Assembly: GCA_038249015.1 (NCBI GenBank)
Contig: JBBRWU010000001.1
Coordinates: 1-41,945 of the forward strand
From: Candidatus Doudnabacteria bacterium
Lineage (GTDB): Bacteria; Patescibacteriota; Doudnabacteria; UBA920
Direction: 5' to 3'
Length of the DNA stretch: 41,945 nt
The translations under genes were made by a program, and so were the position numbers. Numbering within the stretch: the stretch's first letter is position 1; each line of letters opens with the position of its first letter. A model generated the notes under the pieces. That model was not told the DNA's origin, ran no database searches, and saw nothing but the letters and a program-made list of their open reading frames with translations. Positions 1 through 41,945 of this stretch are shown here, in pieces.

Positions 1-195
1 AATTATCGCTTTGGGAAATTTTTTAGCCGTGGCTTTGGCTTTGCCAAGCGCTAAAAATACCACCTGTTGCTCATGAGTTAAGTTCTTTTGCAAAATCTCT
101 TCATAACCGGAATCGGCAACTTGAAACTTAATCCCAAAAAGTTTAAACATTTCCCGGCGTCTGGACGAAACCGAAGCTAAAATAATTTGTTTCAT
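1..195 (-). CDS. maf: Maf-like nucleoside triphosphate pyrophosphatase, N-terminal part (gene runs off the window start)
   Basis: ATG is the complement of 193-195. The translation MKQIILASVSSRRREMFKLFGIKFQVADSGYEE...LALGKAKA matches the Maf N-terminal signature (LAS.S.RR..L, KA). Confidence 0.7.
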   Translation of the reverse strand, partial: MKQIILASVSSRRREMFKLFGIKFQVADSGYEEILQKNLTHEQQVVFLALGKAKATAKKFPKAII

Positions 196-199
196 AAAT

Positions 200-360
200 A
201 AAGGTTCCTCGGAGTAGAGCTCCGAGGTATTACTGCAGGAAATGCTACTCTTTCGCAGTCCGCCTAGGGCGGACGAGGTATTGAACCTGTATTTCCGCCA
301 GAGGCGGATCCGCCTCTGGCGGAAGCTCAACAACCTCGGCTCGCTCGGCCATAAATGGTC
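200..360. repeat. Cluster of GC-rich palindromic mini-elements in an intergenic region
   Basis: Hairpins seen: cctcggagtagagctccgagg, ccgcctagggcgg, and the 32-nt perfect palindrome ttccgccagaggcggatccgcctctggcggaa (293-324). Related words recur inside genes elsewhere in the window. Confidence 0.75.
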
Positions 361-431
361 GGACTCGCTCTACGTCACTAATAAAGTATAATCCTAAATA
401 TATTCGTTAGCAAATAATTACCAAACACTTC

Positions 432-473
432 AGTTGTTGAAAAAAGTTACAAATGTAACTTTTTTCAACAACT
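432..473. repeat. Perfect 19-bp-stem palindrome (terminator-like); a degenerate copy lies at 1179-1218
   Basis: agttgttgaaaaaagttac / aaat / gtaacttttttcaacaact. The right arm gtaacttttttcaacaac is repeated exactly at 1201-1218, upstream of the same gene. Confidence 0.7.
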
Positions 474-475
474 TT

Positions 476-1177
476 CTAAATCAGCTTTATCTTTTTAAAA
501 TAACTTGTAATCTTTTCTTCATCCTGCATATCCATACGGCTTATTTCCATTACGGTTATGAACCTGCCGATCAAATAATAATTGGCTATATACTCAACTT
601 CTTTAGCGGGGTTATGAGGATATATCCATAAAGTTCGCTGTAACGGACAAAAACCCATTTGTTTAACTTTTTTTCGGAATAAATCGGCCGCTTGCCTATA
701 ATCTTTTGTGGGAATATCAGCCGCAACCAGCCACCATTTTTTATCCCATTGTTCCGGCTTTTTTACACAACAGGCATTAATATTTATTCTTTCCAGGCGT
801 TTTTTGCCCAGTCCGGTCAAAAAGACTTTTATCCCCTTTTTGTCTGTGCGGAACTTAATAAATCCGCTTTTTTTAAGATAGTAAAATACCTGCGCAGTTT
901 TAATTTCTTTTTGCCTTTTAGAAGCGTGCCTCCCTTTTTTCAAAAAAAGCTTGTCTACGACTGTTAATAAGTTGGGAGCAATAAGCGCCACCGAAACTAT
1001 GCCGGCCACGGCAATTAGGCCTAATGCTATTTCGGACAGCCTGGTTAAATTTTGCAGTTGTTTTTCGGACAAAAAATCATCCGGCTTATCAACATTGGCC
1101 AATTTAATAGCAGACCCTACGGTTAAGGGATTAGTAAATACACTGCATTTCATATTTTCATCTCTTTGCTTTTTCAT
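476..1177 (-). CDS. Membrane-anchored PaaX-like / Cas2-fold-like putative regulator
   Basis: 233-aa ORF with a central TM helix (LIAVAGIVSVALIAPNLL). The C-terminal WWLVAADIP...LFRKKVKQMGFCPLQRTLWIYP pattern resembles PaaX-family proteins, which are common in CPR genomes. Confidence 0.45.
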   Translation of the reverse strand: MKKQRDENMKCSVFTNPLTVGSAIKLANVDKPDDFLSEKQLQNLTRLSEIALGLIAVAGIVSVALIAPNLLTVVDKLFLKKGRHASKRQKEIKTAQVFYYLKKSGFIKFRTDKKGIKVFLTGLGKKRLERININACCVKKPEQWDKKWWLVAADIPTKDYRQAADLFRKKVKQMGFCPLQRTLWIYPHNPAKEVEYIANYYLIGRFITVMEISRMDMQDEEKITSYFKKIKLI

Positions 1178-1227
1178 ACTTGTTGAATTTTATTACATTT
1201 GTAACTTTTTTCAACAACAATAATTTT

Positions 1228-1680
1228 TTAGATTTTTTCCGACCACGGATTCAAATTTGCGCCAATATTCATAACCAGGGCTATTAGCACCAAATTTTTA
1301 ATCATATACTGGCCTTCCAACGTGGGAGTTAAAAACCCTTGCCAGGCCACATCGGGTAAAAATACCAAGGGCATAAAAGTTGTCACCATATGTAAGGCAA
1401 ACAACAAAATTGTTAGGCGATCAAATTTGGAAAATAAAAATAAAATGCCAATAAGCATTTCATACAGACTAAAAAAGATAATAAACTGGTGAAAGGTTAA
1501 AAAAGGTAAAGTCTTTTCCTGGAGTTGCATAACCAACGGATTGGCCGGACTGGTGTCCAAAATTTTAAGTATACCGAACCAAAAATAAACAACAAACAGC
1601 GCAAATCTTGCAAAATACTGTGAAGCCCCCTGCGTACGGCGAATTATTGTATAATCTATGTCTTTTATTTTAGGATACAT
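1228..1680 (-). CDS. Small integral membrane protein (about 4 TM), function unknown
   Basis: 150-aa ORF with several hydrophobic helices and no recognisable catalytic motif. Confidence 0.55.
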   Translation of the reverse strand: MYPKIKDIDYTIIRRTQGASQYFARFALFVVYFWFGILKILDTSPANPLVMQLQEKTLPFLTFHQFIIFFSLYEMLIGILFLFSKFDRLTILLFALHMVTTFMPLVFLPDVAWQGFLTPTLEGQYMIKNLVLIALVMNIGANLNPWSEKI

Positions 1681-1782
1681 AAATTTTTATGTTACCTGAT
1701 AATTATAGCAAAAATTTTACAATAATGCAGTTTTAATTTTCCGCAATATCTGCTAAACTATCTTAAAGTACAATAAATACTG

Positions 1783-1856
1783 CGGGCTGTAGTATATCGG
1801 TCGTACGCATGCATGGGGTGCATGTAGGCCGGGTTCAATTCCCGGCAGCCCGACCA
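1783..1856 (+). tRNA. tRNA-Pro (anticodon GGG), CCA encoded
   Basis: Cloverleaf folded by hand. Acceptor cgggctg/cagcccg, D stem gtat/gtac, anticodon stem catgc/gcatg with loop atGGGgt (G37), T arm ccggg-ttcaatt-cccgg, discriminator A plus CCA. Confidence 0.85.
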
Positions 1857-1861
1857 AAAAA

Positions 1862-1888
1862 AATAGCACTTGATGTGCTGTTTTTTTA
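1862..1888. terminator. Bidirectional hairpin terminator after tRNA-Pro
   Basis: Hairpin agcac-ttgat-gtgct, flanked by an A-run upstream and a T-run downstream. Confidence 0.6.
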
Positions 1889-1983
1889 CAAAGACCTCTG
1901 GAGTTATTTTTGCAAAATTGTAAAAAATTAACAATAACGATATTGCGAAAAAACAAATTTAAAAGCCACCACACCTAACGTTG

Positions 1984-2073
1984 TTATTTTTTGCTTTTGG
2001 CAATAACTGTCGGCAATGCCAGTAAAATAATACATAGCGCCAGAATTGCCAAAGTCAGATAAGCTATTAGCAT
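1984..2073 (-). CDS. Candidate 29-aa hydrophobic peptide (MLIAYLTLAILALCIILLALPTVIAKSKK)
   Basis: ATG is preceded by aaagaaagggtaatt (SD-like). It encodes a single TM helix with a basic tail. It lies downstream of the promoter at 2305-2332. It is below the ORF-track length cutoff. Confidence 0.3.
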   Translation of the reverse strand: MLIAYLTLAILALCIILLALPTVIAKSKK

Positions 2074-2304
2074 AATTACCCTTTCTTTATTTCTTTTCTA
2101 CCAGCCAAAGGCTGGTTGATAATAATATTACAGACGCGCAAATCCCAAACTTGCGGGGAATAAACGGAATTAATCAAGCAAAGCGGGCAAAACCACGGAA
2201 GCAATTTCCACAACTCCTAAATCCGCGGAAATATCCGAGAGCTTATCCAGTTGTCCGTCCGATAGCCTCATATTTAATAACGCATTTTAATCTCACAAAA
2301 TAAT

Positions 2305-2332
2305 AATATACCTGAAATGATGCTGATGTCAA
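2305..2332 (-). promoter_or_regulatory. Sigma70-like promoter, TTGACA-16 nt-TATATT
   Basis: On the minus strand, TTGACA is at 2332-2327 and TATATT at 2310-2305. It sits immediately after the long hairpin at 2350-2408. Confidence 0.45.
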
Positions 2333-2344
2333 ACTGAAAAATGA

Positions 2345-3052
2345 ACAACCCCAGGCAGTTTTTCGTGATTTCGGATCCGTGATCCTACGTCAACTAACTG
2401 CCTGGGGGGGGGAGGGGTAGTGTCTAAACTTTAGACACTAGTGATCGGATGGGAGCGCTTAGAACAGCGCTACAGTTAAATGCGGTTGGAACAACACGCA
2501 GGTAACATCCCTTTTTAAGGGAACCATCCAATTTGGATGGGGTTATATAGGTACCGGCCAGACGATTCTGACCATGAATGTGGCATTTAAAATATAAATG
2601 CACCACATTCACCAAGACTTCTTCCTGACATTGCCATAGGGTTGTTAATTCCTACGGTTATCAGGACGCTTGATTCCCATTTTTGCCCAGCTGTTGCTAG
2701 ACAAAAACCCCAAGTTGAGAGGGCAGGTAGGAGCATAGAGCCCCAAACTTTTGGCAGGTCCGCCAATTGTTCGGGGAAGCCCCGTCTGCCCGTAACTTTT
2801 GCAAGTATATACTCGCAGAAATGCATCAATTTTTCTTAATTCACTATTTAAAATTGATTCACTTCTTCAAGCATAACCCGCAAAAAACCCCCGCATCTTT
2901 AGGGGTTTGGTTTTAACTGTAAGTTTTTTCCTGTGTTATTCGTATACCAAACCCCTAGTTTTTACTACCCAAACCAAGTCCTTTACAAAAAGGACCGTGA
3001 GAGTAATAACGGAGTTGTGGCGGATGCTATTCATTTATAAATATATTAGATT
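2345..3052 (-). ncRNA. Candidate unclassified structured RNA locus, bounded by a promoter and hairpin terminators
   Basis: No credible ORF. GC is locally higher than in the surrounding spacers. Many hairpins are present (2419-2441 perfect palindrome, tccctttttaaggga, ccatccaatttggatgg, a 16-bp stem around 2575-2612). A terminator-like stem plus T-run lies at 2885-2912, and a 12-bp stem (ccccaggcagtt/aactgcctgggg) followed by T-rich sequence lies at 2350-2408. Confidence 0.35.
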
Positions 3053-3058
3053 ACTGGT

Positions 3059-3087
3059 ACTATAAAGGTTTTTAAAAAAACTGTCAA
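3059..3087 (-). promoter_or_regulatory. Near-consensus sigma70 promoter, TTGACA-17 nt-TATAGT
   Basis: On the minus strand, TTGACA is at 3087-3082 and TATAGT at 3064-3059. It points into the ORF-free region. Confidence 0.5.
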
Positions 3088-3192
3088 GCAAAGTTTTCCA
3101 CAATTTTCTACCAAATACGAAAAGGGCGAAATACGAAACTGAAGAATTTAAGGTTTAGTAGATTAATATTTTTTAGTATTTAGCAGAAAATT

Positions 3193-4170
3193 TTAAACGG
3201 TAAGGTATCCTACCCCATCATTATTTTGTTCCGCTGCCATTTTGTGAACAAGATCGGAAAGTTCTTCGTCGCTAAAAAATTCAATGGTAATTTTACCGCC
3301 CTGGCCTTGGCGCTGAATCTTTACCTGAGTGCCCAGTTTCCCCCGCAGTTCGGTTTCCAAAGCCATAAGCTTGGGGTCCGGCGCAGCGGAATCCATTTGG
3401 CGCTTAGAGGTCAATTCTCTGACTTTAGCTTCCACCTGACGAACATTTAAATTCTGTTCCTGCACCATTTTGTACATCAACAACATTTTTTCCGGGTCAA
3501 GCAAACCGAGTAGTGCCCGCGCGTGACCTTCCATAATTTTACTTTCAATTACCCCGCGCTGAATTTCCGCCGGTAAATTTAACAAACGCACGGTATTGGC
3601 CACTGCCGGGCGACTTTTCCCCACCTTTTTGGCTACCTGCTCCTGCGTCATATTGAACGTTTTCATTAAACGTTCGTATGCTTGGGCTTCTTCAATAGGG
3701 TTTAATTCCTGACGCTGAATATTTTCAATTAAAGCCACTTCCAGTTTAGTCTGGTCAACCATGGCTTCTTTAATAATCGCCGGAACCAAAAGCAAGCCGG
3801 CTAATTGGGAAGCGCGAAAACGCCTTTCCCCCACCACCAATTCATAGCCGATTGGGGTTTTGGTAACTACGAGTGGCTGAATAACACCGTGCTCTTTTAT
3901 GGAATCGGCCAGCTCTTTTAATGCATTGGGATCAAAAGTTTTTCTGGGTTGATAAGGATTTGGAGCGATTTTGGACACTTCAATTTCCTGAATCTGAGCA
4001 TCCGCATAAGAAATCCTATCCGGCTCCATATTGGGGACAACTGCTGAAACCGGCTCGTCTACAACAGCCACCATAGCAGCCGGAGGCACAGGAGGAACAG
4101 GAAGAGCTAAGACAGTTTCATTGCCTAATGTTTGAATAGTAATATTTGGCTGTTGGTTTATTTCGTCCAT
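3193..4170 (-). CDS. parB: Chromosome partitioning protein ParB/Spo0J
   Basis: Carries the VVGERRFRASQLAG ParB box and the HTH segment TQEQVAKKVGKSRPAVANTVRLL. It has a Pro/Val-rich N-terminal extension of about 70 aa. Confidence 0.9.
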   Translation of the reverse strand: MDEINQQPNITIQTLGNETVLALPVPPVPPAAMVAVVDEPVSAVVPNMEPDRISYADAQIQEIEVSKIAPNPYQPRKTFDPNALKELADSIKEHGVIQPLVVTKTPIGYELVVGERRFRASQLAGLLLVPAIIKEAMVDQTKLEVALIENIQRQELNPIEEAQAYERLMKTFNMTQEQVAKKVGKSRPAVANTVRLLNLPAEIQRGVIESKIMEGHARALLGLLDPEKMLLMYKMVQEQNLNVRQVEAKVRELTSKRQMDSAAPDPKLMALETELRGKLGTQVKIQRQGQGGKITIEFFSDEELSDLVHKMAAEQNNDGVGYLTV

Positions 4171-4294
4171 ATTTTTGAATAATTACCTTTGCAGTTTACC
4201 AAATTTAGTAGACCTACGCAAACCGTAGTATTTTTAAACCTTTACTCCGAATTTCTTTTCTGCTAAAATAAATTAGTTTTCATACTAGTTTTAT

Positions 4295-4378
4295 GGCCGA
4301 GTGGCGGAATGGCAGACGCACGCGACTCAAAATCGCGCGAGGAAACTCATGAGGGTTCGACTCCCTCCTTGGCCACCA
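4295..4378 (+). tRNA. tRNA-Leu (anticodon CAA), long variable arm, CCA encoded
   Basis: Acceptor ggccgag/cttggcc, anticodon stem cgcga/tcgcg with loop ctCAAaa, long variable arm, T arm gaggg-ttcgact-ccctc, then A plus CCA. Confidence 0.9.
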
Positions 4379-4382
4379 AAAA

Positions 4383-4410
4383 ATATCACCCATACGGGTG
4401 ATATTTTTTA
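4383..4410. terminator. Bidirectional hairpin terminator
   Basis: Hairpin atatcaccc-atac-gggtgatat followed by a T-run. It lies between tRNA-Leu (+) and the 3' end of the PAP2 gene (-). Confidence 0.6.
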
Positions 4411-4932
4411 TTGGAAAACAATTGGAGCCAGCCAATAAATTACCGCCCAGGCGGACAAAACTCCCAAAACCCAACCAGCTAAAATATCTTTTTCATCATG
4501 GTAGCCCAAAATAATTCTGGCCGGACCGCTCATTAAAACCAAAACCACACTCAACCAACCAATTGTCGGAGAATAGTACATTAATACCGCGGTAATGGAA
4601 GCAAAACTTATAGCGTGGTCGGACGGAAAAGAATTGTGAATAACTTTTTCCCTGGACATTAGCCAGGAATAAATAGTCCTATACTGCAGGCGCTGGTACG
4701 GCCGCGCTTTTTTGTAAACAGTAAAAATCAACGGCGAAACAATATGGCGCGCCAAAACAAAAGCTGAAAGCAATAAAACCACCACTTGCCATTGGTTGAT
4801 GATTATTAGATACAGGCTAATTACAAAAAACGTGAGCACGGAATAAATCCCCCAAAACACCCAAAACCTGCGGAATAATTTATTTTCCGATAGTTTTTGA
4901 TGCCAAGATAAATATTGTTGATCGGTAATCAT
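4408..4932 (-). CDS. PAP2-family membrane phosphatase
   Basis: 174-aa multi-TM protein with KARPY and SFPSDHA motifs, which correspond to PAP2 motifs C1 and C2. Confidence 0.7.
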   Translation of the reverse strand: MITDQQYLSWHQKLSENKLFRRFWVFWGIYSVLTFFVISLYLIIINQWQVVVLLLSAFVLARHIVSPLIFTVYKKARPYQRLQYRTIYSWLMSREKVIHNSFPSDHAISFASITAVLMYYSPTIGWLSVVLVLMSGPARIILGYHDEKDILAGWVLGVLSAWAVIYWLAPIVFQ

Positions 4933-4970
4933 ATTGTTTATTGATGGGCGTCTTCGTTTTTGTTATTTAG

Positions 4971-5009
4971 ACAAGGGTCATCCTTGTGCGACACAAGGAT
5001 GACCCTTGT
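4971..5009. repeat. Perfect 18-bp-stem hairpin between uppP and the PAP2 gene
   Basis: acaagggtcatccttgtg-cga-cacaaggatgacccttgt. Confidence 0.7.
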
Positions 5010-5019
5010 AACTTACAAA

Positions 5020-5829
5020 TTATTTTCGTACAAAATAAACTACCACTATTGCCAAAGTTAAAGCCAGCCGGTACCAGACAAAAATTTTAAAGCCGTGATT
5101 GGATAAATACCGCAATAAAAATTTTATGGACAAAAAACCAAAAATTGCCGCTGTTACAAAACCCACCGCCAATTCCATACTGGTTACACCGGTATGAAAA
5201 TTTTTCACGTTAGCCAAGCCGGCACCAAAAATAATCGGCATAGACATTAAAAAAGAAAATCTGGCTGCGTCTTCACGCTTAAAACCCAAAAACATTCCCG
5301 ATGCCATTGTGCTACCGCTTCTGGATACACCCGGAATTATTGCCAACGCCTGGGACAAACCCACCCAAAGTGCGTCTGTCCACTTTATCCGGTCCAAATT
5401 TTTTGCTTTAGCACCAACCCAGTCCACCCACCAAATTACCAGCCCGAAAATTGATAATGTTCCGGCAATTAATAGCGGATTTCTAAAAACAGTTTCCGCT
5501 TTGCTTTCCAAGAGCTTGCCAATTATGGCTCCCGGTACGGAAGCTAGAATTAATAACCAAGAAAGCTTTTGATAAATATTATTCTGTAAGTCCCGGGAAG
5601 ATTTAAATAAGCTGTGCCAAAAACCTTTTATTATCAGCCACACGTCATTGCGGAAATATACCAACACAGCCAAAAGCGTACCCCAATGAAGCGCCACGTC
5701 AAACCCTAGCCCCGGATCTTTCCAGTTAAAAAACCACGGGGTTAAAATTAAATGCGCCGATGAAGATATTGGTAAAAATTCCCCAAGCCCCTGCACCATT
5801 CCCAAAACTGCGGATTGTAATATTGTCAT
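5020..5829 (-). CDS. uppP: Undecaprenyl-diphosphate phosphatase
   Basis: Carries the GEFLPISSSAHL and PGVSRSGSTM motifs. 269-aa polytopic membrane protein. Confidence 0.9.
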   Translation of the reverse strand: MTILQSAVLGMVQGLGEFLPISSSAHLILTPWFFNWKDPGLGFDVALHWGTLLAVLVYFRNDVWLIIKGFWHSLFKSSRDLQNNIYQKLSWLLILASVPGAIIGKLLESKAETVFRNPLLIAGTLSIFGLVIWWVDWVGAKAKNLDRIKWTDALWVGLSQALAIIPGVSRSGSTMASGMFLGFKREDAARFSFLMSMPIIFGAGLANVKNFHTGVTSMELAVGFVTAAIFGFLSIKFLLRYLSNHGFKIFVWYRLALTLAIVVVYFVRK

Positions 5830-5859
5830 GATTTAATTTATTGATTAGCTGATTTATTT

Positions 5860-5905
5860 ATGAAACATTTCTTTGATACTACGTAGTATCAAAGAAATGT
5901 TTCAT
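5860..5905. repeat. Perfect 46-bp palindrome abutting the glyA stop codon
   Basis: atgaaacatttctttgatactac / gtagtatcaaagaaatgtttcat, with no mismatches. Confidence 0.8.
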
Positions 5906-5906
5906 T

Positions 5907-7157
5907 TTATTCAATTCCTGGAACCAGGAATTTTAAGGCAAATTCTTTAACTTTTTCTTTGACTTGTTTTAACTTGCTCTCATCGTTTCTCTTCATTAAA
6001 GCTTCGTCCATTAGGTCGGCAACGGTTTGCATATCTTTTTCCATACAACCTCGGGTAGTTAAAGCCGGTGTGCCTACTCGAATACCGGAAGGATCCATGG
6101 GTTTTCGCGGATCAAACGGAATCATGTTTTTGTTAATGGAAATACTCACATTCTCCAAACATTTTTCCGCTTCTTTACCGGTAATTTGTTTACTGCCAAA
6201 TAAATCTATCAACATTAAATGGTTATCCGTACCGCCGGAAATAATTCGGTAGCCTTTATTTTGCATTGCCGTAGCTAGCGCTTTAGCATTTAAAATAATT
6301 TGCTTGGCATACTCTTGGAATTCCGGGCGTAGCGCTTCGCCATAAGCTACGGCTTTAGCCGCGTTTATGTGGTCATGGGGGCCACCCTGCACGCCCGGGA
6401 AAACGGCCTTGTCTATGGCCGATGCAAATTTTTCCTTGCACATTATCATAGCACCTCTGGGACCGCGCAAAGTTTTATGTGTGGTGGTAGAAACCACATC
6501 AAAATATGGCACCGGATTTTCCAGCTGTTTGCCGGCAATGAGCCCTGCAATATGGGCAATGTCCGCAAAAGTGTAAGCGCCAATTTTGTCGGCGATTTCT
6601 TTAAATCTTTTCCAGTCCATATCCCGGCTGTAAGCACTAAAGCCCGCCAGAATCATTTTGGGTTTTTCTCTTAATGCAATTTCCTCTACTTCATCCATAT
6701 CTATAATTTCCGTACCTTTTTTTGCAAAATACGGGATTATGGAATATAGTTTGCCGGAAAAATTTAACGGGTGGCCGTGGGACAAATGCCCGCCTTGGTC
6801 TAGCGAAAAACCTAAAACTTTATCACCCGGGTTCAGTAGCCCCATATACACTGCCAAATTCGCCGGACTGCCGGATAGTGGCTGAACGTTAACATGCTCG
6901 GCATCAAACAATTGCTTGGCGCGATCAATTGCCAAACTTTCAACCTGGTCAATAATTTCATTGCCCCCGTAGTATCTTTTTCCCGGATAACCTTCGGAAT
7001 ATTTATTGGTTAAAGTTGAGCCCATAGCCTCGAGCACGGCGCGCGAAACATAATTTTCGCTGGCAATAAGTTCAATCCCCTCTTTTTGCCGTTGTTCTTC
7101 GCGTTTAACAATTTCGTAAACAGCTAAGTCTTCTGCTTGTAAATTTGGATAGTTCAT
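5907..7157 (-). CDS. glyA: Serine hydroxymethyltransferase
   Basis: Contains ELIASENY, GYPGKRYYGG and the PLP-lysine region TTTHKTLRGPRG. 416 aa. Confidence 0.95.
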   Translation of the reverse strand: MNYPNLQAEDLAVYEIVKREEQRQKEGIELIASENYVSRAVLEAMGSTLTNKYSEGYPGKRYYGGNEIIDQVESLAIDRAKQLFDAEHVNVQPLSGSPANLAVYMGLLNPGDKVLGFSLDQGGHLSHGHPLNFSGKLYSIIPYFAKKGTEIIDMDEVEEIALREKPKMILAGFSAYSRDMDWKRFKEIADKIGAYTFADIAHIAGLIAGKQLENPVPYFDVVSTTTHKTLRGPRGAMIMCKEKFASAIDKAVFPGVQGGPHDHINAAKAVAYGEALRPEFQEYAKQIILNAKALATAMQNKGYRIISGGTDNHLMLIDLFGSKQITGKEAEKCLENVSISINKNMIPFDPRKPMDPSGIRVGTPALTTRGCMEKDMQTVADLMDEALMKRNDESKLKQVKEKVKEFALKFLVPGIE

Positions 7158-7248
7158 TGTAGTAGATTTAAGATTTAGGATATAAAATTTAAGCTATACA
7201 ACAAAAAACTACCACTCAAAAATTTGATATTTAATTTGAAAATAATAT

Positions 7249-7434
7249 TTATTCATTTTTTAAATTTTCGTATTTCCGATAGCTTATTAGCGTAGTAAAA
7301 ATTATTTCTAAATCATCGGTCTCCGAAAAATCAACTACGGCCGCTTCGGGCTTGTCCCCGACTGATGTAGCCAAAACCGCAAGGTTTTGATTTTTTATAA
7401 AATCTAATACTTTATTTTTCTGCTCCTGTGTCAT
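7249..7434 (-). pseudogene. Truncated pyridoxamine-5'-phosphate-oxidase-like (FMN-binding split barrel) gene fragment
   Basis: The 61 aa match only the N-terminal part of the family (FIKNQNLAVLATS..DKPEAAVV.F). The ORF stops early and no continuation exists in any frame downstream. Confidence 0.4.
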
Positions 7435-7440
7435 ATTTTA

Positions 7441-7956
7441 TCAGCTTTGTTGATAAATTGTTAATTCTTGCAGTTTTTCAGTTACCTGCCAGTTTGGAAA
7501 ACAGGTTCTATTTGCTATAACAATCGCTCCGGGCTTTAATTCTTTTTGCAGTTTGGTTTCCAATGCCGGCATTAATTCTTTGGGAAGGTATAAAAAAACA
7601 ATGCTGACAGAGGAAACATCGGTTTCAAAAATATTCTCTTTTTTAAAAGCTAGGTTCTTTAAAAATAAACTTCTGGCTTTTGCTAATAAGACTCTGTACC
7701 AACTATTATCAAATCCCTTCACTTGAAGATTTGGCAAGTTTTTGGAGATTTTTATTGCCAAACCACCCCGGCAACTGCCTAAATCATAAAAATTCCCTGT
7801 TTCCAAATGCCGCGCAGCTATTATCCCGGCGATATTTTTAACAACCTTTAAGTCTGTAGTAAAATCCAAACCTCCCAAAGCTCCATCTGTCATAAAAATC
7901 AAAACGCCAACCACAAAAATAAACGAAATCCCTAAAATAATAAAAGCAAAAATCAT
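7441..7956 (-). CDS. Class I SAM-dependent methyltransferase with an N-terminal TM anchor
   Basis: The N-terminal helix is followed by a motif I-like YDLGSCRGGLAI and a post-I acidic residue. 171 aa. Confidence 0.55.
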   Translation of the reverse strand: MIFAFIILGISFIFVVGVLIFMTDGALGGLDFTTDLKVVKNIAGIIAARHLETGNFYDLGSCRGGLAIKISKNLPNLQVKGFDNSWYRVLLAKARSLFLKNLAFKKENIFETDVSSVSIVFLYLPKELMPALETKLQKELKPGAIVIANRTCFPNWQVTEKLQELTIYQQS

Positions 7957-8000
7957 TAAACCAATCTTCTAATCTTTTAATTTTAAATCATTAAATCTAA

Positions 8001-8058
8001 AGCCCGGTCAAACCGGCCCCATAGGCCGATCCCGCCAAGGCGGGATGTTTGACGGGCT
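8001..8058. repeat. GC-rich nested-hairpin element overlapping the 3' end of the MFS gene
   Basis: The outer stem agcccg(g)tcaaac/gtttgacgggct encloses the hairpins cggcc-ccata-ggccg and atcccgcc-aa-ggcgggat. Confidence 0.65.
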
Positions 8059-9205
8059 AAATGTACATATATAGCAAACTGTACACCGCTGCTAATATAA
8101 ATAATACCACAAAGCTTCCGGTGAGGCTAAAAAGCAGAGCACCGAGTAAACAGGCCGAAAGTTTGCCAATGGCCAGGCTTTGCTCAAAAAATACGGCATA
8201 AGGCACAATGTGTGTGGACTCGGCACGAATATAGGTAAGGGTGGATAGCGGGATAAATAAGGTTTCTTTGGCGCCTTTGGAAAAAGCATCGAAAGCAAAA
8301 GCTGTCACAAAAGTAGTGGCAAAAATTCTGCCAAGCCAAAAAACCGAAGAAAAAAACGCGCCGATTTTAATTAACACTCTTTTAGTATACTGGTCGGAAA
8401 TTTTTCCCAAAAAAAGCGCTAATATTGCCGCCACAAAACTGGACGAGGCCGACAGAAGCCCGGTGTCTTTATAATCTTTTGCCACCAAAAAAATAAAAAT
8501 CGGCCAAATAGTCCACGCCAATAATTCCTCCCCAAAACCCACGTATCCCAAAAACTTTTTGGGGTAATCAAAATAAAGCCTTAAGGTGTCTTTAAAATTG
8601 TAAACTTTGGGAATAAAAATTTCTTTAGCTAAAAGTAAAGGCACAATACTGGCGCAATAAATTACCGCGGCCAATAAAAAGGCGGCGGCAATACCGAAAT
8701 ACTGCGACAAAATTCCGCCGACCAACGGTCCGCCAATTTGAGCAATACTGTTTATGGCATAGGCCATGCCAAATTCCCTGCCTACCTGTTGGTTCTGCGA
8801 ATACCGAGCAATTACGGAATGAAACCCCGGCCAATAAAAAGATTTTTGCAAACCAAAAACCACAGCAGCCAAAAAGGCGGCATTGGGATGAGAGGTGGAA
8901 GCCAATAGCGCCAACCAGAAAAAAATCTGGAATGGCACAGACAAAGCAATGCAGTGACGGTAACCATAAATACTGGCGAACTTTCCGCCAAACGGAATAA
9001 AAATAATATAGACCGCGTAAACTACGGCCATAAACATTAATATTTTTGGAATGCTAAAATGTAAAACCGTATACAAAAAAATCGGCTCAAATAAGGTAAT
9101 TATTGAGAGAGCGAAGTTAGAAATAGCCGAAGAAGCATAAAGCTGCCCCATTTCCCGGCGAATATTTTTGGAAAAATAATGTGGTAAATGAAAATTTAAA
9201 AACAT
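8057..9205 (-). CDS. MFS-type transporter
   Basis: 382 aa with about 10-12 TM helices. The pattern is MFS-like but no substrate can be assigned. Confidence 0.7.
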   Translation of the reverse strand: MFLNFHLPHYFSKNIRREMGQLYASSAISNFALSIITLFEPIFLYTVLHFSIPKILMFMAVVYAVYIIFIPFGGKFASIYGYRHCIALSVPFQIFFWLALLASTSHPNAAFLAAVVFGLQKSFYWPGFHSVIARYSQNQQVGREFGMAYAINSIAQIGGPLVGGILSQYFGIAAAFLLAAVIYCASIVPLLLAKEIFIPKVYNFKDTLRLYFDYPKKFLGYVGFGEELLAWTIWPIFIFLVAKDYKDTGLLSASSSFVAAILALFLGKISDQYTKRVLIKIGAFFSSVFWLGRIFATTFVTAFAFDAFSKGAKETLFIPLSTLTYIRAESTHIVPYAVFFEQSLAIGKLSACLLGALLFSLTGSFVVLFILAAVYSLLYMYI

Positions 9206-9236
9206 AGACTAGCTTATAGCTATTAGGTTTTAGCTT

Positions 9237-9605
9237 TTAGGAATTCAGGTTTTGGATCATTTTATTAAGCATCTTCATGACTTCTGTTAACAACGAAGTT
9301 ATCGATTTAAAATCAATCTCGGCAATAAATTTAAGTCTCTTGGCTATTTCTAATTGAGTTTCTAATTCGGCTCCTGAAGCAAATGCAATTATTAGAAATT
9401 GGCGAAAATCTTTTCTTGTTCCCCTTAGCCTGCCTTCAGCAATATTTGATGGTATAGAAACAGAACACCTTCTGCTTTGAGAAATTAATCCGTAGACTTC
9501 ACTTTTGGGATAATTGTCGGTCAAACGGTACAGTAAAACAACTAAATCCATAGCTTTTTGCCAAACAACCAAATCCCGATAAGATTGTATACTTTGTGTT
9601 TCCAT
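9237..9605 (-). CDS. Four-helix-bundle protein of the 23S rRNA intervening-sequence / Avd-like family
   Basis: 122 aa. YRDLVVWQKAMDLVVLLYRLTDNYPKSEVYGLISQSRRCSVSIPSNIAEG is the characteristic signature of this family. Confidence 0.8.
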   Translation of the reverse strand: METQSIQSYRDLVVWQKAMDLVVLLYRLTDNYPKSEVYGLISQSRRCSVSIPSNIAEGRLRGTRKDFRQFLIIAFASGAELETQLEIAKRLKFIAEIDFKSITSLLTEVMKMLNKMIQNLNS

Positions 9606-9620
9606 TGTTTTCCCTACAAG

Positions 9621-10364
9621 CTATAAGCTAAAACCTAAAAGCTTTCTTATTTGCTTTTCCGATATTGGACCTTGTCTCAGAATAGTTAAATCTTTACCTT
9701 CAATTTTAACCAAAGTTGAAGGCTTTCTTTTTAATAATTTTCCGGCGTTGATAATAATGTCGGGGCGGTATTTTTGCTTTTTAAATTGCTCAATAACCTC
9801 GTCCGCCGAATAACAATCAGCCTGACCTGAAACATTTGCACTGGTTGCCGTAATCGGATACTTTAAAATTTTTGCCAAATCTAAAGCAATATCATTCTTT
9901 GGCATTCTTAAACCAATCCAGCCTGTACTTGCCGATAATGTTTTTATTGTTTGCCGTAGAGGCTGCGCTTGCGCGCCCGTTTTTGATTGCGGGCGGCTTC
10001 CCCCTTCTCCGCCTAGGCGGATACGGAGGACAGGAAAGCTCGCCCCTACACCCTTAGCCCTTTGCCCCAATACCAACGTCAGCACTCCCGGCCACCATCG
10101 CTTGGCCAGCTTGGATGCGATTTTGCCCCATCGCACAATCTTTTTAGCATAAGCAACACTAGGCACCACAATTGAACTGGGCTTGTTAAAATTTCTACCT
10201 TTGATTTTATACAACTTTTTTATTGCGCTAATATTGCTCGCATCCACAGCCAAACCATAACTTGTATCTGTTTGGTATGCCAACACCTTCCCCTGCTTTA
10301 GTGCCAACACGCAGGCGTGGATAATTTTTTTATGGTATTTTTTTTGATAGTCAAGAATAATCAT
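9621..10364 (-). CDS. tsaC: L-threonylcarbamoyladenylate synthase (YrdC/Sua5 domain) with an internal GC-rich insertion
   Basis: Carries QTDTSYGL, KGRNFNKP, WPGVLTLVL and ATSANVSG. A segment of about 35-45 aa (GASFPVLRIRLGGEGGSRPQSKTGAQAQPLRQ) is encoded by a GC-rich palindrome-bearing block at about 9955-10055. Confidence 0.85.
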   Translation of the reverse strand: MIILDYQKKYHKKIIHACVLALKQGKVLAYQTDTSYGLAVDASNISAIKKLYKIKGRNFNKPSSIVVPSVAYAKKIVRWGKIASKLAKRWWPGVLTLVLGQRAKGVGASFPVLRIRLGGEGGSRPQSKTGAQAQPLRQTIKTLSASTGWIGLRMPKNDIALDLAKILKYPITATSANVSGQADCYSADEVIEQFKKQKYRPDIIINAGKLLKRKPSTLVKIEGKDLTILRQGPISEKQIRKLLGFSL

Positions 10365-10450
10365 AAATATCTTTACGGGGGTACGGATAACACATACGGA
10401 TATACGGAAAGAGAACGATATTCTACTTAAACCTTCCGTATTCCGTAAAA

Positions 10451-13400
10451 TTAAATTACTAAGTTCATTAATCTATTAGGCACAAAAACCACACGCTTAA
10501 TTGTTTCGCCAACCAAAGCCTGCTTTACAACCTCCATGACCACAACTTGAGCCTGCACCACTTCTTGGGAACTCCCGGCCGGCACGGTAATTTTTCCTTT
10601 AACTTTTCCGTTAATTTGGAAAACAATCTCCACAGTTGAGCTCACTGTCAAAGCCGGATCAAAAATTGGCCAACTAGTCTGCTGTAAAGATTTGATTTTC
10701 CGATTTTGCGATTTTCCGACAATCTGATGTAGTTCCTCCGAAATATGCGGGGCAAAAGGATGCAGTAAGATTAAAAATTGAGTGATAGATTCCAGGGTAA
10801 TAAACTCGTCCTTTATTTCATTATGAAATTCCATAAACGCCGAAATGGACGTATTGAATCTAAAATTTTCAATATCTTCAGTAATTTTTTTAATTAGTTT
10901 GTGCATTGCTCTCTGCACCTTCTCCGTGTCTTTTATTTCCGGCTTCCGATTTTCTGATTTTCTGATTTTCTGATGAGGTGCTTCCACAATTTCATTTACC
11001 CACGTCCACACCCTGTCTAAAAACCGCTTTACTCCCACTACACCCTTGTCATTCCAAGAGACCGTGGCTTCGTGGGGGCCTAAAAATAATTCATACATCC
11101 TTAATGTGTCAGCGCCGTGGCTCTTAACCACTTCATCAGGATTAACCACATTACCCCGGCTCTTGGACATTTTCTCCCCGTCAGGGCCTAAAATAATACC
11201 ATGTGGATGGCGTTTAGTGTAAGGCTCCTTTGATGATACCAAACCTTGGTCATACAAAAATAAATTCCAAAACCGGCTATAAAGCAAATGCAAAGTGGTG
11301 TGCTCCATCCCGCCGAAATAAATATCTACCGGTTGCCAGTATTTTAACTTCTTCATGTCGGCAAACTTTTGTTTATTCTTGGAGTCGGCGTATCTGAGCC
11401 AATACCAAGAACTGCCGGCCCATTGAGGCATGGTATTGGTTTCGCGCCAAGCGGTTTTTTTACATTTTGGACAAGTGGTTTTTAACCATTTTTTAATATT
11501 TGCCAAGGGCGATTCGCCCGTGCCGGTTGGTTCGTATTTTTTTACCTTTGGCAACATTACCGGCAAATCCTTTTCCGGGACCGGGACAATTCCGCAATCT
11601 TCACAGTGAATAAGCGGAATCGGCTCGCCCCAATAACGCTGGCGGGAAAATACCCAATCACGAAGTTTGTACTGCACTGTTAATTTGCCAAACTCCTCGC
11701 CCATTTTTATAATTGCTTCGACGGTTTTTAGCCCGTTAAATTTATCGGAATTTATTACTAACCCATAATCAACGAATGCTACGCTTTTAGTTTTTTTAAA
11801 AACGAAAAGTATGTCCTGGAAACCATCATCATTAAATCCTTTTTCCATATAATCTACAATTTCAAAACCTAAACTCTTTAACTCTTCTTCCACTTCATTT
11901 TTCTTCCAAAATTTAAAGTACCTTAAACTTTCCATCTTTGGATCTTTGACAAAATGTTCAGTGGCTTTTTTGTAATCCATTAAACTCAGGGCAAAGATAC
12001 CATTGTCTCTTAAGCCTAAATTAATCTTAGCCACTACCAATTTAAATTGCTCACGATTAAAATGCAATAAAACCTTATTTGCAAAAATTAAATCATATGA
12101 ATTAAGATCTATTTTGTCAGTGAACGCATTTAATTTTTTAATTTCTTTACCTAAACCTTTTTGGTAACTAATAAAGCTTTCCGCTGCATCAGTCCTCTCA
12201 ACTTTATAACCACGGCTTTCGATATAGTCAGAGTCCAAGCCCCTACCACTGCCCAATTCCAAAATTTTATCTGTTTTCTTTATTTTTTTTAAAAAATCAT
12301 CTACCCATTGTTTAAAGACACCATCAACCCCTCGGGTAGTTCTTTGAATATATTTATCCGCATGGTCTTCATAGGTTTTTAAAGTTATAGTGTTTTTTTC
12401 ATCGATGTTAACTACCGGGTATACTACTTGCTTAATCGGTAAATTATATCTGGTAGCAAACTCAAAGTCGCGCTCATCGTGAGCCGGCACTGCCATAATC
12501 GCTCCGGTGCCGTAATGACCTAAAACATAATCAGCTACCCACACGGTAACCTCTTCTTTGGTTGCAGGGTTAATAGCAAACAAACCTTTTAATTTTACTC
12601 CGGTTTTTTCCTTGCCTTCCGCGGTTCTTTCCATTTCCGCCTTCCCCTTTGCCTTTTCTATGTATTTCTTCACCTCGTCATAATTCGTAATTCTTGATTC
12701 ATAATTCTGAATCAGCGGATGTTCCGGCGCCACCACCATATAAGTCGCGCCGAAAATGGTATCAGGTCTGGTGGTAAAAACTTTAATCGATGGCGCGCAA
12801 TTTTCCAATAAAAAAGGTTCTTCATTACCATCAAAATGCGATTTAGTTGCGACCTGTTTTAACCACAGCCCATTTAATTCTTTTGCCAAAGACTGCCCGT
12901 CAGCTAAAGGAACGACATGGTCGGTCTCATCAGATATAGAAATAAAATTTTGTGCTTGAGCTTTAATTTTTTTGAAGTCAAAGCCTCTCTGAATTGCTTC
13001 TACCACACTTTTACGTGCTTTGCCGTCAGAAAACCTGCCAAGATACGGAGTAGATGCCAATATTACTTTATTTACTTTAATTCCTTGTTCCAACAAACGT
13101 AATGCTACAATCCCCCCAAAAGAATGACCTAAAATAACTGTTGATTCATCGAGCTTACAATTTTTCTTTACAAAATCAACTTGTTCTAAATCGCTCGGCT
13201 CATCGCCACCCGGCATTGCCGGTACCTGAACTTCGTATCCCAGTTTTTCCAACTTATTTTTTAACCAAGGTAAAAATGATTCTTCGGGTGAACTACCGCG
13301 TCCATGCAATAGCACAAACCTCTTAACACTCGGTTGATGTATGCCAAATTTAATTTCCGCGCCCGTGCTTTTACCAATCCAGTTTGCCTGTTGGAGTTTA

Positions 13401-14047
13401 ACGGCCCCCGGCCACTCGGGCAAGTTTTTCAAACCTTCCAATAATTTTTCCGCGTAAGCGGTTATCCGCAAATACCACTGGCGCAATTCTTTTTTCTGTA
13501 CGGCAGTACCGCAACGTTCACATTTACCGTCAATGACTTCTTCATTGGCCAGCCCGGTTTTATCTTTGGGGCACCAATTAATAAGTCCCGTGGCTTCGTA
13601 TGCCAAACCTTTTTTGTAAAATTGCAAAAATAACCACTGCGTCCATTTGTAGTATTCCGGATCCGTGGTGTTAATTTCCCGGTTCCAATCAAAACTCAAG
13701 CCCCAACTCTGAATTTGCCTTTTGGCATTTTTAATATTTGAGGCAGTGGTAATGGAAGGATGTACCCCCATTTTTATGGCATAATTTTCCGCCGGCAACC
13801 CAAAAGCGTCCCAGCCCATGGGGAAAAGTGTTTCAAAACCCTTCATCCGGTTAAACCGGGCCACAACGTCTCCCGCCACATACGGACGCAAATGGCCCAT
13901 ATGCAAACCGGCGCCTGAAGGATAAGGAAATTCCACCAGGATGTATTTTTTTTGCTTCTTGGAATTATCGATTGCGGAAAAAATTTTATTCTCTTCCCAA
14001 AATTTTTGCCATTTTAATTCAGTTTTTTGAGGATTGTACTTTTGCAT
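10451..14047 (-). CDS. leuS: Leucyl-tRNA synthetase carrying two inserted enzyme domains (1198 aa)
   Basis: Contains HIGH (HMGH, aa 49-52), KMSKS (aa 959-963), the CP1 editing motifs TTRPDT and GTGAIMAVPAHDERD, and RDWVFSRQRYWGEPIP. Extra domains lie at aa about 238-418 (GHSFGG hydrolase) and about 545-757 (ELGSGRG methyltransferase). Confidence 0.95.
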   Translation of the reverse strand: MQKYNPQKTELKWQKFWEENKIFSAIDNSKKQKKYILVEFPYPSGAGLHMGHLRPYVAGDVVARFNRMKGFETLFPMGWDAFGLPAENYAIKMGVHPSITTASNIKNAKRQIQSWGLSFDWNREINTTDPEYYKWTQWLFLQFYKKGLAYEATGLINWCPKDKTGLANEEVIDGKCERCGTAVQKKELRQWYLRITAYAEKLLEGLKNLPEWPGAVKLQQANWIGKSTGAEIKFGIHQPSVKRFVLLHGRGSSPEESFLPWLKNKLEKLGYEVQVPAMPGGDEPSDLEQVDFVKKNCKLDESTVILGHSFGGIVALRLLEQGIKVNKVILASTPYLGRFSDGKARKSVVEAIQRGFDFKKIKAQAQNFISISDETDHVVPLADGQSLAKELNGLWLKQVATKSHFDGNEEPFLLENCAPSIKVFTTRPDTIFGATYMVVAPEHPLIQNYESRITNYDEVKKYIEKAKGKAEMERTAEGKEKTGVKLKGLFAINPATKEEVTVWVADYVLGHYGTGAIMAVPAHDERDFEFATRYNLPIKQVVYPVVNIDEKNTITLKTYEDHADKYIQRTTRGVDGVFKQWVDDFLKKIKKTDKILELGSGRGLDSDYIESRGYKVERTDAAESFISYQKGLGKEIKKLNAFTDKIDLNSYDLIFANKVLLHFNREQFKLVVAKINLGLRDNGIFALSLMDYKKATEHFVKDPKMESLRYFKFWKKNEVEEELKSLGFEIVDYMEKGFNDDGFQDILFVFKKTKSVAFVDYGLVINSDKFNGLKTVEAIIKMGEEFGKLTVQYKLRDWVFSRQRYWGEPIPLIHCEDCGIVPVPEKDLPVMLPKVKKYEPTGTGESPLANIKKWLKTTCPKCKKTAWRETNTMPQWAGSSWYWLRYADSKNKQKFADMKKLKYWQPVDIYFGGMEHTTLHLLYSRFWNLFLYDQGLVSSKEPYTKRHPHGIILGPDGEKMSKSRGNVVNPDEVVKSHGADTLRMYELFLGPHEATVSWNDKGVVGVKRFLDRVWTWVNEIVEAPHQKIRKSENRKPEIKDTEKVQRAMHKLIKKITEDIENFRFNTSISAFMEFHNEIKDEFITLESITQFLILLHPFAPHISEELHQIVGKSQNRKIKSLQQTSWPIFDPALTVSSTVEIVFQINGKVKGKITVPAGSSQEVVQAQVVVMEVVKQALVGETIKRVVFVPNRLMNLVI

Positions 14048-14062
14048 ATGTTTATTGATTAT

Positions 14063-14317
14063 TGTAGTCTGCCGATTTATCGGCCTTTAATCATATCTGC
14101 TTGGCCTGATAAATCAGGCGACTACATTATACGTTTTATTTAGTTATGGTAGTTTGCCGATTTATCGGCTCTTAAAAGCATTTACTTTTCAGCCTGATGA
14201 ATCAGGCAACTACGCAATACATTTATTGATTATTATGATCTACCTGATTATCGGCCTGATGAATCAGGCAACTACAGTATAACTTAATTGATTATTGTAG
14301 TCTGCCGATTTATCGGC
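14063..14317. repeat. Array of REP hairpin units (at least 7 copies in alternating orientation)
   Basis: tgtagtctgccgatttatcggc (14063-14085), gcctgataaatcaggcgactaca (14104-14126), ggtagtttgccgatttatcggc (14148-14169), gcctgatgaatcaggcaactac (14192-14213), further copies at 14237-14276, and tgtagtctgccgatttatcggc (14296-14317). Confidence 0.85.
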
Positions 14318-14730
14318 TATTTATAGAATTGTTCAAATTTAATAATTTCTTCCTGTGGATTATTAATTACATACTGTCTAATTTTTTCCAAAGCTTTCTC
14401 ATTTCTAACCACATGCTCATAATAATTTGGTTGCCAAACAAACATCTGAAATTTATGTGACACCTTAGCTTTAAACCTTCTCACAACTTCTCCGAGACCG
14501 AATGAACATTGTCTTAAAATAAATATGATATGCGCATGATTTGGCATTATTACAAAATAATCCAAACTTAAACCTAAGGTTTTATTTTTTAAATCAGTAG
14601 GTTCTGATTCAATTTCCTGCTCTCTGCCTTTAAAAATATTTTCTCTTTTGTCAGCTACCACAGTTACAAAATAATAGCCATCACTTTTGTAGTCAAACTT
14701 TTTTAGTCTGATATTTTTTATGCCTCTCAT
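14317..14730 (-). mobile_element. REP-associated tyrosine transposase (RAYT, IS200/IS605 Y1 family)
   Basis: 137 aa. YYFVTVV, MPNHAHIIF (HUH motif) and WQPNYYEHVVRNEKALEKIRQYVINNP (catalytic Tyr region) are present. REP hairpins flank the gene on both sides. Confidence 0.85.
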
Positions 14731-14736
14731 AACTTG

Positions 14737-14758
14737 GCCGATAAATCGGCAGACTACA
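14737..14758. repeat. REP unit on the other flank of the RAYT gene
   Basis: gccgataaatcggcagactaca is the inverted copy of the 14296-14317 unit. Confidence 0.8.
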
Positions 14759-14838
14759 CTTTAAATAATCTTTTCGCGTTCTCTGTAATTATTTTTTCTA
14801 TTTCATCAGCTGATAAATTTTTAATTTGTGCGCTAACA
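14758..14838 (-). pseudogene. Relic of a second TatD C-terminus
   Basis: Translates to SVSAQIKNLSADEIEKIITENAKRLFKV*, which parallels the intact TatD end AKIRELSVNEVEKITFDNARTLFKI* (about half the residues identical). It is out of frame with tatD and its stop codon lies inside the REP unit. Confidence 0.5.
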
Positions 14839-14868
14839 GATCCCTCGGATGCCTCGGGATGGCAAAAA

Positions 14869-15765
14869 TTAGATTTTAAATAAAGTACGGGCATTGTCAA
14901 AGGTTATTTTTTCTACCTCATTAACCGATAACTCTCTAATTTTTGCCACTTTTTCCGCCACGTATTTCACAAATAGGGGCTCATTTCTTTTTCCTCGCAT
15001 TGGCACGGGCGACAAGTAGGGGCAATCAGTCTCAAGCAGTATTCTATCCAATGGTGTTAGTTGCGCCAACTTTTCCATATTGCCGGTTTTATCGTCCACC
15101 TCGGCGGATGGCCGGCTATTTTGATTTTTTGGTCGGCCAAATGTAATAATGCCGTTAAACGAAACATACACGCCTAAGTCTAAAAATTTCTGCAGGACTT
15201 CGGGACTGCCGGTGTAGGAATGCAGAACAGCTTTTAGCTGGTAACTGTTAGCTTTTAGATCTGCATCCAAAATGTCCAAAATGTCCAAACATGCATCGTC
15301 CGTGCCTTTGGAAGAACGGGAATGAATTACCAAAACTTTATCCAGTTCTTTTGCCAATTGGATTTGTTTTTTAAAAGCTTCCGCTTGTTTGGCTTTAACC
15401 GATTGATGAAGACTTACATCATCCGGCAATCTATAATAGTCCAGCCCGCACTCCCCTATCCCGACTGCTTTTGAATTGGATGCTAATTTTTTATATTCTT
15501 CGTAATTAAAATCTTCTTCTCTAGTTAAAAAATGTGTCTCTTCCTCATCCACATGCTGAGAATGAGTATGCTCCGGGTGAAGGCCGACCACGGCATATAT
15601 GCCTTCACTAAATTGATTCGCCAATTCCACGGCCTCGCGCGATGTATCTATTTGAGAACCCACATTAATTACCCAAGTCCCATTGTCCAAAGCCCGTTGC
15701 AAAGTTTCCTTAGCATCGTCCTTAAAACTCCTAAAATTAACGTGTGCGTGGGTGTCAATTAACAT
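14869..15765 (-). CDS. tatD: TatD-family metal-dependent hydrolase/DNase
   Basis: Carries IDTHAHV, GECGLDYY, VIHSR, HSYTG and ETDCPYL. Confidence 0.9.
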   Translation of the reverse strand: MLIDTHAHVNFRSFKDDAKETLQRALDNGTWVINVGSQIDTSREAVELANQFSEGIYAVVGLHPEHTHSQHVDEEETHFLTREEDFNYEEYKKLASNSKAVGIGECGLDYYRLPDDVSLHQSVKAKQAEAFKKQIQLAKELDKVLVIHSRSSKGTDDACLDILDILDADLKANSYQLKAVLHSYTGSPEVLQKFLDLGVYVSFNGIITFGRPKNQNSRPSAEVDDKTGNMEKLAQLTPLDRILLETDCPYLSPVPMRGKRNEPLFVKYVAEKVAKIRELSVNEVEKITFDNARTLFKI

Positions 15766-16410
15766 TTATTTTTCAAAAATTAAATACTCTGAGCTATCTT
15801 TACCTGTATTATTTCTAACCTTAAAATGCAAGCCTAAGCTTAATAAATAATCTTGTGTTTTTATATCCGCTTCCCGATTATATTCATTCAAACGATTTAA
15901 ATCTGTTTTAGTTCTTTGGACAGGTGCTTTTGAATGAATATTATAATACTCCGGGTTTTGGTCAAATAACTGCCTTTTAATAAACCCAAACCTAATCGGA
16001 AAAACCCTGCTTTCCCCATTAACCGCCTGAACTCTAAACATCTCTTTTAAAATTTTTTCTGCTTCAAATTGTTTTTCAACCAAATACAATGGACCATTTC
16101 TACTTATAATTAAATCAAACGCATTACTTTCAAACGGCATGAGTGAAGCATTGCCTTTTACATAATTTAAACCTCTATTTTTTACTTGATTAGGTGTTTC
16201 TAAAGAAAATGAAACAAATTTTTTAGGATAACCTCTTAAATGAATGGCTTTTTCAACTGCCGCTGTTGAGGCTCCTAAATCTAAAGTTTTATTTTTGCGA
16301 AGTATGCCCTCAATAGTCAAACCCAAATCATCTAATATTTTCTTTGCTTCAGAAAATATCTTTTCATTTTCTAAGTCTAATCTATGCTGCTCTAAATATT
16401 CTCCATCCAT
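15766..16410 (-). CDS. Class I SAM-dependent methyltransferase-like protein
   Basis: LDLGASTAAVEKA resembles motif I and FDLIISRNGPLY resembles motif IV. The start is chosen at MDGEY, where the ATG overlaps the metG stop codon (TAATG). The longer track ORF would overlap metG by 82 nt. Confidence 0.6.
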   Translation of the reverse strand: MDGEYLEQHRLDLENEKIFSEAKKILDDLGLTIEGILRKNKTLDLGASTAAVEKAIHLRGYPKKFVSFSLETPNQVKNRGLNYVKGNASLMPFESNAFDLIISRNGPLYLVEKQFEAEKILKEMFRVQAVNGESRVFPIRFGFIKRQLFDQNPEYYNIHSKAPVQRTKTDLNRLNEYNREADIKTQDYLLSLGLHFKVRNNTGKDSSEYLIFEK

Positions 16411-17942
16411 TATATTATTCTCGGAAACAGTCGTGGAATATTTTCCACGCTGATGTCTTTTAATGCGGTTATAATTTTTGCACTGGTCCACGGCAAAACC
16501 GGGACCAAGGCTGTGGCCAGTTCTTCCAGTTTGCTCAGCAACTGTTCAATATCTTTTTTTGCTTTTTCCGGGTCAATTTTAATTACTTTAAACGGTTCAT
16601 TTTTTTGGATAAACTCGTCGCAGGCCTGAACTTTTTTCCAAATTTCATCCATATATTTTTGGAGTTGATAGTTATCAATCAACGAATTTTTCCCATCATG
16701 ATTCAACCTCTCTGCCTCGGATGCACTCGGCTTCTCCCCTCGCCAGGGGAGAAGGGACGCAGACGCCGCCATTTTCAAAATCCTGCTGGTCAAATTCCCT
16801 ATTCCATTGGCCAGTCCGGCATTATAACTTTCCGCAAAACGTTCCCAGGTGTAATCGCCGTCTTCAAAAGTCGGAATTTCGCGAAGTAAATAATAGCGCA
16901 AAGCTTCTGTCGCCTGCTCTGTATGTAAACCTTTTTCTATGAGTTGATTAATAATTGCATAAGGATCGGCCACATTACCCAATGACTTGGACATTTTTTG
17001 CCCGCCACTGGTTATAAACCCATGAATAATTATTTGTTTGGAATTTGGCAAGCCCGCGGACATTAACATTGCCTGCCACATGGCGGACTGTTGGCGGAGG
17101 TTATCTTTACCGGCAATTTGAACGCCCGGCCAATAATCCTGGAACTCAAAACCCTCACCCTGCCCTCTCTCAGAGGGAGAGGAGGGAGAAGGAGGCCAGC
17201 CCAAAGTTGAAACGTAATTGATGAGCGCGTCAAACCACACATACATAACATGGTTTTCGTCCCCCGGAACCGGAATACCCCAGGACATTTTTTCCTTTAA
17301 CCGGGAAACACTAAAATCTTCCAGGCCGTTTTTTACAAATTCCTTAATTTCGTTAAAGCGGAAATCCGGCACCACAAAGTCCGGCTGTTTTTGGTACAAA
17401 TCCAAAAGCGGTTGTTGGTATTTGGACCAGCGAAAAAAATAGTTTTCCTCTTCGCGGATTTCCAATTCCAAATTCGGATGAATAGGACATTTACCGTCCA
17501 CCAGCTCACTTTCGGTCTTCCCTAGCTCACAACCCACGCAATACTTGGTTTTATAATTCTTTTTATAAATATCGCCGTTTTTTTCACATTGACGCCAAAA
17601 TTCCTGCGCTGCCTCAACATGATGGGCGTCTGTGGTGCGGATAAAATGAATTTCGGGGCTAATTCCCAAAGCCGGCATAAGTTTTTTAAACTTATCCGCG
17701 TATTCATCTACATAACTTTGCACGTCCTGATTATTTTCCTGCGCCTTTTGAAAGATTTTCTGCCCGTGTTCGTCTGTACCGGTATTAAAAAACACATCCT
17801 GGTTTAAAACTTCTTTGTGGTAACGGGCAATAACGTCGGCCTGAACCATTTCTAAAGCAAACCCTAAATGAGGGTCTGAATTAACGTAAGGCAAAGCTGT
17901 GGTGATGTAGAATTTATTTTTGCTCATTGGTAATAATATCAA
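16410..17942 (-). CDS. metG: Methionyl-tRNA synthetase with two short GC-rich in-frame insertions
   Basis: Contains YITTALPYVNSDPHLGF, a CxxC..C zinc knuckle and KMSKS. The alternative start MSKNKF is at 17927. Inserts lie at about 17150-17200 (PPSPSSPSERGQGEG) and about 16706-16770 (LLPWRGEKPSASEAE). Confidence 0.95.
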   Translation of the reverse strand: MILLPMSKNKFYITTALPYVNSDPHLGFALEMVQADVIARYHKEVLNQDVFFNTGTDEHGQKIFQKAQENNQDVQSYVDEYADKFKKLMPALGISPEIHFIRTTDAHHVEAAQEFWRQCEKNGDIYKKNYKTKYCVGCELGKTESELVDGKCPIHPNLELEIREEENYFFRWSKYQQPLLDLYQKQPDFVVPDFRFNEIKEFVKNGLEDFSVSRLKEKMSWGIPVPGDENHVMYVWFDALINYVSTLGWPPSPSSPSERGQGEGFEFQDYWPGVQIAGKDNLRQQSAMWQAMLMSAGLPNSKQIIIHGFITSGGQKMSKSLGNVADPYAIINQLIEKGLHTEQATEALRYYLLREIPTFEDGDYTWERFAESYNAGLANGIGNLTSRILKMAASASLLPWRGEKPSASEAERLNHDGKNSLIDNYQLQKYMDEIWKKVQACDEFIQKNEPFKVIKIDPEKAKKDIEQLLSKLEELATALVPVLPWTSAKIITALKDISVENIPRLFPRII

Positions 17943-18026
17943 TTATTATCTCAGTATCAATAATATCTTTATACCACGATCATGATATTAGGAAATTGAT
18001 GGATATTGAGATGCTAAATAAAAACT

Positions 18027-18048
18027 AAAAAAGGCATTTAGCCTTTTT
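18027..18048 (-). terminator. Hairpin terminator after the AI-2E transporter gene
   Basis: aaaaaggc-attta-gccttttt with flanking A and T runs. Confidence 0.55.
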
Positions 18049-18079
18049 ATTATAACGATTTATTGAGTTTTTAACAAAT

Positions 18080-19087
18080 TTACGGCTGTGATGTATTTTT
18101 AGCCGACCAAAATTCATTCACCACCACTGTAAAGGCGCTGACCAAGGGCACGGCGATGAGTAAACCCACGACTCCGGCCAACTTAAAACCAACCAACAAA
18201 GCCACCAAAACTACCAAAGGCGAGGTGCCGACAGTTTTTTCCATAATTTTTGGCACTAACACATAGCCTTCTACTTTTTGAATCAGCAAATATAAAAGCG
18301 CCACGACAATCGCCAACGGTGGGTTCTGAATAAAGGCAAATAATACTCCCGGTACTGCGGACAAAAACGGCCCAATGTAAGGAACTATCTCCAAAAGACC
18401 GGCTAAGAGTGCCAAAAATAAAGCATACTTAATTCCTAAAAGGGAAAGTCCAATCCAAGTAAACACAAAAATTGCTACACTTAAAATAGCCTGGCCTAAA
18501 ATCCATAAGCCCATTTTCCTTTGAATTTTTTCCATTAAGTTCATGGTAAATTCCTGGTGCTTGTCCGGCAATAGGGCGGAAATAAATTTTTTCATTCCCT
18601 TTTCTTCAGCCACCAAATAAAATGAAATCACCAGAACCGAAATAAAAGTCAAAAAGCCGCTAAAAATACCAAAAGTTTTTACCACAAATGAAGTACCGCC
18701 GGAACCGGCAAACAAATTTTTTACGTATTCCGAAAGATCAACACTGGCAAAAATAGTACTTCCTAAACGTTCGTGCAAAGCCACGGAATACGCGGGAATA
18801 TTGTTACGAAATAAAACAAACTGCTCAACAGCCGGCGGAATAAGCAAATAAATTACCACTCCGGCCATCCCCAGTACCAAGGCGTATACGGTTAACACGC
18901 TAACAAACCGTGGAACTCGTTTGGCATTAAAATAATCCACTAGCGGGTCTAGTGCTGAAGCTAAAATTAAAGACAATAATAAAATTAAAATAATGTCCCG
19001 AATCACCCACAAAAACGCCAAAAGTAACCCGGCTAAAACAACCTTTAAAATTATCTTGGTAGAATTTTCCAACTCATTGTACTTCAT
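18080..19087 (-). CDS. AI-2E family transporter (PerM/UPF0118)
   Basis: 335 aa with about 8 TM helices. Contains the LLEIVPYIGPFLSAVP signature region. Confidence 0.8.
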   Translation of the reverse strand: MKYNELENSTKIILKVVLAGLLLAFLWVIRDIILILLLSLILASALDPLVDYFNAKRVPRFVSVLTVYALVLGMAGVVIYLLIPPAVEQFVLFRNNIPAYSVALHERLGSTIFASVDLSEYVKNLFAGSGGTSFVVKTFGIFSGFLTFISVLVISFYLVAEEKGMKKFISALLPDKHQEFTMNLMEKIQRKMGLWILGQAILSVAIFVFTWIGLSLLGIKYALFLALLAGLLEIVPYIGPFLSAVPGVLFAFIQNPPLAIVVALLYLLIQKVEGYVLVPKIMEKTVGTSPLVVLVALLVGFKLAGVVGLLIAVPLVSAFTVVVNEFWSAKNTSQP

Positions 19088-19168
19088 ATAAACGCAGATA
19101 AATCGCTGATGTTAACTGCAACCGCTGATTATACGCGGATACTATTTAATACAAAATAATCCAGCCAC

Positions 19169-19378
19169 TTAAGCGGAAGGATTATTTTTGGCTTCGTCTT
19201 TTAAACGTCCCTTTAAAATATCTATGGCGTTATCGCAATACGCGATTACTTGTTCCAACAAAAATTCGGTTACGCCTTCGCTTTTTATATCGCGGATGAG
19301 GATGGTTTTAATGGTATTGTCCAAACCGGACTGTTCAATAATACCGACTAATTCTTCCACAGTAATTGTCTGGTCCAT
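19169..19378 (-). CDS. Small acidic hypothetical protein
   Basis: The start is taken at MDQTITVEEL, 1 nt after the upstream stop codon. No motif is recognised. Confidence 0.4.
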   Translation of the reverse strand: MDQTITVEELVGIIEQSGLDNTIKTILIRDIKSEGVTEFLLEQVIAYCDNAIDILKGRLKDEAKNNPSA

Positions 19379-19379
19379 A

Positions 19380-19580
19380 TTATTGAAGTCTCCTTTGCTG
19401 AAACAATTTCTTAATACCTTCAAACCCTTTTAAAGTACCTTGTTGGGATTCTCGGGACAAATTTCCGACAGTGTATGCAAAATCAGCAGAAGGCACCAGC
19501 GCTCCCCTATTTTTTACCTCATTTTTTATAAAGACATTCTCTCCTGCTGTTAACGAATGTTTGCTTGCGCTTTCTGGCAT
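19380..19580 (-). CDS. Small hypothetical protein
   Basis: 66-aa ORF tightly packed with the next gene. No motif is recognised. Confidence 0.35.
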   Translation of the reverse strand: MPESASKHSLTAGENVFIKNEVKNRGALVPSADFAYTVGNLSRESQQGTLKGFEGIKKLFQQRRLQ

Positions 19581-19596
19581 AAATTTAATTCCTTTT

Positions 19597-20673
19597 TTAT
19601 TTCTTGAGGTTATCCCTCAAAGACTTTAAGATTTTAATATCTACTTTGACTTTATCATGCTCGGTTTCCAAAATCAAGGGCATAGAGCGAAGCACTTCAT
19701 TACTCTCCCCCTCTGACGGGGTAGAGAGGGTTGATGACAAACTCCCCAAAAACTCCCCGAAACCCTTTTTCCCAATCAGTCCTTCACCAATATGTTCGTG
19801 GCGGTCTTTCCGTGCACCCAATTCTACCTTGGAATCGTTAATATGGCTCATTTTCAACCATTTTAAACCAATTATTTTATCAAACTGCTTTATCCAATCG
19901 CCTTTTCTAACATCATAACCGCTCGCCCAGGCATGCTGAGTATCAAAACATATCCCGCCAAAACCGGGATGCTTTTTTAGCGGTTCCATTAACTCGGCCA
20001 CCTCTTCAAAAGTATCGCCCAAAATTTCCCCGGCTCCGGCTGCTATTTCAATTAAAAGTTGTGATGTTCCTTTGTACCCGTCTAAAACTTTTTTTAAGCC
20101 TTCTTGCGCCTGCTTAATGGCTTTGGCTTTGCCCAAATCTTTTCCGCTACCGGTATGGAACATAACAAATTTGCCACCTAGCAGGCTGGCGCGCTCCAAT
20201 TCTCCGCGGACGATTGCTATTGAGCTGTGATAGGTTTGAGGCTTGCCTGAGCCAAAATTTATGTAATACGGGCAATGTACCACGAAATCACACCCCCACC
20301 TTCCCTCCCCCATCAAAGGGGAGGAACTTTCGTTTACTTTTCCCTCCCCCTTGTGGGGAGGGTTAGGCCTGCCCCGTACCGAAGCCGACGGACATCGGAG
20401 CGACTGGTACTGGGGGAGGGGGTAATACTTATGCATTTCATCTTTAAATTTTTCTACCACCTCCCCGGTTAATTCCGGTGCCGGTCCGCCTTGCGGACTG
20501 CGCGTAAAAATTTGAAAAGTCTCACAACCTAAAAAAGCCGCGCGTTCTGGTGCGTTAAAAACACCTCCGGCAATGGACACGTGACAACCAATAGTAAATA
20601 CCTTATTATTCTCCCCAAGTCTGGGGAGATGCTCCGAAGGAGCAGAGAGGTTGTTTTTTTTCATAAATAGCAA
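19597..20673 (-). CDS. nfo: Endonuclease IV (AP endonuclease, xylose-isomerase-like TIM barrel) with three GC-rich in-frame insertions
   Basis: Carries HCPYYINFGS, FHTGS, LIEIAAG, CFDTQHAWASGYD, HINDSK..KDRHEHIGEG and LILETE. It is 358 aa against roughly 280 typical for the family. Inserts lie at about 20291-20425, 20611-20643 and 19703-19730. Confidence 0.9.
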   Translation of the reverse strand: MLFMKKNNLSAPSEHLPRLGENNKVFTIGCHVSIAGGVFNAPERAAFLGCETFQIFTRSPQGGPAPELTGEVVEKFKDEMHKYYPLPQYQSLRCPSASVRGRPNPPHKGEGKVNESSSPLMGEGRWGCDFVVHCPYYINFGSGKPQTYHSSIAIVRGELERASLLGGKFVMFHTGSGKDLGKAKAIKQAQEGLKKVLDGYKGTSQLLIEIAAGAGEILGDTFEEVAELMEPLKKHPGFGGICFDTQHAWASGYDVRKGDWIKQFDKIIGLKWLKMSHINDSKVELGARKDRHEHIGEGLIGKKGFGEFLGSLSSTLSTPSEGESNEVLRSMPLILETEHDKVKVDIKILKSLRDNLKK

Positions 20674-20676
20674 ATT

Positions 20677-21222
20677 TTATTTCGTTTTTAACCATTGGGT
20701 AATTTTATCTTGAGTTTCTAAATAGCAAAGCCCTGCCCAATTAGCGGAATTTTTTTGGCCTTCCTGCAAAGCCTCCAACATATCCCACCACTTCACTTCC
20801 GTAATTTCCCCATCGTTAAATTTAATATCCGACTTTTTACCGTCAAATAAAAGCGCGTAAAGCCAGACAAAATGTTTGGAAGTTTGACTTTTTCGGGTGT
20901 CTAAAAAAAATAAATCTTCAGGTAAAACTTTTAAACCAATCTCTTCTTCGAGTTCCTCCACCGCATTACTTAAAGGCGCTTGTTTGTATTGCACGTGCCC
21001 GCCAAAAGCCATTTGCCACCTGCCCGGATTTTGATTTAAGTTCTCACTGCGCTTTGAACATAAAATTCTACCTTCCGGATTCACCACAAATATCCCCGTG
21101 CCAATGTGCCAAAAATTCAATGGCTGGGTATGGACTTCGCTCCGCGTTTTTCCTTCAGTTGGCTTACCGTTTTCATCACAGCATTGGAGCATCTCATCTT
21201 CGGGGTTGGGAAAAATATGCAT
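20677..21222 (-). CDS. Nudix hydrolase
   Basis: Nudix box GGHVQYKQAPLSNAVEELEEEIGL. Confidence 0.8.
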   Translation of the reverse strand: MHIFPNPEDEMLQCCDENGKPTEGKTRSEVHTQPLNFWHIGTGIFVVNPEGRILCSKRSENLNQNPGRWQMAFGGHVQYKQAPLSNAVEELEEEIGLKVLPEDLFFLDTRKSQTSKHFVWLYALLFDGKKSDIKFNDGEITEVKWWDMLEALQEGQKNSANWAGLCYLETQDKITQWLKTK

Positions 21223-21262
21223 AATTTATTATTCAATATAGGTTATCTCTCCAAATTTGGAG

Positions 21263-21321
21263 AGTAGTTTGCCGATTTATCGGCCATTTTGCCGAGAAGC
21301 CTGATAAATCAGGCAACTACA
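21263..21321. repeat. REP hairpin pair, same family as at the RAYT locus
   Basis: agtagtttgccgatttatcggc ... gcctgataaatcaggcaactaca. Confidence 0.8.
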
Positions 21322-21427
21322 TTATTAAACTTCCTGCTCGTAAATATTTCCATAGTAGTTCTTCCCAAACTGTAGATTGTTTTCTTAATTGTTTTAAAGA
21401 ATCAATCAAATAATCATTTCTCTTCAT
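21318..21427 (-). pseudogene. N-terminal fragment of a DUF559-type (Vsr-like endonuclease domain) gene, truncated at the REP pair
   Basis: MKRNDYLIDSLKQLRKQSTVWEELLWKYLRAGSLIM*. The LRK..T..E..LW.YLR pattern is typical of DUF559 N-termini. The ORF ends inside the REP. Confidence 0.4.
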
Positions 21428-21468
21428 ACGACCTCTCCCCATTCCCTCCCCAAACTTTGGGAGGGAGA

Positions 21469-22737
21469 CTAAAAGGTTAAAATCTTTTTAAAGATTTTGT
21501 CATTTTTATACGGCCCAATTATAGCCAAACTCATATTTTTTTTCTGAAATAAATCCTGTGCTACTTTTTTTATTTCTACTGCGGTAACGGCGTCAATTTT
21601 TTTAAACACTTCCTTGGGACTTAAAATTTTCGGTTTAAAAGCTGTTGCTTCTACCACCCAATCTAAACGTGCCTGATTATCTTCCAAAGCTAAAATTGTT
21701 CTGCCTTTTAAATACTCTTTAGCTTTTTTTAATTCTTCGTTTCCGACAAGAATTTTTTTAACTTTTTCCAGCTCCTCTAAAATAACTTTAATAGCTTCTT
21801 CAATTTTAATTACTTGGACGCCGGCGCGTACGCCAAATACTCCGGTATCCTGATACGCCGAACCGGAAGCGGAAACGTAGTAAGCCAATCCCCTTTTTTC
21901 CCGGACTTCGGTAAATAATCGGCCGGACATTCCGCCGGAAAGCACGGCAGACATAACCGTCTGCGCCGCAACCTGTTTATGACCATACGGCAAACCTTTA
22001 AAACCAAAGGACAAATGTGCCTGTTCGGTTTGTTTAAACTGCAAACTTAAACGAGGAGTTGTTTGCTTGTCTTTTGTCTTCTCCCAACCGTGAAATTTCT
22101 TTTTTGGAACAGCTTCCCAATATTTTTTAATTAATGCGTTTAATTTTTGCTTATTATACTTACCCGAAACTCCCAAAATCATATTTGGTGTTTGATAGTG
22201 CCTATTTGTGTAGTCCGCGAACATTTCGCGGGTAAACTTAACCACCGTGTCTTTGGTGCCGGCAATATCACGGCCCAACGGTTCATTCGGCCACATAACA
22301 TTTTCCAAAATATTTTCAATTTCGTACATTGGCGTGTCCTTGTACATATTTATTTCTTCCACAATTACGCCTTTTTCTTTTTCCAATTCAACCGAATCCA
22401 ATAACGGATTTTGAATCATATCCGTAAGCAGTTCAAAAATTAATTCCAAATGTTTGCTGGCTGCCTTAATATAAAACTGCGTATGTTCCTTGCCCGTATT
22501 GGCATTCATTTCTCCGCCAATGGAATCCACAATGGAAGAAATTGCCATGGCGCTTGGATATTTTTTTGTGCCTTTAAACAAAAAGTGTTCAAGAAAATGG
22601 GAAATCCCGCTTTCTTTTTCCGTTTCGCTTCTGGAGCCGGTTTTTACAAAAAAATCCACCACCACGCTTTCCGCGTCCTGGGACGGAACTTCTAAAACGG
22701 TAAGACCGTTAGCTAACTTCCTTTTTTGATATTTCAT
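21469..22737 (-). CDS. M16 (pitrilysin/insulinase) family zinc peptidase
   Basis: Inverted zinc motif HFLEHFLFKG (HxxEH). 422 aa with the two-domain layout. Confidence 0.85.
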   Translation of the reverse strand: MKYQKRKLANGLTVLEVPSQDAESVVVDFFVKTGSRSETEKESGISHFLEHFLFKGTKKYPSAMAISSIVDSIGGEMNANTGKEHTQFYIKAASKHLELIFELLTDMIQNPLLDSVELEKEKGVIVEEINMYKDTPMYEIENILENVMWPNEPLGRDIAGTKDTVVKFTREMFADYTNRHYQTPNMILGVSGKYNKQKLNALIKKYWEAVPKKKFHGWEKTKDKQTTPRLSLQFKQTEQAHLSFGFKGLPYGHKQVAAQTVMSAVLSGGMSGRLFTEVREKRGLAYYVSASGSAYQDTGVFGVRAGVQVIKIEEAIKVILEELEKVKKILVGNEELKKAKEYLKGRTILALEDNQARLDWVVEATAFKPKILSPKEVFKKIDAVTAVEIKKVAQDLFQKKNMSLAIIGPYKNDKIFKKILTF

Positions 22738-22749
22738 AATTTAAGTACT

Positions 22750-23244
22750 TTATTGGTTTTTTAAATAATCCTCAAACCTTTTAAGTTGTGTCTCTGATTC
22801 TTTTAAAAATATTTCTACAAGCCCTTCTGCATCGGGAAAATCCATTATTTCTTTCAGAACTTGTTCATAATGTGCCAAAAGATTAGCAGGAATCTCCAAG
22901 ATCATCTGAATGTGACTTTGATCTTCAGGAATTATATTCCTTGCTATTCCTTGACTAATAGCTTCAGATGTTTCAGTTGATGGGACTGCCACAAGTTTTC
23001 TTTGACTAATATTATACAGTAAATCCTCAAATCTTCTGCCTTGGCCAAATTTAGAGGCAGTACCTAATGAACCACCAAGTTGGTCTCTTACGTCATTACC
23101 AACGGTAGCCTCTTTTTGGAGCTCTAAAAGAAGGCCTCTATTCTCTGATTGCAATGCTACCAGTTTTTCCCGGATTGGTTTAAATTGTAGCTCAAGCTGT
23201 GAAATCAATGTCTCTCTCGGACTTATTTCCCTTGAATTATCCAT
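22750..23244 (-). CDS. Hypothetical protein
   Basis: 164-aa ORF, predicted helical. No motif is recognised. Confidence 0.5.
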   Translation of the reverse strand: MDNSREISPRETLISQLELQFKPIREKLVALQSENRGLLLELQKEATVGNDVRDQLGGSLGTASKFGQGRRFEDLLYNISQRKLVAVPSTETSEAISQGIARNIIPEDQSHIQMILEIPANLLAHYEQVLKEIMDFPDAEGLVEIFLKESETQLKRFEDYLKNQ

Positions 23245-23266
23245 AAATAAAATCTAATTTATTAAT

Positions 23267-24475
23267 TTATAAAATATTTTCTTCCAGCCTTGTTGGCTGA
23301 TAAATAAATTTATTAACTTTATTGCCTTTTAAATATACCAAATCCTCAATTCTTATGCCACCTAGGCGTGGAATATAGACTCCGGGTTCAATACTAAAGA
23401 CCATGCCGGGTTTTAATATGTCTTTAGAGTTTGGCGATAAATTCGGTAGTTCGTGAATTTCCAAACCAGTTCCGTGTCCGAGTGAATGAATAAAATATTT
23501 GTCCAAACCCTTCTCTGCCAGAACGTCCACGGCTTTCTGGTAAACATCGCCACCCATAACTCCTGTGTCATTGCGAGCCCCGAGTGCTGCCGAGGGACGT
23601 GGCAATCCCTTTTTTGATTTTAGATTGCTTCGGTCGGATGCACTCCCTCGCAATGACACAAAATTTATACTTTCATTATACGCCTTTTCCACCTGATTAT
23701 AGGCCAATTCCAGTTTCGGATGAACCTTTTTTAAAAACACAGTCCGCGTAAAATCACTGCAATAATTTTTATACTTAAAACCAAAATCTATAATAATGGA
23801 TTCCCCTGCCTTCAGGCGCTTACTTGACGGCACATGGTGCGGGATTGCGGCATTTACTCCGCTGGCAACAATTGGCGGAAAAGAAACATCTTCCGCTCCT
23901 AGTTTAAGACCCGCTGATCGAATAAAATTTGCCAATCCTAATTCCGTAATAGCAGGCCGAGGGCCCGCACTACATAAACGTTTTTTTATCTGTAAAAAAA
24001 CCGCTTCCACAATCTGCATAGACTTTCTAATTTTCGCAATTTCCGATGCGTCTTTTACCTGTCGCTGATAATCCACCGGACTTTTTACGTGTGTGATTTT
24101 AATCTTTAATCCGGGATCTTTTCCGCCAAAGGCGGATCCGCCTTTGGCGGAAATTTTTTGCTTAATATATTCATATTCCTTAAACGTAAACTCATCTTCC
24201 AACTCTAAGTTAGGCGCTTTACCTAAGTAAAGCGGTATGTTTTTTAACCTGTCCGATTTCATTCCCGGTGCCAATTCCAACCCATCGCCAAAAAATACCA
24301 CGGCGTGCCCTCTTCTCCCTTTGGGAGAAGAGGCCCGAAGGGCAGATGAGGGTTTAATTAAAAGGTACCCACTCATAAAAGACCGCCCTGTTAAGTAAAA
24401 CAGGTTTTCTTTTTTCTTAATTAGAATCGGATTTTTTATTTGCGCCTGTAACTTGCGCAAGCGCTTGAAACTCAT
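23267..24475 (-). CDS. M24B Xaa-Pro peptidase (aminopeptidase P-like) with three in-frame palindromic insertions
   Basis: Carries IIDFGFKYKNYCSDFTRT, HSLGHGTGLEIHELP, FSIEPGVY and GGIRIEDLV. Inserts lie at 23564-23660, 24121-24152 and 24309-24333. Confidence 0.85.
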   Translation of the reverse strand: MSFKRLRKLQAQIKNPILIKKKENLFYLTGRSFMSGYLLIKPSSALRASSPKGRRGHAVVFFGDGLELAPGMKSDRLKNIPLYLGKAPNLELEDEFTFKEYEYIKQKISAKGGSAFGGKDPGLKIKITHVKSPVDYQRQVKDASEIAKIRKSMQIVEAVFLQIKKRLCSAGPRPAITELGLANFIRSAGLKLGAEDVSFPPIVASGVNAAIPHHVPSSKRLKAGESIIIDFGFKYKNYCSDFTRTVFLKKVHPKLELAYNQVEKAYNESINFVSLRGSASDRSNLKSKKGLPRPSAALGARNDTGVMGGDVYQKAVDVLAEKGLDKYFIHSLGHGTGLEIHELPNLSPNSKDILKPGMVFSIEPGVYIPRLGGIRIEDLVYLKGNKVNKFIYQPTRLEENIL

Positions 24476-24488
24476 AAAAAAATTAAAA

Positions 24489-24938
24489 TTATAAATAGCG
24501 TCGCGACCCTCTATCTATCTTCATCACCCTATGAACACCTTTGCGTTTGCTTTCGTACATACTAGAATCGGCAACCTTCACTACTTCATCCAGCTCGTCA
24601 GTAGCACTAACAGCTGCCATACCGATACTCGCCGTTACTTCATGGCTTTTCTCTGAAATATTAAAATTTGTAGCTAAATAGGGGTCTCCGTGTTCGTTTT
24701 TGGGAAATTTTGCGGTAACATCAGCTATCATACCTTCAACAAAAACCGCAAATTCATCACCGCCAATCCTTCCGACAATTACCTCCGAGCCGGCAAAAAT
24801 CTCCTTTAACTTATTTGCAATTGCCCTTAAAGCTATATTGCCCGCCTCATGGCCGTATGTGTCGTTTATTGGTTTAAACTTATTAGCATCTGCCAACACA
24901 TATACACCACTCATTCCACTATCTTTTCTTTCCCTCAT
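24489..24938 (-). CDS. Minimal stand-alone GGDEF-domain protein (putative diguanylate cyclase)
   Basis: Contains DANKFKPINDTYGHEAGN and RIGGDEFAVF. 149 aa with no sensor domain and no RxxD I-site upstream of GGDEF. Confidence 0.8.
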   Translation of the reverse strand: MRERKDSGMSGVYVLADANKFKPINDTYGHEAGNIALRAIANKLKEIFAGSEVIVGRIGGDEFAVFVEGMIADVTAKFPKNEHGDPYLATNFNISEKSHEVTASIGMAAVSATDELDEVVKVADSSMYESKRKGVHRVMKIDRGSRRYL

Positions 24939-25040
24939 AGCATTAAAAAACCTTTACCATTCGGCCTATAAGTAGGTAGTCTTATAATATCCCTACCGTT
25001 GGGCGGGCTAGCTGGATCTATTGGTTCCCGTTTTGAAAAT

Positions 25041-26432
25041 TCAGACATATAAATTAATTTTTTCCGATAAATATTTAACTAAGTCTTCAATTTTTACTCT
25101 GGGTTGTTGCTTAGTATCGCGGTCGCGGACGGTAACACAGTTGTCTTTTTCCACAGTGTCAAAGTCTACGGTAATGCAAAACGGCGTGCCGATTTCGTCC
25201 TGGCTATAATAGCGCTTACCCACGTTCCCCCGGTCATCCCAGGCTACGGTAAAATGTTTTTTGAGATTGTTATAAATTTCTCGCGCCTTACCGACTAATT
25301 GTTCTTTGTTTTTCAAAAGCGGAAAAACCGCGACTTTGTATGGCGCTAATTTTGCGGGAAGGCGAAGCACCACGTTTTCCGGATTACTGTCGTCAAACGC
25401 TTCACAGAGCACGGCGAGCACGCTTCTATCCACTCCCCAGGTGGGCTCTATACAGTGGGGTAATATTTTTTCCCCGGTTTGTGGGTCTGTGTAGCAAATA
25501 TCTTGCTTGGATGCTTCCATATGATTTTTCAAGTCAAAATCCGTCCTGTAAGCCAAACCGTAAAGCTCACTTACGCCAAACGGAAAATGATATTCAAAAT
25601 CTATGGTGCGCTTACTGTAATGCGCCAGCTCTTCTTTTGGCACTTCCAGTTCGTGAATATGTTCCCATTTAATTCCCAAAACGTCGGTAATCCAAGTTTT
25701 CATTTCGCTCCGCCACATTTCAAACACGTTATTCCACTCTTCGTCTTTTTGAGGCGGGCGGATGAAATACTCAATTTCCATTTGCTCAAATTCGCGCGTG
25801 CGGAAAATAAAATTCCCCGGGGTAATTTCGTTTCTAAAAGCCTTACCGATTTGGCCTATGCCAAACGGCAATTGTTTGCGCGATGTGTCCAAAACATTTT
25901 TAAAATCCACAAACATTGCTTGCGCCGTTTCCGGACGAAAGTATGCGAGGTTTGATTTTTCTTCTGATGGTCCAATAAATGTTTTAAACATTAAATTAAA
26001 ACTCGATGGCTCACTAAAATTTATTTGTGCATCCACTCCACAAATTGGGCATTTTGCTCCAGCTGATATTTTAAACTGAAATCCTCCAGACTGATTTTTT
26101 GAAGCCTCTATCCCAGGAATTTGATCAAACCTAAATCTATTATGGCATTTTTTACATTCCACCAAAGGATCGGAAAAATTCGCCAAATGCCCGCTGGCTT
26201 GCCAGACTTTGGTATTCATAATTAAAGCCGCGTCTATGCCAACCATATCGTCGCGTTGTTGAATAAACCGTTTCCACCATTCCTGCTTAATATTATTTTT
26301 TAATTCCACGCCCAAAGGCCCGTAGTCCCAACTATTGGCCATCCCGCCGTAAATTTCCGAGCCCGGGAAAACAAACCCGCGCCGTTTGCACAAACTTACT
26401 ATCTTCTCCATCAATTCATTTTTTTCAGCCAT
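25041..26432 (-). CDS. glyQS: Glycyl-tRNA synthetase, homodimeric (GlyQS) type
   Basis: Carries GSEIYGG, WDYGPLGVELKNN, FRNEITPGNFIFRTREFEQMEIEYF and GVDR. 463 aa. Confidence 0.95.
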   Translation of the reverse strand: MAEKNELMEKIVSLCKRRGFVFPGSEIYGGMANSWDYGPLGVELKNNIKQEWWKRFIQQRDDMVGIDAALIMNTKVWQASGHLANFSDPLVECKKCHNRFRFDQIPGIEASKNQSGGFQFKISAGAKCPICGVDAQINFSEPSSFNLMFKTFIGPSEEKSNLAYFRPETAQAMFVDFKNVLDTSRKQLPFGIGQIGKAFRNEITPGNFIFRTREFEQMEIEYFIRPPQKDEEWNNVFEMWRSEMKTWITDVLGIKWEHIHELEVPKEELAHYSKRTIDFEYHFPFGVSELYGLAYRTDFDLKNHMEASKQDICYTDPQTGEKILPHCIEPTWGVDRSVLAVLCEAFDDSNPENVVLRLPAKLAPYKVAVFPLLKNKEQLVGKAREIYNNLKKHFTVAWDDRGNVGKRYYSQDEIGTPFCITVDFDTVEKDNCVTVRDRDTKQQPRVKIEDLVKYLSEKINLYV

Positions 26433-26483
26433 TTTAATCTATTTAATTCTGCCTGAATTATATCATAAAACCCTTAATACTTA

Positions 26484-27644
26484 CTACTTATTCCCTACTT
26501 CTTTGTAATCTTTTACCATATCTCCAAAATAATCGTAAGTTATGGCGGTGCGGATTTTTTTCATTAAATTTAAATAAAAACGTAAGTTGTGCATGGTGGC
26601 CAAGCGTATAGCCAAAGGCTCGCCCGTGGCAAATAAATGGCGCAAATAACTTTTGGTATGATTCAAACACAAATAACAATCACATTGGTTATCTACCGTA
26701 GTAAAGTCTTCTTTGTATTTTTCCAAACGGATGTCCATGGTGCTATAGCCTTCTTTACCGTCTTGATCTTTCGCACTAATATACAACCGCCCATGACGCG
26801 CTTCCCTGGTCGGAATTACACAATCAAATGTATCGCAGCCGTGGCTTACTGCCTGTACTATATCAAACGGTGTGCCCACGCCCAAAAGATGCTTGGGCGA
26901 AGTTTCCGGCAAATGTGGAATACTGGCTTCCACGGCTTTCATCATTTCACTGTGTGGTTCACCCACTGCCACTCCGCCAATTGCAAAACCTTCAAAACCC
27001 AAACTCACCATATCTTTCGCCGACTGCTCGCGCAAATCCGGAAAAGATGCGCCCTGAACAATCCCCCACAATTTTTGGCCGGGATTTACCGGGTCGCCGT
27101 CTATTATAATTTTTTGATACTCTTTGATTGCTCGCTCTGCCCAGCGCTTGGTAAGCGCAATGGATTCCTTGCTTCTTTCATATTCAAACGGGTAGCCGGG
27201 AAAATCGTCCAGAATAAGACAAATATCACTACCAAGATTGGCCTGAATGTCTATGCTTTTTTCGGGAGATAAAATTTCCGTGCGCCCGTCCATATCGAAC
27301 TGAAACACCACGCCCCCTTCCCCCACTTTGCGCGTTTTTGCCAAAGAATAAACCTGAAAACCTCCACTGTCGGTAAATATCGGTCCTTTCCAATTCATAA
27401 ACCCATGGAGTCCGCCGGCTTTATAAATAAGCGCGTCGCCCGGACGTTGCCACAAATGATAAGTATTGGCCAGCACCATTTCCGCGCCCCAAAATTTTAA
27501 CTCCTCGGAGGTGACGGACTTTACCGCGCCCTTGGTGCCAATCGGCAAAAACGCCGGTGTATTTATATCCCCGTGCGCGGTATGAATTATTCCGGTGCGA
27601 GCTTTATTTGTTCCATCGGATTTTAATATATCAAAATAAGGCAT
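26484..27644 (-). CDS. tgt: Queuine tRNA-ribosyltransferase
   Basis: Carries TPAFLPIGT, FTDSGGFQV, GFAIGG and the zinc site CDCYLC..H. Confidence 0.95.
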   Translation of the reverse strand: MPYFDILKSDGTNKARTGIIHTAHGDINTPAFLPIGTKGAVKSVTSEELKFWGAEMVLANTYHLWQRPGDALIYKAGGLHGFMNWKGPIFTDSGGFQVYSLAKTRKVGEGGVVFQFDMDGRTEILSPEKSIDIQANLGSDICLILDDFPGYPFEYERSKESIALTKRWAERAIKEYQKIIIDGDPVNPGQKLWGIVQGASFPDLREQSAKDMVSLGFEGFAIGGVAVGEPHSEMMKAVEASIPHLPETSPKHLLGVGTPFDIVQAVSHGCDTFDCVIPTREARHGRLYISAKDQDGKEGYSTMDIRLEKYKEDFTTVDNQCDCYLCLNHTKSYLRHLFATGEPLAIRLATMHNLRFYLNLMKKIRTAITYDYFGDMVKDYKEVGNK

Positions 27645-27723
27645 AGGGGTAGTATAACTTATTCGCCCAGTTAAATAAAACCTTTAGATTTTGATTTGCA
27701 ACGCAAATCATTTATAGGGTGAT

Positions 27724-27871
27724 ATAGTGGTGGTATTCTAAAATTAACTCTTTGTTTTCCATCCCGAATGCATCTGAGGGATCTCTTTGTGCTTGTTTAC
27801 ACAATGATTAACAGATTTTTCTCTCGGATGACACTGCCTCGAAATGGTTGTATTTAGAACGCTACCACTAT
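27724..27871. repeat. MITE-like or structured-RNA-like element at the tgt-proximal border of the island
   Basis: Imperfect 19-nt terminal inverted repeats atagtggtggtattctaaa (27724-27742) and tttagaacgctaccactat (27853-27871), 16 of 19 complementary. Two of the three mismatches would be G-U pairs on the plus strand. Internal hairpins are present. Confidence 0.4.
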
Positions 27872-27894
27872 ACATAGTCCTTTACATAAGCCCA

Positions 27895-29064
27895 TTACCG
27901 ATTTCCTTTTGCTCGGTTATGTGTTTTGCACAGCATCTCACAATTCTTGGCTGAAGTTGCGCCACCTTTACTCCAGGCCGCTACATGATCGGCTTCCATT
28001 TCGGAAAAATTCCAAATCTTATCCTTGTTAGCATCATGACCAATAGCACAGTGTGAGCAGTTCGATATACTCTTAGTTTCGGCTTTAGTAGTTTGTGTTG
28101 AGTAAACAGTTTTCTTAGTTGCTTCGTCAAAGACCCTAACGTCAAGCAATTTTGTGTCATCGGAACCACCGAGGATATACTCAAAAATACCTTTGCGATT
28201 TTTGACATACGGATCACCATAGAGTTTACGCATCTCTTTTGACACTTTCGTCGGGTTATAAGCTGTCTTATGATACACCTCATACAGTCGCCCCCATTCT
28301 AGTCCACGCATCTCACTCTCTACATCTACAAATACACCAGACACCCAATCAATCACACTGCTGAAATACTTTTTCAACTCGGTAATATTTTTTTCAAAAC
28401 GATGACTGCTCATATAATCGCCAATATTGCTTTTACTTACCCAATCAAGCGCGCATTCCAAAAAATCTTGCCTGTTGGCGCTACCCGACACATACGCACT
28501 CCATTTTTGGATATTGGAGTTTTGGCTATTGCTAAATTCCTCCTTACCGAGCGTCACAAATGGTCCTGAATACACGGCATTGAGCAACTCTTGAGGATTA
28601 AGTGGAACACCGGCAATATTGATTGTTCTAAACCATTCTTTTATCTGACTTTCTGTCCCTTCGCATTCATAGATGAGCAATTTTGTTTCCAAAATCTTGG
28701 TTTTCTTGTCTTTAGCCATACCGCTAAAATTTTGTGGATTTCCGTTCTCGTCTTTGATAGCAAATTTATCAGTCACAAAACGTCCAACACTAGTGATGCG
28801 CTGTTGCCCGTCCAAAACTTCCAGATTGTTTAGAGATACCTGATTAAAATAAATTAAACCTATTGGGTAACCTTTGAGTATTGAGTCAATAACGGCAATC
28901 TCTCTTTTTCCGCCATCTGAAGCATAAATATAGTTGCGCTGATACTCCGGCTGAATAGTGAGCTTGCCAGACAAGCCGAATAATCCTTTGCCCTCCAGTT
29001 CGTTATAGACGAACCCTTCGCAAATATCTTTGACAGTGATGTCAGTTTTTAAAATTGTTTTCAT
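27895..29064 (-). CDS. DUF262 (ParB/Srx-like NTPase, GmrSD N-domain type) fused to a C-terminal HNH nuclease
   Basis: [11 protein letters not shown] and LDGQQRITS are DUF262 hallmarks. The C-terminus CSHC...[31 protein letters not shown] is HNH. The start is taken at MKTILKT; the track ORF extends to 29115. Confidence 0.8.
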
Positions 29065-29141
29065 AATATTAAAATTTTTATTAATTTTTATCTTTTGTTT
29101 TTTTCTCAACTGCACTAATTGGTGGTTTTGCTTTTTTCATG

Positions 29142-30323
29142 TTATTTTTTCTCAATTCGCTTCTCGCGGAAAGCGTCGTCAAATATTTCATAATAATCGG
29201 CATAGATATATTTCTGTCCATAATCCGCATCGCCAAGAGGCTCAAGGATTTTTAGACCCTTGAGTCGTTCAATCACATTGTACGCTCCTGGAGCAGTGAA
29301 GCCCGTCCACTTCATTATTTCTGCCACACCGACGATCGGTTGACCAAACAACTTACGCACTATCTCTAGTGTGGACTCAGCCGATTTTTTGCCAAGTTTG
29401 TGCATTTTAGCAAAATCGCGGTCCCGCAGTGCAGTGATTTTTGTGCAAGTTTCAATAGAAGAGTTGGCAATTTCTGCGACACCTTCAAGGAAAAATTCCA
29501 ACCAGCCGTCAATATCTGCATCTTCGTCATGGTATGCCTGCAATTTTTGGTAATACAGCTTTTGGTATTTCTTGAAGTAGTTAGAGAGATACAGCACAGG
29601 CAATTCTAAAAGTTTTGCATGTTGAATATACATAGCAATGAGCATTCGCCCAGTTCGACCATTTCCATCAGTGAACGGGTGGATAGTCTCAAACTGTGCA
29701 TGTAAAAGTCCTGCTTTCACCAATGAAGGATATTCATCCTTCGCATGAATAAATTTTTCAAGGTCATCAAGAGATCTGTGCATATCATCAGGCGCAGGAG
29801 GCACAAAAGATGCATCAGCTGGAGTTTTCCCTCCAATCCAATTTTGACTATAGCGAAACTCACCCGGATATGCATGCTGGGTCGAACGCGCGCTGGTCAT
29901 TAACTTTTTATGAATTTCTTTTATCAATCGTAAAGAGATTGGCAATGTTTCTATTCTCTTCATTCCATAGTTAACGGCTTCAACATAGTGGATAATATCA
30001 TCAACATCGGGATGTTGGCGTGATTTTTCTTCTGTAACAGAAGCAGCGACTGCATCTTGTAAGGTTGCTTGAGTTCCTTCAATTTGACTGGAGTATGTTG
30101 CATCCTTTTTTATGAACATTAAAAGGAAAAAATCTTTATCCGGCAAAAGTTGCGTAATGCCATCAAGTTTACCAACAAGCCTGATTGCTTCTTCATGTTT
30201 CTTGTAGAGTCTAGGACTAATGACAAAACCACCCTTTGGAGGAAACTCAAAAGGGGTAAAGGCTCGAAAACCCTCTTTTTGGACTATATATTGGCCTATT
30301 TTCAGTTTGTTTATGTTGTTCAT
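29142..30323 (-). CDS. Fic-family protein (class II, putative AMP-transferase) with a C-terminal wHTH-like region
   Basis: The canonical Fic motif HPFTDGNGRTGR is present. The N-terminal inhibitory-helix motif SSQIEG matches (S/T)xxxE(G/N). Confidence 0.9.
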   Translation of the reverse strand: MNNINKLKIGQYIVQKEGFRAFTPFEFPPKGGFVISPRLYKKHEEAIRLVGKLDGITQLLPDKDFFLLMFIKKDATYSSQIEGTQATLQDAVAASVTEEKSRQHPDVDDIIHYVEAVNYGMKRIETLPISLRLIKEIHKKLMTSARSTQHAYPGEFRYSQNWIGGKTPADASFVPPAPDDMHRSLDDLEKFIHAKDEYPSLVKAGLLHAQFETIHPFTDGNGRTGRMLIAMYIQHAKLLELPVLYLSNYFKKYQKLYYQKLQAYHDEDADIDGWLEFFLEGVAEIANSSIETCTKITALRDRDFAKMHKLGKKSAESTLEIVRKLFGQPIVGVAEIMKWTGFTAPGAYNVIERLKGLKILEPLGDADYGQKYIYADYYEIFDDAFREKRIEKK

Positions 30324-30335
30324 ATAGATATAAAC

Positions 30336-30364
30336 ATATTATGCTATTTCGTTTATATTTGCAA
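30336..30364 (-). promoter_or_regulatory. Candidate promoter for the fic gene, TTGCAA-17 nt-TAATAT
   Basis: On the minus strand, TTGCAA is at 30364-30359 and TAATAT at 30341-30336, about 13 nt upstream of the fic ATG. Confidence 0.4.
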
Positions 30365-30402
30365 GTCTAATGTCAACTCTTTAAATATCGTTAAATCTTG
30401 CC

Positions 30403-30483
30403 TCACGATACCTTTTCAATCCTCGGCTGACCATTGTCGCCTTCATAGATTATAATTTCACCGATTTGATTGTCTTTTTTCAT
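30403..30483 (-). pseudogene. Possible N-terminal relic of a RhuM-like gene overlapping the 3' end of the RloC-like gene
   Basis: MKKDNQIGEIIIYEGDNGQPRIEKVS* resembles the conserved RhuM N-terminus (GEI.iYq..dg...iev). It stops after 26 codons. Confidence 0.3.
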
Positions 30484-32671
30484 ATTTTCTATAATTATTA
30501 TGCCAATAAGCACTGAAATGTTCACTGGCATTATTATTACCAAAAAGTTTTTGTAACATTGTTTTGATTTCATCTTTCGTCCTCCCATTTTGCTCTGCCT
30601 CCAAATCGTCAATTGAGTGTTGATTGACATCGTAAAGTTTTTTAACGCCAAGATTATTTTCAAAAAACTTATCTATACCAATAGAATTAAATTTCATATA
30701 AGTTTCGCAAATCTTCCTGAATGGATTTAGCATTATGTCTGCAGTAGCGTTATCTTCTTCATATAAAAATTGTATTTCTTTCCACAATAATTCATAGTTC
30801 GTCTTAAAATCTTGCTTGCCATTTTCAATACTTTTAATGCTTGCATGCTTGCCATCAGAAAGCAGACAATAATTACCATATTTTTCATAAAAACTAATTT
30901 CTTTATCGTTGCACTTATATTTTGTCGCCGTGTTTGGGCGAACATTTAGATAAAAATGGCAATTATGTGTTAAAAAAAGAAAATAGTTGCCATCATTAAG
31001 ATTTCTATAAAATTTTTGGATTTCACTGATCATTAAATATTGCATTGTGTCATCGTTGCTCGTCATCGGATCGTCAAAAACAACAATTTTTGGTTTACTA
31101 CTACCACTATCAACTTTTTCGAGAGAAAAAATAAAATATAAAAACGCAATAATATTTTTCTCTCCTTTGCTTAACTTCGTTATGTGTCGTACGTCACCAT
31201 CATGACCCTTGATTTTATATTGTCCTTTTTGACTTTCATCAGTATCGGTTACCAATTCAATAGAAAATGAACACGCGCCCATATTTTTCAAAAGTTCATT
31301 TATTTTTCTAGCAATTTCCTTTTCATCTTTTGTTTGCGAAATAAGATCACTTTTTTCTATTTGCCTTGCGACTAATTCTCCCTTTTTATCATTAAGTGCT
31401 TTTTCCGCCCCATCTCTACTGGTTTTCAAGGTTGATATTTTCCAGTTTTCTTCATCATACTTAAAAGTATTCAACGCTTTTTTAACTTCATGAAAACGCA
31501 AGACATTTTTTGCAGTTTCTTGCTCATTGTTTAAGTTCTTTGAAAAAAGATTATTTTTATCAACTATTTTTTCATAGTCAGTTTTAACACTACTGAAATC
31601 AGGTAGCGCTATATCAGTCAATGACTTTGATAGGGTAAACAAATTCTTCTTTTTATCTTCCAGTGCTTTGTTCAAATTACCAAGAAAAGTTTTATGTTCT
31701 CCTTTGGTATTTTTAATCTGTAAATTGATATTTTTTATTTGGTCGCCAAACTTATCATAAAAATCACCCCTGTTGATCTCCCGTAAAAAGTCTATATTTT
31801 TAAGTTCGGAATCTATTTTCTTGAGCTCATCATCAATACCGGTTTCTAACTTTTTTACTTCGTCATTAAAATAACCACCGAGCAGTTTCCATCGGTCATC
31901 ACTAATTTCATTCCCACAAAAAGCACACTTCTCGTCATTCTCGTGCTGGTGTATACGCAAACCTTCTCGCGCAAAATTTTGCTTATCTGTATTGCCTTGT
32001 AATTCAGAAATAATTTGCTGTTGAAAAACCTTTGATTGTAAAATCGTATTTGTTGATTTTTGATAATCAGACAGTATAATTTCTGGAAAATTTATTTTAG
32101 AGACATCATTTTTCTTTTCTGATTTTATAGTTTCATTGTGCTTTTTTATATCATCACTAGAAAGTAACTCTGCACTACTAATTTCTTCTTTAAATGAATT
32201 TTTATCATAACTTGTTTTTGCAATTTGTGGATTTGTCTGATTTTTTATTATCTGTGCGGAGTCACTATAAAATTTCTCTATTTTATTAGATTGTTCTTTG
32301 TACTTTTTATCCGCTCGTTCTAATTTTATAAAGATATTTTCAGACTTATCTACTGGTTGCTCAATTTCCTTTTTGATATTTACAATTTCAACATCAACCG
32401 CATCAATTTTTGTTTGAATTTTAGTATTTTCTGTCCCTAATGCAACTGCCTCTAATCGTTCATTTTCACCAACAACGCCATCGAAGCCACTAAAAATACA
32501 GACTTGATAACTATCTTGCTGTTGCGATTTTATTGTATCAGCAATAGTAGTTTTACCTGTACCATTTTTCCCAAAGATAAAATTGATTTTCTTTGTTAGT
32601 AAAAGTTCTCTGCTTTTGTTCGCAAATCTTTCTGGAAAACTTTCTAAATTTATTTTTAGTGAAGTTTCCAT
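30458..32671 (-). CDS. RloC/PrrC-like AAA_13 ATPase with coiled-coil zinc hook and an anticodon-nuclease-like C-terminal region
   Basis: Walker A FGKNGTGKTT, a long K/E-rich coiled coil with CAFCGNEI (CxxC hook), Walker B IVVFDDPMTSND, and a C-terminal NPFRKICETY...NQHS (Arg-Glu-His pattern as in PrrC/RloC). The start at METSLK (32671) lies 1 nt after the methyltransferase stop. Confidence 0.7.
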   Translation of the reverse strand: METSLKINLESFPERFANKSRELLLTKKINFIFGKNGTGKTTIADTIKSQQQDSYQVCIFSGFDGVVGENERLEAVALGTENTKIQTKIDAVDVEIVNIKKEIEQPVDKSENIFIKLERADKKYKEQSNKIEKFYSDSAQIIKNQTNPQIAKTSYDKNSFKEEISSAELLSSDDIKKHNETIKSEKKNDVSKINFPEIILSDYQKSTNTILQSKVFQQQIISELQGNTDKQNFAREGLRIHQHENDEKCAFCGNEISDDRWKLLGGYFNDEVKKLETGIDDELKKIDSELKNIDFLREINRGDFYDKFGDQIKNINLQIKNTKGEHKTFLGNLNKALEDKKKNLFTLSKSLTDIALPDFSSVKTDYEKIVDKNNLFSKNLNNEQETAKNVLRFHEVKKALNTFKYDEENWKISTLKTSRDGAEKALNDKKGELVARQIEKSDLISQTKDEKEIARKINELLKNMGACSFSIELVTDTDESQKGQYKIKGHDGDVRHITKLSKGEKNIIAFLYFIFSLEKVDSGSSKPKIVVFDDPMTSNDDTMQYLMISEIQKFYRNLNDGNYFLFLTHNCHFYLNVRPNTATKYKCNDKEISFYEKYGNYCLLSDGKHASIKSIENGKQDFKTNYELLWKEIQFLYEEDNATADIMLNPFRKICETYMKFNSIGIDKFFENNLGVKKLYDVNQHSIDDLEAEQNGRTKDEIKTMLQKLFGNNNASEHFSAYWHNNYRKYEKRQSNR

Positions 32672-32672
32672 A

Positions 32673-33860
32673 CTATTTACGTTTAATAAAAATTCTCTTA
32701 TACACCATCTTTGCAACGTTATTTTCATAGCAACCAGCTGTTGGATTACCTTCCTTGTATGCTCCAGTACCGCCAGCTTTATAATAATCATCAACAAATT
32801 TTTTTGTTAAACCTGGTGTTTTCTTAAACTTAGCGTCAACAAGGCCATTATCACTTGTTCCTAAAATTTCAAATTGATCAGGATTGTATTTGTCTAGGAA
32901 ACTAATCGGCACACCCATTACACCGTCATAGTCACTGGGGATATTTTTAACCAGTGCTATCTCAACGGCATTGTAATTATCATACTTATCAAATGATTTT
33001 TTGGTACTAAATTTTATCACATCAGCTTTAGTCATAAGCGGAATTGATTGGTGTAATCGTCCATGGTCAAGGTTGGTAAACCAACGAACACCCTGTACTC
33101 TAGTAATATAAACTTTTCTGCCGTCCTCATTTGTCTTTATTTCACGAACCTGGTCCAGATTGGCAATAGCTTCTGGAATTTCATAAAACATTGCTCCGCC
33201 ATTAACTCTTGCATTGTTGCCGAGCCAAACCCTGTTCTCTTTTATTAGTGGAAAGATTTCTTTATACGTAATGGCGTTAAGATTGCCAATGATTAAAAAT
33301 TTTTTCTTGTACTCAAAAAGTTGCTTCACATATTCGCGAAACAGACTGAACGGCGGATTTGTTACCACGATGTCGGATTGTTTAAGTAGATTTATACATT
33401 CATCACTACGAAAGTCGCCGTCGCCATCCAGTGGCATCCATTCGTTGTGCTTGTTTGCCTTTAACTGCTGGGCAATGTCCTTCAAGTTGAACTCGCCGTC
33501 ACCGTCTATGTCGCGCACTTCGTTTATAATAAATTTGTTAGCATTTACCTTGGGACGGCCTTTTAATTTTGTGAGAGTTTTGTCATCGCCAAACAAGCTT
33601 AACTGTGTGTTGGCTACAGGTGAGGGTTTGTAGCTCGTAGTGATAAGCTGTTTCAATCCAAGTTTATTAAAATTGAGCACGAAATAGCGAAAAAAATTGC
33701 TCTCAAACGGATCGTCGCAGTTGCAATAAACCACCTTGTCGCGGAATACATCGGAATTATAATCCAGATACGCTTCAATCTCTTTCTGGATATCACCGTA
33801 CTGGGTATAAAACTCGTCATTCTTTGCTCTTTTTGCGTTTGTAAGATTTTTGTTAGCCAT
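32673..33860 (-). CDS. N6-adenine DNA methyltransferase (NPPF motif), resembling the EcoRI-methylase-like family
   Basis: Contains KNDEFYTQY, VVYCNCDDPFESNF and IVVTNPPFSLFREY. The start is taken at MANKNL (33860); the longer track ORF adds an implausible leader. Confidence 0.7.
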   Translation of the reverse strand: MANKNLTNAKRAKNDEFYTQYGDIQKEIEAYLDYNSDVFRDKVVYCNCDDPFESNFFRYFVLNFNKLGLKQLITTSYKPSPVANTQLSLFGDDKTLTKLKGRPKVNANKFIINEVRDIDGDGEFNLKDIAQQLKANKHNEWMPLDGDGDFRSDECINLLKQSDIVVTNPPFSLFREYVKQLFEYKKKFLIIGNLNAITYKEIFPLIKENRVWLGNNARVNGGAMFYEIPEAIANLDQVREIKTNEDGRKVYITRVQGVRWFTNLDHGRLHQSIPLMTKADVIKFSTKKSFDKYDNYNAVEIALVKNIPSDYDGVMGVPISFLDKYNPDQFEILGTSDNGLVDAKFKKTPGLTKKFVDDYYKAGGTGAYKEGNPTAGCYENNVAKMVYKRIFIKRK

Positions 33861-33963
33861 AATTATTTTCTCTTTATTAAACCATACGCCAAAACGAAAT
33901 GTTGATTGCCTTATGTAAATTTTTATTCGAAAATTTATTTGTCCATAAAAACTCACAACTAAA

Positions 33964-34452
33964 TTACAGGTTAATATACGCCAAAGATTTTTTTAATTCT
34001 TTTTCTATTTCCTCTTGTGTTGGTAATTCTTCCAATTTAATTTTATCTTCTTTGCTATAAAAAGAATTATATACGTCTTTACTTTGCTCGCCTAAATTTT
34101 CAAATACGCCTTCTGGTAAATCGTCTATAGTTTTAAGATTGTGCTTTTCCAAGTACAAATCTATAACCATTTCCTGCATAAAATAATTTACGTCAAATAT
34201 TCTACGCCTTCGCGCCGCGGCAGCTCGTTTGGTTTTAAATCCTTCCTGATATTTATACGCCCATATAGCGCAATCTTCACAAACCATTTTGGGTTTATTG
34301 GTATAGGCATCTAAAATCGAGCCGATTCTTTCAAATTTCTTACGGCAATAATAGCAAGGCTTATCTTGCATTTGTGACTTATGCCCTTTGTCAGAATTAT
34401 TGCGAAAATATTTAAACTTAATTTGTGATAAAATTTCTTCTTTATCCGACAT
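33964..34452 (-). CDS. Hypothetical Zn-ribbon protein, first gene of the island
   Basis: 162 aa with CYYC...CEDC (a four-Cys pair), a basic stretch KRAAAARRRR and an acidic C-terminus. No family is recognised. Confidence 0.55.
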   Translation of the reverse strand: MSDKEEILSQIKFKYFRNNSDKGHKSQMQDKPCYYCRKKFERIGSILDAYTNKPKMVCEDCAIWAYKYQEGFKTKRAAAARRRRIFDVNYFMQEMVIDLYLEKHNLKTIDDLPEGVFENLGEQSKDVYNSFYSKEDKIKLEELPTQEEIEKELKKSLAYINL

Positions 34453-34815
34453 ATTACTTTTTCAATCCCTAATTATCAAACTCCGACCTTTAAGTATCAC
34501 TTTCAACTTTCCTACTTCGCTCAAGACTTCAGCGGACTCACTTTCTAACTTGAACATTTTTCGGTTTCCAATCACTGATGATTATTTTTTTGCCTTTCAA
34601 TTTTACCACAATACGCTGCTTCTCTTTCCATTTCACTTTTAAACAAATATGTATGAACCATAATTGGCGGGGCGAATATTTTTGTCCTTATATTTAGTAT
34701 TTGCCATATGTAAGCCCCGGTTAGAAAAAACGCTCTAACGAGGTAAATAATTATGTAAGGAATTAATTACTTATATAATAGCGCTAAAATGAAGTTTTGT
34801 TAAATACAGGCTAAA

Positions 34816-34850
34816 ATAGACGCCTTCTGATTATTTCAGAAGGCGTCTAT
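34816..34850 (-). terminator. Strong bidirectional hairpin terminator (15-bp perfect stem)
   Basis: atagacgccttctga-ttatt-tcagaaggcgtctat with A-runs and T-runs on both sides. Confidence 0.75.
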
Positions 34851-34875
34851 TTTAATTTTTCTTAAATGATACCTA

Positions 34876-35496
34876 TTACTTACAAAGCTGTGCGCTTCGG
34901 CATTGAAGTTTGGCTGCCGGGTCTGTTAAGCTATCACAAAGTTTACAGGCTTCCGGGTCTGAGCCGACCGGTTTGGCAGTAGCCGGAATTTTAGCAAAAT
35001 CCTGAAAAGTAATATTTGCAGGAGGAGTTAAAATTTCATCACTGGCAGTCCAAGCCTCACAACTAAAGTTCATCTGATTATTTAATTGCGCCTCAGCCTG
35101 ACCTGCAGATTGTGGTTCACTCAAAGACATCTTTACACCCATAGAGCCACCGTCCATCCAAATATAATTATATTTACCATCGGTTATCATATGACTGTTT
35201 ATTGTTCGTCCGTCTGTTTTTGCCTGAAAATCCCCGCGTAATTTATTATTGCTCATATAAACAACTCCCGAGGAATCCCCCGGCACGGTCGGGTCGTTAA
35301 AGGTACATTTTTGTGAAACCGATTGACCCATTAACTCTTTAAGAGTTGTGGATTTTTGGTTAGCCTGTTCCTGTTTTTTTTCGGAGGTTCCTGAATTTTG
35401 ATTTTTTACGACATTTTTGCGGCTTAGTGTAAACGCCCAAGCTGCTACCAAAAACACCAAGACAGCAACCCCTATCCATATTGCTTTTTTGTTCAT
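34876..35496 (-). CDS. Secreted or membrane-anchored hypothetical protein
   Basis: N-terminal signal anchor MNKKAIWIGVAVLVFLVAAWAF, with paired Cys residues in the C-terminal part. Confidence 0.6.
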   Translation of the reverse strand: MNKKAIWIGVAVLVFLVAAWAFTLSRKNVVKNQNSGTSEKKQEQANQKSTTLKELMGQSVSQKCTFNDPTVPGDSSGVVYMSNNKLRGDFQAKTDGRTINSHMITDGKYNYIWMDGGSMGVKMSLSEPQSAGQAEAQLNNQMNFSCEAWTASDEILTPPANITFQDFAKIPATAKPVGSDPEACKLCDSLTDPAAKLQCRSAQLCK

Positions 35497-35542
35497 ATAT
35501 TTTTTTTTAATTTTTCTTATAGATATTATAACACTAAATTTT

Positions 35543-35884
35543 TTAATTTCGGTTCAAACCTTCCAATATTTCATTCATCTCTTCACGGGCATCTCCTATT
35601 ACTCGCTCGGCGCCTTTTACTAAATTTTTTTCAGCCTCTAAAAGTGCCTGTTCAGATTGTAACTTCTCATAATTTTTTAGTAACTGTTATCTTATGCCAA
35701 AAAGCTCCTTTCCTCTATACTCCTGCTTTTCCAAATCTGCCACATTCCTGCCTGCTGAGTCAATCTGTGTTAAATAAAAATTATCTTTCCAGCGATTTAT
35801 TTCGGCCAATTCTACGTCTACCTCACTTACTCCTGGAATAACCGGTTTTGGTTGTGATTCTAGAGTTTCAAAAAATATACCCAT
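35543..35884 (-). pseudogene. Coiled-coil ORF interrupted by one in-frame TAA
   Basis: The 65-aa ORF ends at TAA (35687-35689). The same frame continues for 47 more codons (QLLKNYEKLQSEQALLEAEKNLVKGAERVIGDAREEMNEILEGLNRN*) with no start codon of its own. Confidence 0.4.
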
Positions 35885-35895
35885 ATAAATTATAT

Positions 35896-36744
35896 TTAGC
35901 CCTTTACTTCTGATTTAAAATTTTGTAATTGACCATAAATTATTTTTATGGTCGGATGTGCATTCAGTTCTTTTAATTTTTGTGCGTCAAAAATCATGGC
36001 GAGCAATGCTCCAACATTATTTAGTGCACCTTCATAATGAACGGCTAAATGCTTTAACTCGGGCTTGCCCAAAACATATTCTTTAAAAAATTTAAGTTGC
36101 AAAAATATTTGGTAAAGTACCAAGTCGCGATATAAATTATCGTTTTCTGTTTTTCCCTCCTGCCAATCGCGAACTACGCGGGTGGTATCAGCCGCGTTCA
36201 TCATAACCACCACCCTGGGCAAATGGTCAAGTGAACCTTCAAATGAACCGTCACTGGAACGAAAATATTTTACCTTCCCCAAATCCCCGCGCTCAATTTG
36301 CTCACGGATGATTTTAAATTTTTTTGACGGATCATGCTGGTAGGTTACGTCCAAAGCCAAACCCAAATATTTTTTTCCCTGTTTTCCGGGAAATTCTACA
36401 ACTCCGTCTATGCCGTTATGCAAATCATCATACTCAGTCGGCATGACCATCCGCGCATTTTTTCCAAACCATTCGGCACTGTTAGTTCGGTCACAAAATA
36501 CCGCTTCCAAACATTTGGCAAGCTTGTATTCAGGTTGTTCTGAATTGGAAAAATTCCTTTTTCGATTTTCAACATATCTCGCGTCATTTTTAACTTCTCT
36601 GGTATTTGCGGGGTTTGTGGCAAAAGATTCAATTTTAAGCGCGTTGCTTTCTATATATTCCAAGGCTCTTTTATAAGCACTTTCAATATCTATCGGTTTT
36701 TCCAATGCGGGTGTTTCATGTAAATTATGGTTTAATTCTGACAT
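35896..36744 (-). CDS. Hypothetical protein
   Basis: 282-aa ORF with no confidently recognised motif. Confidence 0.55.
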   Translation of the reverse strand: MSELNHNLHETPALEKPIDIESAYKRALEYIESNALKIESFATNPANTREVKNDARYVENRKRNFSNSEQPEYKLAKCLEAVFCDRTNSAEWFGKNARMVMPTEYDDLHNGIDGVVEFPGKQGKKYLGLALDVTYQHDPSKKFKIIREQIERGDLGKVKYFRSSDGSFEGSLDHLPRVVVMMNAADTTRVVRDWQEGKTENDNLYRDLVLYQIFLQLKFFKEYVLGKPELKHLAVHYEGALNNVGALLAMIFDAQKLKELNAHPTIKIIYGQLQNFKSEVKG

Positions 36745-36830
36745 ATTTGAATATATTTAAGACTACCTAAAGTATACGACAACTTTAGATAAATTAAAAC
36801 AGCACCTCGGTGTCGAAGCGCTGTTAAAAA

Positions 36831-37211
36831 TTAATTAACTCTACTTTCAGGAATTTCACCTTTTAATCTCTCGGCAGTCACTTGCGAGTTTTCGCCTGCC
36901 AATCCAGCTTGATTAAAGGCTTCCGCCAAACTATTATGAACGTCAGCTCTATTTCTAAATAACGCCGCGGCATCTTCTGGTGTCATATTGGATTGTTCTG
37001 CAACCTCTGTAAGCTCAACGACAATTCTCTGTCTTTCGTCCGGTGACATGGCCAAAAGTAACTCAGGATCTAAACCTCTCTGGCGTATTATATCTCGAAA
37101 CCTCCCAACCTCGCCTCGTTTTTGATGAGATCCTCTTAATTGACTTCTAAACGGCCCGGAGCTTTCTTCAGTTGGCACTTGAGGAGCACCTATAACTTCT
37201 TTGTAAGACAT
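36831..37211 (-). CDS. Hypothetical protein
   Basis: 126-aa ORF with no motif recognised. Confidence 0.5.
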   Translation of the reverse strand: MSYKEVIGAPQVPTEESSGPFRSQLRGSHQKRGEVGRFRDIIRQRGLDPELLLAMSPDERQRIVVELTEVAEQSNMTPEDAAALFRNRADVHNSLAEAFNQAGLAGENSQVTAERLKGEIPESRVN

Positions 37212-37284
37212 AATTTTTAAATTAAGTATTTACCTTTATTATAACAAAATTCCCGAAGTAATAAAACTTCGGGAATTTATAAAT

Positions 37285-39543
37285 TTATCTGTCAAAATTT
37301 CTGCGTGGGGGGCGGGAACCGCCATGGCCTCCACCGTGACCAAAGGACGGCTTGCGCGGTCCGCGGTCAAAACCTCTGTCTCCTCCGCCTGAGGCGGCCG
37401 AAGCCAACTGCTCGGCTGTTGGAGGCCCGGCAAAGGGTTTATGAGTTAAATTAATTCTGCCTTGGTCGTCAATTTCACTGACTTCCACTTTTAAGGTATC
37501 ACCAATTTTCACCACGTCTTCCACTTTATTTACCCGGTAGTTGGCCAGCTGGGAAATATGCACCAGTCCGTCTTTGCCTGGAAGAACTTGCACAAAAGCG
37601 CCAAAATCCATAATCCTAACGACTTTACCTTCGTAAATTTCTCCCGCCTGGACTTCTTTGACAATATTTTGAATCCATTCCACGGCTTTTTTGGCACTGT
37701 CGGCATCGGTAGAAGTTACCATAACCAAACCGTCATCTTCAATGTCAATTTTCACGCCCGGACAGCTGGCAATAATTTCATTAATAATTTTACCACCGCT
37801 ACCAATAACTTCGCGAATTTTATCCGGCTTGATTTTGAAAGAGGTAATGCGCGGAGCGTACGGGGACAAATCCGCGCGCGGAGCGGAAATTGCTTCTTTC
37901 ATTTTGCTGATGATGTGAATACGCGCGGGCTTGGCTTGCTCTAAAGCCTGCGCTAAAATATCCGCGCTTAAACCTTTCAACTTCATATCCAATTGTAATG
38001 CGGTAACGCCGTGTTCCGAGCCCGTAACTTTAAAATCCATATGTCCGTTAAAATCTTCAATGCCCGCAATGTCGGTTAAAACTTTAAAATTATTGGGGTT
38101 CTTTTCATCCATAACCAAACCCATAGCGCAACCGCCAATGACTTCCGTAATTGGCACGCCGGCATCCATAAGTGCTAATGTCGATCCACAAGTGGAAGCC
38201 ATAGAAGTAGAACCGTTAGAAGACATAATTTCGCTCACCAAACGCATAGTGTATGGAAAAGCTTCTTGAGTTGGTAACACAACCTCTACGGCGCGCTCGG
38301 CTAACATACCGTGACCAATCTCTCTACGACCCGGGCCGCGTAACGGAGCCACTTCGCCCACACTATAACCAGGCATATTATAGTGATGAATGTATCGTTT
38401 GGTCCGGCCTTCGGAAGGGTCTTCCATACCGTCCAAGGTTTGTTCATCGCCTTTACTGCCCAAAGTTACCACCGTAAGCGCTTGAGTTTCCCCGCGAGAA
38501 AACAACGCGCTACCGTGAGTTCTCGGCAAAACGCCGACTTCACAGGTAATGGTGCGGGTTTCGTTTAATTTTCTGCCGTCTACTCTGCGTTCATTTTCTA
38601 AAATTTGCTTTTGTTGATATTTCTTTAAAATTTTATCTATAGATTTAGCAACTTCTTTTTCTATGTTGACGCCGGCAATTTCCCCCACGGCTACTTTTAC
38701 CGCTTCCACAATTTCCTTAGACAACACCCTTACGTTATTTTCTCTTTCTTCTTTATTTTTTACGTAAAGCGCCGCATCCATTTTATCGACAGTTAAAAGT
38801 TCCTGGACTTTGGCAAAAACCTGTTCGTTGGGCTTAATAATAATCGGGTCCGTTTTGGCCTTGCCAACTAATTTTACAAAATCCAATTGACATTTTACTA
38901 ACTCGCCCAAATAACCTTGGGCAAATTTAATCCCTTCCACAATTTCTTCTTCTGTCACTAATTTCGCGCCCATTTCCACCATAATAATGTGCTCGCCGGT
39001 ACCGCAGACAATTAAATCCATAGTGGATGTAAGTTGCTGTTCGTGAGTCGGATTAATAACATATTTTCCTTCCAATTTACCCACTCTAACACCGGCTACA
39101 GGGCCGTCAAACGGCACATTGGAAATTGCCAAGGCCATAGAAGCGGCATTTACTGCCAACATGTCGGGCTCGTTTTCTCCGTCAATACACAAAACCATAG
39201 CAGTTACCTGCACGTCGTTGCGCATACCGTCCGGAAAAAGCGGCCTTAAAGTTCGGTCAATTACCCGGCCCTTTAAGATGGCATCGTCGGTGGCGCGGCC
39301 TTCGCGCTTAATCCACCTACTGCCTTTAATTTTTCCCGCGGCGTAAAGGCGTTCTTCATAATCCAGCAAAAGCGGGAAAAAATCTATTCCCTCTCTGGCC
39401 TTGTCGCTCATTATAGTTGTGGCTAAAACTACGGTGTCGCCGACGCGCGCCAAAACAGCGCCGCTGGCTTGTCCGGCCAATTTGCCGGTTTCAAATACAA
39501 AATCAGCCTCGCCGATTTTGCAAGAAATCTTTTTGGATTCCAT
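37285..39543 (-). CDS. pnp: Polyribonucleotide nucleotidyltransferase (PNPase) with a Gly/Arg-rich C-terminal tail
   Basis: Two RNase PH domains, then KH (IREVIGSGGKIINEI) and S1 (GEIYEGKVVRIMDFGAFV) domains. The tail reads GGGDRGFDRGPRKPSFGHGGGHGGSRPPRRNFDR. Confidence 0.95.
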   Translation of the reverse strand: MESKKISCKIGEADFVFETGKLAGQASGAVLARVGDTVVLATTIMSDKAREGIDFFPLLLDYEERLYAAGKIKGSRWIKREGRATDDAILKGRVIDRTLRPLFPDGMRNDVQVTAMVLCIDGENEPDMLAVNAASMALAISNVPFDGPVAGVRVGKLEGKYVINPTHEQQLTSTMDLIVCGTGEHIIMVEMGAKLVTEEEIVEGIKFAQGYLGELVKCQLDFVKLVGKAKTDPIIIKPNEQVFAKVQELLTVDKMDAALYVKNKEERENNVRVLSKEIVEAVKVAVGEIAGVNIEKEVAKSIDKILKKYQQKQILENERRVDGRKLNETRTITCEVGVLPRTHGSALFSRGETQALTVVTLGSKGDEQTLDGMEDPSEGRTKRYIHHYNMPGYSVGEVAPLRGPGRREIGHGMLAERAVEVVLPTQEAFPYTMRLVSEIMSSNGSTSMASTCGSTLALMDAGVPITEVIGGCAMGLVMDEKNPNNFKVLTDIAGIEDFNGHMDFKVTGSEHGVTALQLDMKLKGLSADILAQALEQAKPARIHIISKMKEAISAPRADLSPYAPRITSFKIKPDKIREVIGSGGKIINEIIASCPGVKIDIEDDGLVMVTSTDADSAKKAVEWIQNIVKEVQAGEIYEGKVVRIMDFGAFVQVLPGKDGLVHISQLANYRVNKVEDVVKIGDTLKVEVSEIDDQGRINLTHKPFAGPPTAEQLASAASGGGDRGFDRGPRKPSFGHGGGHGGSRPPRRNFDR

Positions 39544-39644
39544 TTGGTTGTCCTTTGTGTTTCAAAAGACTGACAAATTGACGATTCCTTATAACCATGC
39601 GGATTATAAGTCTTCGCTATATTTACCAACCTATTAAAACTTAA

Positions 39645-40040
39645 TTATTGCTTTTTGCTAAGTACTTCCTTAATTTTAGCTAAAATCTCGTCCGGTGTAA
39701 AGTAGGCCTTTACCATGTAGCCGTCTACCTTTAAGGCTTGGGTTTTTAAGATGTCTTCATTACTCCAAAGGTTAGATAGGACAATTATGGGGGTTGAGGC
39801 TAATTTTTTATCTTGATTGTTTCGAATTTTATCCAAAACCTGGAAACCGTCCATTTCCGGCATCATTAAATCCAATAACATTAAGTCCGGAGGGTACTGA
39901 TTACACATTTCTACTGCCTTAAGACCGTTTTCCGCGTGTCGGACATTAAACCCGGCTGCGTTTAGTTTATGGCTAACTATTTCGGCCATAGCCATATCAT
40001 CTTCGGCCACAATAATTTTAATTTGATTTTGGGTAGGCAT
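39645..40040 (-). CDS. Stand-alone response-regulator receiver domain (CheY-like)
   Basis: Contains IIVAEDD, LMLLDLMMPEMDG and the conserved K in VKAYF. 131 aa with no output domain. Confidence 0.85.
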   Translation of the reverse strand: MPTQNQIKIIVAEDDMAMAEIVSHKLNAAGFNVRHAENGLKAVEMCNQYPPDLMLLDLMMPEMDGFQVLDKIRNNQDKKLASTPIIVLSNLWSNEDILKTQALKVDGYMVKAYFTPDEILAKIKEVLSKKQ

Positions 40041-40204
40041 TAGGTTTCCTCCAAATTGCGTTTATTATATCATAAGTTACGCAAAAATGAAAATTTTTCC
40101 TGTAGAATTTTCTAGTGGCTGGTTAGTTTAATATTTATTTATTTTTTTGATAACGCCTATTAAACCTTTCATATTGTGGATTAAAAAGTCGGGATGGTAT
40201 TTTT

Positions 40205-40432
40205 TTAATTTAGCGGTTGTATAACATTTACATCTTCGTATTTCAGTACTGCCACTAAAATTACCGTCACTGCAGCTAATCCGGCAATAATAAAAACTGA
40301 CCAGTGCCAAAACTTTTTTCTGGGAGAAATTTCCGGCTTTGGAACTTCCAAGGCTATTGAAGTTGGCGAAGGTGTCGGTTGAACAGGAGGAATTGCAGAT
40401 GGAACAGGCTTAGGCATTATTTGTGTATCCAT
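40205..40432 (-). CDS. Small Pro-rich single-pass membrane protein
   Basis: 75 aa, with a Pro-rich N-terminus followed by the TM helix WSVFIIAGLAAVTVILVAVL. Confidence 0.4.
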   Translation of the reverse strand: MDTQIMPKPVPSAIPPVQPTPSPTSIALEVPKPEISPRKKFWHWSVFIIAGLAAVTVILVAVLKYEDVNVIQPLN

Positions 40433-40586
40433 AATTTTGTTTCAAAATTTACAAAAACTATTTGTTTAATTATACCACAAATACACATTTACAGAGGAAT
40501 TTCAACATAAATTATCCACAACCCTAATACAAATAGCTTGGTTGTTAAAATTTGACACAGATTAGATATTTATTTAGGAATATAAA

Positions 40587-40613
40587 AGGCGGCGATATGG
40601 AAAACCGCCGCCT
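40587..40613 (-). terminator. Hairpin terminator after the surface-protein gene
   Basis: aggcggcg-atatggaaaac-cgccgcct, followed on the minus strand by ttttat. Confidence 0.55.
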
Positions 40614-40684
40614 CTTAGTACAAGCAAGAATCCCCGAGTCCGATTGGGACGCAGTTATTTGCGAAGCTGTTGTACGATACTGCA

Positions 40685-41945
40685 TTAACGCACCGGTAGT
40701 GTACCGGCAAGAACAAAGTTGCCGGAAGAACCGTTACGCAACTTAATCTGAAAGTTGTCCACGTTCCTCAACTGAGCCAAGGCTTTCATGGAAGTGGACG
40801 TGACTGATGAGGCCACAACTCCCGCCTGGCACCCACTGGCGCAGTTCAATCCGAACACCCAAACCTGAGTGCTCGAATTAAAACCGGTGCCGTTAAAGTT
40901 AAGGGTAATGGTGTCCGTGGTCTTGGGACTATCCGGAGAAAACCAGAACCAGAAAACCGAGAGCGAAGGCGGTGGCGGTGGCGGAGCGGTAACTGTTACG
41001 TTTGGACACTGACCGGAGAGCTGTTGGCCATTATCCATAACGAGAACGGAAGCCGAGTAGGTTCCCGGGGAATTGTAAGTCCAGTTCACGCTTCGGGTGG
41101 TACCCGAAATATTGCCGGACCAGTTAAACCCCGGAGAGCCCGAACCACCACTCCAGTTAGCAATGTAAGTTATCTGCGTGCCGGTTTGCACCGACGTGGA
41201 GGAAACCGAACACGAGACATTGGACAGAGATGGAACGCTCGATTTTAACCCGACCGCAAAATTCACTGTCGCTCCGTCCAAAAGAGTTTGCGTTGGCGAA
41301 GGCGAGATACCGGTAATGGTATATCCACTCGGAGCCGTACAAGAAAGCGCGTAGCTTCCCGCGGGCTTAGAGCTTAACGTGGTCGGCGCGGTAATACTAA
41401 CACTGTTGAGCGAACAACTAACGCTAACGTTGTTGGTCGTTGAAACACTTACGGTGCCGGTGGTGGGGGCAGACGCCTGAACGTTTAAAGTCACAGAGGC
41501 AGTCGCCGTTTTATTGGTACTGTCCTTGGCCGTGACTGTCACGTTGGTGTTGCCTGTGGCGGTAGGAGTGTAGCTAATTTGACACGCCGTGCTATTAGAT
41601 ACATTCCAGTTGCAGGAGTAGCCGGTTCCGCTACCTCCGGAAGGTGTGGCCGTCAACTTTACCGCTGTGTTGACCTTGGGGCTCAAATCGCTTGAGGCCA
41701 GGGTAACGGACAGAACGGAAGACGCCGAAGTTTTTACAACATTTACAGCCATTGTGGCAATCACCGTAACCCCGGAGAGCGCCGCGTTATACTGGAAGTT
41801 GTAGGTACCAAGCGCAATACTAGTGGTCGGATAAAAGCTCACCCGAATCGGCAGTGTGCCGTTGGCGGGAAGAGCGGTTTTGGAAACGCCGTTAGGGCGT
41901 TCGTAAGAAAAGCCCGCTGGGCAAGAAACAATGCAATACAACGTG
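40685..41945 (-). CDS. Large Ser/Thr-rich surface protein with Ig-like repeats (C-terminal part; the gene continues beyond the window)
   Basis: The ORF is open to the window end. It has repeated segments of about 90 aa rich in S/T/G/V, a PPPPPP linker and a beta-rich C-terminal module. It is clearly more GC-rich than its neighbours. Confidence 0.65.
   Translation of the reverse strand, partial: TLYCIVSCPAGFSYERPNGVSKTALPANGTLPIRVSFYPTTSIALGTYNFQYNAALSGVTVIATMAVNVVKTSASSVLSVTLASSDLSPKVNTAVKLTATPSGGSGTGYSCNWNVSNSTACQISYTPTATGNTNVTVTAKDSTNKTATASVTLNVQASAPTTGTVSVSTTNNVSVSCSLNSVSITAPTTLSSKPAGSYALSCTAPSGYTITGISPSPTQTLLDGATVNFAVGLKSSVPSLSNVSCSVSSTSVQTGTQITYIANWSGGSGSPGFNWSGNISGTTRSVNWTYNSPGTYSASVLVMDNGQQLSGQCPNVTVTAPPPPPPSLSVFWFWFSPDSPKTTDTITLNFNGTGFNSSTQVWVFGLNCASGCQAGVVASSVTSTSMKALAQLRNVDNFQIKLRNGSSGNFVLAGTLPVR

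Follow-up and report, generated by a model that had tools for sequence, protein, structure and literature searches.

We analysed a window of 41,945 nucleotides whose nearest syntenic loci are in Candidatus Doudnabacteria MAGs. Hence, the host genome is of the CPR type, as a sequence-only reading of this DNA had proposed. That reading had also listed ten short GC-rich blocks inserted in frame into at least five housekeeping genes (Table 1). Pfam identities, intact ORFs and alignments with the syntenic Doudnabacteria orthologue loci L001-L013 and with PDB chains bear this out: each listed segment is extra sequence, in frame and free of stop codons, and the host genes are intact. Orthologues without the insert are the majority at most sites, and the catalytic columns are invariant. 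The closest relatives of the window are about 73-78% identical, and a search for near-identical strains differing by an insert found none. These alignments indicate that the segments are lineage-variable insertions and not conserved ancestral sequence.

Table 1. Host genes, inserts, intergenic elements and transposase gene in the window.
Feature	Position	Strand	Description
Sua5/YrdC (tsaC)	9621-10364	minus	Pfam
tsaC insert	9951-10046	minus	composite palindrome; 32 extra codons (aa 107-138)
TatD	14869-15765	minus	Pfam
tatD insert	15094-15138	minus	15 codons (GRPKNQNSRPSAEVD); decayed TCCGCC-gag-GTGGA unit
MetRS (metG)	16410-17942	minus	Pfam
metG insert B	16700-16757	minus	perfect 9-10 bp hairpin CTTCTCCCC-tggcga-GGGGAGAAG, then shared word CCGAGTGCATCCGAGG
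metG insert A	17145-17186	minus	PSPSSPSERGQGEG; CT-rich arm, GA-rich arm, hairpin CCCTCT-ctc-AGAGGG
AP_endonuc_2 (nfo)	19597-20673	minus	Pfam
nfo C-terminal-site insert	19701-19736	minus	STPSEGES; imperfect hairpin CTCTCCCCC...GGGGTAGAGAG
nfo large insert	20292-20424	minus	about 45 codons; hairpins CCCTCCCC-cttgt-GGGGAGGG and CCTCCCC-catcaaa-GGGGAGG, third stem
nfo N-terminal extension	20605-20650	minus	adjacent hairpins TGCTCC-ttc-GGAGCA and TCTCCCC-agactt-GGGGAGA (coding strand)
M24 peptidase	23267-24475	minus	Pfam
M24 site 3	23564-23660	minus	94-nt element; terminal inverted repeats of 12-13 nt, (G)TGTCATTGCGAG...CTCGCAATGACA(C)
M24 site 2	24122-24151		twin hairpin TCCGCC-aaa-GGCGGA TCCGCC-ttt-GGCGGA, encodes SAKGGSAFGG
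M24 site 1	24302-24349	minus	small hairpin GCCC-ttc-GGGC, then CCTCTTCTCCC-aaa-GGGAGAAGAGG
Intergenic cluster	207-324		three elements, including second twin hairpin (294-323)
Intergenic composite palindrome	7997-8060		outer stem AGCCCGGTCAAAC/GTTTGACGGGCT
GTAG-tagged REPs around RAYT	14064-14757		GTAGTCTGCCGATTTATCGGC at 14064, 14149, 14297
RAYT (REP-associated tyrosine transposase, Y1 HUH)	14317-14730	minus	Pfam Y1_Tnp, 29.8 bits (cutoff 23)
Intergenic single unit, 3' of tatD	14835-14859	minus	ATCCCGAGG-cat-CCGAGGGAT
Intergenic hairpin directly after M16 stop codon	21443-21466		TCCCTCCC-caaacttt-GGGAGGGA

GC content is 0.55-0.73 in the ten listed segments and only 0.40-0.46 in their host genes, and most segments fold far more strongly than shuffled sequences. 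Two of them have little hairpin potential: the tatD segment (z -0.9) and the CT/GA low-complexity stretch of metG at 17145-17200 (z -0.1) fold no more strongly than shuffles as single strands. When 45-nt stretches of eight genes are ranked by stability, 18 of the top 25 come from listed segments. The listed segments have a mean MFE of -13.4 kcal/mol against -6.3 kcal/mol (p = 2e-12), a difference that survives GC matching (p = 7e-5). The window holds 46 perfect GC-rich hairpins with stems of at least 6 bp, where dinucleotide or block shuffles give 7.0 ± 2.6, and seven with stems of at least 8 bp (0.17 in shuffles); CCGCCNNNGGCGG occurs six times, with 0.01 expected. The hairpins are also polar. 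CCGCC..GGCGG is found 47 times, where shuffles give 1-4, and the C-rich arm is the 5' one in 104 hairpins against 44. For CTCCCC...GGGGAG hairpins the polarity is fixed (11 occurrences, none in the opposite order). Non-domain inserts of eight genes in 14 genomes have a GC content of 0.5-0.73 and an MFE z as low as -8. Hairpin density is patchy across related genomes, from 0 to 0.88 per kb, and no Rfam family matches the elements.

The inserts differ in how widely they are shared. The one in tsaC is missing from 10 of 10 orthologues and from PDB 9d3h. It has a GC content of 0.66 in a gene of 0.42 and folds stably (RNA MFE z -4.95, DNA fold z -2.15). An outer stem (GTAGGGGCG.../...GCAGCCTCTAC) surrounds two inner hairpins, one of which is TCCGCC-ta-GGCGGA, and the ends of this composite element are GTAG...CTAC. 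Here, ccgcctaggcgg lies at 10005-10016; the words quoted in the sequence-only reading were found at the positions it gave. The tatD insert occurs only in the window and in L003, with a nucleotide identity of 0.93 and a third-position identity of 0.87, against 0.48 in the remaining gene (binomial p 0.002). The hairpin of metG insert B (cttctcccc-tcgcca-ggggagaag, 16731-16754) is common only to L002 (96% over 24 nt), in a region that is indel-variable among orthologues. Insert A corresponds to a 16-residue gap in the A. aeolicus MetRS 2csx; five of the 13 orthologues lack it, and the others carry a different sequence. Ordinary loop variation or the decay of former copies might account for the tatD segment and metG 17145-17186.

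All three nfo inserts are real, but the one at 20611-20643 is an N-terminal extension and not an internal loop. This extension, with hairpins at 20610-20629 and 20630-20644 (DNA fold z -4.76), recurs in only a few homologues (NNLSAPxxHLPKLGE). The large insert, with hairpins at 20304-20324 and 20342-20362 (DNA fold z -3.15), is missing from seven of 10 orthologues and from PDB 1xp3; of 120 homologues, 40 are expanded to some extent at this loop. At the C-terminal site, 37 of 120 have an insert of at least 5 aa, mostly of SPxxGE type.

In the M24 peptidase, site 1 (DNA fold z -4.0) is missing in L005, L008 and L013 and divergent in L001, L003, L009 and L012. Compared with L001 and L003, the twin hairpin of site 2 (DNA fold z -7.55; model pLDDT 55) adds exactly 10 codons at ATT|AAA. 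Site 3 accounts for 30 residues absent from PDB 3q6d (DNA fold z -5.1), and we interpret its element as two REP-like hairpins, TGTC-tagged and AT-initiated, joined head to head. The same family occupies this site in L002, L003 and L008, as well as the atpH-atpA spacer of L017. In L003, a shift of frame in the left arm gives GVQPTKQSH instead of the GSASDRSNL of the window, although the DNA is 78% identical (68% across the gene). Hence, what is conserved is the DNA and not the peptide, and the suggestion that the host proteins have exapted their loops is unsupported for the same reason. A further small GC-rich insert of this gene (aa 168-172, about 23960-23975) was absent from the earlier list.

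AlphaFold models of nfo and M24 have cores with pLDDT above 93, while the inserts are modelled as coil with pLDDT 47-78 (71-73 at the nfo C-terminal site, 47-67 for residues 81-125 of the large insert). The inserts are thus predicted to occupy low-confidence coil loops within otherwise confident folds, which agrees with the surface-loop tolerance proposed earlier. Among 120 nfo and 120 M24 homologues, length heterogeneity is limited mainly to two to four sites.

The most widespread element is the 30-bp twin hairpin, TCCGCC-nnn-GGCGGA repeated twice. The window has two copies, in M24 and in a spacer (94% identical to each other), L003 has two, and metagenomes have at least 120 loci. Among the matches listed, about 60% of the copies fall within long ORFs, and 49 (about 40%) lie outside them. 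The 78 copies in ORFs of at least 150 aa, again among the matches listed, are read as SAxGG (68, or 87%), PPxAD (8) or RRxRI (2), and the reading frame of intragenic copies is strongly filtered. Hosts include FtsK, DnaE, AlaRS, MutL, UvrC, DnaK, the CCA-adding enzyme, a class II aaRS, ComM-like proteins, GatB, PGI, RtcA and others, from more than 20 unrelated protein families; AtpA of L017 also contains it, and three M24 homologues (P0279, P0309, P0329) have it at another M24 site. This member is spread over many essential genes in environmental metagenomes. Filled and empty sites can be compared directly. The tsaC site is filled in L003, CAG TTT[30 bp]AAA AAC, and empty in the window, CAA TTT|AAA AAG; the M24 site is filled in the window, AAA ATT[30 bp]AAA GAT, and empty in L001, AAG CTT|AAA GAT. 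In 127 copies among the matches listed, T predominates before the element (0.85 at -2) and A after it (0.83 at +2), and no direct repeat indicative of target duplication flanks them. Judging from these junctions, insertion of the twin hairpin is precise, at TT|AAA, and leaves the target unduplicated, as HUH/Y1 chemistry would predict. Decayed copies occur in M24 of L009 and RseP of P0122.

Spacer copies are real at 207-324, 7997-8060 and 21443-21466, as had been claimed. The first cluster includes CCTCGGAG-tagag-CTCCGAGG (207-227) and GTCCGCC-tag-GGCGGAC (258-274). The palindrome at 7997-8060 encloses CGGCCCCATAGGCCG and ATCCCGCC-aa-GGCGGGAT, an architecture that matches the tsaC insert. The single unit 3' of tatD is akin to M24 site 3 units of L005 and L009.

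The interval of the earlier reading also contains a RAYT gene with its own REPs, which that reading did not mention. The protein matches NCBIfam REP_Tyr_transpos with E 1.2e-18, below that family's cutoff, and has orthologues in L001 (syntenic) and L013, both flanked by REPs in a like arrangement. An inverted GTAG REP copy lies at 14736-14757, variants (GCCTGATrAATCAGGCrACTAC) at 14104, 14192 and 14254, and another pair at 21264-21284 and 21299-21320. By its layout, this is a classical REPtron structure. The REPs of the RAYT (GTAGTCTGCCGATTTATCGGC) are a family distinct from the GC-rich elements, AT-richer and found in spacers only, and most GC-rich hairpins carry no GTAG or CGTC tag. For the GC-rich elements, neither a target-site duplication nor a parent insertion sequence was found.

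Sequence comparison places the elements in repeat families common to genes, spacers and genomes: the 30-bp twin, the 94-nt TGTCATTGCGAG-ended element (CGTC/TGTC-tagged, REP-like), the CTCCCC hairpins and the GTAG...CTAC composite. The proposed likeness to RPEs thus holds for repeat families in genes and spacers, with the refinement that several unrelated families are involved, not one. We consider it probable (about 0.8) that the GC-rich blocks are several families of non-autonomous palindromic selfish DNA, filtered for tolerable peptides. Small REP-, REPIN- or MITE-like elements would have invaded a CPR genome that is AT-rich and gene-dense. Within genes, an insert would survive only when its length is divisible by three, it has no stop codon, its frame yields a flexible Ser/Ala/Gly/Pro/Arg/Glu peptide and it lands in a surface loop or terminus tolerant of added residues. 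The outcome would be intact enzymes carrying disordered loops. We infer that the elements moved as single-stranded hairpins through an HUH/Y1 transposase (IS200/IS605- or RAYT-type) acting in trans, for which the RAYT of the window is a candidate. The repeated use of the same loops may reflect structural permissiveness and/or a preference for inserting beside or into existing hairpins.

Ordinary lineage-specific loop expansion might instead have made low-complexity, self-complementary sequence locally in permissive loops, by slippage, template switching or GC-biased processes, with no mobile element. The same few loops do vary in length across many lineages, metG 17145-17186 is a CT-run then a GA-run that folds no better than shuffles, and several inserts, including most of those in the window (tsaC, nfo large, M24 site 1), have one copy each in the DNA compared, which covers 42 kb of this genome. 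We find this unlikely, for four reasons. One identical 30-bp sequence recurs at no fewer than 120 unrelated sites; a gene and, in another class-level lineage, an unrelated spacer both carry a 94-nt element whose terminal inverted repeats agree; hairpin polarity is fixed; and filled and empty sites differ by the exact element. Selected structures acting in cis, as proposed for REPs, are if anything slightly less probable. They could be mRNA stabilisers, translation-pause sites, antisense terminators, or protein- or gyrase-binding sites. Arms remain complementary though their sequences differ by lineage, the M24 twin with its upstream A-run looks like a strong terminator on the antisense strand, spacer copies lie directly past stop codons at 8029 and 21443, and REPs are reported mostly 3' of ORFs (PMC3733652). 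However, intragenic positions vary between close relatives and are empty in many orthologues, some copies have decayed, Rfam gives no match, and the consensus flanks, TTT-hairpin-AAA on both strands, are the opposite of a terminator.

It is very doubtful that the peptides were selected, as Ser/Ala/Gly or Pro/Gly/Glu linkers or interaction motifs, with DNA palindromy secondary. The SAxGGSAxGG bias and the recurrence of the same peptides across many proteins would fit, but among the matches listed many twin copies lie outside long ORFs and other frames exist; orthologues use two different frames for one element, the inserts have no AlphaFold structure, and insert-free orthologues predominate at most sites. 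The least probable reading is that naturally competent CPR cells gathered uptake signals, often as inverted pairs, through biased uptake and recombination. Neisseria DUS and Haemophilus USS are the analogues, and the motifs here are likewise short, over-represented, often inverted pairs and common to related lineages. Uptake signals, however, arise by substitution in existing sequence, whereas these elements are precise codon-adding insertions, of several unrelated families side by side, whose density differs between close relatives (0 to 0.9 per kb).

Several known systems come close to these elements. Like mobile GC clusters and coding palindromes of organelles, e.g. Nematomorpha mitochondria (PMC6649704), our elements are GC-rich or perfect palindromes inside genes of AT-rich compact genomes. 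The genetic systems differ, and in Nematomorpha both arms are conserved coding sequence, whereas here they are dispensable insertions. MITEs can also fuse in frame with host ORFs, as intragenic ERIC, BOX and Coxiella QMITE1 do (PMC10969869), and share non-autonomy and terminal inverted repeats (M24 site 3). Unlike for MITEs, no target-site duplication or parent was found here and the intragenic share is far higher (about 60% of twin hairpins among the matches listed). REPIN/RAYT systems move REP doublets with a single-copy domesticated Y1 transposase. The window similarly has a RAYT between inverted GTAG REPs, a REP pair elsewhere (21264/21299) and a twin hairpin in which a 15-nt unit is paired with its inverted copy, but the cognate REPs are the AT-richer, spacer-confined family.

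Intragenic GTAG-/CGTC-tagged REPs include RPE-4/-6 and Neisseria dRS3 (Di Nocera et al. 2013, PMC3733652), and one family here resembles their CGTC/TGTC-tagged class. Both consist of 20-40 bp hairpins, often head-to-head dimers encoding 20-30 residues within genes. In M24 site 3 units a TGTC tag precedes a stem that begins with AT, the L013 unit (TGTC-ATTCCGGC...GCCGGAAT-CCA) has the described CCA tail, and GTAG...CTAC bounds the tsaC insert. Loops here are 12-22 nt instead of 4-5, and the twin and CTCCCC hairpins are untagged. CGTC repeats were recorded in five phyla, CPR not among them (PMC3733652), and we found no description of in-frame palindromic elements for CPR in the literature. The in-frame behaviour itself is already known from RPEs and intragenic REPs (PMC3733652, PMC10969869). 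According to PMC10969869 (after Ogata et al. 2000), RPEs are palindromic, stop-free and in frame in unrelated housekeeping genes, with RPE-1 of ~100-150 bp. Compared with that account, our elements are mostly far shorter (15-45 nt modules, the 30-bp twin, 94-135 nt composites), contrast sharply in GC content with their AT-rich host, and belong to Patescibacteria/CPR instead of Alphaproteobacteria. The likeness is one of behaviour: in both, small, AT-rich, gene-dense genomes carry several families, with copies in spacers and fold-compatible peptide loops in proteins.

The gene names that the sequence-only reading had given to the window (G+C 39.7%) were borne out by Pfam. Almost all long ORFs, including every gene treated here, lie on the minus strand. 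A MetRS scan of one genome per species retrieved syntenic loci from Patescibacteria MAGs, Candidatus Doudnabacteria among them; the highest identity was 76%, with no closer relative. The source genome is therefore CPR, as had been guessed.

Genes of the window and positions of four of their inserts
Feature	Positions	Strand	Source
Sua5/YrdC (tsaC)	9621-10364	minus	Pfam
LeuRS	10451-14047	minus	Pfam
TatD	14869-15765	minus	Pfam
MetRS	16410-17942	minus	Pfam
AP_endonuc_2 (nfo)	19597-20673	minus	Pfam
M24	23267-24475	minus	Pfam
NUDIX and M16 genes		minus	Pfam
Large nfo insert	20292-20424
M24 site 1	24302-24349
M24 site 2 (twin hairpin)	24122-24151
M24 site 3	23564-23660

We took orthologues from the syntenic loci (L001 to L013) and compared them with the window. 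Only the window has the tsaC segment (aa 107-138), and only the window and L003 have the tatD segment; at the two metG, the three nfo and the three M24 sites, genomes vary in having the segment, lacking it or showing a different one. The inserts are also missing from solved structures (1xp3 for nfo, 3q6d for M24, 9d3h for TsaC and 2csx for MetRS). Alignments and structures thus agree that the segments are lineage-specific insertions. The five host genes hold ten in-frame inserts and all five ORFs are uninterrupted, so that the other half of the claim, insertion into housekeeping genes without disruption, stands as well. Among 120 nfo homologues, with a baseline length of about 283 aa, 40 have an insert of at least 5 aa in the loop of the window's large insert and 37 have one at the C-terminal site. 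For M24 site 3, the figure is 64 of 120 homologues. Inteins, introns and translational bypass were ruled out, the inserts being 5-45 codons long, in frame, stop-free and devoid of catalytic motifs.

Judged from sequences and models, the host proteins look functional, with inserts in predicted loops. Both nfo and M24 keep the catalytic columns that are invariant in their homologue alignments. For nfo, AlphaFold gives a mean pLDDT of 87 (core above 93) and predicts residues 81-125, 1-20 and 311-330 as coil with pLDDT 47-73. The M24 model has a mean of 91 and falls at 41-60, at 111-120 (to 55) and at 271-310 (to 51). In both models the inserts are predicted as coil (pLDDT 47-78) between confident secondary-structure elements, in line with the expectation of surface loops.

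GC islands and perfect hairpins occur just where the sequence-only reading had placed them. The window holds 46 GC-rich perfect hairpins with stems of at least 6, against 7.0 ± 2.6 in shuffles, and 7 against 0.17 for stems of at least 8; CCGCCNNNGGCGG occurs 6 times (0.01 expected). About 16 GC-rich elements can be counted, 10 of them intragenic. In 45-nt windows of eight genes, the mean MFE of the proposed segments is -13.4 kcal/mol against -6.3 elsewhere (p = 2e-12), the difference persists with GC matching (p = 7e-5), and 18 of the 25 most stable windows come from these segments. In ssDNA folding, hairpin potential held for the M24 twin (z = -7.6), M24 site 3 (-5.1), the nfo N-terminus (-4.8), M24 site 1 (-4.0), the large nfo insert (-3.2) and tsaC (-2.2). 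Three segments are no different from shuffles: tatD (-0.9), metG 17145-17200 (-0.1) and the C-terminal site of nfo (-1.4). An Rfam search of the whole window (E ≤ 1) returned two tRNAs and chance matches, and none of its families covered the hairpins. Non-domain inserts, compared over eight genes and up to 14 genomes, have a GC content of about 0.5-0.73 against gene means of 0.36-0.5, and roughly half have an MFE z below -2 (minimum -8). Hairpin inserts are therefore a general phenomenon in the clade, at a patchy density: strong hairpins range from 0 to 0.88 per kb among related loci.

The polarity of the GC-rich hairpins is strand-independent in the window and in L001 to L080. Of these hairpins, 104 have a C-rich and 44 a G-rich 5' arm (p = 9e-7), which is not a coding-strand effect because the hairpin reads alike on both strands. 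Outside the interval first proposed, GC-rich intragenic blocks are found at the C-terminus of PNPase (37293-37440; gene 37285-39543) and in a PAP2 gene (4443-4454), with hairpins CCGCC-tga-GGCGG and CCGCC-ca-GGCGG; these are probably more in-frame elements.

The best-resolved family is a 30-bp twin hairpin. The copy in M24, TTTCCGCCAAAGGCGGATCCGCCTTTGGCGGAA (24120-24152), has a second copy, 94% identical, in the spacer at 292-324, and L003 holds two, one within tsaC. An exact-match scan of metagenome contigs, whose counts are lower bounds, found the pattern at at least 120 loci; the 42 kb of the source genome examined hold two copies. The 127 copies listed give the consensus TTT-TCCGCC-RRA-GGCGGA-TCCGCC-TYY-GGCGGA-AAA and show no excess of flanking direct repeats of 2-6 nt. 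Their contigs are CPR-like and AT-rich (median GC 0.43 among the matches listed). A scan of viral contigs gave 2 matches only and no sign of phage vectors. An assembly artefact was ruled out, as the elements recur in many independent projects, and so was a general role as terminator, as the consensus has TTT...AAA flanks on both strands.

About 60% of the listed copies (78/127) lie inside ORFs of at least 150 aa; the remaining 49 fall outside long ORFs. All three frames are stop-free, and a single one is used by 87% of the listed copies in long ORFs: it encodes SAxGGSAxGG (68 copies), against 8 for PPxADPPxAE and 2 for an Arg-rich frame. Pfam matched 19 of the 20 host ORFs scanned. Hosts include FtsK, Pol III alpha, AlaRS, MutL, UvrC (twice), DnaK, an ABC1 kinase, the CCA-adding enzyme, a class II aaRS, a ComM-like protein, an AMP-binding enzyme, GatB, PGI, a GH18 enzyme, a solute-binding protein, a class V aminotransferase, RtcA and an LptC-related domain protein. 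The twin also occurs in AtpA of a further locus (L017) and at another M24 site in three homologues.

Two pairs of filled and empty sites define the unit that moves. In tsaC, L003 reads CAG TTT[30 bp]AAA AAC and the window CAA TTT/AAA AAG; in M24, the window reads AAA ATT[30 bp]AAA GAT and L001 AAG CTT/AAA GAT. Neither pair has a target-site duplication. On these pairs, what moves is the 30-bp core, ten codons to the base, which enters between TT and AAA without duplication. As a sign of recent movement, near-identical alleles with and without an insert were sought for nfo, M24 and a metagenomic RseP with two elements, and the closest relatives are only 73-78% identical. This RseP, a CPR site-2 protease (L085:1019-2155, P0121), carries a twin hairpin (SAKGGSASGG) and a VIASSPEA...SLRAESEAIS element. 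Its homologue P0122 (78% identical) reads SAQFGKSVSVE where the twin would lie, which looks like a decayed copy.

M24 site 3 is a 94-nt imperfect palindrome with ends TGTCATTGCGAG...CTCGCAATGACA; its family is found at the equal site in L002, L003 and L008 and in the atpH-atpA spacer of a Falkowbacteria locus. The same site holds a different unit in L005 and L009, ATCCCGAG...GGGAT, and a third in L013, TGTC-ATTCCGGC...GCCGGAAT-CCA. The left arm reads GSASDRSNL in the window and GVQPTKQSH in L003, with 78% identity in DNA (whole gene 68%). Two reading frames from such similar DNA indicate that the DNA is conserved, not the peptide. Hairpins of the forms CTCCCC...GGGGAG and CCTCCC...GGGAGG are carried by nfo, metG and M24 site 1 as well as by the spacer at 21443, and their translations are the recurrent SPxxxGE motifs of homologues. 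Their polarity is fixed: in 1.3 Mb of CPR loci, we counted 11 and 7 of these, respectively, none in reverse order, and 47 occurrences of CCGCC..GGCGG against 1-4 in shuffles. The tsaC insert is a composite, with an outer stem GTAGGGGCG.../...GCAGCCTCTAC and two inner hairpins, an architecture found again in the spacer element 7997-8060. The tatD inserts of the window and L003 are 93% identical, and their third-position identity is 0.87, compared with 0.48 for the remainder of the gene (p = 0.002); this suggests that the insert is younger than the species split, was copied between lineages or is constrained as DNA. When the window inserts were searched by BLAST in 1.3 Mb of related loci, additional copies turned up for the twin, M24 site 3, tatD and metG-B hairpin elements only, and the tsaC, nfo and M24 site 1 inserts had no second copy.

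Another recurrent element, approximately TTCGCTAAAGCTwyGkCGGACAAG, gives FAKATADK in one frame and SLKLRRTS in another. It is found in M24 of L009 (4879-6075, SSFAKAMADK), in the nfo homologue P0074, in the M24 homologues P0294 and P0296, and at M24 site 3 of L013 (TSLKLRRTS). The L009 copy sits at the exact codon boundary (after AAG ATT) of the window's twin hairpin.

The window also encodes a transposase that the sequence-only reading had passed over. ORF 14317-14730 is a Y1 HUH transposase (Pfam Y1_Tnp above cutoff), matching the NCBIfam REP-associated tyrosine transposase (RAYT) model at E = 1e-18, under the curated cutoff. GTAG-tagged hairpins (GTAGTCTGCCGATTTATCGGC and inverted copies) flank it, and a further inverted GTAG pair, REPIN-like, lies at 21264/21299 in the NUDIX-M16 spacer. 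By sequence, 14048-14765 and 21264-21320 together constitute a complete, classical REPtron. Orthologues with equal REP flanks are found in the syntenic tatD-leuS spacer of L001 and beside M24 of L013; given its synteny in L001, the RAYT looks vertically inherited. Its REPs are AT-richer and, in the window, strictly intergenic, unlike the GC-rich elements. The gene shows that the lineage has hairpin-specific single-strand transposition chemistry; for the GC-rich elements, it is a candidate mobiliser only.

Several other features of the window are distinct. LeuRS (1198 aa) has two whole embedded domains, one on either side of the editing domain: first an alpha/beta-hydrolase (aa 244-340), then a SAM methyltransferase (aa 577-731). 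The cargo differs among orthologues: a hydrolase is at the equal place in L002, L003 and L009, L008 (12619-15708) has a hydrolase beyond the editing domain, and L001 (13541-16429) has a NUDIX domain. These domains are AT-rich, in contrast to the hairpin inserts. The interior of leuS also contains two copies (10698-10744 and 10944-10990) of a heptad-like repeat of the TTCCGATTTTCTGATTTTC type, a distinct AT-rich intragenic repeat with Lys/Ser/Glu/Asn/Arg-rich translations (SENRKPEIK, SQNRKIKS). A PaaX-like gene (476-1177) is bracketed by a long AT-rich perfect palindrome, TTGTTGAAAAAAGTTACAAATGTAACTTTTTTCAACAA, at 434-472 and 1180-1218 (82% identical), which may be operators or terminators. A defence-like AT-rich island (27895-33956) encodes GmrSD/HNH, Fic, an AAA_13 ATPase and an EcoRI-type adenine methyltransferase. 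Between an MFS transporter and tsaC lies a 23S rRNA intervening-sequence/four-helix-bundle protein (9237-9605), Avd-like with a weak DGR-Avd match.

We consider it probable (about 0.8) that the GC-rich blocks are selfish, non-autonomous palindromic DNA. They insert precisely, form multi-copy families over genes, spacers and genomes, are conserved at the DNA level and are strongly filtered by frame and site. Other origins weighed for such blocks were local slippage, selection for RNA or DNA structure, peptide exaptation and DNA uptake sequences. Each fails on one or more of the following: the filled and empty sites, the distribution over many genes, the change of frame and the flanks. Uptake sequences come about by substitution in pre-existing sequence, not by insertion, whereas these elements, set beside empty orthologous sites, have exactly 10 or more extra codons.

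How selfish palindromes of this kind would spread is a matter of more tentative proposals. The twin hairpin, its 15-nt single unit and the CTCCCC/GGGGAG hairpins could be undescribed ultra-small mobile DNA with a dedicated mechanism, the twin being ten stop-free codons that enter at TT/AA with no duplication and no GTAG or CGTC tag, mostly in essential CPR genes; we regard this as possible, though doubtful. It might then be spread by a Y1/HUH enzyme of novel specificity, for instance, or through hairpin-primed repair. For the selfish palindromes in general, movement as single-stranded hairpins by a Y1/HUH enzyme acting in trans is a proposal of low confidence; it fits the lack of target duplication and the short, specific target. 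The reuse of the same loops by different elements may reflect structural permissiveness, possibly reinforced by insertion beside or into existing hairpins, to which the composites and a 12-nt addition within the L003 tatD hairpin point.

CPR genomes are of about 1 Mb and have almost no spacer DNA, which makes the place of selfish DNA in them an open question. Our results suggest that it lives within essential genes, as in Rickettsia. If the twin is undescribed mobile DNA, it would be a major, general cause of protein length heterogeneity among CPR orthologues. Gene callers, orthology and length-based quality filters will meet unexplained Pro/Ser/Gly/Arg-rich loops in CPR proteins. The inserts are also a ready source of new surface loops and strain-level markers. 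The clean entry of a 30-bp palindrome between TT and AAA without duplication is a tractable substrate for finding the responsible enzyme, and the frame statistics of the twin directly measure selection on random peptide insertions in essential proteins.

Among known systems, MITEs share the terminal inverted repeats of M24 site 3 (12-13 nt, perfect), and the tsaC and 7997-8060 composites have MITE-like outer stems, but the 127 listed twin copies show no excess of direct repeats and the filled/empty pairs no target-site duplication. The window and 2 Mb of loci yielded RAYT homologues but no parent autonomous IS with matching termini. REPs and REPINs are multi-copy imperfect palindromes of 20-40 bp; the elements agree in size and palindromy, and the twin has many copies across metagenomes and two in the 42 kb of the source genome. 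REPs differ in having a conserved unpaired GTAG end (the twin has TTT/AAA flanks, the CTCCCC hairpins are untagged, and only the tsaC composite among the GC-rich elements ends in GTAG...CTAC), a RAYT flanked by matching REPs (here the flanks are of the GTAGTCTGCCGATTTATCGGC type, not the GC-rich elements) and a mostly extragenic location, against about 60% of the 127 listed twin copies in ORFs of at least 150 aa. CGTC-tagged REPs have a CGTC/TGTC/CCTC tag, an AT-initiated stem of 8-9 bp, a loop of 4-5 nt and a near-CCA 3-nt tail, and are mostly arranged as head-to-head dimers (Di Nocera 2013, PMC3733652). Only M24 site 3 has such a tag, stem, tail and dimer with inverted termini (TGTC-ATTGC...GCAAT-CTA in the window, L003 and L008, and the CCA-tailed unit of L013 given above), but its loops between AT-initiated stems are 12-22 nt; the twin and the CTCCCC hairpins have none of the tag features. 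The literature searched, itself incomplete, held no description of such elements in CPR/Patescibacteria and nothing relevant on the terminal repeat sequence of M24 site 3. The closest likeness is to Rickettsia palindromic elements (RPEs), whose hallmark is in-frame palindromic insertion (PMC10969869). Palindromic in-frame insertion without disruption is found in the window, and the nfo and M24 models predict fold-compatible surface-loop sites, so that the RPE-like behaviour first suspected finds support on both features. The host lineage differs from Rickettsia, and the likeness to RPE-1 to RPE-10 is a functional analogy only. In-frame palindromic insertion was thus known from Rickettsia; what is new, within the literature searched, is its presence in CPR/Patescibacteria.

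What the first reader, a model, noticed from the sequence alone, without database searches (positions are those of the whole stretch)
10451..14047. LeuRS carries two complete extra enzyme domains: a serine alpha/beta-hydrolase before CP1 and a SAM methyltransferase inside CP1
The protein is 1198 aa and all LeuRS landmarks are present (HMGH, TTRPDT, GTGAIMAVPAHDERD, RDWVFSRQRYWGEPIP, KMSKS). Between NWIGKSTGAEIKF and the start of the editing domain lies a module of about 180 aa (nt about 12794-13336). It has FVLLHGRGSS, a GHSFGG nucleophile elbow, SDETDHVVP and SHF, which gives an apparently intact Ser-Asp-His triad of the YdeN/RBBP9-like serine hydrolase type. Inside CP1, between YNLPIKQVV and GLVINSDKFNGL, lies a module of about 210 aa (nt about 11777-12415) with ILELGSGRGLD, ERTD and DLIFANKVLLHF, the class I SAM-methyltransferase motifs. 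No intein splice motifs are visible. An esterase fold beside the editing site could act as an additional aminoacyl-ester proofreading activity. A methyltransferase could modify the bound tRNA. Both functional ideas are speculation.
Basis: partly seen in the sequence, partly recalled or inferred. Interest (0 to 1): 0.8.

Follow-up and report, generated by a model that had tools for sequence, protein, structure and literature searches.

The report
LeuRS carrying two nested extra enzymes
An essential translation enzyme (leucyl-tRNA synthetase) of an ultra-small Patescibacteria bacterium has two complete, apparently active extra enzymes nested inside its proofreading domain, and this is one case of an apparently undescribed habit of swapping small enzyme modules in and out of essential proteins.

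Summary
ORF 10451-14047(-) encodes a 1198-aa bacterial LeuRS whose synthetic and editing motifs match T. thermophilus LeuRS. Two complete domains are nested in CP1. Aa 240-419 is an RBBP9/YdeN-family serine hydrolase with an intact triad. Aa 543-756 is a class I SAM methyltransferase closest to the uncharacterised PDB 3e23. Both have free-standing homologs that align end to end, and there are no intein features. A 71%-identical protein with both inserts was assembled independently in two metagenomes. Among the 120 closest LeuRS, about 100 carry the hydrolase, at four or more sites. Slot 2 holds MTase, NUDIX, HAD, a second hydrolase or unknown modules. Cargo turns over between close relatives: two LeuRS 96% identical differ only by the hydrolase. 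The same hydrolase is also nested in ValRS, AlaRS, TsaD, EngA, SecA and UvrB and fused to Adk. Most likely these are autonomous accessory enzymes on permissive loops. The hydrolase is probably an alpha-aminoacyl ester/amide hydrolase. Coupling to tRNA editing is possible but unproven, and nothing links the MTase to tRNA. I found no prior description.

The parts
10451..14047 (-). leuS ORF, 1198 aa plus stop: bacterial-type leucyl-tRNA synthetase with two nested cargo domains
   Evidence: TIGR00396 scores 994 bits and 1h3n gives E=8e-225.
13331..14047 (-). aa 1-239: first half of the catalytic Rossmann fold (HMGH signature), the ZN1 region, and the first strand of the CP1 hairpin (NWIGKSTGAEIKF)
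   Evidence: Aligns with T. thermophilus LeuRS 1-239.
12791..13330 (-). Cargo 1 (slot 1), aa 240-419: RBBP9/YdeN-family serine hydrolase. It has the HG oxyanion motif (H248-G249), the GHSFG elbow with Ser309 (nt 13121-13123), Asp376 (nt 12920-12922, equivalent to RBBP9 Asp138) and His404 (nt 12836-12838). It also has the signature residues typical of LeuRS-nested copies: F339, D341, D373 and E410.
12422..12790 (-). aa 420-542: CP1 editing core, with TTRPDT (aa 425-430) and GTGAIMAVPAHDERD. Both motifs match T. thermophilus LeuRS except for one conservative Q-to-E change.
   Evidence: alignment, domain 2; PF13603 at 7e-57.
11780..12421 (-). Cargo 2 (slot 2), aa 543-756: class I SAM-dependent methyltransferase of the 3e23/RPA2492 type. 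Motif I is ILELGSGRG, the acidic residue after beta2 is in ERTD, and motif IV is DLIFANKVLLHF.
11159..11779 (-). aa 757-963: end of CP1, the RDWVFSRQRYWGEPIP motif, the ZN2 knuckles (HCEDCG, CPKCKK), the second half of the Rossmann fold and KMSKS. The leucine-specific domain (Tt 582-636) is absent.
10451..11158 (-). aa 964-1198: anticodon-binding domain and C-terminal domain
   Evidence: PF08264 at 5.5e-20; aligns with Tt 637-876.

Best explanation
This is a working, canonical LeuRS of a Patescibacteria bacterium, probably related to Doudnabacteria. Its CP1 editing domain serves as a landing pad for two self-contained accessory enzymes.

Shown: each cargo is a complete domain derived from a family of free-standing ~180-220-aa enzymes. 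Each is spliced in frame into a CP1 turn or loop, so the host strands on both sides are preserved. Inferred: these loops are surface-exposed, and the cargo folds on its own, like a bead on a loop.

Cargo 1 is a catalytically intact RBBP9/YdeN-type serine hydrolase. By homology, the chemistry I consider most likely is hydrolysis of ester or amide bonds to a hydrophobic alpha-amino acid that has a free amine. Cargo 2 is a SAM-binding methyltransferase of the small-molecule type with an unknown substrate.

I judge that both act mainly as autonomous enzymes, in a housecleaning or scavenging role. In that view LeuRS supplies constitutive expression and a tolerant scaffold, and is not itself their substrate. 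The modules belong to a pool (RBBP9-like hydrolase, NUDIX, HAD, MTase) that is gained, lost and exchanged between LeuRS alleles. The likely route is homologous recombination through the highly conserved flanking codons.

Shown: the domain identities, insertion points, conserved catalytic residues, combinatorial occupancy, recent presence/absence polymorphism, and occurrence in other hosts.

Inferred: enzymatic activity, substrate class, autonomy from LeuRS, and the recombination mechanism.
For: - Host intact: the LeuRS synthetic and editing motifs match T. thermophilus.
- Complete domains: free-standing homologs align end to end with each cargo. The AF2 models are confident and match RBBP9 and 3e23.
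- Selection on catalysis: in the 90-sequence slot 1 alignment, Ser309 and His404 are 100% conserved and Asp376 is 90% conserved. Over 148 LeuRS-nested copies, position 376 is Asp in 80% and Glu in 16%.
- Modularity: slot 1 is either empty (25 aa between anchors) or filled (~200 aa). Slot 2 holds MTase (3), NUDIX (14), HAD (1), hydrolase (2) or unknown modules (2) at exactly the same junction. Up to four nested domains occur in one LeuRS, L028 at 1558 aa.
- Turnover: P0001 and P0002 are 82% identical in the core, 66% in the MTase and only 38% in the hydrolase, which belongs to a different subtype. P0004 has the same MTase with an empty slot 1.
- Recent gain or loss: P0005 and P0039 are 96% identical apart from the 177-aa hydrolase. 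There is only one substitution in the adjacent CP1 core and no target-site duplication. The DNA identity is mosaic, 83-100%.
- Host independence: the same module is nested in ValRS, AlaRS, UvrB, SecA, TsaD and EngA and fused to Adk. 80 of the top 150 cluster representatives are free-standing.
- Chemistry: RBBP9 forms acyl-enzymes with Leu/Ile, Met, Phe, Tyr and Trp and needs a free alpha-amine (PMC8866121).
- MTase: its relatives are nearly all free-standing ~200-aa proteins.
Against: - LeuRS is by far the preferred host, with four or more independent insertion sites.
- LeuRS-nested copies share residues that are rare in free-standing ones: F339 85% against 20%, D341 75% against 31%, D373 87% against 13%, E410 91% against 20%. 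That hints at specialisation or at a docking interface.
- Copies nested in ValRS, AlaRS, TsaD and EngA are closest to the LeuRS-nested lineage, so that lineage associates with translation proteins.
- The linkers are short, and the cargo ends 5-6 residues from the editing-site threonines, so it cannot be far from the editing pocket.
- No activity or substrate has been measured, and no full-length model was made.
- It is unclear why an autonomous enzyme would be nested in a host protein instead of being encoded as a separate gene.
Confidence: 0.5

Rival explanations
1. Coupled quality control. The RBBP9-like hydrolase is a second, cis-acting (or aaRS-tethered trans-acting) aminoacyl-ester hydrolase. 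It would deacylate mischarged or otherwise unwanted aminoacyl-tRNA with hydrophobic side chains, possibly D-aminoacyl-tRNA, or related aminoacyl esters or thioesters produced by LeuRS, such as homocysteine thiolactone. In that case it widens the proofreading done by CP1.
For: - RBBP9 cleaves bonds to single hydrophobic amino acids with a free amine, described as 'amide (or ester or thioester)'. It is also cited as a valacyclovir (L-valyl ester) hydrolase.
- The unrelated valacyclovirase BPHL is an efficient homocysteine thiolactonase (PMC4198189 abstract). From my own knowledge, editing aaRSs generate that thiolactone.
- The module sits 5-6 residues from TTRPDT, on short linkers.
- It has been fused repeatedly to LeuRS at four or more sites.
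- LeuRS-nested copies have their own conserved signature.
- That lineage has spread into ValRS, AlaRS, TsaD and EngA, all translation-related.
Against: - The canonical CP1 editing site is fully intact.
- The insertion sites differ widely, including the ZN2 knuckle and a loop of the anticodon-binding domain. That argues against a precise path for the CCA end.
- In ValRS and AlaRS the module is not in the editing domain.
- It also occurs in UvrB, SecA and Adk, and free-standing.
- LeuRS alleles 96% identical exist with and without it, so it is dispensable for LeuRS.
- RBBP9 also accepts Leu/Ile, which would risk hydrolysing correctly charged Leu-tRNALeu.
Confidence: 0.3
2. Built-in self-defence. 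The cargoes (aminoacyl hydrolase, NUDIX, HAD, MTase) would inactivate aminoacyl-nucleotide-type inhibitors aimed at LeuRS or other aaRSs, by analogy with MccF and MccE against microcin C. Placing them on the target enzyme would put the detoxifier where the inhibitor binds.
For: - All four cargo families catalyse reactions that could inactivate an aminoacyl-adenylate mimic: cleaving the aminoacyl bond, cleaving the nucleotide, dephosphorylating or methylating (inference).
- NCBIfam lists an IleRS with an N-acetyltransferase domain, NF040702, as a precedent for a modifying enzyme fused to an aaRS.
- Rapid cargo turnover is typical of conflict-related genes.
Against: - There are no meaningful PADLOC hits.
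- No inhibitor of this kind is known for these organisms.
- The module also occurs in proteins that are not aaRSs.
- The argument is entirely by analogy.
Confidence: 0.07
3. Neutral or selfish passengers. The inserts would be tolerated domain-sized insertions with no benefit to the cell, spreading by recombination because CP1 loops are permissive.
For: - Presence/absence polymorphism with no compensatory change in the host.
- Many hosts and many insertion sites.
- Low-complexity linker expansions in the same hairpin in some LeuRS show the site tolerates non-functional sequence.
Against: - Catalytic residues are essentially invariant across more than 140 nested copies that are only 35-50% identical to each other. 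The Nudix box is invariant in the NUDIX cargoes. That indicates purifying selection on enzyme activity.
- None of these activities has an obvious role in DNA mobility.
- There are no terminal repeats or target-site duplications.
Confidence: 0.1
4. Artefact. The architecture would be a chimeric assembly, a frameshifted pseudogene, or inteins that are spliced out of the mature protein.
For: The source is a metagenome-derived contig. The MTase segment has lower GC (about 0.28-0.31) than the LeuRS core (about 0.43-0.46).
Against: - It is a single uninterrupted 1198-codon ORF.
- The same architecture appears in two independent metagenomes, and about 100 related LeuRS carry the hydrolase.
- The junctions are conserved and clean.
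- There are no Hint or intein Pfam hits and no Cys/Ser...His-Asn-Cys/Ser/Thr splice-junction residues.
- The GC of the MTase segment is close to that of neighbouring genes in the window (about 0.31-0.35).
Confidence: 0.02

Closest known systems
Bacterial LeuRS with the canonical CP1 editing domain (T. thermophilus 1h3n, E. coli 4aq7)
   Same: Same enzyme family and domain order. The HIGH-type and KMSKS signatures are present, and the editing motifs TTRPDT and GTGAIMAVPAHD(E/Q)RD are essentially identical. The ZN2 knuckles and the C-terminal domain are also present.
   Different: It carries 180-aa and 214-aa enzyme domains nested inside CP1, so CP1, itself an inserted domain, becomes a host. 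It lacks the leucine-specific domain (Tt 582-636). A 2026 survey reported the LeuRS editing domain as insertion-only, with no host events (PMC13114784).
RBBP9 / YdeN serine hydrolases (Pfam PF06821; PDB 2qs9, 7oex, 1uxo)
   Same: Same fold (TM 0.84 and 0.81) and similar size (~180 aa). It has the GHSxG nucleophile elbow, the HG oxyanion motif, and an Asp and His aligned to RBBP9 Asp138 and His165.
   Different: It is nested in another protein instead of free-standing. RBBP9's alpha-amine anchors Ser76 and Glu108 are not conserved. LeuRS-nested copies instead share F339, D341, D373 and E410. The substrate has not been tested.
PDB 3e23 (RPA2492), TehB and phosphoethanolamine N-methyltransferase-type class I MTases
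   Same: Rossmann-like SAM-MTase fold with motifs I, post-I and IV conserved. The profile gives E=7e-24 to 3e23, whose structure contains SAM.
   Different: It is nested in LeuRS. 3e23 itself is uncharacterised, so no substrate can be transferred from it. tRNA MTases such as METTL6 appear only as generic fold neighbours, at TM about 0.67-0.71.
aaRSs with extra catalytic or editing modules (IleRS with a GNAT domain, NCBIfam NF040702; fused editing domains of AlaRS, ThrRS and ProRS; free trans-editing factors AlaX, YbaK and DTD)
   Same: An aaRS polypeptide that carries an additional hydrolytic or modifying domain. The idea of an added deacylase has precedent.
   Different: The known modules are dedicated folds, fixed within a family, and mostly terminal or at a single site. 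Here the modules are generic metabolic enzyme folds, they are interchangeable and optional, and they are nested inside the editing domain. The IleRS-GNAT model matched only the synthetase part of the query. The other named examples are from my own knowledge.
Inteins
   Same: Domain-sized, in-frame insertions in essential proteins, with presence/absence polymorphism.
   Different: There is no Hint domain and there are no splice-junction residues. The cargoes are ordinary enzymes with conserved active sites, and the insertion sites are surface turns, not conserved catalytic motifs. They are not expected to be excised.
METTL6-SerRS complex
   Same: A methyltransferase physically associated with an aaRS. 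This is a lead from my own knowledge; METTL6 structures appear among the fold neighbours.
   Different: That association is non-covalent and METTL6 is a dedicated tRNA m3C methyltransferase. Here no evidence links the MTase to tRNA.

Membership tests
Bacterial leucyl-tRNA synthetase (TIGR00396 leuS_bact) | Full-length match above the curated equivalog cutoff | tested here: met
   994 bits against a cutoff of 548.4. The match is split into 3 stretches by the inserts.
Bacterial leucyl-tRNA synthetase (TIGR00396 leuS_bact) | Class I signatures (HIGH-type and KMSKS) and the CP1 editing motifs (threonine-rich TTRPDT; GTG...HDxRD with the conserved Asp) | tested here: met
   HMGH, KMSKS, TTRPDT and GTGAIMAVPAHDERD are present and align with T. 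thermophilus LeuRS.
Bacterial leucyl-tRNA synthetase (TIGR00396 leuS_bact) | Aminoacylation and editing activity; sole leuS copy in the genome | not testable with these tools
   Only a 42-kb window is available. Conserved synteny (MetRS-TatD-LeuRS-Sua5) in four related contigs is consistent with this being the housekeeping copy.
RBBP9/YdeN serine hydrolase family (Pfam PF06821) | Sequence match above the Pfam gathering score | tested here: met
   The isolated domain scores 24.6 bits against a cutoff of 22. The full-length protein scores 19.5, below the cutoff. A profile of the nested copies gives RBBP9 2e-32 and YdeN 2e-29.
RBBP9/YdeN serine hydrolase family (Pfam PF06821) | Compact alpha/beta-hydrolase fold of about 180 aa without a lid domain | tested here: met
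   AF2 pLDDT 96.6. The top Foldseek hits are 7oex and 2qs9 (TM 0.84) and 1uxo (TM 0.81).
RBBP9/YdeN serine hydrolase family (Pfam PF06821) | Ser-Asp-His triad (RBBP9 Ser75, Asp138, His165) and the GxSxG elbow | tested here: met
   Ser309, Asp376 and His404 align to the RBBP9 triad. In 148 LeuRS-nested copies they are conserved at 100%, 80% Asp plus 16% Glu, and 100%.
RBBP9/YdeN serine hydrolase family (Pfam PF06821) | Aminopeptidase or aminoacyl-ester hydrolase activity that needs a free alpha-amine; RBBP9's alpha-amine anchors Ser76, Tyr99 and Glu108 | tested here: inconclusive
   Activity cannot be tested here. By the HMM alignment, Ser76 corresponds to Phe or Leu, and Glu108 is not conserved. 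A conserved F339-x-D341 aligns with RBBP9 Leu103-x-Asp105.
Class I SAM-dependent methyltransferase (Pfam Methyltransf_23/11/12; TehB-like) | Sequence match above the gathering score | tested here: met
   For the isolated domain: Methyltransf_23 30.7 bits (cutoff 27), TehB 29.4 (cutoff 20.4), Methyltransf_11 27.4 (cutoff 21.2).
Class I SAM-dependent methyltransferase (Pfam Methyltransf_23/11/12; TehB-like) | SAM-binding motif I (E/DxGxGxG), an acidic residue after beta2, and motif IV | tested here: met
   ILELGSGRG, ERTD and DLIFANKVLLHF are present. G57, G61, D63 and D78 are invariant in alignment A2, and the motifs align with SAM-bound 3e23.
TehB / BioC / other named MTase equivalogs | Score above the NCBIfam equivalog cutoff | tested here: not met
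   TehB 34.9 bits against 219.5; BioC 33.2 against 184.95. It is not a member of any named equivalog.
tRNA methyltransferase | Specific similarity to a known tRNA MTase family or an RNA-binding module | tested here: not met
   There are no tRNA-MTase families among the Pfam, NCBIfam or PDB sequence hits. METTL6 appears only as a generic fold neighbour.
Intein | Hint domain and splice-junction residues (N-terminal Cys/Ser; C-terminal His-Asn followed by Cys/Ser/Thr) | tested here: not met
   There are no Hint or intein hits. The junctions read F-GIHQPSV...NCAPS-IKVF and VV-YPVV...VAFVDY-GLV.

The most novel reading that the evidence does not exclude
Patescibacteria have a previously undescribed mode of gene organisation. 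A pool of small enzyme cassettes (RBBP9-like hydrolase, NUDIX, HAD, SAM-MTase) would be repeatedly nested in frame into surface loops of essential translation and housekeeping proteins. The LeuRS editing domain would be the main landing pad, holding up to four cassettes. The cassettes would be exchanged, gained and lost between closely related strains. In effect these would be mobile units at the level of protein domains, and at least the LeuRS-type hydrolase lineage would be functionally tied to translation quality control.
Probability: 0.25. Interest if true: 0.9.

Novelty: new variant of a known kind. Interest (0 to 1): 0.75.

Why it matters
- **aaRS architecture.** aaRSs are among the most conserved proteins known, and the LeuRS editing domain has been described as an insertion-only module. 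Here it hosts one to four interchangeable enzymes, in organisms known for minimal genomes.
- **Testable questions.** Does an RBBP9-type aminoacyl hydrolase provide a new kind of translational quality control or amino-acid and metabolite housekeeping? How do whole domains move in and out of essential genes without harming them? Why do genome-reduced episymbionts nest enzymes inside other proteins and not only encode them separately?
- **Engineering.** The two CP1 sites are natural, repeatedly validated permissive positions for domain insertion in LeuRS.
- **Annotation.** These proteins are currently labelled either 'leucine--tRNA ligase' or 'alpha/beta fold hydrolase', and neither label shows the composite architecture.

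Tried and rejected
- **Intein hypothesis.** Rejected: no Hint hits and no splice-junction residues.
- **Mis-assembly.** Rejected: independent assemblies and about 100 relatives show the same architecture.
- **Transposon-like insertion.** No terminal direct or inverted repeats or target-site duplications at either cargo boundary in the window, or at the filled/empty junction of L139 against L141.
- **Hydrolase replacing a degenerate editing site.** Rejected: the CP1 motifs are intact. Only the slot 3 variants P0100 and P0109 have an altered TTWPHT motif.
- **Defence-system membership.** No meaningful PADLOC hit.
- **Single-domain word-index searches.** Each returned only three hits, which were useful only for finding free-standing homologs.
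- **Genome-collection scan with the broad alignment A1.** It was repeated with the subtype-A alignment A5, so the sample is biased towards LeuRS-type copies.
- **Metagenome scan with the MTase.** The rarity of MTase nesting therefore rests on 3 of 120 LeuRS.
- **Source names and taxonomy for the non-LeuRS hosts.** None were available.
- **Literature.** Six searches found no description of nested enzyme domains in LeuRS or other Patescibacteria proteins. One further search failed on term syntax. The library does not cover most subscription journals.
- **Full-length structure.** Not predicted, because both prediction jobs went on the two cargo domains. The spatial relation of the cargo active sites to the editing pocket is therefore unknown.

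Full report
**1.

The minus strand of the window carries one uninterrupted ORF, 10451-14047, of 1198 codons. It is a bacterial-type LeuRS: TIGR00396 scores 994 bits against a cutoff of 548, and T. thermophilus LeuRS (PDB 1h3n) matches at E=8e-225.

The HMMER alignment to 1h3n falls into four blocks:
- query 1-239 with Tt 1-239
- query 420-542 with Tt 242-362
- query 757-956 with Tt 376-581
- query 959-1198 with Tt 637-876

From this, insert 1 (aa 240-419, nt 12791-13330) replaces a two-residue turn, and insert 2 (aa 543-756, nt 11780-12421) replaces a loop of about 13 residues. The query also lacks the leucine-specific domain. The editing motifs TTRPDT and GTGAIMAVPAHDERD match T. thermophilus apart from one conservative Q-to-E change, so the canonical editing site is intact.

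It is at the tip of a beta-hairpin whose second strand runs straight into the threonine-rich editing motif. It is not 'before CP1'.

**2. What the inserts are**

*Insert 1.* Alone it hits Abhydrolase_6, Abhydrolase_1 and Ser_hydrolase PF06821 above their gathering scores. A profile of 23 copies hits human RBBP9 at 2e-32 and B. subtilis YdeN at 2e-29. The AlphaFold2 model has pLDDT 96.6, and its best PDB matches are RBBP9 (TM 0.84) and YdeN (TM 0.81). Ser309 (GHSFG), Asp376 and His404 align with the RBBP9 triad Ser75/Asp138/His165.

*Insert 2.* It hits Methyltransf_23, Methyltransf_11 and TehB above threshold but reaches no NCBIfam equivalog cutoff. Its profile hits the uncharacterised SAM-bound MTase 3e23 at 7e-24, followed by phosphoethanolamine N-methyltransferases and TehB. 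The model (pLDDT 82.8) again matches 3e23 best. The SAM-binding motifs are conserved.

Free-standing homologs align end to end with each insert: P0121 and P0123 for the hydrolase, and P0124 and P0125 for the MTase. Each insert is therefore a complete domain. There are no Hint or intein hits and no splice-junction residues.

**3. Not an artefact**

P0002 is 71% identical, 1187 aa long, and has both inserts. It lies on contigs from two different JGI metagenomes, in a neighbourhood syntenic with the window: MetRS, TatD, a small variable ORF, LeuRS, Sua5, MFS. The lower GC of the MTase segment is close to that of neighbouring genes and does not indicate foreign DNA.

**4. The wider pattern in LeuRS**

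I measured both slots with motif anchors in the 120 closest LeuRS, which are from Patescibacteria, many labelled Doudnabacteria.

| Feature | Finding among the 120 LeuRS |
|---|---|
| Slot 1 | Empty (25 aa between anchors) or filled (~200 aa) |
| Hydrolase in slot 1 | 96 proteins |
| No hydrolase anywhere | 18 proteins |
| Hydrolase in slot 2 | P0055, and the second copy in P0040 |
| Hydrolase after the HCxxC zinc knuckle | P0100, P0109 |
| Hydrolase in an anticodon-binding-domain loop | P0104 (truncated) |
| Tandem hydrolases in slot 1 | P0111 |
| Slot 2 cargo | MTase 3, NUDIX 14 (invariant Nudix box), HAD 1, hydrolase 2, unknown ~115-aa modules 2 |

All slot 2 cargoes sit at exactly the same junction. 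In species-representative genomes some LeuRS reach 1339-1558 aa, with two NUDIX domains plus the hydrolase in slot 1 and another NUDIX in slot 2. The organism labels span Doudnabacteria, Saccharibacteria, Nomurabacteria, Paceibacterota, Magasanikbacteria, Woesebacteria and Parcubacteria.

**5. Cargo is under selection but turns over**

In the 90-sequence slot 1 alignment, Ser309 and His404 are invariant and Asp376 is 90% conserved. Over 148 LeuRS-nested copies, position 376 is Asp in 80% and Glu in 16%.

Cargo history is decoupled from host history:
- There are two hydrolase subtypes, GHSFG and GHSLG. Copies are about 36% identical between subtypes and about 49% within them. Host cores are about 65% identical either way.
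- Core identity and cargo identity correlate only weakly (Spearman rho 0.15).
- The query's nearest host relative, P0002, is 82% identical in the core and 66% in the MTase, but its hydrolase is of the other subtype and only 38% identical.
- P0004 shares the MTase but has an empty slot 1.

The clearest case is P0005 (1009 aa) against P0039 (832 aa). They are 96% identical outside slot 1 and differ by the exact presence or absence of the 177-aa hydrolase, with one substitution in the adjacent CP1 core. Both genes lie in the same syntenic context. At the DNA level they are a mosaic, 83-100% identical. The empty allele's 24-27 nt of turn codons are replaced by about 555 nt, with no target-site duplication. 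This fits allelic exchange through the conserved flanks and shows that LeuRS works with or without the module.

**6. The hydrolase is not specific to LeuRS**

An exhaustive profile search of 1.84 billion cluster representatives gave 264 hits at E<=1e-30. Of the top 150, 80 are free-standing proteins of 230 aa or less. Most of the long ones are LeuRS or LeuRS fragments.

The module is also nested in ValRS, AlaRS, UvrB, SecA, TsaD and EngA/Der, and fused to adenylate kinase. The triad is intact in all of them.

Two observations pull the other way:
- LeuRS-nested copies share residues that are rare in free-standing ones: F339, D341, D373 and E410.
- The copies in ValRS, AlaRS, EngA and TsaD are closest to LeuRS-nested copies, whereas those in UvrB and Adk are closest to free-standing ones.

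The MTase's relatives in metagenomes are nearly all free-standing ~200-aa proteins from organisms with very different GC content.

**7. Mechanism**

The closest characterised relative, RBBP9, forms acyl-enzyme intermediates with single Leu/Ile, Met, Phe, Tyr or Trp residues. [quoted passage not shown] It is also cited as a valacyclovir-activating (L-valyl ester) hydrolase (reference list of PMC7730578).

The most likely chemistry for cargo 1 is therefore hydrolysis of hydrophobic alpha-aminoacyl esters or amides. Whether the physiological substrate is aminoacyl-tRNA remains open.

I favour an autonomous accessory enzyme carried on a permissive loop (confidence 0.5) over a coupled second editing activity (0.3). 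The reasons are the variable insertion sites, the other hosts, the free-standing copies, the dispensability shown by P0005 and P0039, and the intact CP1 site. I do not dismiss the coupled model, because of the preference for LeuRS, the nested-copy signature, the short linkers next to the editing strand, and the spread of that lineage into translation proteins.

For the MTase the evidence supports only 'an active SAM-dependent methyltransferase of the small-molecule type, substrate unknown'. Less likely alternatives are self-defence against aminoacyl-nucleotide inhibitors (0.07; no PADLOC support), neutral passengers (0.1; contradicted by active-site conservation), and artefact or intein (0.02).

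**8. Novelty**

aaRSs with extra domains are known, for example the IleRS-GNAT model NF040702 seen, and domain insertion is common. I found no description of enzyme domains nested inside the LeuRS editing domain, or of interchangeable nested cassettes in Patescibacteria proteins.

A 2026 survey explicitly reports the LeuRS editing domain as insertion-only, with no host events (PMC13114784). An earlier paper noted domain fusion and swapping in CPR aaRSs in general (PMC5370408). Database entries label these proteins simply 'leucine--tRNA ligase' or 'alpha/beta fold hydrolase'.

I rate this a new variant of a known kind, of high interest. The specific window protein, with hydrolase plus MTase, is a rare combination: 2 of the 120 closest LeuRS.

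**Limits**
- No full-length structure was predicted.
- No activities were measured.
- No whole genomes were available, so copy number and complementary distribution were not tested.
- The taxonomy of the non-LeuRS hosts is unknown.
- The literature library is incomplete.

Noticed in passing
window 9621-10364 (-), insert at about nt 9966-10055: The Sua5/TsaC ORF (247 aa) contains a 29-aa GC-rich in-frame insertion (GC about 0.53 against about 0.35 nearby) with the palindrome CCGCCTAGGCGG at 10008-10021. The insertion is missing from the aligned ortholog in L001 (219 aa). The 217-218-aa orthologs in L139 and L141 are too short to contain it. It splits the Pfam Sua5 match into two stretches.
   Followed up: partly
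window 14317-14730 (-), between TatD and leuS: The ORF directly upstream of leuS is an IS200-like Y1 transposase (PF01797). In syntenic loci the same position holds a DUF559 endonuclease-like ORF (L001, L141) or an unknown 231-aa ORF (L139). This intergenic slot is a hotspot for variable or mobile genes.
   Followed up: partly
window 10394-10441 (leuS-sua5 spacer): Three TCCGTAT copies in inverted arrangement lie within 48 bp between the leuS stop and the sua5 start. A fourth copy lies inside the GC-rich Sua5 insertion (10021-10027). The window-wide count (7) is not significant against shuffles (mean 3.5), but the local cluster could be a hairpin, terminator or operator.
   Followed up: no
window 9237-9605 (-): A gene for a 23S-rRNA-intervening-sequence protein (PF05635, four-helix bundle) lies between sua5 and the MFS gene. 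It is present in L139 and L141 but absent from the syntenic L001.
   Followed up: no
window 27895-33956 (-): A defence-like gene cluster: GmrSD_N+HNH (27895-29115), Fic (29142-30323), AAA_13 (30458-32797) and an EcoRI-type adenine methylase (32673-33956).
   Followed up: no
L028:2054-6727, L035:419-4435, L027, L022 (GTDB species-representative genomes): Giant LeuRS of 1175-1558 aa. L028 has three NUDIX stretches (two in slot 1, one in slot 2) plus the RBBP9-like hydrolase, so four enzyme domains are nested in one CP1.
   Followed up: partly
P0171, P0176, P0213, P0165, P0172, P0210, P0258: The same RBBP9-like hydrolase is nested in ValRS, AlaRS, UvrB, SecA, TsaD and EngA/Der and fused to adenylate kinase, with an intact triad in each. 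The copies in ValRS, AlaRS, EngA and TsaD are closest to LeuRS-nested copies. Those in UvrB and Adk are closest to free-standing ones.
   Followed up: partly
L139:2501-5530 against L141:2501-4999: Two leuS alleles encode proteins 96% identical outside slot 1 and differ by the exact presence or absence of the hydrolase module. DNA identity along the gene is mosaic, from 83% to 100% in 120-nt windows, which suggests recombination between related strains.
   Followed up: yes
P0100 and P0109 (LeuRS, hydrolase after the HCxxC knuckle): These two LeuRS have TTWPHT in place of the TTRPDT editing motif and TPTHDQRD in place of VPAHDxRD. Their CP1 editing site may be altered in the lineage where the hydrolase sits at a third site.
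   Followed up: no
P0055, P0056, P0092, P0097 (slot 1): Some LeuRS with an 'empty' slot 1 carry 15-45-aa low-complexity (Ser/Glu/Pro-rich) expansions at the hairpin tip. This suggests the site is solvent-exposed and tolerant of insertions.
   Followed up: no
window 15766-16491 (-) and 16410-17942 (-): A 241-aa methyltransferase-like ORF (weak PF08241 hit) overlaps the 3' end of the MetRS ORF by about 80 nt as called from the first start codon. A homologous 216-aa ORF follows MetRS in L139 and L141. The MetRS itself (510 aa) has no nested domains.
   Followed up: no

Follow-up and report, generated by a model that had tools for sequence, protein, structure and literature searches.

A block of co-oriented genes at positions 27,645 to 34,875 of the window (the whole 41,945-nucleotide stretch of Candidatus Doudnabacteria bacterium DNA that we analysed, GCA_038249015.1, JBBRWU010000001.1:1-41945) is probably a four-gene mosaic, in which a two-gene restriction–modification (RM) cassette carries other defence genes at the junction between its methylase (M) and its nuclease (R). 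The block is made of known defence parts, a widespread cassette of a methylase and a DUF262-HNH nuclease plus two catalogued abortive-infection-type genes, and is not a new five-gene system. An earlier note, made from the sequence alone, had recognised no named system in it; profile searches, set beforehand as the refuting check, instead put every component in catalogued entries (MTase_II, REase_II, PDC-S06 and SoFic). The embedding of defence genes in an RM system is a known principle, and a cassette of this kind as host to swappable defence genes was not found described in the literature searched.

Five minus-strand ORFs lie between tgt (26484–27644) and a 206-aa signal-peptide-like gene (34876–35496), confirming the reported layout, and profile searches matched the domains that had been called (EcoRI_methylase with NPPF, AAA_13, Fic with Fic_N, and GmrSD_N with HNH). 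With corrected gene limits, the nuclease spans 27895–29064 (389 aa), the ATPase 30458–32671 (737 aa) and the methylase 32673–33860 (395 aa), with the Fic gene at 29142–30323 (393 aa) and a 162-aa gene as the fifth. The non-coding stretches bounding the block measure 250 and 423 bp, close to the earlier estimates of about 250 and 420 bp. The description of the block as AT-rich holds for the ATPase gene (30.4% GC, GC3 26.5%) and the 162-aa gene (32.3% GC), but not for the methylase (38.2%), Fic (40.6%) and nuclease (39.3%) genes, which lie near the window mean of 39.7% and below tgt, glyS and pnp (42–46%).

The methyltransferase had been described as lone, but the DUF262-HNH gene is its conserved partner, and not a GmrSD-like stand-alone effector. 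Among 80 related species genomes, the methylase is upstream of and co-oriented with the nuclease in 72; the two genes abut or overlap in 38 loci (gap ≤13 nt) and are split in 34 by 0.6–4.3 kb of co-oriented, highly variable cargo. At the other eight loci the upstream sequence is too short or is filled by cargo, and absence of the methylase upstream of the nuclease was shown in none of the 80 genomes. The pair is also found on Enterococcus, Moraxella and Leuconostoc plasmids, in a Flavobacterium phage and in all 18 viral contigs that extend far enough upstream, and the pairing persists in a clade with a nuclease of only 37% identity. PADLOC names the pair MTase_II + REase_II, and two features of type II RM systems are present, a methylase with motif IV and a nuclease gene linked to it. 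Few loci, about 7 of 59, have an HTH controller gene upstream.

The upstream bookend of the cassette (32673–33860, minus strand) is an EcoRI-family N6-adenine DNA methyltransferase (Pfam EcoRI_methylase PF13651, 2.8e-125; PADLOC MTase_II, 2.5e-103) with catalytic motif IV, NPPF, at aa 168 (33348–33359). It has its Pfam family, scaffold and NPPF motif in common with M.EcoRI, to which it is 44% identical overall and 55% identical over the first 200 residues. Alignment of 63 methylases revealed two hypervariable modules on the minus strand, V1 (aa 214–262; 33075–33221) and V2 (aa 337–384; 32709–32852), which occur as discrete variants in a scaffold that is about 80% conserved; there are 8 types of V1 and 20 of V2 in 34 combinations, the window carrying V1 type 2 and V2 type 1. 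Both window modules differ from those of M.EcoRI, whose V1 shares about 71% identity with type 1 of this family. The partner differs as well, R.EcoRI being a PD-(D/E)XK enzyme whereas the window, in the order M then R, encodes a DUF262-HNH protein. GAATTC is depleted only in loci whose methylase is of the window type, with 10 sites observed against 29.1 expected (permutation p 0.005–0.02).

The downstream bookend (27895–29064, minus strand) matches Pfam GmrSD_N (2e-20) and HNH (3.5e-6) and, at full length, PADLOC REase_II (2.4e-76). Its DUF262 domain is a ParB/Srx-like NTPase with DGQQR at 28798–28812 (LDGQQR at aa 84–89 is invariant), and its C-terminal part is a zinc HNH (CxxC...CxxxC; 27916–27990), where the only matches were PF01844 HNH and HNH_5 and the profile search gave no match to DUF1524. 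GmrSD, BrxU and SspE share the plan of a ParB/Srx-like DUF262 domain with DGQQR at the N terminus and a nuclease of His-Me type at the C terminus (PMC4619093; PMC12707154), but carry DUF1524, stand alone or are PT-linked, and are modification-dependent, whereas the window nuclease carries a zinc HNH and is linked to an adenine methylase. Membership of that group is not supported: the DUF262 motif is present, DUF1524 is missing and an adenine methylase is obligately adjacent. A type IV, modification-dependent enzyme of the GmrSD or BrxU kind, functionally unrelated to the methylase, is a highly improbable reading of the protein; the DGQQR domain and weak PADLOC matches to HEC-05/06, NsnA and PD-T4-2 favour it, but a near-universal, tight linkage to an adenine methylase, including 4-nt overlaps, is no feature of GmrSD-type genes and would turn an m6A-dependent enzyme against its own cell, the nuclease domain is of the zinc-finger HNH type and the best full-length PADLOC model is REase_II. 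The family comprises 424 cluster representatives (50% identity) at E ≤1e-30, and our searches found neither a paper on DUF262-HNH nucleases of this family nor a related solved structure.

Across many phyla the nuclease is 81–91% identical (all-pairs median 83.8%); it has no variable module, and its identity is independent of the methylase module type (0.836–0.851). Codon position 3 is only 54% identical against 88% and 92% at positions 1 and 2, and the nuclease is therefore under very strong constraint. Viral and plasmid copies combine R at 64–80% identity with M at only 41–57%. A nuclease more conserved than its partner methylase and without co-variation with the hypervariable modules is atypical of a classical type II pair, and the coexistence of roughly 84% nuclease identity across phyla with two shuffling methylase modules is an oddity that is left over. 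Type III RM systems combine a Mod protein, whose target-recognition domain is swappable, with a conserved Res. The cassette follows the same pattern of a conserved nuclease gene adjoining a methylase with mosaic hypervariable modules, but the helicase-type Res is missing and the methylase family differs.

These properties bear on a less likely reading, a non-classical RM system whose invariant nuclease has no specificity of its own, the embedded genes still being cargo. The nuclease might form a complex with the modular methylase and take its specificity from it, following type III or type I logic, or its ParB-like DUF262 domain might read the m6A state, following SspE-like logic. The module mosaic, the uniformity of the nuclease and its constraint, and the unequal divergence of R and M in viruses and plasmids all fit, and in GmrSD and SspE it is the DUF262 domain that senses modification (PMC12065111). 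One 688-aa protein fuses M and R domains, and its degenerate motif IV, with FPSF replacing NPPF, would suit a recognition-only role, but a single fusion could be a frameshift or a gene-calling artefact. Moreover, V1 and V2 as specificity determinants are an assumption; the same scaffold, with a V1 module resembling type 1, occurs in M.EcoRI, whose PD-(D/E)XK nuclease is independent of it; and the GAATTC depletion, the sole compositional hint, points to a palindromic, type IIP-like site.

Under the favoured reading of a two-gene RM cassette with embedded cargo, the M|R junction would be a recurrent landing site for further defence genes. The ORFs inserted there are all co-oriented and form about 31 clusters, among them RhuM/PDC-S05 (11 loci), DUF2130, T5orf172/PDC-S57, Bro-N/PDC-S13, HEPN AbiU2, PD-Lambda-5, PIN_8, OLD/AriA/GajA-like ATPases, a nested second RM and many unknowns. 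The ‘guilt-by-embedding’ survey placed defence genes within Hma, BREX, DISARM and type I RM systems (bioRxiv 10.1101/2024.01.29.577857), and those hosts share with the window cassette both the cargo repertoire (PDC-S05 RhuM, PDC-S06, PDC-S13, PDC-S57, ABC/OLD ATPases and GmrSD-like genes) and the nested, co-oriented arrangement; they do not include a compact two-gene, type II-annotated cassette, which here has a single M|R insertion point. Cargo would have turned over by recombination, and the window holds a trace of such a replacement: 43 nt upstream of the nuclease (29065–29107, minus strand), comprising the 3′ end of a RhuM (PDC-S05) gene and its junction to the nuclease start, have near-identical counterparts in two related loci (L050 and L006), at the end of RhuM and its junction with R.

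The first cargo gene (30458–32671, minus strand) encodes an RloC/PrrC-like ABC ATPase, and its start codon lies 1 nt past the methylase stop, from which we infer translational coupling. It matches Pfam AAA_13 (3.7e-100) and, at full length over residues 48–767 of the ORF, PADLOC PDC-S06 (PDLC04897, 8.6e-235), with PADLOC PrrC at only 3.5e-8; its place between M and R agrees with the embedding in a defence system that characterises PDC-S06. Walker A (GKNGTGKT at 34), signature (LSKGE at 500) and Walker B (IVVFDDP at 529) motifs are present, and a CxxC (C249-x2-C252, 31916–31927), R652-x3-E656 (30704–30718) and two histidines, H685 (30617–30619) at x28 and H718 at x61 from the R-x3-E, are invariant in 31 homologues. 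The published RloC triad is Arg-x3-Glu-x36-52-His, with x31 in PrrC (PMC2610378), so the window spacing of x28 or x61 falls outside the RloC range, whereas the CxxC zinc hook and the size (737 aa, within 658–897 aa for RloC) are shared. JGI names the homologues ‘wobble nucleotide-excising tRNase’.

PrrC lies within the type Ic EcoprrI locus (PMC12707154, PMC2610378), and as in EcoprrI-PrrC and RloC, the RM operon here encodes an ABC-ATPase whose C-terminal domain is of the R-x3-E...H nuclease type (PMC2610378); the EcoprrI host is a type I RM system, in contrast to the two-gene pair of EcoRI-family methylase and DUF262-HNH nuclease in the window. RloC is described as rarely RM-linked, whereas the sub-lineage of the window ATPase, whose tRNase role is a prediction from sequence, is embedded in five of seven cases. 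Four of the six nearest homologues looked up lie between the same M and R families, which makes a functional link with the RM pair, like that of PrrC, plausible; nearest homologues directly follow M in loci L095–98, L101, L165 and L167. Among 62 distant relatives only one is RM-embedded, so coupling to the RM pair is not obligatory, and 12 of 59 are paired with a DUF2130 protein.

It is improbable that the ATPase is instead a working RM subunit, a Rad50/SMC-like motor that senses DNA and works with the nuclease, and is not an independent anticodon nuclease. Its position immediately after the methylase in the window and in the four relatives, with gaps of 1–14 nt or a 4-nt overlap and across two nuclease clades, would agree with such a role, as would the non-canonical triad spacing and the DNA-dependent ATPase activity of the Rad50-like region of RloC (PMC3458546). 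However, 38 of 72 cassettes are empty between M and R, 33 of the 34 insert-bearing ones hold cargo other than this ATPase, it is present in none of the first 85 cassette loci examined and 61 of the 62 distant relatives lie outside the cassette, and the invariant C-terminal R-x3-E and His fit a retained nuclease.

The second cargo gene (29142–30323, minus strand) encodes a class II Fic protein of the SoFic type (Pfam Fic and Fic_N; PADLOC SoFic, 1.5e-105; SoFic chains in the PDB, about 1e-25), with the Fic motif HPFTDGNGRTGR at aa 215 (29646–29681) and the N-terminal inhibitory motif SSQIEG at aa 78. It thus shares with SoFic the Fic_N domain, the HPFxDGNGRxxR motif and the inhibitory SxxxEG helix (PMC12249575), but at 140 bits it misses the cut-off of 550 of the NCBIfam SoFic equivalog NF046030, and by sequence it would belong to the family without being an orthologue of the S. 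oneidensis protein. It also differs in having no room for an AS1-like small antitoxin gene on its 3′ side, because only 77 nt are left there, which hold the RhuM relic. Fic copies with 83% identity sit directly upstream of the nuclease in two other cassettes (L047 and L061). The spacer upstream of the Fic gene (30324–30457, minus strand) contains a promoter-like TTGACA...-10 sequence, and its 51 nt next to the Fic start move together with the Fic cargo, being 84% and 78% identical in those same two cassettes.

We propose that the EcoRI-family methylase marks host DNA and that the DUF262-HNH protein, as suggested by conserved linkage and family membership, is the cognate nuclease attacking unmarked incoming DNA. 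SoFic has been described as an abortive-infection toxin (PMC12249575) with EF-Tu as its target (bioRxiv 10.64898/2026.07.09.737422). By analogy with their families, the ATPase, with its zinc hook and anticodon-nuclease-like C-terminal domain, and the Fic protein, a putative SoFic-type AMP-transferase with promoter-like upstream sequence of its own, are most likely second-line, translation-targeting abortive-infection modules that would fire once restriction fails, the former through tRNA cleavage and the latter through EF-Tu AMPylation. The ATPase may, like PrrC, be silenced by the surrounding RM proteins. A bolder reading, which we regard as unlikely, is that M and DUF262-HNH constitute an undescribed restriction class, with a near-invariant ParB-like-NTPase/HNH nuclease guided by a methylase with two independently shuffling recognition modules, and that the M|R junction is a dedicated docking site wiring in abortive-infection genes, such as the RloC-like ATPase after the methylase, to monitor the RM complex.

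The earlier note had joined all five genes into one integrated system of three effectors and a lone methyltransferase, a reading that now has next to no probability. Co-orientation and short spacers, down to the 1-nt gap between M and ATPase, are in its favour, but the 162-aa CxxC...CxxC (‘Zn-ribbon’) gene adjoins pnp in relatives and is a lineage-specific syntenic backbone gene outside the mobile block, so the island has four genes and not five. The ATPase and Fic genes are optional, interchangeable cargo among at least 30 cargo families, and recur separately within the cassette family; about 180 related loci included none with exactly these five genes, or exactly these four. The cassette sits in a variable slot between the 162-aa gene and tgt: in L089, a close relative, the slot holds another allele of the same M-R family, and L092, which likewise has the 162-aa gene beside pnp, has other genes there and no RM.

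The general label of a defence-type island stands, as does the reported lack of border marks: the borders have no tRNA (none within 20 kb), integrase, long direct repeat or target-site duplication, and the flanking ORFs scanned gave no integrase match. An integrase-type genomic island was rejected, the integrase, tRNA target and flanking direct repeats all being missing. A strong terminator had been placed at the border, and a perfect 19-bp stem is indeed present (34812–34854), but it belongs to the upstream 206-aa gene, outside the island. The supposed MITE-like element, just 3′ of the nuclease stop, is an imperfect hairpin of roughly 150 nt (27715–27880, minus strand); MITE status was rejected, as it is single-copy in the window and in the roughly 180 related loci fetched and its 31-nt arms are only 74% complementary. 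With a minimum free energy of −43.9 kcal/mol (z = −4.3), this hairpin is a possible terminator or insulator.

Five minus-strand ORFs lie between tgt (26484-27644) and the gene for a 206-aa protein (34876-35496), as an earlier note had reported, and we assigned domains using Pfam, PADLOC and NCBIfam profile searches. The 162-aa protein (33964-34452) matched no family in these three collections. The others are a methylase, M (32673-33860; EcoRI_methylase PF13651, 2.8e-125; PADLOC MTase_II), a 737-aa ATPase (30458-32671; AAA_13, 3.7e-100; PADLOC PDC-S06, 8.6e-235; PrrC weakly, 3.5e-8), whose refined start lies 1 nt past the methylase stop, a Fic protein (Fic_N plus Fic; PADLOC SoFic, 1.5e-105; solved SoFic structures, ~1e-25; NCBIfam SoFic, with 140 bits well below the cut-off of 550) and a 389-aa nuclease, R (27895-29064; GmrSD_N(DUF262)-HNH; PADLOC REase_II over the full length, 2.4e-76). 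The limits given for the methylase, ATPase and nuclease genes are refined ones. All motifs named from the sequence alone were recovered: NPPF in the methylase, Walker A, CxxC and Walker B in the ATPase, HPFTDGNGRTGR with SSQIEG upstream in the Fic protein, and DGQQR with a zinc HNH in the nuclease. PDB sequence and profile searches gave no match for the nuclease or methylase and, for the ATPase, only a P-loop match to AriA; an AlphaFold2 model of the nuclease, built from a shallow input alignment (84-91% identity), was unusable (pLDDT 51). The AT-richness attributed to the block holds for the ATPase (30.4% GC) and 162-aa (32.3%) genes, but the methylase, Fic and nuclease genes (38-41%) match the window mean of 39.7%.

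Synteny places the 162-aa gene outside the island. Searching 5.8 billion clusters returned only five homologues of this CxxC...CxxC protein, with an invariant AARRRRIFDV motif and a syntenic position downstream of pnp in every case. Comparison locus L089 has the order pnp-...-162aa-M-R-tgt, its pnp and tgt being 88% and 78% identical to those of the window and its methylase and nuclease showing low identity (46% and 37%), and L092 has the order pnp-162aa-96aa-APH-tgt (pnp 81%, tgt 85%) without RM genes. Together these loci indicate that the 162-aa gene is backbone, that the island consists of four genes, and that the slot between the 162-aa gene and tgt is variable, occupied in some cases by different alleles of this RM family and in others by other genes. 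Two ORFs between pnp and the 206-aa gene, of 282 aa (35896-36744) and 126 aa (36831-37211), had no Pfam, NCBIfam or PHROGs match and only marginal PADLOC matches; since both are missing from L089 and L092, the pnp-tgt interval is variable beyond the island itself.

The island borders lack tRNAs and repeats, as first described, and no target-site duplications or junctions common to syntenic relatives were found in searches for them. The strong terminator ascribed to the border is present (34812-34854) but belongs to the upstream 206-aa gene. The element called MITE-like proved to be a hairpin of ~150 nt with no second copy in the window or the fetched loci, and its identity as a MITE was rejected because it is single-copy. 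This imperfect hairpin (27715-27880), located past the nuclease stop and ahead of the tgt start, has a minimum free energy of -43.9 kcal/mol (z = -4.3 against shuffles), and has neither an Rfam family nor a homologue in any fetched locus; it may be a terminator, an insulator or an insertion scar. An Rfam search of the intergenic regions likewise gave no family. Upstream of the 162-aa gene, after a promoter-like TTAACA-17-TATTAT, stands a 34-nt AT-rich near-palindrome, GGTAAATAATTATGTAAGGAATTAATTACTTATA (34742-34775), which is kept at this position in L092-L094 and occurs twice in L089, with one copy directly upstream of tgt; a regulatory role specific to this lineage is possible.

The methylase is not the lone enzyme it had been taken for, because its pairing with a DUF262-HNH nuclease is widely conserved. 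The nuclease has more than 8000 homologues, and the top 120 (84-91% identical) come from many Patescibacteria lineages and beyond. Scanning one genome per species, we found a nuclease relative in 505 genomes and counted linkage in the best 80 (nuclease 81-88% identity), which include Omnitrophota, Nitrospirota, Bacteroidota, Elusimicrobiota, Chloroflexota and Geobacter MAGs. The nuclease is preceded on the same strand by an EcoRI-family methylase (46-88% identical) in 72 of these 80; in the remaining eight, the upstream sequence is short or occupied by cargo, that is, co-oriented ORFs between M and R (for example RhuM in L020 and L040), and methylase absence could be demonstrated at no locus among the 80. 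The pair, or M-R cassette, was also found on plasmids of Enterococcus faecium (megaplasmids), Moraxella osloensis (9 kb) and Leuconostoc, in Flavobacterium phage vB_FspS_laban6-1, in 18/18 IMG/VR contigs having room upstream, and in a second clade in which the nuclease is just 37-38% identical. This linkage marks the DUF262-HNH enzyme as the partner of the methylase and not as a free-standing GmrSD-type effector. An HTH controller was rejected as a cassette component, since only ~7 of 59 loci have one, and none of the cassette loci contained a homologue of the 162-aa gene.

Searched exhaustively, 1.84 billion cluster representatives yielded 424 nuclease clusters (50% identity) at E <= 1e-30, with the architecture of ~365-420 aa preserved to ~35% identity. 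The cassette is compact and very widespread, reaching at least 505 species genomes in addition to these clusters, plasmids and phages, and we found no description of an M.EcoRI-family and DUF262-HNH pair in the literature searched. One 688-aa protein, P0337, joins EcoRI_methylase, DUF262 and HNH domains and has a degenerate motif IV (TFPSF versus TNPPF); this single sequence may be either a genuine M-R fusion whose methylase domain serves for recognition only, or an artefact of gene calling.

The junction between M and R is a site of variable cargo. Of the 72 linked loci, 38 have M and R adjoining or overlapping (gap <= 13 nt); in the other 34 the two are split by 0.6-4.3 kb, with all ORFs co-oriented, and these cargo ORFs form ~31 clusters. 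As identified by Pfam and PADLOC, the cargo comprises RhuM/PDC-S05 (11 loci), DUF2130, T5orf172/PDC-S57, Bro-N/PDC-S13, AntA/PDC-M59A, HEPN AbiU2, OLD/AriA/GajA-like ABC ATPases, PD-Lambda-5 (a ParB-like protein plus a D12 methylase), PIN_8, NYN, HATPase with DUF4325, a nested C5-methylase/REase_II pair and about a dozen proteins without a Pfam or PADLOC match. At the nucleotide level, the window is homologous to the other loci only within the nuclease and methylase ORFs and, in two to three loci, Fic. The PADLOC PDC families derive from genes lodged within Hma, BREX, DISARM and type I RM systems (bioRxiv 10.1101/2024.01.29.577857), and the cargo repertoire seen here is essentially the same; that survey did not use type II pairs as hosts, whereas the host here is the M-R pair. 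With close to half of the sampled copies holding swappable cargo at one exact junction, 'guilt-by-embedding' now covers a two-gene RM host as well; a role of this cassette as a frequent embedding host was not described in the literature searched. By the same reasoning, the cargo is a ready list of uncharacterised candidate defence genes; putative new ones include the unmatched ORFs of L010 (7600-8760), L076 (7469-8524), L052 (454-1449) and L021 (8921-9787) and those in the inserts of L027, L037, L054, L059, L061 and L069. In L028 (1632-4413), a C5 cytosine methylase and a HATPase-type REase_II sit inside the cassette, an RM within an RM.

Both cargo genes of the window recur in other cassettes. 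In L047 and L061, the nuclease is immediately preceded by a Fic copy 83% identical to that of the window, and the 51 nt upstream of the Fic start are common to all three; more distantly related Fic genes precede the methylase in three loci. The 43 nt directly upstream of the nuclease start (29065-29107), between Fic and nuclease, are near-identical to the RhuM 3' end and junction in L050 and L006 and encode ...EKKTKDKN* within a 19-codon chimeric mini-ORF, a remnant from which it appears evident that earlier RhuM cargo was overwritten in the window.

The ATPase was in none of the first 85 cassette loci examined. Among its nearest homologues, however, four of the six examined lie within this cassette family: P0135 (63%) and P0143 (59%), both in the 37% nuclease clade, are arranged as M-ATPase-R with junctions of 1-3 nt, and P0136 (63%) and P0140 (61%) have the order M-ATPase-DUF2130-R, with nucleases 78-80% identical to that of the window; P0141 adjoins a split type ISP enzyme and P0147 stands alone. 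An RloC-like gene repeatedly found inside a non-type-I RM system provides a model, small and clonable, for studying how abortive-infection genes in such a position detect that restriction has failed. Distant metagenomic relatives (30-59% identity) were inside the cassette in only 1 of 62 loci, so a tie of the whole ATPase family to the cassette was rejected. In 12 of 59 unrelated metagenome loci (L103-L164), the gene immediately after the ATPase encodes a DUF2130 protein, and the two may constitute a two-gene module, AAA_13 (PDC-S06) plus DUF2130; DUF2130 matched no PADLOC model. The same pair, or DUF2130 alone, is also M-R cargo (L165, L167, L008, L019, L053, L077). In L166 (1-7142), an ATPase homologue of 59% identity stands at the end of a locus for a split type ISP restriction enzyme, in which an SLFN/AlbA_2-HATPase gene is embedded as well, another RM-embedded context for this lineage.

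RloC was defined by Davidov and Kaufmann (PMC2610378), with a triad histidine spacing of x36-52. The window ATPase agrees with that definition in ABC motifs, size and an invariant CxxC, and its R652-x3-E656 is invariant, but its invariant histidines stand at x28 and x61; because this spacing is off the published range, assignment as an anticodon nuclease is likely, not secure. From family knowledge, the methylase would protect host DNA, the DUF262-HNH enzyme would restrict unmodified DNA, and the RloC-like protein would cleave tRNA anticodon loops once triggered, possibly by inhibition of the RM proteins, by analogy with PrrC-EcoprrI (PMC12707154; PMC2610378). The SoFic-type enzyme would AMPylate a translation factor and abort infection (PMC12249575; bioRxiv 10.64898/2026.07.09.737422), so that both embedded modules would strike translation as a second layer behind restriction. 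The earlier note's proposal of an unnamed five-gene system is unsupported: each component corresponds to a catalogued entry and RM-embedded abortive-infection genes are of a known kind, so the island is accounted for by known parts and the claim should be dropped.

The methylase is modular and the nuclease nearly invariant, a contrast not described in the literature searched. Across 63 aligned methylases, the scaffold is conserved (residues 1-200 ~80% identical pairwise), and variation is concentrated in two discrete hypervariable modules, V1 (aa 214-262, 8 types) and V2 (aa 337-384, 20 types), which occur in 34 combinations. Canonical M.EcoRI (L187) has the scaffold in common (55% over the first 200 residues), while its V1 matches type 1 at ~71% identity and its V2 is short and resembles type 6. 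The nuclease has no hypervariable module, and its all-pairs median identity of 83.8% is independent of methylase module type. Its codon position 3 is only 54% identical, against 88% and 92% at positions 1 and 2, and its GC content follows that of the host (r = 0.64), which argues for long residence under unusually strong purifying selection and not for a recent sweep. If V1 and V2 set specificity, the nuclease would lack a matching specificity of its own and would rely on the methylase or read methylation state. We consider it improbable that the cassette represents a new class of RM system in which specificity is delegated to the methylase and cargo has a dedicated dock. Cultured carriers make the key experiments feasible; they include Enterococcus faecium (pBN83-1, NZ_CP142416), Moraxella osloensis NBRC 115781 (pSKB0120-6, AP031478) and Leuconostoc mesenteroides F-22 (NZ_CP133478).

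Pooled k-mer analysis over 1.28 Mb revealed generic palindrome avoidance only, and splitting the loci by module type brought out a single suggestive signal. GAATTC was the most depleted of the 64 palindromic hexamers in the five loci with the module combination of the window (the window, L028, L031, L063 and L077), which span different phylum-level lineages (10 observed versus 29.1 expected, p = 4e-5; permutation p 0.005-0.02; in the window alone, 2 versus 10.6), and no such depletion appeared in other module-type groups. The signal, which is no more than suggestive, hints at real restriction pressure; it is at odds with a simple module logic, given that the modules of M.EcoRI are different ones. 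The window is also poor in TCGA (32 versus 66), a hint that the host has a further, TaqI-like RM activity.

What the first reader, a model, noticed from the sequence alone, without database searches (positions are those of the whole stretch)
30458..33860. Translationally coupled methyltransferase and RloC-like ATPase with no canonical restriction partner
The methyltransferase stop codon (32673-32675) and the ATG of the RloC-like gene (32669-32671) are 1 nt apart. PrrC is classically embedded in a type Ic R-M cassette and kept latent by it, and RloC is often next to type I/III R-M genes. Here the only R-M-like partner directly coupled to it is a single methyltransferase, with no specificity or restriction subunit. 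This suggests a different way of licensing the tRNase, such as sensing the methyltransferase state, or a type II-like pairing with the downstream HNH protein.
Basis: partly seen in the sequence, partly recalled or inferred. Interest (0 to 1): 0.65.

Follow-up and report, generated by a model that had tools for sequence, protein, structure and literature searches.

The report
RloC-like tRNase embedded in R-M operon
The methyltransferase is not alone: it belongs to a common two-gene restriction-modification operon, and an RloC-like ATPase/putative tRNA nuclease and a Fic toxin have been inserted between its two genes, which is a known kind of layered anti-phage arrangement.

Summary
The coordinates and the 1-nt stop/start junction are correct. 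The ATPase is a full-length member of the PrrC/RloC family: Pfam AAA_13 3e-100 and PADLOC candidate PDC-S06 7e-235. It has ABC motifs, a CxxC hook and an R-x3-E-x28-H motif whose Arg and His are invariant in 71 relatives.

The claim of no restriction partner is wrong. The DUF262-HNH gene two genes downstream (27895-29064) matches a type II restriction-enzyme profile (2.4e-76). In 76 of 78 related loci with usable upstream sequence it lies downstream of an EcoRI-family methyltransferase. In 42 of 65 complete cases it directly abuts that gene, usually with the same stop-1nt-ATG junction. The other 23 carry 1-5 cargo genes between M and R, including RhuM, Fic, OLD-like and AbiU2.

The window is M-[RloC-like ATPase + SoFic-like Fic]-R. 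Seven of the 12 closest ATPase relatives with usable flanks sit with this same R-M pair, usually right after M. More distant relatives sit beside type I, IIG, III or no R-M.

This matches published patterns: RloC-like ABC-HEPN genes with R-M and DOC/Fic genes (2013), and embedded defences (2024). I class it as a new member of a known kind. Nuclease activity and any cross-talk with the R-M enzymes remain inferred.

The parts
32673..33860 (-). M gene: EcoRI-family N6-adenine DNA methyltransferase (395 aa, TNPPF motif). First conserved gene of the R-M operon.
   Evidence: Pfam PF13651 E 2.1e-125, covering the whole model. PADLOC MTase_II 2.1e-103. Homologues lie upstream of the DUF262-HNH gene in 76 of 78 loci with usable upstream sequence.
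32669..32675 (-). Junction: M stop TAG (32673-32675), one base, then the ATPase ATG (32669-32671).
   Evidence: The same stop + 1 nt + ATG junction joins M to R in 25 of 42 adjacent M-R loci, and joins M to the first cargo gene in most cargo-bearing loci.
30458..32671 (-). RloC-like ABC ATPase with a C-terminal putative anticodon-nuclease domain (737 aa). A member of PADLOC candidate family PDC-S06, embedded between M and R.
   Evidence: Pfam AAA_13 3e-100 (residues 18-710 against model 7-712 of 713). PADLOC PDC-S06 7.1e-235 and PrrC 9.6e-8. AF2 model pLDDT 83. Best fold matches are SMC/Rad50 heads with coiled coil. GC falls to 0.30 here against about 0.42 in the flanks.
32549..32572 (-). Walker A / P-loop, GKNGTGKT (residues 34-41).
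   Evidence: K40 is invariant in 71/71 relatives.
31916..31927 (-). CAFC (C249, C252): CxxC zinc-hook-type motif in a loop between long helices.
   Evidence: Both Cys are 71/71 invariant. The model places residues 241-257 in a non-helical stretch between helices. RloC's hook is described in PMC2610378.
30461..30949 (-). C-terminal domain (residues 575-737): a small beta unit plus a helical bundle. Candidate PrrC/RloC-type (HEPN-class) RNase domain.
   Evidence: On its own it matches the C-terminal part of Pfam AAA_13 (model 586-712, E 3.4e-12). It gives no PADLOC PrrC hit on its own and no significant PDB fold match.
30617..30718 (-). R652-x3-E656-x28-H685 (RKICE...KKLYDVNQH): candidate catalytic triad.
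   Evidence: R 71/71, E 63/71, N683 68/71, H 71/71. Published motifs are PrrC R320/E324/H356 and RloC R-x3-E-x36-52-H.
29142..30323 (-). SoFic-like Fic/DOC protein (393 aa, HPFTDGNGRTGR motif). Second embedded cargo gene.
   Evidence: Pfam Fic and Fic_N. PADLOC SoFic 1.5e-105. An 83%-identical Fic sits directly upstream of R in L148.
27895..29064 (-). R gene: DUF262 (DGQQR) + HNH endonuclease, 389 aa starting at MKTILK. The listed ORF extends to a GTG at 29115. Cognate restriction partner of M.
   Evidence: Pfam GmrSD_N 2e-20 and HNH 3.5e-6. PADLOC REase_II 2.4e-76, residues 22-405 against model 4-371 of 372. At least 8000 relatives, mostly 389 aa. M-R synteny.
33964..34452 (-). orf162: Cys-rich ORF upstream of M. 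Probably in the same transcription unit but not a conserved part of the system.
   Evidence: No Pfam, PADLOC or NCBIfam hit. No tblastn match in any of the 172 loci.
34811..34855 (.). 20-bp perfect hairpin (bidirectional terminator-like) marking the upstream edge of the island.
   Evidence: The scan as a whole is not above chance (7 found against 4.5 +/- 2.4 expected).

Best explanation
Genes 27895-33860 form one minus-strand operon built on a widespread type II restriction-modification pair. The pair is an EcoRI-family m6A methyltransferase (M) followed by a DUF262-HNH endonuclease (R). In its basic form R starts 1 nt after the M stop codon.

In this window two self-contained, abortive-infection-type genes are embedded between M and R. 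The first is an RloC-like protein: a Rad50/SMC-type ABC ATPase head, a coiled coil with a CxxC hook, and a C-terminal PrrC/RloC-type RNase domain. The second is a SoFic-like Fic enzyme. The ATPase gene now occupies the slot directly after M, so it is co-transcribed with M and probably translationally coupled to it.

Most likely function: a latent second line of defence. By analogy with G. kaustophilus RloC, the ATPase/zinc-hook module keeps the nuclease off until ATP hydrolysis is triggered by DNA ends. Such ends could come from R cutting phage DNA or from phage-induced breaks. By analogy with PrrC, loss of the R-M complex could also trigger it. The C-domain would then cut tRNA anticodon loops and stop translation.

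Shown: gene order, family membership, motif conservation, and recurrence of the M-ATPase-R layout.
Inferred: that R cleaves unmethylated DNA, that the C-domain is an active tRNase, and how it is switched on.
For: - Family assignments.
- R is the regular partner of M: direct M-R operons in L081/L082 and L084. 76 of 87 R loci have M upstream on the same strand, and 9 of the other 11 have under 210 nt of upstream sequence. 42 of 65 complete cases are adjacent, with gaps of -50 to +4 nt, and 23 carry co-oriented cargo.
- The cargo is defence-like: RhuM/PDC-S05 in 11, plus Fic, AAA_15/21 + OLD-TOPRIM, HEPN_AbiU2, NYN and T5orf172.
- The same layout recurs with the ATPase: L001 and L171 M-A-R (gaps 1 and 3 nt), L002 and L166 M-A-DUF2130-R, L167 M-A-DUF2130-BroN-R, L006 M-R-A, L071 R-A.
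- DNA alignment with L148 shows M, Fic and R are collinear. Only the segment between M and Fic differs: the ATPase here, a 201-aa ORF there.
- ATPase anatomy: invariant Walker A, signature, Walker B, H-loop, CxxC, R652 and H685 in 71 relatives. Rad50/SMC fold matches.
- The C-domain alone matches the AAA_13 C-terminal region at 3.4e-12.
- Literature: RloC is activated by ATP plus linear DNA and silenced through its zinc hook (PMC3458546). Triad mutants abolish activity (PMC2610378). RloC-like ABC-HEPN genes occur in R-M neighbourhoods with DOC toxins (PMC3710099).
Against: - No direct alignment with EcoPrrC or GkaRloC could be made.
- The C-domain alone gives no hit to the PADLOC PrrC model and no significant fold match in the PDB, with a model pLDDT of only 70.
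- The E-to-H spacing (28) lies outside the published RloC range of 36-52.
- The HEPN-type Arg before the His is a Lys here (K678).
- Nothing shows physical or regulatory cross-talk with M or R. The ATPase and R phylogenies are incongruent: the L001 and L171 R proteins are 82% identical while their ATPases are 60%. Relatives sit beside many other R-M types or none.
- Most DUF262 nucleases studied so far are modification-dependent, so the role of R as a classical REase rests on synteny and one profile match.
Confidence: 0.6

Rival explanations
1. Pure hitch-hiker. The ATPase (PDC-S06) is an autonomous single-gene defence that landed in a recombination-prone slot between M and R. It shares transcription with the R-M genes and travels with them, but has no functional interaction with them.
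For: - The M-R gap accepts many unrelated cargo genes.
- The 1-4 nt junction after M is used by any first cargo gene.
- ATPase relatives occur next to Eco57I-type, HsdM/HsdS, N6_N4, DpnII and Type ISP genes, or with no R-M at all.
- The ATPase and R trees are incongruent.
- RloC is reported to have an internal switch and to be rarely R-M linked.
Against: - Seven of the 12 closest ATPase relatives with usable flanks sit in this one R-M family, across different phyla and two divergent R subclades. That is more than a random landing would give.
- None of 87 R-centred loci sampled from CPR metagenomes has the ATPase, so the link is specific to this ATPase clade.
Confidence: 0.3
2. First reader's model. 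The methyltransferase alone is the regulatory partner, and the tRNase is licensed by sensing the methyltransferase or methylation state, with no restriction enzyme involved.
For: - Tight stop-1nt-ATG junction.
- The ATPase directly follows M in 6 loci.
Against: - R is present in every M-ATPase locus.
- L006 has the order M-R-ATPase and L071 has R-ATPase.
- P0005 has neither M nor R.
- The junction is generic for this operon.
Confidence: 0.05
3. Accessory-subunit model. The Rad50-like ATPase is part of the restriction machinery, tethering DNA ends or adding ATP dependence to the HNH enzyme, and its C-domain is not an RNase.
For: - Rad50/SMC-like fold with coiled coil and hook.
- Position between M and R.
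- No independent fold or HMM proof that the C-domain is a nuclease.
Against: - 42 of 65 M-R operons work without any inserted gene.
- The C-domain matches the AAA_13 (PrrC/RloC family) C-terminal region.
- R652 and H685 are invariant, which fits a catalytic site.
Confidence: 0.05

Closest known systems
RloC (Geobacillus kaustophilus RloC; Davidov & Kaufmann 2008, Klaiman et al. 2012)
   Same: Size class (737 against 804 aa). ABC ATPase motifs. Long helical insert with an invariant CxxC. C-terminal domain with Arg-x3-Glu...His. Ser precedes the His in most relatives (VNSHS), as described for RloC. JGI names homologues 'wobble nucleotide-excising tRNase'.
   Different: The Glu-His spacing is 28 in the window, against the published 36-52. 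The C-domain profile finds only about 238 clusters of its own subfamily. This clade is frequently R-M linked, whereas rloC is 'rarely' linked: 8 of 72. No direct alignment or activity data.
PrrC embedded in the type Ic R-M locus EcoprrI (hsdM-hsdS-prrC-hsdR)
   Same: An ABC-ATPase/RNase gene nested inside an R-M operon, downstream of the modification gene and upstream of the restriction gene. R-x3-E...H motif with similar spacing (31 in PrrC).
   Different: PrrC is about 400 aa without a coiled coil or hook. Its host system is type Ic, whereas this one is a two-gene type II pair. The PADLOC PrrC model matches only weakly (9.6e-8) and not on the C-domain alone.
PADLOC phage-defence candidate PDC-S06
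   Same: Full-length match to model PDLC04897 (residues 6-725 against model 4-725 of 727, E 7.1e-235).
   Different: PDC-S06 is catalogued as a single-gene candidate. Here it is nested in a type II R-M operon. No paper found by search reports an experimental test of PDC-S06.
RloC-like ABC-HEPN + R-M + DOC/Fic or RhuM neighbourhoods (Anantharaman et al. 2013, PMC3710099)
   Same: The same combination of genes: R-M genes, an RloC-like ABC-HEPN gene and a Fic/DOC gene. RhuM is the commonest alternative cargo in the same slot.
   Different: This specific M/R families pair, the fixed junction and the CPR distribution were not found described in the papers I read. I could not see that paper's figure or supplement.
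Embedded defence genes in multi-gene immune systems (Payne et al. 2024 preprint) and the rlo genes in Campylobacter jejuni hsd loci
   Same: Variable defence cargo nested between the genes of a host defence operon.
   Different: Those surveys covered Hma, BREX, DISARM and type I R-M. Here the host is a two-gene type II operon.

Membership tests
RloC | ABC ATPase motifs (Walker A, signature, Walker B/D-loop, switch His) | tested here: met
   GKNGTGKT, LSKGEKN, VVFDDP and THN are present. K40, S501, G503, D533, D534 and H569 are invariant in 71/71 relatives.
RloC | Coiled-coil insert with a CxxC zinc hook, making the ATPase Rad50-like | tested here: met
   CAFC at residues 249-252, both Cys 71/71. 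AF2 model has long helices across residues 80-445. Best PDB fold matches are SMC/Rad50 heads with coiled coil. Zinc binding not testable here.
RloC | C-terminal Arg-x3-Glu-x36-52-His triad, Ser often before His | tested here: inconclusive
   R652-x3-E656-x28-H685. R and H 71/71, E 63/71. Most relatives have NSH. The spacing in the window is shorter than the published range. No residue-level alignment to GkaRloC R692/E696/H737 was possible.
RloC | Sequence homology of the C-domain to the PrrC/RloC nuclease domain | tested here: inconclusive
   The C-domain alone hits Pfam AAA_13 model positions 586-712 at 3.4e-12. It does not hit the PADLOC PrrC model, gives no PDB fold match, and its profile search stays within its own subfamily.
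RloC | Wobble-nucleotide excision from tRNA, activated by ATP + DNA ends | not testable with these tools
   Biochemical property (PMC2610378, PMC3458546).
PrrC | About 400-aa ABC ATPase + nuclease without a coiled-coil insert | tested here: not met
   737 aa with an insert of about 370 residues.
PrrC | Embedded in a type Ic hsdMSR locus | tested here: not met
   The host operon is an EcoRI-family M + DUF262-HNH R pair. No HsdS or HsdR is present.
PADLOC PDC-S06 | Full-length match to a PDC-S06 profile | tested here: met
   PDLC04897 E 7.1e-235, 780 bits, residues 6-725 against model 4-725 of 727.
Type II R-M system (M + R pair) | DNA methyltransferase with catalytic motif | tested here: met
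   PF13651 full length. PADLOC MTase_II. TNPPF motif in the translation.
Type II R-M system (M + R pair) | Endonuclease gene consistently linked to that methyltransferase | tested here: met
   PADLOC REase_II 2.4e-76. DGQQR and HNH motifs. M lies upstream in 76 of 78 loci with usable sequence, and is adjacent in 42 of 65.
Type II R-M system (M + R pair) | R cuts the unmethylated site that M protects | not testable with these tools
   Needs enzymology or methylome data. Many DUF262 nucleases are modification-dependent, so this is an inference.
SoFic (Fic defence gene) | Fic_N + Fic domains with the HPFx[D/E]GNGR motif and a profile match | tested here: met
   Pfam Fic 1.2e-19 and Fic_N 6.3e-19. 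PADLOC SoFic 1.5e-105. HPFTDGNGRTGR motif. The NCBIfam SoFic equivalog scored below its cut-off (140 against 550 bits).

The most novel reading that the evidence does not exclude
The junction after this methyltransferase is a dedicated, translationally coupled docking slot. The EcoRI-like-M / DUF262-HNH operon captures interchangeable abortive-infection toxins there (RloC-like ATPase, RhuM, Fic, OLD-like, AbiU2). Each toxin is expressed in proportion to M and held latent by the R-M proteins. This would be a general type II version of the EcoprrI-PrrC silencing principle, with DNA ends made by R as the activating signal for the Rad50-like sensor.
Probability: 0.15. Interest if true: 0.6.

Novelty: new member of a known kind. 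Interest (0 to 1): 0.35.

Why it matters
It corrects the reading of the locus. The methyltransferase has a cognate nuclease, and the ATPase is nested cargo.

It also shows that a very common Patescibacteria-type two-gene R-M operon carries variable defence cargo between M and R in about a third of sampled loci.

The compact three-gene M-ATPase-R versions (L001, L171) would be a simple system for asking whether an RloC-type nuclease is controlled in cis by an R-M enzyme or by the DNA ends that enzyme makes. That question has been open since RloC was described.

The concept itself is already in the literature, so the gain is a good test case rather than a new principle.

Tried and rejected
- **Solved structure of PrrC/RloC.** Sequence and profile searches of the PDB gave only weak Rad50, SMC and AriA hits. 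No PrrC/RloC structure was found.
- **Finding a real PrrC for alignment.** tblastn of the ATPase against plasmids returned only 'AAA family ATPase' genes. The short-match case I opened (H37/L165) was another 736-aa protein, not PrrC.
- **C-domain against the PADLOC PrrC model.** No hit at E <= 1. The full-length PrrC hit is therefore driven by the ATPase half.
- **C-domain profile against 1.84 billion representatives.** 238 hits, nearly all with the same architecture. It did not bridge to PrrC-sized proteins among the 150 listed.
- **C-domain AF2 model and Foldseek against the PDB.** pLDDT 70, best E 0.89, no HEPN match. Inconclusive.
- **NCBIfam.** No family for the ATPase, M or R.
- **orf162 as a controller protein.** No domain hit and no homologue in 172 loci, so rejected as a conserved part.
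- **Promoter scan.** Not above chance (29 found against 27.7 expected), so no claim about internal promoters.
- **Did the ATPase's first codons (METSLK) derive from R's MKTILK/METTLK?** Other ATPases natively start M-x-x-x-LKI(D/N)L, so the resemblance may be coincidence. Left open.
- **Literature on DUF262-HNH type II enzymes.** Nothing specific found.
Full report
**1. What is in the sequence**

All genes of the region are on the minus strand. In order of transcription they are:

| Gene | Coordinates | Product |
|---|---|---|
| orf162 | 33964-34452 | Cys-rich ORF, no family match |
| M | 32673-33860 | 395-aa methyltransferase |
| ATPase | 30458-32671 | 737-aa ATPase |
| Fic | 29142-30323 | 393-aa Fic protein |
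| R | 27895-29064 | DUF262+HNH protein, 389 aa from MKTILK (the mechanical ORF runs to a GTG at 29115) |

The flanks are housekeeping genes: tgt at 26484-27644 and PNPase at 37285-39543. The M gene ends with TAG at 32673-32675 and the ATPase ATG is at 32669-32671, one base apart. GC falls from about 0.42 in the flanks to 0.30-0.33 inside the ATPase gene. That suggests this segment was acquired separately.

**2. Family assignments**

- **M:** Pfam EcoRI_methylase over the full model (2.1e-125) and PADLOC MTase_II (2.1e-103).
- **ATPase:** Pfam AAA_13 over almost the whole 713-position model (3e-100). PADLOC candidate PDC-S06, model PDLC04897, full length (7.1e-235). The PrrC model hits only weakly (9.6e-8, residues 437-726).
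- **Fic:** Fic_N + Fic, and PADLOC SoFic (1.5e-105).
- **R:** GmrSD_N (DUF262) + HNH, and a full-length match to PADLOC's type II restriction-enzyme model PDLC03418 (2.4e-76).
- **orf162:** no hit in any library, and no homologue in any of the 172 loci fetched.

**3. Is the ATPase RloC-like?**

It has 261 scored relatives, of which the 120 listed are 48-63% identical and nearly all full-length, from many phyla. Several are named by JGI 'wobble nucleotide-excising tRNase'.

In 16- and 66-sequence alignments, and in a 71-sequence alignment reaching down to 28% identity, the following positions are invariant: Walker A K40, signature S501/G503, Walker B D533/D534, switch H569, C249 and C252 of a CxxC, R652 and H685. 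E656 is kept in 63/71 and N683 in 68/71.

The motif reads R-x3-E-x28-H in the window. Most relatives have VNSHS, and some carry insertions that lengthen the spacer. Davidov and Kaufmann defined RloC by Arg-x3-Glu-x36-52-His 'where Ser often precedes His', matched to PrrC R320/E324/H356. They showed that mutating the triad kills the nuclease and that the CxxC hook regulates it (PMC2610378).

An AlphaFold model (pLDDT 83) shows an ABC head split by long helices. Its best PDB matches are SMC and Rad50 heads with coiled coils, followed by the defence ATPases LmuB, AriA and PtuA.

The C-terminal 163 residues alone match the C-terminal part of the AAA_13 model (positions 586-712, E 3.4e-12). Homology of that domain to the family therefore does not depend on the ATPase half.

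The limits of this evidence are:
- The C-domain alone does not hit the PADLOC PrrC model.
- A profile of it finds only 238 clusters in 1.84 billion representatives, nearly all with the same architecture.
- Its separate model (pLDDT 70) has no significant fold match.
- The PDB holds no PrrC/RloC structure detectable by sequence.
- I could not obtain EcoPrrC or GkaRloC sequences for a residue-level alignment.

'RloC-like' is therefore well supported at the level of architecture and motifs. Nuclease activity is inferred.

**4. The methyltransferase is not alone**

The DUF262-HNH protein has at least 8000 relatives. The 120 listed are 84-91% identical, nearly all 389 aa, and most of those with a taxon name are Patescibacteria.

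Their contexts show a canonical operon:
- L081/L082: HTH, a 77-aa ORF, EcoRI_methylase, then R with a 4-nt gap.
- L084: M overlaps R by 4 nt.
- L078-L080: five genes lie between M and R.

I then surveyed 87 loci: 80 from a metagenome scan plus the 7 above.
- 76 have an EcoRI-family methyltransferase upstream on the same strand.
- Of the 11 without one, 9 have fewer than 210 nt of upstream sequence. One has 1.3 kb. Only L108 has ample sequence and no M.
- Of 65 loci with a complete M ORF, 42 have M and R adjacent. The gap is 1 nt in 25 and a 4-nt overlap in 10.
- The other 23 carry one to five cargo genes, nearly all co-oriented, in between.

The cargo includes RhuM (PDC-S05) in 11 of 44 non-redundant cargo ORFs, plus Fic, AAA_15/AAA_21 with an OLD-type TOPRIM, HEPN_AbiU2, NYN, T5orf172, AntA and a Dam-class methylase.

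In cargo-bearing loci the first inserted gene also starts 1-4 nt after the M stop. The tight junction is therefore a property of the operon, not of an M-ATPase pair.

L148 has M, a 201-aa ORF, a Fic 83% identical to the window's, then R. DNA alignment shows M, Fic and R collinear with the window, and only the segment between M and Fic differs. The window is thus M-[ATPase][Fic]-R.

**5. Is the ATPase specifically linked to this R-M pair?**

None of the 87 R-centred loci has the ATPase. Starting from the ATPase side gives a different picture.
- In 77 species-representative genomes, only L001, L002 and L006 have an EcoRI-family M. All three also have the DUF262-HNH gene. L071 has R directly upstream of the ATPase at a contig end.
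- Among further close relatives: P0003 is M-A-DUF2130-R, P0004 is M-A-DUF2130-BroN-R, P0010 is M-A-R with gaps of 1 and 3 nt, and P0005 has no R-M.
- Counting only the closest relatives (at least 56% identity) with usable flanks, 7 of 12 are associated with this R-M pair. In five of them the ATPase directly follows M.

More distant relatives are preceded by other R-M genes. Among 140 genes at positions -1 and -2, Pfam hits were Eco57I-type 9, N6_Mtase 8, Methylase_S 8, N6_N4_Mtase 5, ResIII 4 and DpnII 2. One locus has a Type ISP specificity domain. Some proteins may match more than one of these models. Downstream genes are variable.

The phylogenies do not track each other. The R proteins of L001 and L171 are 82% identical and about 40% identical to the window's. 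Their ATPases are 60% identical to each other and 64% and 60% to the window's. The modules have been re-assorted, but the association with this R-M family has persisted.

**6. Mechanism**

The best-supported reading is a layered defence operon. A type II R-M pair is the first line. Two embedded toxins act as back-up.

For the ATPase the closest experimental model is GkaRloC. Its nuclease is silent until its ATPase is stimulated by DNA. Linear DNA is far more effective than circular DNA, and hook mutations uncouple this control (PMC3458546). PrrC is instead silenced by its R-M partner and released by a phage anti-restriction peptide.

Placing an RloC-type sensor between M and R gives two plausible triggers: DNA ends produced by R on incoming DNA, or loss of the R-M complex. 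I cannot distinguish these, and neither is shown.

The main rival is that the gene is an autonomous hitch-hiker in a permissive slot. This is favoured by the variety of cargo and by the incongruent trees. It is disfavoured by the repeated association of this ATPase clade with this one R-M family.

**7. Comparison with what is known**

- Anantharaman et al. [quoted passage not shown] They describe a subset of RloC-like genes in mobile neighbourhoods with R-M components and a DOC toxin (PMC3710099).
- Payne et al. 2024 describe defence genes embedded in Hma, BREX, DISARM and type I R-M, and supply the PDC candidates.
- PDC-S06 appears in several defence surveys as an untested candidate.

The window is therefore a clear new example of a described pattern. 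The features not described in the papers I read are:
- the host operon, a two-gene EcoRI-family M / DUF262-HNH R pair that is very common in Patescibacteria;
- the fixed stop-1nt-start slot;
- the recurrence of compact M-ATPase-R cassettes.

**8. Verdict**

- Observation: partly confirmed. The junction is right. 'No restriction partner' is wrong.
- Interpretation: partly supported.
- Novelty: new member of a known kind.
- Interest: 0.35.

Noticed in passing
L078-L164 (M-R loci); window 29065-32672: The space between the EcoRI-family methyltransferase and the DUF262-HNH gene is an insertion hot spot. 23 of 65 complete loci carry 1-5 cargo genes there, nearly all co-oriented: RhuM/PDC-S05 most often, plus Fic, OLD-like ATPase+TOPRIM, HEPN_AbiU2, NYN, T5orf172, AntA and a Dam-class methylase.
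   Followed up: partly
L156:8930-8965: Directly after the M gene there is a second copy of the R gene's first codons (ATGAAAACAACTTTAAAAACC, MKTTLKT). A 345-aa cargo gene and the complete R follow. The cargo may have entered by recombination inside the 5' end of R.
   Followed up: no
window 27895-29064 and relatives P0122-P0240: The DUF262-HNH protein is unusually conserved for a restriction enzyme. At least 8000 relatives have E <= 1e-10. The 120 listed are 84-91% identical and nearly all exactly 389 aa, across many Patescibacteria lineages and a Chloroflexi MAG. The partner methyltransferases vary far more (about 44-87% identical).
   Followed up: no
L002:4601-5896, L006:3839-5110, L007:6742-8028, L166:7200-8462, L167:3776-5053: A 420-432-aa DUF2130 protein directly follows the ATPase in five loci, overlapping it by 4 nt in L006. 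In L007 no R-M genes were seen in the sequence held. It may be a partner of this ATPase clade, and it is absent from the window.
   Followed up: partly
window 33964-34452: orf162 contains two CxxC pairs (CYYC...CEDC), has no family match, and has no homologue in 172 related loci. It sits where other loci have a small HTH gene upstream of M.
   Followed up: partly
window 34811-34855: A perfect 20-bp hairpin reads as a terminator on both strands. It lies between the 206-aa gene (34876-35496) and the island, and is followed by a promoter-like TTAACA-17-TATTAT at 34803-34775.
   Followed up: no
L001, L171 compared with window, L002, L166, L167: The ATPase and R phylogenies are incongruent. The R proteins fall into two clades about 40% identical to each other, while the ATPases are 55-71% identical in a different pattern. 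This points to module shuffling between cassettes.
   Followed up: partly
L148:8028-8633, L130:3433-4020: A 195-201-aa ORF with a hydrophobic N-terminus and no family match occupies the slot after M where the window has the ATPase. The two copies are 81% identical.
   Followed up: no
L108: This is the only locus with ample upstream sequence (about 8 kb) and no EcoRI-family methyltransferase near the DUF262-HNH gene. It could be an orphan nuclease, or one paired with a different methylase.
   Followed up: no
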